This document shows positions 1 to 21,971 of a stretch of DNA of 21,971 bases, piece by piece. How positions within the stretch are numbered: position 1 is the stretch's first letter; every line of letters begins with the position of its first letter. The notes beneath the pieces are model-generated. The model ran no database searches. It had not been told where the DNA came from and saw only the letters and a list, made by a program, of their open reading frames with translations. The DNA is taken from the IMG/VR virus record IMGVR_UViG_3300029593_000033. The stretch is one strand, 5' to 3'. The translations under genes were made by a program, and so were the position numbers. This DNA is from a virus.

Positions 1-90
1 ACCCAAATCATTTTTGAATGATGCTGAAGAAATTGTTCGTGGCAAGATAAATCATTTCTTGAATGAACAAAAAGCAAGAATGGAAGCTGA
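1..90. repeat. Terminal direct repeat: bases 1-90 are identical to 21882-21971. This is the signature of a circular assembly or a direct terminal repeat. Unit genome about 21,881 bp.
   Basis: Read directly: the first 90 nt (acccaaatcatttttgaatgatgctgaag...atggaagctga) recur verbatim at the 3' end of the window. Confidence 0.9.
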
Positions 91-502
91 AGCCCTTGCA
101 ATTAAACAAAAGGCGGAAGATGAAGCCTTGAAACAGGCTGAAGAACTTGAAGCCTTGAAACAGGCTGAAGAACTTGAAGCCTTGAAACAGGCTGAAGAAC
201 TTGAAGCCTTGAAATCGGGTGCGGGGGAATATGATGCTGTCACAAGGAAAGCAATGATTGAAGCAATTGAAGCAAAACAAAACAAAATCATTGATGCAAC
301 CGCAAAGCAAATGGAAATCAACCAATCTTCCGCAAATTCAGTTGTTCGCAAGGTTTGGGCTTTCCGCTTGACTGACTTGTCAAAAGTTCCTTTGCAATAT
401 CTTCAATTGAATGAAACTGCTGTTCGCAATGCAATCAAATCAGGTGAAAGAAACATTGCAGGCTTGGAAATCTTCCAAGAATGTCAAGTTGCTATTAAAT
501 AG
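2..502 (+). CDS. 3' part of the same plus-strand coiled-coil protein. It carries EALKQAEEL nonapeptide repeats. The C-terminal region (VRKVWAFRLTDLSKVPLQYLQLNETAVRNAIKSG) is unrecognised.
   Basis: Frame continuity with 21661-21971. Stop TAG at 500-502, then immediately GGGGGG and the ATG of the next gene. Confidence 0.6.
   Translation, partial: PKSFLNDAEEIVRGKINHFLNEQKARMEAEALAIKQKAEDEALKQAEELEALKQAEELEALKQAEELEALKSGAGEYDAVTRKAMIEAIEAKQNKIIDATAKQMEINQSSANSVVRKVWAFRLTDLSKVPLQYLQLNETAVRNAIKSGERNIAGLEIFQECQVAIK
119..214 (+). repeat. Perfect 27-bp tandem repeat (gaagccttgaaacaggctgaagaactt), about 3.4 copies, in frame inside the coiled-coil CDS.
   Basis: Read directly. The copies are identical at nucleotide level and encode (EALKQAEEL)x3. 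Confidence 0.9.
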
Positions 503-512
503 GGGGGTTATC

Positions 513-674
513 ATGGGAAGAAAGATTTTAAAAGATGATGAAAAAGCTGTTCGCATTACAATCACAATTGACAAGGCAACTGCTGAACTTGTGGAAAAAT
601 ATGCAAAGATTGAAATGTTGCCAATTTCAAGGCTGATTGCCCGAATACTTAAAAGGCATTTTGAAATGAAATAA
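513..674 (+). CDS. Ribbon-helix-helix (CopG/Arc/MetJ-like) DNA-binding protein of 53 aa. Candidate transcriptional regulator or antitoxin-like partner of the upstream gene.
   Basis: MGRKILKDDEKAVRITITIDKATAELVEKYAKIEMLPISRLIARILKRHF: an N-terminal beta strand with alternating residues followed by two helices. The RBS GGGGGG lies 3-8 nt upstream. The start is 10 nt after the upstream stop, so the two genes are translationally coupled. Confidence 0.55.
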   Translation: MGRKILKDDEKAVRITITIDKATAELVEKYAKIEMLPISRLIARILKRHFEMK

Positions 675-680
675 AAGAAA

Positions 681-709
681 GCCCCGCCATTCAGCGGGGT
701 TTCTGTTTA
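681..709. terminator. Bidirectional intrinsic terminator (CCCCGC-cattca-GCGGGG, then TTTCTGTTT). It sits between the convergent plus-strand module and the minus-strand lysis genes.
   Basis: A 6-bp GC stem with a 6-nt loop. T-rich flanks on both strands. Confidence 0.6.
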
Positions 710-883
710 CAACATATTACTTGAAGTCAAAATGAAAAAAATTTTTACTTTCGTTGCACATATTATCAATTGCATTTGCATTTGTCAAGATATGATTGAA
801 AGATTTTATCATTTGCAATATAGTCCCGCACTGTTTTTGGCTGTGGAATTCTTCCTGAAGTTATCGGGCAACAGGTCAAAGGC

Positions 884-1147
884 TTACTTTGGCAAGCACT
901 TTGAAACATCAAAATCAAGCACAAAATCACAATCTTTTTCATCACTTTTCAATTCCCTGTAAACAATCTTTATTTTTTCCGCTGTTTTTTCTTGCTCTGT
1001 GGTGTTTTCTTCTCTCTTTTGGTATAGTTGCACATCTTTCTTCAATTCTTCCTTCTGTGTGGAATTTTTTCCCGCTATAAATCCACCATAAAAAACAAGG
1101 CAAGTCCACAAAATAAAAAACAATAAACTTTTCAACCAATCCATCAT
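884..1147 (-). CDS. Lysis-cassette membrane protein, i-spanin-like. It has an N-terminal TM helix followed by a charged helical periplasmic part. The ORF track extends it to a TTG at 1234.
   Basis: MMDWLKSLLFFILWTCLVFYGGFIAGK..., then a K/E-rich tail. It lies immediately downstream of holin and endolysin. The internal ATG-ATG at 1147 has GGAAG upstream. Confidence 0.35.
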   Translation of the reverse strand: MMDWLKSLLFFILWTCLVFYGGFIAGKNSTQKEELKKDVQLYQKREENTTEQEKTAEKIKIVYRELKSDEKDCDFVLDFDVSKCLPK

Positions 1148-1283
1148 TTGAAAACTTCCACAATTGAAATCAGGGCTGAAAAGCCCTTTTCTGTATTTTC
1201 TGCCATGTAATATGTTATAAGTCCCATTGCCCAACTAATAATCCAAGGGGCAACCTTTGCCAATGCTTCTTTCATCTTTTCCA

Positions 1284-1703
1284 TTATTCAACCCCTATAT
1301 AAAACAAATGATTGCCAATCATAAAATCCGCCTTCTTTCCTTCCGCCCAACTTGGCTTCACATTTATTGTGTGATAATGACAAGCCCCGCAAAGAAAATC
1401 TTTTTCCTTACCATTCACAAAGTCTTCTGCAATTGTCAAGCATTCACCCAATTCAAGCATTGATGCATTCATAATCTTTTGGCGGTTTGGGTCGTTCTTA
1501 TTCCAACAAGAAAATTGCCAAGGCTTTTGGCATGTTTCCGCAATTGTTTTTCCTGAAAACCATTTTTTCGCCTTGTAGCGGTTCATAATAACACAAGCAA
1601 CCGCCTTTTTGCCTGCTGTCTTTTCCCCTCTTGCTTCGCCATAGATGGTGCGGGCAAGAATGTCAATGTCGTTTTCTTTCGTCATTGTCCAACGTCTCCG
1701 CAA
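1284..1703 (-). CDS. Endolysin: SleB/CwlJ-type cell-wall hydrolase (Hydrolase_2 family), single domain.
   Basis: Motifs ARTIYGEARGE, VACVIMNR and QFSCW are characteristic of this family. 139 aa with no binding domain. Overlaps the holin 3' end. Confidence 0.65.
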   Translation of the reverse strand: MRRRWTMTKENDIDILARTIYGEARGEKTAGKKAVACVIMNRYKAKKWFSGKTIAETCQKPWQFSCWNKNDPNRQKIMNASMLELGECLTIAEDFVNGKEKDFLCGACHYHTINVKPSWAEGKKADFMIGNHLFYIGVE

Positions 1704-1890
1704 GGTCTGCTTTTGCTCTTGCTTCCCTGATTTTGTAAATCAAGAAAACAACAGTCAATGCAAAAGTGATAAAGGCTTGGATTTCAGGCAAATGGGTGAT
1801 TATGAATGAACAAGCTGTTGCAAATAAACTTGCAATTGTTGTGTTTAGTGTGTCCCCTTGCATTATGTGCCAAGCCCCTTTCATTGCCAA
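1663..1890 (-). CDS. Class II-like holin: two TM segments and a charged C-terminus.
   Basis: TTIASLFATACSFIITHL and IQAFITFALTVVFLIY, then KIREARAKADLAETLDNDERKRH. Possible dual start (MAMKGAWHIM). Overlaps the endolysin by 41 nt. Confidence 0.55.
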   Translation of the reverse strand: MAMKGAWHIMQGDTLNTTIASLFATACSFIITHLPEIQAFITFALTVVFLIYKIREARAKADLAETLDNDERKRH

Positions 1891-1928
1891 TATTTCCCTT
1901 TCATTATATGAACAGAATTTTCACAAAA

Positions 1929-2213
1929 TCAAGCTCTTTTTTTGGCATACCATTTTTCTTTTGAATATTTCCCTGAATAGTCTTTATCATTCAAGAACAA
2001 ATATGCATGTTCAACATATTTTGAAACATCATCTTTATACATGGGGAAAAAGTCCGAATATACCATATTCATAGCATAATATACACCATTTTCAGAATAG
2101 CGGGCATTTGATGTTGGGTGTCCTGCATCTGCAAAAACCTTCAAAACAGTTTCTTTGTTCCATTTCTCACCCCTTACAAAACAGGTTCTTTTGAATGTAT
2201 CTGTCCAAGCCAA
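1929..2213 (-). CDS. Hypothetical 94-aa protein between the tail-fibre chaperone and the holin.
   Basis: ORF only. No motif recognised. Confidence 0.3.
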   Translation of the reverse strand: MAWTDTFKRTCFVRGEKWNKETVLKVFADAGHPTSNARYSENGVYYAMNMVYSDFFPMYKDDVSKYVEHAYLFLNDKDYSGKYSKEKWYAKKRA

Positions 2214-2563
2214 TTTTCAAAGCTTAAAACATCAACATTTGGAAATGCGGGGTCATCTGTAATGTTTCGCAAATATTTCCTATAAAGAAGCCAAAGTTCT
2301 TTTTCTTCTGCTGAAATAGGAAAATCGGGAAGCATGCGAATGTCTGAATCTTCCAAAAGGCGGTTTCTGTCCGCTCTTTTTTCTTCCGCCAATACTTCTT
2401 CAGGCTTTGCGGGGGCATATCCTGCCAAATACCAATTTCCCGCATAATCTTGTTCAACTTCCATTTCTTCCATGCCAATTGAAGCATAAAAATTGTTATT
2501 TGTTCCCAAGCCAACTTCACAAGCTTTGGTTTCTTCATTTATTATTTTTGCATATTTTTTCAT
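2174..2563 (-). CDS. Tail fibre assembly chaperone (Caudovirales Tfa / P2 gpG-like).
   Basis: The C-terminal motif LLEDSDIRMLPDFPISAEEKELWLLYRKYLRNI...FPNVDVLSFENW matches the conserved Tfa signature (SDw..lpD...W..YR..LRdi...fP). Lies directly downstream of the fibre gene. Confidence 0.6.
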   Translation of the reverse strand: MKKYAKIINEETKACEVGLGTNNNFYASIGMEEMEVEQDYAGNWYLAGYAPAKPEEVLAEEKRADRNRLLEDSDIRMLPDFPISAEEKELWLLYRKYLRNITDDPAFPNVDVLSFENWLGQIHSKEPVL

Positions 2564-2564
2564 T

Positions 2565-3635
2565 TTAATTTACTCCTTTGCAAGGGAAGAACATAAGTAT
2601 TTTCCCTTCACCCGTTAATTTATAATTATCTCCTTTAGAAAGTGGAAGCATTAATGCAACACCATGTGAATATTGTGCCTGCGTTGTCAAGTTTATAGAC
2701 ACACCATTTATTATTAAAACATTTGCTTTTGTAGCCCCACTATAATTATATAAAAGAAAGCCGTCAACCTCTGCGGTGTATTGAGTATTATTTGCCTTCT
2801 TAACCCCCGCACTATAATCAGGCATACCCCAACCAACAGAAGCTTCCTTGAAGCTTGAAGCAACACTTGCAACATTTGAAAGGTCGCTATTGGCTTTTAT
2901 ATTCAAATCTTCATAAACTTTGTTTATGTCAACCCCAACTTCTGCGGTCTGTCCTTCGGTGGATATTACCATATAATAAGGGTATTTTATATGGTCGGGC
3001 TGAACTTTTGCCCCCTCTTGGTAGGTGGGGTTATATGTTGTTAATGAAATATTTGATATTTGCGGTGAACTTCCATCCTTTCCAACCGTATTTCCATCAC
3101 CTCTTGCAAGTCCTGTCTTATCTGCTGTATGATTTCTATGCCACAATGAATTGCCTTCGCCACTTCCTGTTGTCTTAACATTTATATTAGGCAAGCTTTC
3201 CGCATAACTTTTTCCAATTTCTGAAAGTGTTATTGTTGCACCAATAAAGCGGGTTATTTTTGGGATTCTTACATAATCATTTGTAATGACAAATCGCCCG
3301 CATTGTCCATAAGCTGAAACATCTGAATTATATTCTTCTTCTGAACAAGAAAACCAATTGCCCGCTTGCACCTGTTCAACAACTTTATTGCAAAAAGCTT
3401 CATATGTTCCCTTTCTTGAAAGTGTTTTTCCGTCAAGTAAAGTGAACCTTTCATCACTTATTTTTCCAACTGCGGGAATAATGAAACCTGTCGGCAAGGA
3501 AGAACCCAACCATGCTTTTAATTGTTTCAAGGTCACCGCTTTTGTGTCCGTTGCTGTGTCAACAGGCAAAACCATGTCTGCCAATACTTCATCAGCAAGT
3601 TCCAATTGTGAAATTTGAATTTCTTCTGTTGCCAT
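2565..3635 (-). CDS. Tail fibre / receptor-binding protein with a phage tail-collar-like motif.
   Basis: LPTGFIIPAVGKISDERFTLLDGKTLSRKGTYEAF resembles the tail-collar domain (P.G.i....l.cdG..ls...y..Lf). 356 aa. Position after the baseplate genes. Confidence 0.5.
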   Translation of the reverse strand: MATEEIQISQLELADEVLADMVLPVDTATDTKAVTLKQLKAWLGSSLPTGFIIPAVGKISDERFTLLDGKTLSRKGTYEAFCNKVVEQVQAGNWFSCSEEEYNSDVSAYGQCGRFVITNDYVRIPKITRFIGATITLSEIGKSYAESLPNINVKTTGSGEGNSLWHRNHTADKTGLARGDGNTVGKDGSSPQISNISLTTYNPTYQEGAKVQPDHIKYPYYMVISTEGQTAEVGVDINKVYEDLNIKANSDLSNVASVASSFKEASVGWGMPDYSAGVKKANNTQYTAEVDGFLLYNYSGATKANVLIINGVSINLTTQAQYSHGVALMLPLSKGDNYKLTGEGKILMFFPCKGVN

Positions 3636-4159
3636 TATACTTTCCCTTCTTCATTTAAAGTGAATTCAACAAAAGTTCCCGCCTTTGTCGTTGCCTTTAG
3701 AATTTGAAGCAATTCCCTGTCGGTCACTTCTGCTAATATTTGTTTAAATATGATTGCTTTGCCATCTTTGGTGATGACTTGTTTTTTTGATTTTGTAATC
3801 CACAAATAAAACTTTTGAACAGGGGCAACAATGTCAATCTTCAAATGCAATGGTTCTTGTGTGATTGTGATTTTTGCTTCCCTGCCAAATATTGCATATA
3901 AAATTTTCAAATATGCTTCAACAGAACCCAAAGTTTTTTCACCCTCTAAAATTTGTGAATAAGCCTTCACAAACAATGATTTTTCCAAGGTCTTGTAAAT
4001 GGGCATCAATTGTTCTTCATAGATTATTCGCCCTAATTCGGGGCTTTGATATGCTGTTTTATAGTAATTTTCTATATCAAGCAAGGTTTGTTGTGCAAGT
4101 TTGGAATATATATCCCAAAATCTTTTTTCCTCTTGCTCGCCTGTTACAAATTGAACCAT
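3635..4159 (-). CDS. Baseplate protein, P2 gpI-like.
   Basis: Size (174 aa) and position after the J-like gene with start-stop overlap. Weak motif support. Confidence 0.35.
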   Translation of the reverse strand: MVQFVTGEQEEKRFWDIYSKLAQQTLLDIENYYKTAYQSPELGRIIYEEQLMPIYKTLEKSLFVKAYSQILEGEKTLGSVEAYLKILYAIFGREAKITITQEPLHLKIDIVAPVQKFYLWITKSKKQVITKDGKAIIFKQILAEVTDRELLQILKATTKAGTFVEFTLNEEGKV

Positions 4160-4971
4160 TAAATCACCTCAACTTCCACATCATCAGGGTTGATTGTGAA
4201 TTTTTCATCAAACATTGCTTCAAGAATATCTGTTTTATATTCTCCATTTGTCATGTAGCTTATATTTATTTCAGAAGCAAAAGGCAAATCCCTATCCCTG
4301 CACAAGAAAATTTGCGGTTCAAAATCAAATCCTAATCGGTAGAACTTCGCAAAATTTGCAAGGAATTTATTTTTTATTTCAGCAGGTGTTTCAACAAATA
4401 ATGTGCTATTTTCTGAAACTCTCACTTGAATTTTGATTTTTAAAGCTGTTTCAGAAGGAAGGTCAAATGCATAGTTGAAAACTTGCCCATTTGATGCGGT
4501 CACCTGTCCTTGTTCTGTTCCGTTATAGAATAAACCTGCCCCCATATTTTCATGAAGAATTTTGAATATTTGGGCTTTGCGGTCTTCATAATCATCAGAA
4601 GTGTTGTCAACATCAACCGCCAAGAATATTTGCCCCGCTTCGCTTTCATCTTCAATTCTTTTTATTGAAGAAACAAGCCCCAATTCATCTTTGATTATTT
4701 GCATGATGCCATCATAAGAACTGCGGGGAATGATTAAACTTTCATTTTGTGTTCTGATATAGTCTTGAAGTTTCACCCCAAGTTCTGCAATGTTGTTTTC
4801 AACTGTCATCAAGCCTTGAATGGTTGCATATAAGAATTTCCAAAGGTTTGTTCCTGTGAAGCTTTGGGAAGTGTAGCTTGTTCCAAATTGTTCATTCACA
4901 ACCTGAACACATTCTGCCAAAATTGTTTCATAGCTTCTTGGTGAATATCCGTTTGTCACTGTATATGTCAT
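4159..4971 (-). CDS. Baseplate wedge protein, Baseplate_J (P2 gpJ / T4 gp6-like).
   Basis: The N-terminal SYETILAECVQVVNEQFG...NLWKFLYATIQGLMTVENNIAEL pattern and the gene order W-J-I-fibre. Confidence 0.45.
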   Translation of the reverse strand: MTYTVTNGYSPRSYETILAECVQVVNEQFGTSYTSQSFTGTNLWKFLYATIQGLMTVENNIAELGVKLQDYIRTQNESLIIPRSSYDGIMQIIKDELGLVSSIKRIEDESEAGQIFLAVDVDNTSDDYEDRKAQIFKILHENMGAGLFYNGTEQGQVTASNGQVFNYAFDLPSETALKIKIQVRVSENSTLFVETPAEIKNKFLANFAKFYRLGFDFEPQIFLCRDRDLPFASEINISYMTNGEYKTDILEAMFDEKFTINPDDVEVEVI

Positions 4972-5273
4972 TGTGCAATCAATCCTTCCTTCTCTGCTTC
5001 CGCAACTGTATATTCAAACACTTGGCGGAATGTTTCTTTGTTTACAATCAATTCAATAGGGTTCACCCCTTGTTCACCCAACTTTTGAATGCTGTATGCT
5101 TCAAAGGTTCGGTTTTGTATTTTCACTTCAGGGTCAAGAAATCTTTTTAAATCAATCCCCAATTCAGGGGCATAGTTCAAAGAACCTTCCTGTGTTTCCA
5201 AGATGTTTTTTGCCTTGAAAACAATTGTGTCACTTGTCTTGAACTCTCCATTTTCAATGAAACCATCAATCAT
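4968..5273 (-). CDS. Baseplate wedge protein, gp25/GPW-like.
   Basis: 101 aa. NYAPELGIDLKRFLDPE resembles the gp25 P.fG..l..l.F.p motif. Position before the J-like gene. Confidence 0.4.
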   Translation of the reverse strand: MIDGFIENGEFKTSDTIVFKAKNILETQEGSLNYAPELGIDLKRFLDPEVKIQNRTFEAYSIQKLGEQGVNPIELIVNKETFRQVFEYTVAEAEKEGLIAQ

Positions 5274-5599
5274 TTCAATTTTCCCCTTAACTCATCAACC
5301 TGTTTTTTCAAATCTGTCAATTCTTGTGCAAAAGTTGGGCTTGTAATATCCCCGCCCATGTTGGCTTGCATGATGCCTGAAGCAATTGTGAATAAACTTG
5401 TGGATAATAATTGTAATGTTGTGGATAAATCAGGGCTTCTTTTGGGTATATAAACAAGTTCACCTTCAGCCATAATGATGAAACCTTCACTGTCCCCGCC
5501 TTCGCCCAAAATAGGGCAATCAACCACAACCCCGCTGTCTGCTGTTATCACTCCACCTGTTCTTTTTGCTTCAAATATTTTCATAAATGAACCTTTCAA
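5270..5599 (-). CDS. Small baseplate spike, gpV-like: an OB-fold N-terminus with a C-terminal coiled coil.
   Basis: GGVITADSGVVVDCPILGEGG...GELVYIPK resembles the Phage_base_V OB domain. C-terminal TFAQELTDLKKQVDELRGKLK. Contains two DnaA-box 9-mers. Confidence 0.35.
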   Translation of the reverse strand: MKGSFMKIFEAKRTGGVITADSGVVVDCPILGEGGDSEGFIIMAEGELVYIPKRSPDLSTTLQLLSTSLFTIASGIMQANMGGDITSPTFAQELTDLKKQVDELRGKLK

Positions 5600-6095
5600 T
5601 TTTGTAGGTGTTCAACCTTACATCAACAAATGCTTCAAAACCTGAAATCTGTTGCAAATCTTGGTCAAGGGCAAAGGCTTGAGGGATATTTGGGAAGGTC
5701 AAATATGCCCCATTTGCATAATTCAACCTTTGCAAAATAACCAATGCCCTTGGTGTTATTGTTCCAAGTTTTACATTATATGTCAATTTATTTTTTGATA
5801 AAACTTCTTCAGGGCTTCCCGCATAGTTTACAACTGCGGGAATAATACCATAAACCAATTGCCCTGTGAATGAATAGTTTGGGAAGTTTGCAAGGCTTTC
5901 AAATGTCCAAAAGTCACGAACCTTGAAAAGCTTTGTGCCATTCTTATTTTCCCAAAGTTTTATTTCCCCAACAAAATCAGGAAAAAACTTATAAAATCCA
6001 TTTTCACATATTAGTTTCATATCCAACCCATACATCTGAAGTTTCGGGGTCAACATAGCAAGCAACCTTCCCTTTGTCATAAGGGTTTCGCCCAT
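5571..6095 (-). CDS. Hypothetical tail or baseplate protein. The start is uncertain and ATG 6020 is a possible alternative.
   Basis: ORF. Overlaps the upstream ORF by 92 nt if the first ATG is used. Confidence 0.35.
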   Translation of the reverse strand: MGETLMTKGRLLAMLTPKLQMYGLDMKLICENGFYKFFPDFVGEIKLWENKNGTKLFKVRDFWTFESLANFPNYSFTGQLVYGIIPAVVNYAGSPEEVLSKNKLTYNVKLGTITPRALVILQRLNYANGAYLTFPNIPQAFALDQDLQQISGFEAFVDVRLNTYKIERFIYENI

Positions 6096-6270
6096 TCAAA
6101 GAAGGTGTCAACATTTCCCCCATAAATATCACCGAAAAAGAAAATCCCTTTATAAAGACAATTTCTTGTTGTCCCAAATCTTCCAATTCTTTTGTAAAGA
6201 CTTCTTGCGGAATGCCTTTTGCTTCAAATTCAGCTTTGTTTCCTATGTTATACCATGCAACTGTCATCAC
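6004..6270 (-). CDS. Hypothetical 88-aa tail-module protein.
   Basis: ORF. ATGA overlap with the upstream gene at 6267-6270. Confidence 0.35.
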   Translation of the reverse strand: MMTVAWYNIGNKAEFEAKGIPQEVFTKELEDLGQQEIVFIKGFSFSVIFMGEMLTPSLNGRNPYDKGKVACYVDPETSDVWVGYETNM

Positions 6271-6800
6271 TTAAACACCTTTAAAGTTTCACCGAATTTT
6301 TTCAAAACTGACTCAATGACTTTTGATTCTTCACTTCTGTTTGTCAATGTAAATGTGACAACCCTTGTGTCGGTGTTTTCCACTGTTGTCACTGCAAAAT
6401 CTTTCAAAGATGCATTGGTCATGAAAACATCATCATAATAAAAATATATTTTATATGCTTGATAATTAACCCGCTTCAATATTTGTTCAAATAAAGCAAG
6501 AAATCCTTGAAATGCAACATTGTCTTTTTGTGCCTTCAAAATCACCTTTACATCTGAAGAAATCACCCTTTCATAGTTGTGGTTTTCGTCTTGTTCAAAT
6601 TCAATATTGATGCTTCTTTCATGGTCATCAAGAATAATTCCTGTCAACTTCTCATCTAAATAAACAGGAATTGAAACAAGTGGAATGTCAAAATTGAATA
6701 TGCTGTCTTCCCCTATATTGAAGCCCACTTTGTTCAGAATAGATGCTGAACTAATGCTTGCAAAATTAAAAACCAAAACAGGTGCTGTTCCGCCTAACAT
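6267..6800 (-). CDS. Hypothetical tail protein immediately after the tape measure.
   Basis: ORF. Stop-start overlap with the tape-measure gene. Confidence 0.35.
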   Translation of the reverse strand: MLGGTAPVLVFNFASISSASILNKVGFNIGEDSIFNFDIPLVSIPVYLDEKLTGIILDDHERSINIEFEQDENHNYERVISSDVKVILKAQKDNVAFQGFLALFEQILKRVNYQAYKIYFYYDDVFMTNASLKDFAVTTVENTDTRVVTFTLTNRSEESKVIESVLKKFGETLKVFK

Positions 6801-7759
6801 TATTTAAAAACCCCCCCTGCCCATTTTCCAAGTTTGGAATTTATTAACCAATTGTATAATCTTTCAAGAATACCAACACTTTTTTCAAGAAGTGGTGCAA
6901 TCTTTGCTTGCATATCCGCAAGAATGATTTTGCTTTCTTCTGTTGCTTGTTGCATGCGGGCAAACATTTCATAATTGCTTAAATTTATGTTTTCCGCTTC
7001 CTGCTTCTTTCTTTCAAGCTCGCTTTGCATTTTAATTGTTTCATTTGTGATGTTTTGTGATTTTGCCAAAAGATTTTCAACATCAAGTCTTCCCCTCATG
7101 ATTGATTGCTTGCCTTCTGTGCCTGCAAGCTTTTCAATTGCCCTTGTTGTTTGTTCCGCTGTGGTTTTTCCAAAAAGTTGTCTGTGTCGCTCTTGAACAT
7201 CTGTGTTGATTAACTCCGCCAATTTGGCAACATCATCTTCACCAAGAATTTTTGCCCCAAAATATGCTCTTTGTTCAGGGCTTAATTCTCGCAAACTGCG
7301 AACCATTTTGAAAAAGCCTGTCAACAAATCTTCGTTCACAAATTCTTTCAACATTTGGTCTTTTCCCGCCTTTGCTTCACCAACTTTCACCGCATAAGCT
7401 GTCAACATTGCCCGAAAGTCTTCTTCCTGAATGCCTGCACTTTTGGCAATTGCTGTTGCTTGGAAAAGCTGTCCTGAAGAAACACCAAGTTGCTTTGCCC
7501 TTGAACTTATGTCATCATATCTTCTTAAAGTTTCATCAAGTGTTGAATTCAGGCTGTCAATGGGGTTTGTCATCATTGCTGAAATGCCTGCAACCGCACC
7601 GCCTGCAATAATTCCCCTTAATTTTGAACCAACTGTCCGCAAAGCACCGCCAAATTTCTTGGCAACCCTTGCAAACCTTCCATTTAAATCACTTTCAAGC
7701 TTTCTTCCATCACTTGCGGAAATTGTCGGTTTTATATTTAGAATATAACTGTCTGCCAT
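6800..7759 (-). CDS. Tail tape measure protein (319 aa).
   Basis: Position after the frameshifted chaperone pair. Long helical, coiled-coil-rich sequence with a Gly/Ala-rich hydrophobic N-terminal segment (IIAGGAVAGISAMM). Confidence 0.55.
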   Translation of the reverse strand: MADSYILNIKPTISASDGRKLESDLNGRFARVAKKFGGALRTVGSKLRGIIAGGAVAGISAMMTNPIDSLNSTLDETLRRYDDISSRAKQLGVSSGQLFQATAIAKSAGIQEEDFRAMLTAYAVKVGEAKAGKDQMLKEFVNEDLLTGFFKMVRSLRELSPEQRAYFGAKILGEDDVAKLAELINTDVQERHRQLFGKTTAEQTTRAIEKLAGTEGKQSIMRGRLDVENLLAKSQNITNETIKMQSELERKKQEAENINLSNYEMFARMQQATEESKIILADMQAKIAPLLEKSVGILERLYNWLINSKLGKWAGGVFK

Positions 7760-7907
7760 TGTATGCTTCCAAAAATGCTGTGTTCAAAAGTTCTTCAAAG
7801 GTGAAATCACTTCTTGTTTTTAATAATACATTAGCTTGTTGAAAAAGGTCAACTGAAAATTTTCCCAATTGCTTTATTTGGTCATCTGTCAAAAAAAAAC
7901 CTTGCAA
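7710..7907 (-). CDS. Tail assembly chaperone T-like extension. It is reached by a -1 programmed frameshift from the upstream chaperone ORF.
   Basis: This ORF is in the -1 frame relative to 7889-8251 and overlaps it exactly over a G GTT TTT TTT TGA run (A9 on the plus strand at 7891-7899). Confidence 0.5.
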   Translation of the reverse strand: MQGFFLTDDQIKQLGKFSVDLFQQANVLLKTRSDFTFEELLNTAFLEAYNGRQLYSKYKTDNFRK

Positions 7908-8251
7908 TCAGAATAAGCCAAGCAAACATCAACAACAATTTCCATGATTTCATCATAGGTCAAGTTTTCCACATTCTCTTTTGAATAGGGAATGCCGTTT
8001 TCATCTTTTGCAAAGCATAGAACATTCATATATTCACTTTCGGTCAATTGAGTAATGCAAACCGACTTTGCAAGAATTCTTCTGCGGTCTTCCCTTGGCA
8101 TCTTTTCAAAATCCTTCACAAATTCATCAAATGAAGTTGATGCACCAAATGCAGGGACTGAATAAAAGCCAATCAAAAGTGTGAATAAAACTTGAAAGCC
8201 TGCGGGGCTTTTCAGCCCCTTCAGGTCATCTTTTGTGATTTTATTGTTCAT
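7889..8251 (-). CDS. Tail assembly chaperone, G-like. It ends in the slippery U9 run.
   Basis: 120 aa, located between the tube and tape-measure genes. C-terminus ...CKVFF* is encoded by tgc aag gtt ttt ttt tga. Confidence 0.5.
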   Translation of the reverse strand: MNNKITKDDLKGLKSPAGFQVLFTLLIGFYSVPAFGASTSFDEFVKDFEKMPREDRRRILAKSVCITQLTESEYMNVLCFAKDENGIPYSKENVENLTYDEIMEIVVDVCLAYSDCKVFF

Positions 8252-8666
8252 CTTCAATCACTTTTTCTGTCACATTGAAACTTTCAACCGCAAACATGAA
8301 AGAATGGCTTGTGTCATCTTCACCAACATTTCCTTGTCTTGGTTTATCTCTTATGACTGCATCTTTGAAGATTATATATTCACCTGTGTTGCGGTCAATG
8401 AAGAAAGCATCAATTCTTTTTCTTTCCTCAAATAACTGAAGCAAAAGTGAATAAATTGCCTTTGTGCAATCTACAACACTATATTCAACAACATCAGGTG
8501 TCTTTCCGCCTTCTTGGCTTAATATACCCATTTTGTTTGTGGCATTTGCACCCCTAATCAAATGATTTTTCTTGCTGTATGTATAAGCAACAGAATCCAA
8601 ATCCTTGAATTTATAGTTCACCCCATTATAAGTGAAACCGCCTTCACAATTCCAAATCTGTAACAT
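8241..8666 (-). CDS. Putative tail tube protein (141 aa).
   Basis: Size and position upstream of the chaperone pair. No strong motif. Confidence 0.35.
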   Translation of the reverse strand: MLQIWNCEGGFTYNGVNYKFKDLDSVAYTYSKKNHLIRGANATNKMGILSQEGGKTPDVVEYSVVDCTKAIYSLLLQLFEERKRIDAFFIDRNTGEYIIFKDAVIRDKPRQGNVGEDDTSHSFMFAVESFNVTEKVIEDEQ

Positions 8667-8669
8667 CTC

Positions 8670-9599
8670 TTAAATCTCCCCTTGCTTCATTGTTGCTTTT
8701 ATTCTCCACAATGCTTTTGGTTCAGGAATATTGATTGAAGCTTGTGCAACAAATTGTTCATCTGTCAAACTCACAACAACTTTTCCATGTGTGATGATGC
8801 CTTGTTCAACATAACCATCAACAACACCTTGCAATGCATCTTCCAAAAGGCTTGCTTCTGCTTCTGTATAGTTTGGTTGGTTTAATGAAATATATTGAAG
8901 GGCTTTTGATTGAAGCTTCAATGTCAATTCTTCATAAACATAAGGTGCAACAATTGCCCTGCGGTTTGAAGCAAACAAAGCAAGTCTGTTTTGGTATTCA
9001 TCAGAAGTCAACACAAAAGAAATGCTGTCTTCAAACATCAATTCAGCTTGATTGATTGAACTAATACCCGAACCATAAGGCATTTCAATATATTGTTGAT
9101 TTTTCCAACTATTAGCGGAAAGCAATTTTCCAAATGCATAATACATATTTTGTGAACCATTCACATCAAGGTCATAAAAGCCAACATTGCTGTTTCCATA
9201 GCCCCAATTCTTGGCTTGCTCTCTGTTTTCTACACTCCAACCAATAACACCATTGAATTCACCATCATCAAGGGCATTCATTTCATCATTTGTGAATGCA
9301 TCATCAACCAAGATTGTGAAGAACTTCTTGTCTGTTGCTTCTAATATATCCGCAATATCCAATGTGTTTGTTGGCAACACATAAACAGAAGGAAGCCCCG
9401 CTTCCAACAACACATGACAATTTGCACTTGTCAATGCTTGAATTTCTGATTTTGTGGTGCATTCTGAAATTGTTCCTGTTGCCCCTTCGGGTAATGGCTT
9501 AACAACACAAAGCACCTTGCGAATGTATGCTGTTGAAGCTGATGGGGTCGGTGCATAGGCATCAACCTTCATCACATATTCCAATAAAACATCTTTCAT
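8670..9599 (-). CDS. Putative tail sheath protein, or alternatively the major tail protein (309 aa).
   Basis: Position upstream of the tube candidate in a module with gp25/J/I-like baseplate genes. Small for a sheath, so the call is tentative. Confidence 0.3.
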   Translation of the reverse strand: MKDVLLEYVMKVDAYAPTPSASTAYIRKVLCVVKPLPEGATGTISECTTKSEIQALTSANCHVLLEAGLPSVYVLPTNTLDIADILEATDKKFFTILVDDAFTNDEMNALDDGEFNGVIGWSVENREQAKNWGYGNSNVGFYDLDVNGSQNMYYAFGKLLSANSWKNQQYIEMPYGSGISSINQAELMFEDSISFVLTSDEYQNRLALFASNRRAIVAPYVYEELTLKLQSKALQYISLNQPNYTEAEASLLEDALQGVVDGYVEQGIITHGKVVVSLTDEQFVAQASINIPEPKALWRIKATMKQGEI

Positions 9600-9600
9600 T

Positions 9601-10035
9601 TTAGTTTCCCTTTATCCTGTTTATAATATTTTTAACCCAATTCAACTTTTCAAAAGTCATTTTCCCTGCGGGTGGATTCCAAGGAATTGAAATCCGAAAT
9701 GTGAAGTCTAATGTTGGCTTGACAAATAAATCATCATAAACCGAAAAATTCACATTGTTATCATTTGAAGCAAAGCCAAAATATTTGGTCAAGTTCTTGT
9801 CTGCAAGCCTGCATCTTTCCTTCAAATAACCATATTTATAATTCACCGCCTCGGCATTGATGCCAAGTGTCCCCCTTACCCTGAAATAACATTCCCCATC
9901 AGCAGGGCTTGTTTTTATTTGGTCAATGGAAACATAAATGGCATTTTGCTCACTCCCTTCACCAATGTTGCCATAAATAACTTTTTCAAGTTCAAATATG
10001 CCTTTCAAGCATTCTTCAAGTTTTGGTCTGAACAT
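9601..10035 (-). CDS. Hypothetical neck / tail-completion protein (144 aa).
   Basis: ORF. Position between the head and tail modules. Confidence 0.3.
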   Translation of the reverse strand: MFRPKLEECLKGIFELEKVIYGNIGEGSEQNAIYVSIDQIKTSPADGECYFRVRGTLGINAEAVNYKYGYLKERCRLADKNLTKYFGFASNDNNVNFSVYDDLFVKPTLDFTFRISIPWNPPAGKMTFEKLNWVKNIINRIKGN

Positions 10036-10505
10036 TATTTTTTAAACCTCGCCTTCACATTTTTGAAAAATTGTCCTGTCATCATTAGTAATTGATTGAA
10101 GCCCTTTTTCTTTGCCCATGGGCTTGTGTTCTTTCCATACTCGCCCCGCAATATTGGATTTCTGACAACAGCTTGAAATCCGTTCAAAATCCGCTGTTTC
10201 AAATCCTGCCCATTCATATCTTTCACAATGTCATTCAAAACCAAAACAACTTCTTTATTGTTTTTTATCAAGAATGGCTTCCGCAACCATTTATATTTGC
10301 GGTCAAGATATTCAGCAACTTCAACCATTGAAGCACCTGTTGAAACTTTGCCTTCCCTCAAAAGTGTTTTTCCTGCATAGCTTTTATATTCTCCGAATTT
10401 TGGCTGTTTTCTTTTCTTATCTTCCAACAAGCCAACTTGAACTTGGTATTTATCAAGCTTGAAAGCCAACTTCTTTGAAAGATTTTGAATTTTCAATTCC
10501 ATCAC
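10035..10505 (-). CDS. Hypothetical head-closure / neck protein (156 aa).
   Basis: ORF. Tightly packed with its neighbours. Confidence 0.3.
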   Translation of the reverse strand: MMELKIQNLSKKLAFKLDKYQVQVGLLEDKKRKQPKFGEYKSYAGKTLLREGKVSTGASMVEVAEYLDRKYKWLRKPFLIKNNKEVVLVLNDIVKDMNGQDLKQRILNGFQAVVRNPILRGEYGKNTSPWAKKKGFNQLLMMTGQFFKNVKARFKK

Positions 10506-10765
10506 TCAATCACCATGCCAATCAAAATGTCACTTCTTTTGTTTTGCTTCGTTCCAATCTCTATGCCGTTGAGGGTGGCAAAGGCTCGCAATTTCTTGAA
10601 GCCGTTGCCTGTTGCCCCTCTTTGGTTCATAACTTTTGCCAAGGCTTCCAAAATCAGGTTGGCTTGATTGACTTTCGGAAGAAGGATTGCTTCTTCATCT
10701 GTCAATGTTGCTTGACTTATGCTTTGCAACACTTGGTTTGCATAGTTTCTGATTTCATCAGCCAT
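10502..10765 (-). CDS. Head-tail connector / adaptor (gp6-like, 87 aa).
   Basis: Small helical protein immediately after the MCP gene. Weak resemblance to gp6-like connectors. Confidence 0.35.
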   Translation of the reverse strand: MADEIRNYANQVLQSISQATLTDEEAILLPKVNQANLILEALAKVMNQRGATGNGFKKLRAFATLNGIEIGTKQNKRSDILIGMVIE

Positions 10766-10776
10766 GGTTCACCCCC

Positions 10777-11646
10777 TTATGCAAAAGTGATTGGCTGTTT
10801 GATGATTGCACCTTCCAAATCAGGTGTAACCTGCAAAGAACCTGTCACATAGTTTGCATAGTAATATTCATTTTCTTCATTCTCACCTTGTTTTTTGATG
10901 GTTGGTTCAGTTGTCAAATGAAGTGTTGTTGCATCATCAGAAACCACAACAAAACCATTGCCATCATCAGAATTCAAAGCCAATGAAGGGATTTCAATGA
11001 ACATTGCTTCAGGATATGCCTTTTTGAGAATGTCACGAACTGTTGTTTCATTGTCTTGTGTAATTGAACCCAAGAATTTAATTAAATCCGCACCATAAAC
11101 AAAGATTTTCACATCAGAAGAAGAAGTTTTTTCACCAACTTGAAGTTTTAATGTGTTCATCAAAGCATTGATGTCTTGAACTCGGTTGAAGCCATTTCCA
11201 TCAACAGCAGGGATTGCATGGTTTTCATTTGTCACATAATATGGGTCATTTGATTTTAACAAACCATTGTTTCCGCCGTCACCATGTAAACCATCTTTGT
11301 CAAAGATTATCATGTAATCTCTTAAAACTCTGTTGTGGATTTTTTGAAGGTCAACAACTGCACCATCTGCCAATGACTTGATGAATTTTGCACCTTTTAC
11401 AAAGATGTTGAAAGTTTTTTCAACTCCTCTTGCTTTGATGTGTGCTTTTTCTGTTGCTTCTTTTGTTAGAACTTCCGCAACAATTGAATCATCTTCAACA
11501 TTGTATTCTTTGAATTTCACTTTTGAAATATCAACATTGTGAAATTCTTTATTTTGTAATGCCAAAATAACAGGTGAATACATGATGCGGGCATTGTTCA
11601 AATATTCTTCTTTCTCAAGAATGCCTGTTCTTAAATCAGTAGCCAT
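10777..11646 (-). CDS. Major capsid protein (289 aa), presumed HK97 fold.
   Basis: Position after the scaffold and decoration genes in a lambda-like order. Strong RBS AAAGGAAAA. Size. Confidence 0.5.
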   Translation of the reverse strand: MATDLRTGILEKEEYLNNARIMYSPVILALQNKEFHNVDISKVKFKEYNVEDDSIVAEVLTKEATEKAHIKARGVEKTFNIFVKGAKFIKSLADGAVVDLQKIHNRVLRDYMIIFDKDGLHGDGGNNGLLKSNDPYYVTNENHAIPAVDGNGFNRVQDINALMNTLKLQVGEKTSSSDVKIFVYGADLIKFLGSITQDNETTVRDILKKAYPEAMFIEIPSLALNSDDGNGFVVVSDDATTLHLTTEPTIKKQGENEENEYYYANYVTGSLQVTPDLEGAIIKQPITFA

Positions 11647-11647
11647 T

Positions 11648-11803
11648 TTATTTTCCTTTCATAAATTTAGAAAACTTCTTTAAAACAATTTTTTCTTTTT
11701 TTGCGGGCTTTGGCTCGGTTTTCACCTCTTCGCTTTCACTCGCTTGAACCTGAAATTCGGGTTCTTTTATTTCTTCAGGTTCTTTCAAATCCTGTTTTGC
11801 CAT
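11648..11803 (-). CDS. Small K/E-rich hypothetical protein (about 51 aa) between the decoration and MCP genes.
   Basis: ORF from an internal ATG abutting the decoration-gene stop. Low complexity. Confidence 0.2.
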   Translation of the reverse strand: MAKQDLKEPEEIKEPEFQVQASESEEVKTEPKPAKKEKIVLKKFSKFMKGK

Positions 11804-12213
11804 TAGCAACCGCCAACCATGTTGATTGCAACACATCTTCTGTTTGTTGCTTTTGTTGCTGTGTTGTTGGTAACTCCGTTTTCTTTCACTGCACCTTCTG
11901 CAAAAGTTGCATTGATAGCTGTTCCACCTTCATGTGAAACTTTTCCTTCTGCTGTCACATGAACTTGTCCGCCGATTGTAGGTTCACAACCTGCATCAGC
12001 TTGAACATATACTTTCAAACCTGCAACAACAACTGAACAACCAACAATTTCATTTTGTCCCATGATGCCAAAAGGGGTTTCGCCGTTTACTGCAACTTTT
12101 CCTTCGCCTGCATCTGCAACAAATAAACCTTCTTCAATAGGTGCATCAACCTTTCTGCTAACAATAACATCAGATTTTCCCCTTTCATAAGGTGTTCCCA
12201 ATAAAGTAGCCAT
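11803..12213 (-). CDS. Head decoration / cement protein candidate, DUF2190-like.
   Basis: A 136-aa Gly/Val/Ala-rich beta protein (GEGKVAVNGETPFGIMGQNEIVGCSVVVAGLKVYVQADAG) between the scaffold and MCP genes. Confidence 0.4.
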   Translation of the reverse strand: MATLLGTPYERGKSDVIVSRKVDAPIEEGLFVADAGEGKVAVNGETPFGIMGQNEIVGCSVVVAGLKVYVQADAGCEPTIGGQVHVTAEGKVSHEGGTAINATFAEGAVKENGVTNNTATKATNRRCVAINMVGGC

Positions 12214-12216
12214 TTT

Positions 12217-12834
12217 TTATTCCTTTCTTTTCCATTTATCACCAAGGGAAAGAAATTTTGCCCTGAAGGCATTGTCTTCCCCGCTTCCACTTCCGTTTCC
12301 GTTGGCTCTGTTTACTGCTTCAGCCCTCTTTTTTGAAGTCTGAAGTTCTGCACCAACTTCCACAATTTCCCAATATTGCCCCGACTTTGCCCGCTTTGCA
12401 TCTTCTGTCAATGCTTTGAAGGCATTCGCCTTGGCTTTCATACCATCGGGAAGGCTGTCAACATTTGTTTGAACTTCCAAATATGCTTCAAGAATTGCTT
12501 TTCGCATTTCATCAGCTTTGGCAATTGCTGAAGTGTAGCTTTTGCCATTTGCGGTGTCAATAACCGACTTGATGGAAGCGGGCAAAATATCTTTGTATTT
12601 TTCCGCAAATGTTGAAATCTTCATGTTGAAATCCAATGCCTTTTCAATGTTGGCTTGGCTTTCTTCTTGATTGCTCTTTTCTTCCATGTTCTTTTTTGCT
12701 TCATCAAGCAATCTTTCATCTTTTTTTTCAGGTTCTTTCTTTTCTTCCTTGCTTTCGCTTTGCTTGGTCAAGAATTCACCCATTTTGCCCATCATATCCA
12801 AAATTTGGGCTTCTTGTTCTTCACTAAATGCCAT
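12217..12834 (-). CDS. Scaffolding protein.
   Basis: Highly charged helical 205-aa protein directly upstream of the decoration and MCP genes. Confidence 0.45.
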   Translation of the reverse strand: MAFSEEQEAQILDMMGKMGEFLTKQSESKEEKKEPEKKDERLLDEAKKNMEEKSNQEESQANIEKALDFNMKISTFAEKYKDILPASIKSVIDTANGKSYTSAIAKADEMRKAILEAYLEVQTNVDSLPDGMKAKANAFKALTEDAKRAKSGQYWEIVEVGAELQTSKKRAEAVNRANGNGSGSGEDNAFRAKFLSLGDKWKRKE

Positions 12835-13348
12835 TTTTAAACCTTCCTTTCATTTCTTTGGCTTCCTTGGCTGTCAAAAATTGAATTCCACATTTGCAAC
12901 CATATCTTTCAGAAGGCATGTTGCCTTCCTTGTCCCCTTCCCCAACTTTGAAAATCTTTCCATAAAGAAGTTGATGTTCAGGGTCGGGAATTTTTGAAGA
13001 ACTTGGCAACCATCTGTAAAATTGCCCTTCATGTTCTTTTTTTAGGTTCTGCACTTCATTCCACAACACAAGGTTTTCAATCCTATCTTTCAAAAGAACT
13101 TCATTGTTCAAAGCTTTTGCCTTGAATGCCTTGACTTTCTCTTTCTTCAATTTTTTCATCTTTTCTTCATAATTGTCAATAACTTTGTAAACAGTCGCTT
13201 CAACTTCCCTTTTGGAAAGTGTTGTTGATTTTAAAATTGATTGAAGGGCAAGTTGTTTCAATTCAAGGTCTGAATTCAGCAACCGCCCTTTGAAAAAGTC
13301 CGCCCCAAACAATAATTTCAAATATTGAACAGGATTGAAAATCATCAA
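12824..13348 (-). CDS. Head morphogenesis protein. It occupies the lambda protease slot, but no Ser/His catalytic motif was recognised.
   Basis: 174-aa coiled-coil-rich ORF with ATGA overlap with the portal gene. Confidence 0.3.
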   Translation of the reverse strand: MMIFNPVQYLKLLFGADFFKGRLLNSDLELKQLALQSILKSTTLSKREVEATVYKVIDNYEEKMKKLKKEKVKAFKAKALNNEVLLKDRIENLVLWNEVQNLKKEHEGQFYRWLPSSSKIPDPEHQLLYGKIFKVGEGDKEGNMPSERYGCKCGIQFLTAKEAKEMKGRFKNGI

Positions 13349-14310
13349 TCACCCCCGAATAAATATTCAAAAAATTCTTTCTTTTGTTCATCACTTATAA
13401 ACATTGAACTTTCCACATAGGGAATGACTTGTGCAAATTCTTTGAACTTTCTCCAATTGTCTGTTTTGAACTTCAACTGAATGTCAAAAAGTTTGTCATG
13501 TATAGGTTTGAAAACAGAATTGAAGAAATCTTTGATGCCATCTTCATTTGCATTCACATCTGCTTCCCCTGTGACTGCCATGCCTGAAGTCAATTCACCT
13601 GCAACAAATGATGTTGAAACACCAAGCAAGGAAGCCAAACAACCATAAACAAGCTTCAATCCGTCTGTTATCGGTTGGGTTTGAAGCGGGGTTGTCACAA
13701 TGCTGTCACCTGCATCAAGACAAGTGCTTTTTCCATCTTTCAAAGCCTTTGCAATTGTTTCAGCTTGGCTTTTGGCATCATCTGAAGAAGATGTTGAAAT
13801 TGTTTTTCGCAAATCAGCAATCTTCAATTGAAGTGCCTTTGCCAATCCAAGGTTCACTTTTGCCCCGCCCATAATATCAAAAACAAGTCCCATGTAAATT
13901 TTGATAATATCGGTCATGGTGTATTTTTGAAAGTTCATATAAACACCATTTGCCTTTTTTCCTTCTGCATAGGCTTTTTTGATTTCTTCCCCTTCTTGGT
14001 AATCTGCAACCCTCACAACACCGCTGTCATTCACCAAAATCAATTCTTTCTTGGCTGTCATTGCATCAGCAATTCGGGCGATTGTCCCATACTGTGCATT
14101 GCTCAATTCTACACTATCCCAAAGGTTGCGGGCTTGTTCATCTGTCATGCCCATGCTTTTTGCATAGCATCTTTTCAGGATTTTTTGATATAAAAGGGAA
14201 GTTTGGAAATCAACAAAGGTTGCTTCTTCAACCTTCAATTTGTATGGGTTCGCAATGTCTGTGACAACTGTTCCCCCTGTCATTGTTTTGAATATATTAT
14301 GAAATGCCAT
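13345..14310 (-). CDS. Putative portal protein (321 aa, small).
   Basis: Position immediately after TerL and before the protease/scaffold/MCP genes. Confidence 0.4.
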   Translation of the reverse strand: MAFHNIFKTMTGGTVVTDIANPYKLKVEEATFVDFQTSLLYQKILKRCYAKSMGMTDEQARNLWDSVELSNAQYGTIARIADAMTAKKELILVNDSGVVRVADYQEGEEIKKAYAEGKKANGVYMNFQKYTMTDIIKIYMGLVFDIMGGAKVNLGLAKALQLKIADLRKTISTSSSDDAKSQAETIAKALKDGKSTCLDAGDSIVTTPLQTQPITDGLKLVYGCLASLLGVSTSFVAGELTSGMAVTGEADVNANEDGIKDFFNSVFKPIHDKLFDIQLKFKTDNWRKFKEFAQVIPYVESSMFISDEQKKEFFEYLFGGD

Positions 14311-15550
14311 CTTTTATTAACCCCATGAAAATTGCAACACCTGCCAAGCTGTCGGGTGCATCATCATGTTCAGCATTATATTCATAGTTTTTTATTTGGT
14401 CAATATAAATTTTGTTTGCCTGTATCAAGGCGGGGTCACCTTGGTTCATTTCAAACAACTGAATGTCATTCACATATCCCGCAACATTCATGATTCGTTG
14501 GTGCTTCTTTGTTGTTGTATTTCTGCCAACTGCGGGAATGCCCAATTTCCGCATTTGTATCACTGCCAAATCACCAATTCCATTTGTTTCAATGCATACC
14601 CGCCCGACTTTCAAGGCTGTGAATATCTTTTCAAATTCTTCCAAACAATCATACCAAGCCTTTCTGAATGCCCAACCTGAAACAACCAAATTGTCAAAGT
14701 TCCTTCCTGCAACTGAAATGGCTGTAAAGTCTTTTCCTTCTCTTGCAGGGTCAATGAAGGCAACATTTTCTTTTGCTGTGAAATCAACAGTCTTGATTTT
14801 AAAGAATGGCATGTTGTCCGCCCCCATTATGTTCAAGAAATATGATGCTTGAATGCTTTCTTCCGAAACCCCCGCTTTTCTTTGTGCATCAAGGTCACAA
14901 TCAAGTTCGGGAATATCACCCCAAATCATCAGGAATGTTGGAATTTTTTCCCGCAATTCTTGGTATAAATCCGCCTTGTGAACAGGTTGCCCAATAATCA
15001 CAATGTTTTTGGTCAATTTGTAGATTTCTTCATATACCTTTTTCACCCTTCTTCTTTCTGCGGGGCTGTCATCATCAGGGGTGATGGGGTCTTCCATTAT
15101 AACTAAATCAGGGTGTCTTCCACGAAAACCCCTGCTTCGTATTGTCAAGGCAATCAAATTTGGTTCTTTTCCCAATTTTTCCTTGAAGCGAATTTTGAAT
15201 TTTGCCCGCCCTTTCAATTTGGCATCTTGCTTGACAAGAATGTTTCTGATTTCTTCAATGATTTCTTTTCCCCTCTCTTGCTCTTTGGTCACAACAAGAA
15301 TTTCCAATTGATGGTCTTTCATTAGGGCTTCAGCACTTCCAAGGATTGTGCCATAGTCGGTTTTCCCATATCCTCTTGCACCAAGCACCATGCGGGGAAA
15401 ATCACCTTCAAATATAAACTTTTTCATTTCAATTTGTTTTGGAAATGGTTGTGGATAATCAACAGCGGTGCAAAACTGCGAAAAGGTCAAATCCTGCTTT
15501 TCTTGACTTCCAAAATTAAAATTGAATTTAAAATCAAAGTTGAAATTCAT
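14297..15550 (-). CDS. terL: Terminase large subunit.
   Basis: ATPase Walker A-like GARGYGKTDYG and Walker B-like DLVIMEDP. C-terminal RNaseH-like nuclease acidic residues (DPAREGKDFTAISVAG, NAEHDDAPDSLAG). ATGA overlap with TerS. Confidence 0.7.
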   Translation of the reverse strand: MNFNFDFKFNFNFGSQEKQDLTFSQFCTAVDYPQPFPKQIEMKKFIFEGDFPRMVLGARGYGKTDYGTILGSAEALMKDHQLEILVVTKEQERGKEIIEEIRNILVKQDAKLKGRAKFKIRFKEKLGKEPNLIALTIRSRGFRGRHPDLVIMEDPITPDDDSPAERRRVKKVYEEIYKLTKNIVIIGQPVHKADLYQELREKIPTFLMIWGDIPELDCDLDAQRKAGVSEESIQASYFLNIMGADNMPFFKIKTVDFTAKENVAFIDPAREGKDFTAISVAGRNFDNLVVSGWAFRKAWYDCLEEFEKIFTALKVGRVCIETNGIGDLAVIQMRKLGIPAVGRNTTTKKHQRIMNVAGYVNDIQLFEMNQGDPALIQANKIYIDQIKNYEYNAEHDDAPDSLAGVAIFMGLIKDGIS

Positions 15551-15984
15551 CTGTTCACCCTATCCCAAAGGTCAACAGTTATCTTCATAACCTCTTCATT
15601 GGTCATTGTTGACAATCGCAATTTTAATTCCCGCAAACAAGCGGTGAAGCCTTCCTTGGCAAGTTCTTCAGGTGATGCCATTGGTGTTGGTTCTGCTTTT
15701 TCCTTCTTTTCAATTTTCTTGGCAACTTCCCTTGCCCTCTTTAGGTCTTCCAATTTTTGAACTTTTTCTTCCGCCTTTCTTTGGGCTTCTTCAATGTCTT
15801 TTGCAATTTCCTGACAATAAGCATTTGCGGTTGGCAAGCTTACATTCAAGAACTTTGCAATTTCCCTTTGTGACTTTCCCTTCTTCAAAAGTTCCCTGCA
15901 AAGCCTTTTATTTTCCGCCTTCTTGGCTTTTCCGCTGTTCAAGTTATTGTTCAAGACTTTCCCCCTTCTGTTCTTAAACACCAT
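15547..15984 (-). CDS. terS: Terminase small subunit with an N-terminal HTH. A TTG start 27 nt downstream with AGGGGGA is an alternative.
   Basis: KSQREIAKFLNVSLPTANAY helix-turn-helix, coiled-coil middle, directly upstream of TerL. Confidence 0.5.
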   Translation of the reverse strand: MVFKNRRGKVLNNNLNSGKAKKAENKRLCRELLKKGKSQREIAKFLNVSLPTANAYCQEIAKDIEEAQRKAEEKVQKLEDLKRAREVAKKIEKKEKAEPTPMASPEELAKEGFTACLRELKLRLSTMTNEEVMKITVDLWDRVNR

Positions 15985-15989
15985 TTTTT

Positions 15990-16040
15990 TGATGTTTAAA
16001 CCTGTTTAAATATAAAAGCAACTAAAAATAAAAATCAAGC
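15990..16040 (-). promoter_or_regulatory. Candidate late promoter. Minus-strand reading gives TTGATT, 17 nt, TTATAT. A GTTTAAACnnGTTTAAA direct repeat lies in the leader.
   Basis: Read on the reverse complement of 15990-16040. Located between the upstream terminator and terS. Confidence 0.3.
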
Positions 16041-16071
16041 ATAAAAAAGAAGGGGCGGTGTTTCCCCTTCC
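16041..16071 (-). terminator. Intrinsic terminator for the minus-strand early/middle operon.
   Basis: GAAGGGG-cggtgttt-CCCCTTC stem-loop followed by a 7-nt U tract on the minus strand (A7 at 16042-16048). Lies 22 nt after the MazG-like stop. Confidence 0.65.
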
Positions 16072-16092
16072 TTCTTCCTTTGGTCTTCCTGT

Positions 16093-16506
16093 TTACTCTT
16101 TGTTGGTGTGGTGAAATTTTCCATCGCCTGACTTTTTCCAAACTCTTTTGCGGTTTATCTTCATTTTCTTTTGAACCTCACCCAATAAACAGCCTAACAA
16201 TTCAAATGGCATGTCTTCAGCAAATTTGTTTTCAAGATGTCTTCCAACATGGCTTTCCCATCTTCTCAATCCACCAAGAACAATGAACACATCTGCAAAT
16301 TCTTTCATCTTGTCTTCTTCTTTTGCTTCTGAAAGTTCTTTGAACTCTTCTTCCAATTTGGCAAGTTGTCCGCTCAAAGTAGCATCAGGAAAGGTTTCTT
16401 CATTCCATTCCTTTATTTCTTCAAGTTCCAAGTGAAAAGCACTTAAAACAATTTCTTTTATTTCTTTTTCAATCTTTGTGTTTCTTTTATTAAATAATCC
16501 AAACAT
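16093..16506 (-). CDS. MazG-like nucleotide pyrophosphohydrolase (DUF550-like).
   Basis: Pattern EEIKEWNEETFPDATLSGQLAKLEEEFKELSEA...EFADVFIVLGGL, typical of the MazG/dNTP-PPase helical core. Confidence 0.4.
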   Translation of the reverse strand: MFGLFNKRNTKIEKEIKEIVLSAFHLELEEIKEWNEETFPDATLSGQLAKLEEEFKELSEAKEEDKMKEFADVFIVLGGLRRWESHVGRHLENKFAEDMPFELLGCLLGEVQKKMKINRKRVWKKSGDGKFHHTNKE

Positions 16507-16519
16507 TTTTTCTTCCTTT

Positions 16520-16837
16520 CTAATGAATAAAAATCAAACATAAAATCCAAAACAAAACAAAAATCAATCTCAAAAACCAATCTTTCTTTGATGATTTTCC
16601 CTTTTTTGCTTTTTCATGAACTTCACAACATTGTGAACATGCCTTTCTATATGCTTTCTCAAGGTCAAGGGCTTTCAACAAATTGTTTGTGAATTCGCTT
16701 GTGATGGGCTTTTGTCCCTGTTCAAGCTTCTGAATGTAGGTTTCAGAATATCCAACCAAGCCCGCAAATTCTGCCTGTGTCATTCCTTTCCTTTTCCTAA
16801 TCTTCCGCAATTTTTCAATTGTCAAAATCTCTTTCAT
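16520..16837 (-). CDS. XRE/Cro-type HTH regulator with a Cys cluster and a C-terminal hydrophobic tail.
   Basis: LRKIRKRKGMTQAEFAGLVGYSETYIQKLEQGQKP is a classic HTH_3. Then CSQCCEVHE, a K-rich linker and FLRLIFVLFWILCLIFIH. Confidence 0.55.
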   Translation of the reverse strand: MKEILTIEKLRKIRKRKGMTQAEFAGLVGYSETYIQKLEQGQKPITSEFTNNLLKALDLEKAYRKACSQCCEVHEKAKKGKSSKKDWFLRLIFVLFWILCLIFIH

Positions 16838-17027
16838 TCTTTTTCACTCCCTCTTCAATTTTAATAATATTGTTTTTTATGGTCAAAAGGTTGGCAAAAT
16901 CAACCGCAATTCTGAAGCTGTCATATTCACCACCCATTTCAATGATATAGTCCTTCTTTTTCCCTGTTGGGTCTTTGTAGATATTCAAGAAGCACCCTTT
17001 CTTTTTATTCATCATCAGTTCTTCCAC
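16815..17027 (-). CDS. Hypothetical 70-aa protein.
   Basis: ORF only. Confidence 0.3.
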   Translation of the reverse strand: MEELMMNKKKGCFLNIYKDPTGKKKDYIIEMGGEYDSFRIAVDFANLLTIKNNIIKIEEGVKKNERDFDN

Positions 17028-17583
17028 CCATTAAAATATATTCTGCAATAAATTCTTCATTTTGCTTCATTCCTCGCATTTTATGGTCACCAAGCAAGAA
17101 TGTATGCATTGAAGGAAAACCCAATTTCACAAGGGCTTTTCCCAATTTATTTGCTAACATAGGATTGAAAGCAATTGTTCCTTGTTCCTTTACTTCTACA
17201 CCCCAAACATCAGGCATTTTTTCAAATTTTAATATTTCAGGTTGTTGAAAACTCAATGTGAATGGTCTTTCATTATAAAATGTTGCAACAGTTCCAACCA
17301 ATGCATCATCTGAAAAAATTGTTGCATTCATTACATGATTTTCTTCTTTTTTGTTATACTTCAAAACTTTTTTTAATAAAACAGGAATTTGCAAAACAAA
17401 ATTTCCTTCAAAATTAAAGTCACCTTGTGTTGGATACACTTTCAAGGCAATATGTCCATCAGTAGCAAAGAAAACAGGGCTTTCCCCTTCTTCACCAAAT
17501 ACAAATATATTGTCTAAATCTCTATCATTTCCCGCAATTTCAGCAAGTGCAAGAATTATTCTATTGTCAACAGTTATTTCCAT
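17005..17583 (-). CDS. Hypothetical 192-aa early protein. A replication or recombination role is possible but unsupported.
   Basis: ORF. No motif recognised. Confidence 0.35.
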   Translation of the reverse strand: MEITVDNRIILALAEIAGNDRDLDNIFVFGEEGESPVFFATDGHIALKVYPTQGDFNFEGNFVLQIPVLLKKVLKYNKKEENHVMNATIFSDDALVGTVATFYNERPFTLSFQQPEILKFEKMPDVWGVEVKEQGTIAFNPMLANKLGKALVKLGFPSMHTFLLGDHKMRGMKQNEEFIAEYILMGGRTDDE

Positions 17584-17585
17584 GA

Positions 17586-17798
17586 TTAAATTTCCTTTAC
17601 ATATAAATATTTTTTAAACCTTACATCATCACCAAATCTGTTTGTTCTGACAATCCATTCATCATTGATGATATGTTTCTTTCTTAATACAAATATAATT
17701 GCAGAAAGCCTTGTTGTCCCATATTCTGTGAAGGCTTCAAAACTTGTGATGCTTTTATATTGCTTTAGGTGTCGCAACACTTCCGCTTGTAATGTCAT
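17586..17798 (-). CDS. HTH_39-like winged-helix DNA-binding protein (70 aa).
   Basis: VLRHLKQYKSITSFEAFTEYGTTRLSAIIFVLRKKHIIN matches the vL..L...gsiT.lEA....g.tRLsArI.dLRk.G..I consensus. Strong RBS AGGGAAGGA before ATG 17798. Confidence 0.55.
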   Translation of the reverse strand: MTLQAEVLRHLKQYKSITSFEAFTEYGTTRLSAIIFVLRKKHIINDEWIVRTNRFGDDVRFKKYLYVKEI

Positions 17799-18015
17799 TT
17801 TTTCCTTCCCTTTCAAAATTTTCTTCATTGAATAATGTTTTCAGGGCTTTATTCACCCGCCCTGTGGGTTTGTAATTGTCAACAAATACCCCAATGGGTA
17901 AACTGTCAACAAACATCAATTCATCTGTGAAATATACCACATCAAGGATTTCTGAAGCCCTCAAAACAATCACTGTTTCGCCCCATTCACTCTTGAATTC
18001 TTGTCCCTCTCTCAT
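17755..18015 (-). CDS. Hypothetical 86-aa protein.
   Basis: ORF. GGTGGTGA RBS before ATG 18015. Confidence 0.35.
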   Translation of the reverse strand: MREGQEFKSEWGETVIVLRASEILDVVYFTDELMFVDSLPIGVFVDNYKPTGRVNKALKTLFNEENFEREGKNDITSGSVATPKAI

Positions 18016-18105
18016 GCTTCACCACCATTTCAATAATTTCAAACAATCTTTCCAAACCTTCAACAACAACTTTTTGTTGAAATCTTTTTATTTCAGTTTC
18101 ATTGT

Positions 18106-18342
18106 TCACTTGGTATATATAAAGAAACTTTTGGTCATTTCTTGCCAATTTTCCAATGTGTCCGAACTTTTTTTTCCGTTGTTATCAAATACATTTTTTC
18201 TCCTCTCGTATTCTTCAACAATTTCTTTTGTTGGCTCTATCGGGCAAATGAACTTGGTTTCATAATCGTTTTCACCATAGGTCTTGCCAATTGCCCAAAC
18301 TTCACCATCTTCATCATATCCTTTGAATATTGCTGTTTTCAT
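18106..18342 (-). CDS. Hypothetical 78-aa protein. Contains an A9 homopolymer in its coding sequence.
   Basis: ORF from internal ATG 18342 with GGGGA upstream. Confidence 0.3.
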   Translation of the reverse strand: MKTAIFKGYDEDGEVWAIGKTYGENDYETKFICPIEPTKEIVEEYERRKNVFDNNGKKSSDTLENWQEMTKSFFIYTK

Positions 18343-18343
18343 G

Positions 18344-18550
18344 TTACCAAATCCCCAATATTTTTGTTTCAACCAACAACAAAGCAAATAAAATCATAAA
18401 ACATTCAGTTTTTGTGAATTTCTTCACCATTTTTTCGCCTTGATGCCATCTTCTTTGAAATGCTTCCCATTCTTCATTTGTGAAGCCTTCTTCCTTTACT
18501 TCGTGCCATTTTCCATTGATTGCATCTTGTGTATATTTCTTGAATTCCAT
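18344..18550 (-). CDS. Hypothetical 68-aa protein with a C-terminal hydrophobic segment.
   Basis: ORF from ATG 18550. C-terminus CFMILFALLLVETKILGIW. Confidence 0.3.
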   Translation of the reverse strand: MEFKKYTQDAINGKWHEVKEEGFTNEEWEAFQRRWHQGEKMVKKFTKTECFMILFALLLVETKILGIW

Positions 18551-18551
18551 T

Positions 18552-18869
18552 TTAACATTCCCCCAAAAGTTCAATAATTGCATTTAAAACATTTTCATTT
18601 TCAATCAAAGAATAAAAAGTTTCATAATCAGCATTTTTCAATTCTTCAATCAATTCATCTTTTGCATCTTCAAAGGCTTGGTCTTTATCTTGCAAAACAT
18701 CATCACGAACACAAACAGAACCAACACCAACATCAACAAAATCTTTGTCATGCCCTTGGTAATATTTACCCCCGCAACCTTCATTCAAATCTAATTCAAG
18801 CAAATTATCCCTTCGCTTTATTATCTCACCCCGCAAGGCTTCAACAAATACATTCTTCAAATTTTCCAT
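18552..18869 (-). CDS. Small highly acidic protein (105 aa, about 26 D/E against 12 K/R/H).
   Basis: Composition counted from the translation. It is the second gene of the operon after the promoter at about 19360. Confidence 0.4.
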   Translation of the reverse strand: MENLKNVFVEALRGEIIKRRDNLLELDLNEGCGGKYYQGHDKDFVDVGVGSVCVRDDVLQDKDQAFEDAKDELIEELKNADYETFYSLIENENVLNAIIELLGEC

Positions 18870-18892
18870 TTTTCCTTCCTTTCTTATGTTGA

Positions 18893-18913
18893 AGGGGCGG
18901 GGTTTCCGCCCCT
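18893..18913. other. Perfect 8-bp GC hairpin (AGGGGCGG-ggttt-CCGCCCCT) between the first and second genes of the operon.
   Basis: Read directly. On the minus transcript it has no U tract, so it is not a canonical terminator there. On the plus strand it is followed by a T-rich segment. Confidence 0.5.
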
Positions 18914-18918
18914 GTGTT

Positions 18919-19299
18919 TTAATACTTCGCCAACATTTCCTTCATAAATTTTGCATCTTTTCCTTCTGCTTCATATTCTTTGATTGTTTCTTCAATTGCC
19001 TTTTTCATTTCCGCTTTTTCTTCTTCGCTGATTTTTGGGGCTTCAGGCTTTTTCAACTTTTCACCTTTCATATTTTCACCCCTGAAAAAATGTGCAACTT
19101 CTTCATCAGTCAAAAAGCGAATTCCATTCATTGCCAAGAAGTCTTTGTTCACCTTTGCTTCTTCATAAGAAACAAAAACCAAATCTTCTTTTGTGCAATT
19201 TAAACCACCTTGACAATGTGGGATTAATGCACCTTTAGTGTTTAACATTCTTACAACACCACCATTGCAATCAATAACATTTCCAATATATTTTTTCAT
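18919..19299 (-). CDS. Hypothetical 126-aa protein. It is the first gene after the duplicated early promoter.
   Basis: ORF with an acidic/K-rich C-terminus. Confidence 0.35.
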   Translation of the reverse strand: MKKYIGNVIDCNGGVVRMLNTKGALIPHCQGGLNCTKEDLVFVSYEEAKVNKDFLAMNGIRFLTDEEVAHFFRGENMKGEKLKKPEAPKISEEEKAEMKKAIEETIKEYEAEGKDAKFMKEMLAKY

Positions 19300-19324
19300 T
19301 TTGATTTCCTTTCATATCTGTTGA

Positions 19325-19395
19325 ACATATCTATTATATACACCATATATTTTTAAAAGTCAACATATTTTTTCATATTTTTTCATATTTATTCA
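19325..19395 (-). promoter_or_regulatory. Sigma70-like promoter on the minus strand: TTGACT, 17 nt, TG-TATATAAT. Upstream are two phased ATATGAAAAAA repeats. This 30-bp module is near-identical to the one at 21566-21598.
   Basis: The reverse complement of 19325-19395 reads GTGAATAAATATGAAAAAATATGAAAAAATATGTTGACTTTTAAAAATATATGGTGTATATAATAG. Confidence 0.55.
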
Positions 19396-19422
19396 CAATC
19401 AAAACAAAAAGCCTTGGTTTTC

Positions 19423-19632
19423 TTACATTTTCAACCTTTCAATAATTCGGTCAAATGCATCTTTGTCCCAATGGTCATTCTTAAGTCTTTTCAATTCTTC
19501 AATGGTTTGCATGTTTAAATAAATCACATCTCTAATCCCTTTTTGATAGCCTTCACCAAAAGACTCTGTTTTTTCATAGTTGAACCATTGCTTTTTCATT
19601 ATAACTAAATTAAATATTTTTATCTTTTCCAT
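19423..19632 (-). CDS. Hypothetical 69-aa protein.
   Basis: ORF only. Confidence 0.3.
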   Translation of the reverse strand: MEKIKIFNLVIMKKQWFNYEKTESFGEGYQKGIRDVIYLNMQTIEELKRLKNDHWDKDAFDRIIERLKM

Positions 19633-20045
19633 TTGTTTTTCCTTCCCTCGTTTTCATAGCGGTTTCCCAAAAGTTCCAATTTCACATCATCTTCATTCAA
19701 ATATGAATAAGGAATTTCAATCTTTCCTGCATCAACCCGCAAGATGAAACCGCCCATGTTGTTGAACCATTTTATAATTCCATTCACCTTGTTGATGTGG
19801 TCAAAAACATAATCTTCTGCATATAGAGGTTTCCCCTTGATGTCCTTTTGTCCTGTCCACATGTTTATTTCAACAAAGTTCTTTCTTCTCCTGTCCTTTT
19901 GGTTGATTTTCTTTTTGTAGTGGGTCAAATTACCTTCTTGGTCTAATTTATACCCCTTGAATGCAAACTTTGTGAAAACTTGTCTGCCCCCAACTTTTTT
20001 GAACTCTGCAATTCTGAACATTTTCCCTTCCCTAAAAAATGCCAT
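19620..20045 (-). CDS. Hypothetical 141-aa basic protein. The start is uncertain because the ORF overlaps the upstream gene by about 100 nt.
   Basis: ORF. No motif recognised. Confidence 0.3.
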   Translation of the reverse strand: MAFFREGKMFRIAEFKKVGGRQVFTKFAFKGYKLDQEGNLTHYKKKINQKDRRRKNFVEINMWTGQKDIKGKPLYAEDYVFDHINKVNGIIKWFNNMGGFILRVDAGKIEIPYSYLNEDDVKLELLGNRYENEGRKNKWKR

Positions 20046-20386
20046 TTCATCAAATCCATCACTCTTTCATATTGCCCGCTTCTTCTCCATAATGCAAGGG
20101 CAAATTCTTCAGGTTTCACAATTCCATGTTTTTGAAAATATGCTTTGTCATTTCCAAAGGCATGTGCTTCCGCATGATGCTTTGGGCAAACAGGCAAACA
20201 AAACCTGTCATCTGACTTTGTTCCCATTCCCTTTGATTTCACCTTTGGAAACATCAAACCTTCTGTTTCTTTGGTTGCTGTCAAATATTCCCTATCAACT
20301 CGCAACAAGTGATGATGTGTGCTTTCATATCTTCCACATACAACACAAGGCAAGCTGTCAATGAATTTCAAGTGTTTTTGTGTCAT
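19943..20386 (-). CDS. DUF968-like Cys/His zinc-binding protein (putative HNH-like nuclease).
   Basis: LPCVVCGRYESTHHHLL...KSDDRFCLPVCPKHHAEAHAFG matches the CxxC...HHH...C.P.C..HH..H pattern of DUF968 prophage proteins. Confidence 0.45.
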   Translation of the reverse strand: MTQKHLKFIDSLPCVVCGRYESTHHHLLRVDREYLTATKETEGLMFPKVKSKGMGTKSDDRFCLPVCPKHHAEAHAFGNDKAYFQKHGIVKPEEFALALWRRSGQYERVMDLMKWHFLGKGKCSELQSSKKLGADKFSQSLHSRGIN

Positions 20387-20390
20387 CTTC

Positions 20391-20561
20391 TCAACTCTCC
20401 ATGATTTTCACAAATGTTTTTTCTGCCTGCAACTTTCCTTCAATCATTGCTTTTGCAAACATTCCCCCATTTTCTTCAATAGCTTCAAGCAAAGTTTTAT
20501 ATACTTTGATTTTGATTTTTGCTTCTTCAATCATCTGTTTTTTCTTTTCTTCTGTCTTCAT
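20391..20561 (-). CDS. Small 56-aa helical, K/E-rich protein. Its ATG lies 2 nt after the exonuclease stop.
   Basis: ATG at 20559-20561 on the minus strand, with AAGGGGA upstream inside the exonuclease 3' end. Confidence 0.35.
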   Translation of the reverse strand: MKTEEKKKQMIEEAKIKIKVYKTLLEAIEENGGMFAKAMIEGKLQAEKTFVKIMES

Positions 20562-20562
20562 C

Positions 20563-21498
20563 TTACATTTCCCCTTGTAATAATTCATAAGACGACTGCG
20601 GGAAGTCCGCATCTGTGAAAATAAGGTCTTCCGCACCAACTTCAACATCTTGAAGCCATGCTGACTTTGAACCGAATTTTTCCATGTATTCTTTGAAGAT
20701 GTTTTCCGCCTGTGCAATCTGCTTTTCACCTAATCGCCAAAGGTCGGGGCATCTATCCTTCAAAAACACCTTCAGGGCTGTTTGTGGCAATTCTCTATTC
20801 ACAAAAACCGCCATTGTCATCAAATCTTCTGTTCCCCTCATGGATTCCCAAAAGACAATCTGTTCATCTGTTCCATAAACAGGCAATTCACTATTCAAAG
20901 CAAACAAAACCGCTCTTTTATAATATATCAATTGAAGGTAAACCCTGAAACTGAAAAAGTATTGTGAAACAAAGCTTGCAAGCGGGCTTTTTTTCGTTTT
21001 CAAGAATGTTTTCAAATCCAAGATTGAATTTTGTTTCAGGTAGTCAATGCGGGCTTTTCTCTTGATGCCGTCTTCAGTCCAAAAGATTGAAACTTCAGGG
21101 AAACCGCCTTGAAATATATTGCAATCAAGCAATTGCCCTTCTTCTTTCAAATATTCGCAAATCAAATTGAACTTCTTGAATTTTGCCTGTGAAATCACTT
21201 CCAATGTTTGGGCTGATTTCCAAATCCTGTATTCTGAACAATTTTTGTTCAATACCTCTATTTCAGGCGGTGTGACTTTGAATTTGTTGTGGAAATTTTC
21301 GCCTTCCAATATCATTGCATGAAATATTTTGCCATCTGTCATTGCTTCGCTTGGCTTTTCTTCCCGCAATGGGTTCATGTTTGAATTGAACCAATAAAAT
21401 GTTGGGTTGTCTAATATGTCCCTAATTCCTGAAGAACTCAATCTTTTCTCATTGTGATAAACTTCATCAGGCAAATTGAAATATATTCCATCTTCCAT
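20563..21498 (-). CDS. RecB-family PD-(D/E)XK exonuclease (RecE/Cas4/DUF3799-like).
   Basis: Motif I GKIFHAMILE, motif II RIDYL, motif III ILDLKT and the QxxxY motif YLQLIYYK. The N-terminal YH...LSSSG is typical of phage RecE-like proteins. GAGGTG RBS. Confidence 0.6.
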   Translation of the reverse strand: MEDGIYFNLPDEVYHNEKRLSSSGIRDILDNPTFYWFNSNMNPLREEKPSEAMTDGKIFHAMILEGENFHNKFKVTPPEIEVLNKNCSEYRIWKSAQTLEVISQAKFKKFNLICEYLKEEGQLLDCNIFQGGFPEVSIFWTEDGIKRKARIDYLKQNSILDLKTFLKTKKSPLASFVSQYFFSFRVYLQLIYYKRAVLFALNSELPVYGTDEQIVFWESMRGTEDLMTMAVFVNRELPQTALKVFLKDRCPDLWRLGEKQIAQAENIFKEYMEKFGSKSAWLQDVEVGAEDLIFTDADFPQSSYELLQGEM

Positions 21499-21529
21499 TT
21501 TTGCACCTCAAAATAATGTTGAAAACAAA

Positions 21530-21563
21530 TCCTTTATAATTCCCATTTTTTTAATTGTCAACA
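21530..21563 (-). promoter_or_regulatory. Early promoter on the minus strand: TTGACA, 17 nt, TATAAA. It drives the exonuclease operon.
   Basis: The reverse complement of 21530-21563 reads TGTTGACAATTAAAAAAATGGGAATTATAAAG. Confidence 0.55.
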
Positions 21564-21565
21564 CC

Positions 21566-21620
21566 TAATATGAAAAAATATGAAAAAGTATGTTGACAAA
21601 TTAAAACAATTAGTGTATAT
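21566..21620 (+). promoter_or_regulatory. Early promoter on the plus strand: phased A-tract repeats ATATGAAAAAATATGAAAAAG, then TTGACA, 17 nt, TG-TATATA. It drives the coiled-coil/RHH operon and diverges from the minus-strand promoter.
   Basis: Read directly. The two -35 hexamers form a 9-bp inverted repeat TTGTCAACA / TGTTGACAA 27 bp apart. Confidence 0.55.
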
Positions 21621-21660
21621 ATTAAAATGTATTTAATTTTTAACATGGAAGGAAAACACA

Positions 21661-21971
21661 ATGAAAGATTTTCAAGCAATAGTTCAGCCCATTGAAATCA
21701 AAGCAAGGGTTTATCTCAACAAAATGAATGAAGCCAAAATTGAAAATGAAGCTGACAAGGAAAATGCGGTGATAATGTTGAAAGAAATTTCTGACTATAA
21801 AAAAGCAATAAAGAAACAGGAAGATGAACTTTCATCAGATGCAAAGAAAGAACTTGCAGAAATAAAGGCAATGTTTAATGAACCCAAATCATTTTTGAAT
21901 GATGCTGAAGAAATTGTTCGTGGCAAGATAAATCATTTCTTGAATGAACAAAAAGCAAGAATGGAAGCTGA
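21661..21971 (+). CDS. 5' part of a 240-aa plus-strand coiled-coil protein. The ORF continues in frame into bases 2-502 across the circular junction. Function unknown. It is the first gene of the plus-strand early transcript.
   Basis: ATG at 21661 is preceded by GGAAGGAAAA and by a sigma70-like promoter (TTGACA 21592-21597, 17-nt spacer, TATATA 21615-21620). The reading frame is continuous with ORF 14..502 via the terminal repeat. Confidence 0.6.
   Translation, partial: MKDFQAIVQPIEIKARVYLNKMNEAKIENEADKENAVIMLKEISDYKKAIKKQEDELSSDAKKELAEIKAMFNEPKSFLNDAEEIVRGKINHFLNEQKARMEA
21882..21971. repeat. Second copy of the 90-bp terminal repeat (the same sequence as 1-90).
   Basis: Exact identity with bases 1-90. 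Confidence 0.9.

Follow-up and report, generated by a model that had tools for sequence, protein, structure and literature searches.

A closed 21.9-kb genome that probably belongs to a phi1402-like dwarf contractile-tailed phage

The window, by which we mean the whole 21,971-nt stretch of DNA analyzed here, raises the question of whether so short a sequence can be the complete genome of a phage with a contractile tail and, if so, how such a phage replicates. Our analysis points, with a probability of roughly 85%, to a genome that is complete at 21,881 bp, was assembled as a circle and belongs to a dwarf contractile-tailed phage resembling Bdellovibrio phage phi1402. The phage probably comes from the mammalian gut and probably infects a diderm bacterium; metagenome-assembled genome (MAG) bins conflict on the host, pointing to Gastranaerophilaceae for a relative with 93% TerL identity and to Acutalibacteraceae for a 79% relative.

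Genome closure and layout

End comparison shows that positions 1–90 are 100% identical to positions 21882–21971, which leaves a unit of 21,881 bp once the terminal identity is removed. A 240-aa plus-strand open reading frame (21661..502) runs unbroken across the resulting junction, which is also crossed without interruption by a 96.6% identical IMG/VR contig of 23,525 bp (L004). Because these three observations coincide, we regard the genome as closed, as the sequence-only reading had proposed. The terminal identity itself most likely reflects a circular assembly path rather than a physical terminal repeat, because related assemblies break elsewhere and one of them has a k-mer-sized overlap: in a 25,417-bp MAG contig, the break point lies inside the large terminase gene and the ends overlap by 141 bp, which is the k-mer size in that contig's name. 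We therefore consider it unlikely that the 90 bp are a true short direct terminal repeat on linear virion DNA with fixed ends and T7-type packaging. The nuclease domain of the large terminase does weakly match a T7-type RNase H-like domain (PF22530, 0.011), and its distant tblastn matches include many T7-like phages of Yersinia, Escherichia and Salmonella, but the repeat sits within a conserved ORF and the break points differ as described.

The genome carries about 45 genes at a coding density of 95%. About 43 of them lie head to tail on the minus strand, from 21498 down to 884, beside a small divergent plus-strand cassette. This cassette, the terminal identity and two related promoter/operator-like elements are located as follows.

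1–90 (same as 21882–21971): terminal identity from circular assembly, within the p240 gene
21661–21971, plus strand (continues at 91–502): 5' part of the p240 gene, encoding a 240-aa coiled-coil protein
513–674, plus strand: candidate Arc/CopG-like ribbon-helix-helix repressor (phrog_582 Arc-like repressor, 1.3e-5)
21567–21624, plus strand: promoter/operator-like element upstream of the cassette
19332–19389, minus strand: twin promoter/operator-like element upstream of the gene at 18919–19299

The p240 protein matches phrog_10477 over its full length (3e-5) and has neither a PDB match nor an informative homolog; its gene also adjoins the exonuclease gene in Dulem virus 29 and in a further related contig (L011). 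The two promoter/operator-like elements are near-copies in opposite orientation, forming a 58-nt inverted repeat that is 83% complementary, and the one at 19332–19389 consists of tandem AATATGAAAA repeats followed by TTGACT, 17 nt and TATATA. Together, the Arc-like repressor cassette and the paired elements suggest a simple early switch rather than integration-based lysogeny.

Head, tail and lysis genes

The packaging and head genes are on the minus strand, and head and tail genes follow the order given in the sequence-only reading.

15547–15984, minus strand: helix-turn-helix (HTH) protein in the small-terminase (TerS) position
14297–15550, minus strand: large terminase, TerL (phrog_38, 2.4e-40)
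13345–14310, minus strand: putative portal protein, 321 aa (PF06381, 5.9e-4, under the curated cut-off)
12824–13348, minus strand: Mu F-like minor head protein (PF04233, 5e-5; 24.4 bits against a 29.6-bit cut-off)
12217–12834, minus strand: scaffold-like acidic helical protein
10777–11646, minus strand: putative major capsid protein, 289 aa
10035–10505, minus strand: neck/tail-completion protein (phrog_222, 9.4e-6)

Sequence matching makes the identity of TerL firm. The capsid, portal and TerS calls draw on sub-threshold matches and on homologs annotated by others: TerS is assigned by position, with HTH matches and weak TerS PHROG matches (0.02–0.04); the portal homologs are annotated as such in Dulem virus 29 and Vibrio phage 1.190.O; and the putative capsid protein has no Pfam or PHROGs family match, but its homologs in Dulem virus 29 and MAC3UK carry a capsid annotation. 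Homologs of the neck protein are likewise annotated as neck proteins, and the scaffold-like protein, recognized by position and composition, is kept in relatives. The module had been described as a full lambda-order head module. It is indeed complete, but SPP1/Mu-like is the better label, because the portal is followed by a Mu F-like minor head protein, a scaffold and the capsid protein, and no head protease was found in the module.

The tail and lysis genes follow downstream.

8670–9599, minus strand: contractile tail sheath, 309 aa
8241–8666, minus strand: tail tube candidate, 141 aa
7710–8257, minus strand: tail assembly chaperone pair (ORF 7889–8257 with a −1 frame extension, 7710–7907)
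6800–7759, minus strand: tape measure protein, 319 aa (phrog_1272, 3.3e-4; phrog_13674, 0.007)
5270–6800, minus strand: four putative baseplate hub-region proteins (177, 88, 174 and 109 aa)
4968–5273, minus strand: gp25/W-like sheath-initiator candidate, 101 aa
4159–4971, minus strand: gp6/J-like baseplate wedge protein, 270 aa
2174–4159, minus strand: putative I-position wedge protein (174 aa), putative tail fiber (356 aa) and tail-fiber assembly chaperone (129 aa; phrog_4912, 3.9e-10)
884–2213, minus strand: lysis cassette with a DUF7841 protein, a two-TM holin-like ORF (1663–1884), a SleB-type endolysin (1284–1703; PF07486, 1.9e-18) and an Rz-like spanin (884–1234; phrog_8821, 3.1e-4)

Structure prediction supports a contractile tail module at two points, both of which the sequence-only reading had named. 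The AlphaFold (AF2) model of the sheath (pLDDT 84.7, pTM 0.84) retrieves by Foldseek only contractile sheath proteins among its best 38 PDB matches (E to 6e-7); against BFVD, the best match (1.9e-26) is followed by named tail sheaths. The protein is also 37–39% identical to its counterparts in phi1402/MAC3UK and Dulem virus 29. Similarly, the best 33 PDB matches to the AF2 model of the 4159–4971 product (pLDDT 81.5) are all baseplate or contractile-injection-system entries, and the model matches only wedge proteins of the gp6/J type, including T4 gp6 (3h2t), Pam3 (1e-10), Bas63, PhiTE, XM1 and E217.

The remaining tail calls are graded more cautiously. The tube protein, located between sheath and chaperones and kept in 12 relatives, has no match in Pfam or PDB sequence searches; it and the gp25-like protein are candidates on the basis of position and weak matches. 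The gp25-like protein, encoded directly upstream of J, matches phrog_43 at 0.027, without significance, and phrog_43 matches two of six scanned members of its family, this product among them (best 2.5e-4). The hub-region proteins are named from synteny and conservation, their genes sitting where Mu and P2 have those for the tube initiator, an X-like protein, the hub and the spike; Pfam and PHROG scans gave no family matches, and sequence methods confirmed neither the spike candidate (5270–5599) nor the gp25-like protein. Position and variability among relatives suggest the I-position and fiber assignments. The chaperone pair has a nine-T slippery run at about 7892–7900, and a T9 or A8–A10 homopolymer with a 33–65-aa extension in the −1 frame occurs in 17 of 17 related loci. 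The weak PHROG matches of the 319-aa protein, together with the position of its gene directly after this frameshifted pair, support its designation as a short tape measure, as previously suggested. Its relatives span 319–331 aa, and at 0.15 nm per residue it would specify a tail of about 48 nm.

Relatives and their tails

Relatives of 20–25 kb, for which the sequence-only reading had proposed a search, include phi1402, MAC3UK, Vibrio phage 1.190.O and Dulem virus 29. The genome belongs to a known, unclassified group typified by phi1402 and is not a new kind of virus. Synteny from TerL to J, at 25–55% identity, extends to these phages and to MAG contigs, and long contigs of relatives cluster at 21.8–31.5 kb. 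Relatives with larger genomes or contigs encode ERF, DUF1351, a loader of the DnaC type or a repressor resembling CI. The description of the phage as unusually compact is thus accurate, but the compactness is not new, since cultured relatives of 21.8–23.9 kb share the gene order. Indeed, phi1402, whose genome is 24 kb long and whose virion is only about half as large as that of T4, has been described as a myovirus and as the smallest independent one (PMC3391216).

The closest annotated record is Dulem virus 29 (PP511380, 23,551 bp, lemur feces), a gut-derived and likewise circularly assembled genome with 54% identity in TerL, 39% in the sheath, 51% in the gp25-like protein and 40% in the J-like protein. 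Both genomes have the exonuclease, DUF968, YopX, the p240 cassette, the CopG/Arc-like gene and the SleB-type endolysin, but that of Dulem virus 29 is longer by 1.7 kb, encodes a 541-aa I-position protein and a tail-collar protein, differs in its small early ORFs and lacks a homolog of the 192-aa protein described below. Phages phi1402 (NC_015721, 23,931 bp) and MAC3UK (OR167113, 23,804 bp) have their genes in the same order between TerL and the J-like protein, at identities of 39–40% (TerL), 37% (sheath), 29% (capsid) and 31% (J-like); they also have a homopolymer frameshift site, a 330-aa tape measure and genomes below 24 kb. They differ in host and habitat, show no nucleotide-level similarity, have nothing detectable in common in their early regions (MAC3UK encodes a 380-aa 'putative SSB' where our phage has a RecE-like exonuclease) and carry a sheath of 426–437 aa with an extra inserted domain, compared to 309 aa here.

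Much more distant are the cultured Vibrio phages of the Nahant Collection, all typed 'Myo' and similar in size to our phage: 1.190.O and 1.166.O (21.8 kb; 1.190.O, at 21,785 bp (PMC6029569), is a partial record) and 1.155.O and 1.259.O (28–29 kb). Their head–neck–sheath order is the same, and their sheath homolog, annotated as tail sheath by Virfam, is 32% identical, but TerL identity drops to 28%, most tail proteins are undetectable by tblastn and Erf plus NinG replace the RecE-like exonuclease.

At a broader scale, P2-like and Mu-like phages and R-type pyocins share the order sheath, tube, frameshifted chaperones, tape measure, hub proteins, spike, W/gp25, J, I, fiber and fiber chaperone, and the predicted structures of sheath and J superpose on those of pyocin R2, Mu and other simple baseplates. 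Sequence-level membership in these groups is nevertheless lacking: the tail proteins have no significant match to a Pfam tail family, and a scan of 60 tail-module proteins from 10 genomes, covering nine post-neck tail families, gave none either. Compared to P2 and Mu, the genome is about 10–15 kb smaller, its proteins are systematically shorter and it has no P2 gpA-type initiator, Mu transposase or integrase.

Early region, replication and lifestyle

The early minus-strand region encodes the following recognizable proteins.

20563–21498, minus strand: RecE-like 5'–3' dsDNA exonuclease (PD-(D/E)XK), opening the leftward early operon (phrog_412 exonuclease VIII, 3.8e-31; PDB 3h4r RecE, 6.6e-7)
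19943–20386, minus strand: DUF968/HNH-type zinc-finger nuclease-like protein (PF06147, 3.5e-10; phrog_96 HNH, 3.3e-9)
19620–20045, minus strand: YopX-family protein (PF09643, 1.4e-4, slightly under the curated cut-off; phrog_98, 2e-6)
17586–17828, minus strand: small winged-helix DNA-binding protein (PF14090 HTH_39, 3e-7; phrog_4973, 2.7e-13)
17005–17583, minus strand: 192-aa protein of a very narrow family
16520–16837, minus strand: XRE-type HTH regulator with a hydrophobic C-terminus (PF13560, 1.8e-11)
16093–16506, minus strand: candidate MazG-like nucleotide pyrophosphohydrolase (PF04447, 2.3e-4, under the curated cut-off; phrog_4826, 6.6e-7)

The 192-aa protein has 11 representatives among 1.84 billion proteins and no match in a PDB sequence search. 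It has weak motifs that occur in the same order as in DnaN domains II–III and in DnaN-like phage proteins of 192–193 aa (pairwise profile comparison by hhalign, P about 0.002–0.08), and it is possibly a beta-clamp-like factor.

Pfam and PHROGs were both searched with the longer ORFs, and one of the two libraries with about a dozen short ones, which covered all but three very short ORFs. As the sequence-only reading had noted, these scans detected no polymerase, primase, helicase, loader, initiator or integrase above noise; the sole replication-family name was a 69-aa ORF matching a 299-position polymerase PHROG (0.011). In a six-frame search, TerL held the only Walker A motif within a real ORF, and no ParA/ParB, Rep, second P-loop protein or annealing protein was identified. 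Roughly ten small early ORFs are orphans, among which an unrecognized initiator could hide. That the phage depends entirely on host replication had been deduced rather than observed: no replicative enzyme was detected, but the early region does carry DNA-metabolism genes (RecE-like exonuclease, DUF968/HNH, YopX, MazG-like and possibly clamp-like). We infer a scheme in which the DNA would circularize or recombine after entry and the exonuclease would work with an annealing partner or host RecA, possibly joined by the clamp-like protein in feeding host Pol III. Pol III would then drive recombination-dependent or rolling-circle synthesis, yielding concatemers for TerL to cut.

Two other lifestyles can be considered. 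The phage could be a temperate element that persists unintegrated, either as a plasmid-prophage or in a carrier state, with the p240/Arc-like cassette as a maintenance and immunity module and an unrecognized plasmid-type initiator and origin. The cassette does occupy the usual site of a lysogeny module, complete with its ribbon-helix-helix repressor and the twin promoter/operator elements, the genome assembles as a circle, and Elusimicrobia contigs of 68 kb and 688 kb contain more distant relatives, one with a CI/LexA-type repressor. We nonetheless find this reading doubtful, given that the scans found neither integrase nor partition, Rep or second P-loop proteins, that p240 has no informative homolog and that phi1402, MAC3UK and the Vibrio relatives are cultured phages isolated on their hosts. 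A non-autonomous element, either a helper-dependent satellite or a tailocin- or GTA-like particle producer needing another replicon, would explain the very small genome and the absence of a recognizable initiator or polymerase, but is highly improbable for a genome with genes of its own for terminase, portal, capsid, neck, a full tail, fibers and lysis. An autonomous phi1402-like phage agrees better with the 21.8–23.9-kb relatives of like architecture, which are sequenced phage isolates from single host strains, and with the recurrence of a discrete packaged, circularly assembled DNA unit in many independent samples.

Genome closure and gene content

The element is essentially what the sequence-only reading made of it: a real and complete contractile-tailed phage, very compact, in which no enzyme of replication or integration can be recognised. 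The first 90 bases of the window are identical to the last 90, so that the non-redundant unit measures 21,881 bp, and the claim of a closed genome that had been drawn from this identity is borne out at the junction itself. A 240-amino-acid open reading frame on the + strand (p240; 21661..502) runs uninterrupted through it, a 96.6%-identical IMG/VR contig of 23,525 bp (L004) is collinear through it, and a related 25,417-bp MAG contig is broken elsewhere, inside its terminase gene, its ends overlapping by 141 bp, as long as the k-mer in the contig name. For these reasons, the map closes and the window is no fragment, and the 90-bp overlap is best explained by an assembly path that closed on itself; nothing certain follows from it about the physical ends. 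Within p240, a 27-bp tandem repeat in four copies (89-221) encodes repeated EELEALKQA heptad-like units, a coiled-coil segment.

The genome holds about 45 genes at a coding density of 95%, transcribed leftward throughout except for a small + strand cassette; no tRNA genes were found in the window. Sequence methods name only part of this content.

Table. Genes named by sequence methods, with their support
Large terminase (TerL; 14297..15550, − strand): firm; phrog_38, 2.4e-40
SleB-type endolysin: firm; PF07486, 1.9e-18
RecE-like exonuclease: firm; phrog_412, 3.8e-31; PDB 3h4r, 6.6e-7
DUF968/HNH protein: firm
XRE regulator: firm
Winged-helix protein: firm
Tail-fibre assembly chaperone: firm; 3.9e-10
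Portal: weaker but coherent; PF06381, 5.9e-4
Mu F-like minor head protein: weaker but coherent; 5e-5, below the Pfam cut-off
Neck protein: weaker but coherent; phrog_222, 9.4e-6
Tape measure: weaker but coherent; PHROG, 3.3e-4
Rz-like spanin: weaker but coherent; 3.1e-4
Arc-like repressor: weaker but coherent; 1.3e-5
MazG-like protein: weaker but coherent
YopX: weaker but coherent
Holin-like ORF: two TM segments, directly upstream of the endolysin

The presence of a spanin gene points to a diderm host; host assignments from MAG bins conflict. Antisense over the 3' end of the spanin gene lies a 76-amino-acid ORF (732-962, +) of odd Cys- and Ser-rich composition, which is doubtful as a gene.

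The contractile-tail module

The tail genes considered here are the following.

8670-9599, sheath, 309 aa
8241-8666, tube candidate, 141 aa
7889-8257, ORF between the tube candidate and the tape measure
6800-7759, tape measure, 319 aa
5270-5599, protein in the spike position
4968-5273, gp25/W-like candidate
4159-4971, gp6/J-like wedge

The sheath, tube, baseplate and wedge calls had been proposed from sequence, and predicted structures decide two of them. The AlphaFold2 model of 8670-9599 (pLDDT 84.7, pTM 0.84) was compared with the PDB by Foldseek, and all of the top 38 matches are contractile-tail or contractile-injection-system entries with sheath-sized matched chains (E to 6e-7, probability 1.0, TM 0.55-0.62), including phage 812, pyocin R2, PVC, AFP, Streptomyces CIS, PhiTE, Bas63, Mu and T4. 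Against BFVD, the best match is F6LQD4 (426 aa; 1.9e-26), unnamed in the search output, whose accession and size suggest that it is the phi1402 homologue; proteins named tail sheath follow it. For the model of 4159-4971 (pLDDT 81.5), all of the top 33 PDB matches are baseplate or contractile-injection-system entries whose chains are gp6/J-sized wedge proteins (E to 1e-10), from Pam3 (1e-10), Bas63, PhiTE, XM1, E217, P1, T4 gp6, AlgoCIS, PVC and diffocin. At the level of modelled folds, both main calls are settled, with 8670-9599 as the predicted contractile sheath and 4159-4971 as the predicted gp6/J-type wedge.

The window sheath is shorter than every matched PDB or BFVD sheath, all of which have 330 residues or more. 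The homologue in the Bdellovibrio phage MAC3UK (L001:11344-12657) has 437 residues, ~130 more than the 309 of the window protein, and tblastn splits the alignment of the two into separate segments, two in number; an internal insertion probably accounts for the additional residues. Gut and Vibrio versions of the sheath (309-319 aa) are without it.

The module is nearly invisible to sequence profiles. None of the sheath, tube, spike, gp25-like, J-like and I-position proteins matched a Pfam family, and the sole PHROG match among these six was that of 4968-5273 to phrog_43 (0.027), which is not significant. Profiles built from diverse homologues of the sheath, tube, gp25-like and J-like proteins found nothing among PDB sequences, and when 60 tail-module proteins, taken from the window genome and nine relatives, were scanned with Pfam, none matched a tail family. 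Two of six scanned members of the gp25-like family, the window protein included, match phrog_43 (best 2.5e-4), and the window protein has no Pfam or PDB sequence match; 4968-5273 is a candidate gp25-like protein with slight sequence support. In a relative with 79% TerL identity, the gp25-like domain forms the C-terminal 100 residues of a 412-residue protein (L008:12172-13407) with an N-terminal extension of ~310 residues. The tube candidate is a conserved 141-residue ORF in the expected place that matched nothing in Pfam, PHROG or PDB sequences, and the tube, spike and hub proteins are candidates by position only. Neither Pfam nor PHROG models recognise the tail proteins, so an annotation pipeline that does not search by structure will miss this morphotype.

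A frameshifted chaperone is a classical feature of long-tailed phages. ORF 7889-8257 terminates in AAG GTT TTT TTT TGA, after which the -1 frame is open for 65 codons. The same arrangement recurs at this place in 17 of 17 related loci: a slippery homopolymer, either T9 (in the window, 7889-7900) or A8-A10, falls where the chaperone ORF ends or no more than ~40 nt from that point, and the -1 frame stays open for a further 33-65 codons. ORF 7889-8257 and its -1 extension form the classical chaperone frameshift, upstream of the tape measure. At 0.15 nm per residue, the 319-residue tape measure would correspond to a tail of ~48 nm.

The early region and replication genes

Both Pfam and PHROGs were searched with the longer ORFs, one of the two with about 12 short ORFs and neither with three very short ones. 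No scanned ORF rose above noise in these libraries for a polymerase, primase, helicase, helicase loader, initiator, partition ATPase, transposase or integrase. Two matches remained below threshold, one of a 69-amino-acid ORF (19423-19632) to a 299-position polymerase PHROG (0.011) and one of the HTH protein in the TerS position (15547..15984, −) to a transposase PHROG (0.004). A six-frame search for Walker A motifs found the terminase alone among real ORFs. Within the reach of profile methods, the claim that the genome encodes no polymerase, primase, helicase, initiator or integrase therefore holds. The early operon does contain recognisable genes: the RecE-like exonuclease comes first, followed by the DUF968/HNH protein and YopX. 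The junction-spanning p240 matched nothing among PDB and phage sequences beyond Dulem virus 29; its identification as DUF1351, which lies beside ERF in an Elusimicrobia relative, was rejected when BLASTP gave no similarity.

The largest orphan early protein (17005-17583; 192 aa) belongs to a family with 11 representatives among 1.84 billion clustered proteins. Its conserved motifs (R-x-LN, FATDGH, KF-x-x-PDV, FNP and a C-terminal M-x-x-R) follow the order of DnaN domains II-III, and also that of DnaN-like proteins of 192-193 residues in Salmonella phage CF-SP1 (L052:341-922) and Vibrio phage 1.250.O (L053:344-922). Pairwise profile comparison (hhalign) gave weak collinear matches (P 0.002-0.08), and a search of PDB sequences was negative, so we keep a putative relationship to DnaN as a lead and not as a finding.

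It is conceivable, if rather unlikely, that the gut lineage approximates a minimal autonomous contractile-tailed phage (~45 genes, a 309-residue sheath and a Pfam-invisible tail) that replicates without an initiator, helicase or polymerase of its own. Its RecE-like exonuclease would act with the 192-residue protein, as a truncated beta-clamp-like factor that captures host Pol III on recombination intermediates, in an uncultured gut diderm, for example one of the Gastranaerophilales. The small members of the lineage share the absence of a recognisable replication initiator, a question testable on cultured relatives.

Four intergenic elements may bear on early control.

21567-21624, 58-nt element ahead of the + strand cassette of p240 and the Arc-like ribbon-helix-helix (RHH) repressor candidate (513..674, +)
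19389-19332, near-copy (83%) in opposite orientation, ahead of the leftward gene 18919-19299
18893-18913, GC-rich hairpin after gene 18919-19299
16049-16070, GC-rich hairpin between the early operon and the packaging genes

Each 58-nt element is promoter-like and consists of two tandem AATATGAAAA repeats, then TTGAC(A/T), 17 nt and TATATA. The pair came from a repeat search and not from a generic sigma-70 scan, which showed no enrichment over shuffles (20 sites vs 19.9 expected). These elements may be operators for the Arc-like repressor. The hairpins are strong; they lie between transcription units in a genome of otherwise 36% GC and are likely terminators or processing sites, and twin elements and hairpins together look like a small repressor-controlled early switch. 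Across the early region (17500-20000), GC skew is -0.35 to -0.42, markedly more negative than in the structural genes, and GC content, at 32-34%, is lower than theirs.

Relatives and placement

Whole-genome megablast against 50,697 phage records gave no nucleotide-level match, the best protein identities to described members are 54% or lower, and nucleotide similarity places the window in neither the species nor the genus of a described phi1402-like member. Protein searches lead to a clear family: Dulem virus 29 from lemur faeces (23.6 kb; TerL 54% and sheath 39% identical to the window), the Bdellovibrio phages phi1402 and MAC3UK (23.9 and 23.8 kb; TerL 39-40%, sheath 37%) and the Nahant Vibrio phages 1.190.O and 1.166.O (21.8 kb) and 1.155.O and 1.259.O (28-29 kb). 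All share the gene order of the window from TerL to the J-like gene, and ~16 of the 22 window ORFs in this interval have MAC3UK homologues by tblastn, in the same order and at 25-41% identity. The 21,881 bp of the window compare with 21,785-23,931 bp for cultured phi1402-like members. A prolate capsid has been reported for phi1402. This phage has been described as a myovirus (PMC3391216); Dulem virus 29 has been noted as phi1402-related (PMC11281440), and 1.190.O is listed at 21,785 bp as 'Myo' and Virfam-unassigned (PMC6029569). A literature search found no mention of MAC3UK. In the NCBI taxonomy, all these relatives are unclassified Caudoviricetes.

Other affiliations fare less well. P2-like phages (Peduoviridae) resemble the window in gene order only, and the P2-family test gave no significant Pfam or PHROG match to sheath, tube, W, J or Rep/gpA families; for a Mu-like phage with its MuA/MuB transposase pair, no significant MuA-type match was found. 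As for an integrating temperate phage, there was no integrase family match in the scanned ORFs and no CI-type repressor, the Arc-like RHH protein and the XRE HTH protein being the only regulators present. A CI/S24 (CI/LexA-type) repressor does occur in one distant relative. Of the more distant relatives, which are embedded in Elusimicrobia contigs, one carries ERF, DUF1351, a DnaC/IstB-like loader and a ParB-methylase; in another, this CI/LexA-type repressor is accompanied by an AAA_24 ATPase and a PD-(D/E)XK nuclease. Because these relatives have them, the lineage can carry loader and lysogeny genes; the window genome is without them. Two relatives with TerL identities of 45-46% lie inside large bacterial contigs (L016, Elusimicrobiales, 688 kb; L014, Avelusimicrobium, 68 kb) and are probably integrated prophages of Elusimicrobia; the fetched flanks contain no integrase. 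The window is a divergent new phage of the known phi1402-like lineage, not a new kind of element, and its novelty is probably at the level of a new genus.

With it, an unclassified and little-studied lineage that includes the smallest known contractile-tailed phages gains a complete and well-resolved genome. Genomes of this kind set the minimum size at which a capsid and a contractile injection machine are encoded together and are therefore useful for minimal-tail engineering and structural work. The main remaining interest lies in the minimal size of tail parts, a tail module unseen by sequence profiles and the mechanism of replication.

The sequence-only reading had proposed a search for relatives of 20-25 kb, and both cultured phages and metagenome contigs answer to it. 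In animal-gut metagenomes the lineage is common and accounts for hundreds of contigs of 21.8-31.5 kb, the sizes reached by IMG/VR relatives with TerL identity of at least 39%. Metagenomes hold 714 detectable sheath homologues; the best-scoring 120 clusters are 69-98% identical, and their long contigs are mostly ~20-28 kb, with two of ~46 kb.

Follow-up and report, generated by a model that had tools for sequence, protein, structure and literature searches.

In the window, the whole 21,971-nucleotide stretch of viral DNA analysed here, a 30-nt module (ATATGAAAAAATATGAAAAA[A/G]TATGTTGAC) was found in two copies, at 19359-19388 (-) and 21568-21597 (+). We propose that the module is composite, with an UP-like element of phased A-tracts interleaved with subsites for the RHH protein of the phage, and we give this reading a probability of about 0.5. 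Taken alone, an UP-like function of the A-tracts is likely in view of their placement, and binding of the RHH protein to the TATG blocks between the tracts is a tentative proposal, with odds somewhat short of even.

Genome context, module copies and predicted promoters

The two ends of the window are identical (positions 1-90 and 21882-21971, 90 bp); thus, the window represents one complete genome of 21,881 bp, which is either circular or terminally redundant. Phage hallmarks were recognised in it, namely a large terminase (phrog_38, E 2e-40), an endolysin and a weak tape-measure match. Most of the structural proteins had no match to any PHROG family, and a whole-genome megablast against 50,697 deposited phage records found no known phage. 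The features on which the analysis is based are as follows.

21661-21971 and then 91-502 across the junction (1-90 duplicates 21882-21971), plus strand: first gene of the P_R operon, 240-aa coiled-coil protein; weak match to phrog_10477 (E 3e-5), syntenic in all relatives
513-674, plus strand: second and last gene of the P_R operon, RHH protein of 53 aa; PHROG Arc-like repressor (E 2.5e-5), ribbon VRITITID
676-704, plus strand: strong intrinsic terminator ending the P_R operon; -16.6 kcal/mol, z = -5.4, stability reached by none of 200 shuffles
18919-19299, minus strand: first gene downstream of P_M, 126 aa, unassigned function; heads a run of small genes that includes HTH_39-type and XRE-type proteins
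20563-21498, minus strand: first gene of the P_L operon, RecE/exonuclease VIII-like PD-(D/E)XK nuclease (DUF3799); phrog_412 (E 3.8e-31), PF12684 in homologues
19359-19388, minus strand: module copy 1 (site 1), ATATGAAAAAATATGAAAAAATATGTTGAC, upstream of P_M; identical in the relatives L084, L108 and L109
21568-21597, plus strand: module copy 2, ATATGAAAAAATATGAAAAAGTATGTTGAC, upstream of P_R and in the upstream region common to P_L
21593-21621, plus strand: predicted P_R core, TTGACA at 21593-21598, 17-nt spacer, TATATA at 21616-21621; orthologous promoters in relatives
19335-19363, minus strand: predicted P_M core, TTGACT at 19363-19358, 17-nt spacer, TATATA at 19340-19335
21533-21561, minus strand: predicted P_L core, TTGACA at 21561-21556, 17-nt spacer, TATAAA at 21538-21533; kept in 20 family loci

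Because the genome is circular or terminally redundant, the P_R operon consists of only two genes, those for the 240-aa protein and the RHH protein, and the hairpin that ends it is able to serve both strands. The 240-aa gene contains four in-frame 27-bp tandem repeats (89-221, +) encoding EELEALKQA units; its counterparts in relatives are 219-225 aa long, which indicates that the repeat number varies. On the minus strand, DUF968/HNH-like and YopX-like genes follow the RecE-like nuclease gene. Directly past the 126-aa gene is a GC-rich hairpin (GGGGCGG...CCGCCCC, 18893-18913); since no U-run accompanies it on the minus strand, which is the one transcribed, it may serve RNA stability or processing instead of termination. 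A proper minus-strand terminator is located at 16049-16070, before the small-terminase gene.

As the preliminary description had reported, the 30-bp module stands at two oppositely oriented promoters, and the copies differ only at position 21, which is A at 19359-19388 (-) and G at 21568-21597 (+). However, the reported extent was too short, since the similarity runs for 58 nt, through the -10 box (19332-19389 against 21567-21624, 83% complementary), and forms the longest inverted repeat of the window. Identity within this repeat is uneven, with 29/30 positions matching in the module, 9/9 in GTGTATATA at the -10 box and 10/17 in the spacer between the -35 and -10 boxes. A genome scan for further copies, which had been suggested as a check, returned only the two matches at up to three mismatches, compared with 0.00 expected from 100 dinucleotide shuffles, and the 10-mer ATATGAAAAA occurred four times in exact form, each time inside one of the two modules. 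The pattern A5-N5-A5 had four matches (three distinct places, two of which are the modules), fewer than the 6.7 expected, and is thus not a compositional habit of the genome. A chance or compositional origin of the module repeat was thus ruled out by the shuffles, the 10-mer and the A5-N5-A5 counts.

Relative to P_R, copy 2 places its A-tracts at -55..-50 and -45..-41 and its TATG blocks at -59..-56, -49..-46 and -39..-36; at P_M, the A-tracts occupy -45..-40 and -55..-50. Each module holds three (A/G)TATG blocks at a spacing of exactly 10 bp, the last of which abuts the -35 box at both P_R and P_M, and we assume in what follows that these blocks would be the operator subsites. Additional ATATG motifs on the minus strand of site 1, starting at 19348, 19330 and 19317, are not kept as a set in relatives; they belong mostly to the conserved leader or ribosome-binding region and were therefore excluded as operator sites.

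The pattern TTGAC[AT]-N16-18-TAWWWW, applied as a regular expression, matched only four sites in the window, three of which are P_L, P_R and P_M, within the two intergenic regions. Each module continues directly into TTGAC(A/T)-17 nt-TATATA, after which come a ribosome-binding site and an ATG 30-40 nt downstream. P_R and P_M were missed by a generic consensus promoter scanner, which accepts only T as the sixth base of the -10 box, whereas both have TATATA. P_M is predicted to drive the 126-aa gene and further minus-strand genes downstream. P_L, which was absent from the preliminary description, points leftward toward the RecE-like exonuclease operon and stands back to back with P_R. Only 31 nt separate their -35 boxes, and the module fills nearly this whole gap and is read by P_L as T-tracts; thus, three promoters, not two, are possibly served by the module. 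Across the phage family the back-to-back layout recurs as GTCAA...TTGAC, with 10-37 nt of AT-rich sequence in between. No terminator-like structure was found upstream of P_M, which makes it an internal promoter whose unit is not necessarily separate. The earlier suggestion that the module co-regulates two separate transcription units is therefore plausible as to co-regulation, but the promoters are three in number and transcription from upstream could enter the unit at site 1.

A leader motif, TGT..(T/C)AACA, is present 5-7 nt past the -10 box at all three promoters of the window (21522-21532 and 19318-19326 on the minus strand, 21628-21645 on the plus strand). It was found at 25 of 78 family promoters, compared with 1.2% of control windows. 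It could act as a conserved operator, with the invariant HTH_39 protein as one possible ligand, or could belong to the 5' end of the transcript. A further sequence, TTGACA-17 nt-TAATAT at 760-788 (-), faces the terminator hairpin about 60 nt away and may specify a small RNA just beyond the 3' end of the RHH gene, or may be due to chance. The segment 704-740 (+) resembles the leader of the 126-aa gene.

Tract positions and intervening letters among relatives

The window belongs to a large, syntenic family of human-gut phage contigs, 20-28 kb in length. At least 186 exonuclease homologues were detected at E <= 1e-10, many of them on contigs of 20-28 kb. A scan of the viral collection with the exonuclease as single protein returned only one contig, 95-97% identical, and distant relatives were recovered by protein search together with an alignment-based scan. 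Viral, genome and metagenome collections and read-archive assemblies supplied the DNA around approximately 25 distinct family members, whose exonuclease identity ranges from 99% to 37%. The alignment of the 220-aa proteins was too divergent to serve as a seed for more loci. Metagenome bins of such contigs were assigned twice to Gastranaerophilaceae/-ales and also to gut Alphaproteobacteria and Acutalibacteraceae, assignments that disagree. Across the family the gene order is kept: the RHH gene, the 220-240-aa gene, the divergent intergenic region, the exonuclease operon, and one to three more promoters 1-5 kb downstream.

Runs of A5-8 stand directly 5' of the -35 box at the rightward and downstream promoters of every lineage. 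We profiled 42 P_R and P_M promoters from about 20 lineages. Among the 25 P_M promoters, the frequency of A was 0.8-0.9 at -45..-40, 0.6-0.9 at -55..-51 and 0.7-0.8 at -65..-61, and the 17 P_R promoters peaked at the same positions (0.5-0.9). Troughs of 0.1-0.3 were observed at -47/-46 and -57/-56, and the autocorrelation was highest at lag 10 (0.58) and rose again at lag 20 (0.27). The centres of the tracts coincide with the UP-element sites of the alpha-CTD, which are centred at -43, -53 and -63 and involve the narrow minor grooves of A-tracts (PMC3326320); PMC4390567 summarises UP subsite structure and consensus. The composite pattern A5N5A5N5TTGAC was present at 37 fetched loci, all of which belong to family members (37/37), and at none of the loci that have a distant exonuclease homologue alone. 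What related promoters keep across these lineages is thus the position of the tracts, not their exact sequence, and the letters between the tracts change. Since position and 10-bp phase are kept at the alpha-CTD centres while the letters vary, the UP-element option of the preliminary description is supported for the A-tracts, and their assignment to an ordinary UP-like, phased A-tract element, a known promoter feature, is well grounded at the level of sequence.

The same register bears on a pure operator array, in which the 10-bp repeats would serve solely the RHH protein or another phage regulator and the A-tracts would be AT-rich spacers without UP function. Arrays of the ParG type consist of 4-bp boxes with AT-rich spacers that are read indirectly (PMC3413123), and CopG sites lie one helical turn apart (PMC2724298); in the window, the third repeat extends into the -35 box, and the P_R operon includes the RHH gene. 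However, the A-tracts hold the alpha-CTD register with the -35 box in lineages with quite different ribbons and letters, and the register is kept even by a single A7 tract between two -35 boxes (L085, L181). A pure operator would not need such a register, and we regard this reading as improbable.

A non-transcriptional role was weighed on similar grounds. AT-rich 10-bp iterons in a divergent intergenic region resemble replication origins, and the two copies are inverted and 2.2 kb apart, as homology arms for inversion of the intervening 2.2-kb segment would be. No replication initiator was recognised in the genome, a finding that can be counted on either side. However, every copy in every lineage stands at the same distance from a -35 box, and some genomes have three or four copies, all co-oriented with the downstream genes. 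An iteron-type origin, for which iterons beside or bound by a cognate initiator and a neighbouring unwinding element would be expected at a single locus of the replicon, was disfavoured on these points, with two to four copies per genome each tied to a -35 box. An inversion substrate was disfavoured because all relatives share one gene order, with no sign of inversion. Together with the possibility that another regulator (XRE or HTH_39) reads the repeats, which is taken up below, such roles are very improbable.

Several relatives contain near-identical pairs of downstream promoters, in which 50-70 nt including spacer and leader are alike. Their positions relative to the exonuclease start are as follows.

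L085: +1488 and +2595
L098: +969 and +3091
L008: +1675 and +2846
L184: +1906 and +3656

These pairs indicate that intragenomic copying or homogenisation of promoters recurs in the family.

The letters between the A-tracts are lineage-specific, and all promoters of one genome switch together. Three main types were distinguished.

TATG (variants TGTG, TACG, CATG): window clade, L098, L099
TAATT: L092, L093, L095, L100, L086
TATT: L097, L014, L087, L011

In seven genomes of the window clade, with exonuclease identity of 83-99%, TAATATGAAAAAATATGAAAAA is the longest invariant block of the divergent intergenic region, whereas the adjoining spacer between the -35 and -10 boxes has diverged by approximately 50%. 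The same contrast between a constant module and a diverged spacer was observed at P_M in this clade.

These observations were set against a pure UP-like phased A-tract element, which would strengthen the promoters through the alpha-CTD and DNA curvature and in which TATG would be read by no phage protein; the uniformity of the letters would then result from tandem-repeat slippage, promoter duplication, gene conversion or block inheritance. The conservation of tract position and phase in all lineages alongside variable letters, and the match of the tract centres to -43, -53 and -63 (PMC3326320), are what such an element predicts. The variants TGTG, TACG, CATG and TAAG are tolerated in L098 and L099, two lineages (L184, L006) depart from the covariation described below, and the phage encodes a RecE-like recombination function, which could homogenise promoter copies without any binding protein. 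On the other hand, degenerate UP elements leave unexplained the 22 invariant nucleotides, including both TATG blocks, in seven genomes whose spacer is about 50% diverged, and recent gene conversion predicts even identity, whereas the module matches at 29/30 and the spacer at 10/17 positions. The pure UP-like element also gives no account of why the ribbon of the RHH protein, unlike the helices of HTH_39 or XRE, tracks the letters. Thus, we consider it unlikely, although it deserves weight.

The RHH protein and a proposed two-layer mechanism

Every lineage encodes an RHH protein in the same place, after the 220-240-aa gene. The RHH protein at 513-674 is of the CopG/Arc class by sequence, a class of small proteins in which a beta-ribbon at the N-terminus precedes two helices. 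Its Pfam matches (DUF6364, DUF6290) are below the cut-offs, and a family profile built from 19 RHH proteins matches CopG (1b01/2cpg) at E 6e-5, with VRITITID aligned to KRLTITLS, so that the predicted DNA-reading residues R14, T16 and T18 correspond to R4, T6 and T8 of CopG. Positions 2, 4 and 6 of the ribbon are the base-contacting ones in RHH proteins (PMC3413123). Within the window clade the ribbon is invariant, while the remainder of the RHH protein differs at up to 10 of 53 residues.

We compared ribbon and letters in about 18 lineages, in which approximately 3-5 independent switches have occurred; the association as given ignores phylogeny. The residues at ribbon positions 2, 4 and 6 and the corresponding letters are as follows.

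R/K-T-T: TATG or TGTG; window clade, L098, L099
Q-T-T (Q-S-T in L005): TAATT or TAAT; L092, L093, L095, L086, L005
N-S-S: TATT; L097, L014, L011
T-T-T: TAAT[TC]; L013
R/K-C-T: TATAT or TATGC; L085, L181
Q-C-R: G before the A-tract in 5 of 8 blocks; L008, L009

Exceptions were observed, in that L184 combines Q-T-T with TTATTT, and L006, L086 and L085 are mixed. The grouping of ribbon with letters cuts across both exonuclease similarity and overall RHH similarity. L092 and L093 have 78-80% exonuclease and 70-72% RHH identity to the window, yet carry Q and TAATT, and L098 and L099, with 61-66% exonuclease and 49-54% RHH identity, keep R/K and TATG. The combination of N-S-S with TATT is common to L097 (72%) and L014 (37%).

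The preliminary description had named the XRE and HTH_39 proteins as alternative regulators; the letters track neither. In HTH_39, the putative recognition region (TRLSAIIFxLRK) hardly varies from one module type to another, and in XRE the helix is not the same among genomes with a common ATATG module; these proteins were thus disfavoured as readers of the repeats. Its other candidate, the RHH protein acting at iterated operators, gains circumstantial support from the invariant letters, their joint switching and the tracking by the ribbon, which falls short of proof. The RHH gene lies in the P_R operon, an arrangement as for a repressor made from the promoter that it controls. It is also located only about 0.9 kb from P_R, so that co-inheritance through mosaic recombination could mimic co-evolution.

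On this basis we propose a composite mechanism of two layers, in which promoter activity, use of the alpha-CTD, RHH binding and repression are predicted from the positions, conservation, covariation and homology described above. In the first layer, the A5-6 tracts at about -43 and -53, with a third at -63 in many relatives, would form an UP-like, intrinsically curved element, whose narrow minor grooves would recruit the alpha-CTDs of the host RNA polymerase and make P_R and P_M strong; the same block, as T-tracts on the other strand, may also serve P_L. In the second layer, the TATG letters would probably be major-groove subsites for dimers of the CopG-like RHH protein. The TATG blocks are centred at -37.5, -47.5 and -57.5, spaced by one helical turn and shifted by half a turn relative to the tract centres, and the geometry of this offset would place the major groove of TATG on the same side as the minor groove of the A-tracts. 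RHH dimers arrayed cooperatively along that face would block the -35 box at P_R and P_M together with the alpha-CTD sites, and in the divergent region they would occlude P_L too. Because the RHH protein is made from P_R, its binding would constitute negative feedback on the whole non-structural gene set, and this feedback would shut off P_R, P_L and P_M together.

Two published observations argue against the second layer, as CopG, with the same R-T-T triad, recognises GCA(C/T)/TGCA and not TATG, and transplanting the ribbon triad alone did not transfer specificity (PMC3413123). In addition, inter-tract letters composed of A and T only easily yield short palindromes by chance.

A more specific version of the composite reading, which is speculative, holds that the module is a dual-reader element. 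One small autoregulated protein would silence three promoters by occupying their UP elements, and ribbon residue 2 would co-evolve with the base 5' of each A-tract. In such a code, Arg or Lys would go with G and Gln or Asn with T, and the pairing would diversify between related gut phages in the manner of immunity specificities.

The analysis adds well-documented phased A-tract, UP-type promoters in a family of uncultured gut phages and provides a usable family promoter model, TTGAC(A/T)-17 nt-TATAWA preceded by A-tracts at -43, -53 and -63. Should the second layer be true, the module would be a compact natural system in which repressor subsites are interleaved with alpha-CTD sites of RNA polymerase. 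The natural variation in the pairing of ribbon residue and DNA letter could then inform rules of RHH specificity, and the lineages would offer possible orthogonal repressor-promoter pairs for engineering. The A-tract layer is already known in kind; an interleaved UP element and operator with a readable ribbon-to-letter code would be new, a prospect about which we are guarded.

Comparison with known promoter and operator systems

The module resembles the UP elements and phased A-tracts of sigma70/sigmA promoters, such as E. coli rrnB P1, in that the tracts lie 5' of the -35 box with centres at -43 and -53 (and -63 in relatives) and a 10-bp phase. The UP elements of E. coli rrnB P1 were reportedly characterised by Estrem and co-workers in 1998 and 1999 (as cited in PMC4390567), and Aiyar and co-workers are said to have studied promoters with upstream A-tracts in 1998. 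Phased upstream A-tracts are also exemplified by the plc promoter of Clostridium perfringens and by the Alu156 promoter of phage SP82 in Bacillus subtilis. Unlike in these UP elements, the letters between the tracts are here no less conserved inside a clade than the tracts themselves, and from one clade to another the whole set is exchanged; furthermore, the block is common to two predicted back-to-back promoters.

CopG of pMV158 represses its own promoter (Pcr) by cooperative binding of four dimers to a single face of the DNA; their major-groove sites are spaced by one turn, and the operator overlaps the promoter (PMC2724298). Both proteins are small RHH proteins (45 aa for CopG and 53 aa here) with an aligned ribbon and the same R-T-T triad, a likeness that is at profile level only (E 6e-5). 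The CopG repressor gene is co-transcribed from the controlled promoter, and the gene arrangement is the same here. However, the core site of CopG is a 13-bp pseudosymmetric element with TGCA/GCA(C/T) boxes, whereas the candidate sites here are direct TATG repeats that are separated by A-tracts and lie mostly 5' of the -35 box.

The ParG and omega RHH arrays share with the proposed array multiple short direct boxes, AT-rich spacers, cooperative coating by dimers and several promoters per protein (PMC3413123). They differ in that the period of ParG is 8 bp, compared with 10 bp here, and in the ribbon sequences of both proteins. The omega array has a period of 7 bp.

In the Arc/Mnt immI region of P22, a phage RHH repressor likewise acts at closely spaced divergent promoters, and the RHH protein of the window falls in the PHROG family of Arc-like repressors. 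The operator of Arc consists of one inverted repeat of 21 bp lying across the promoter cores, and it thus differs from the upstream direct-repeat array of the window.
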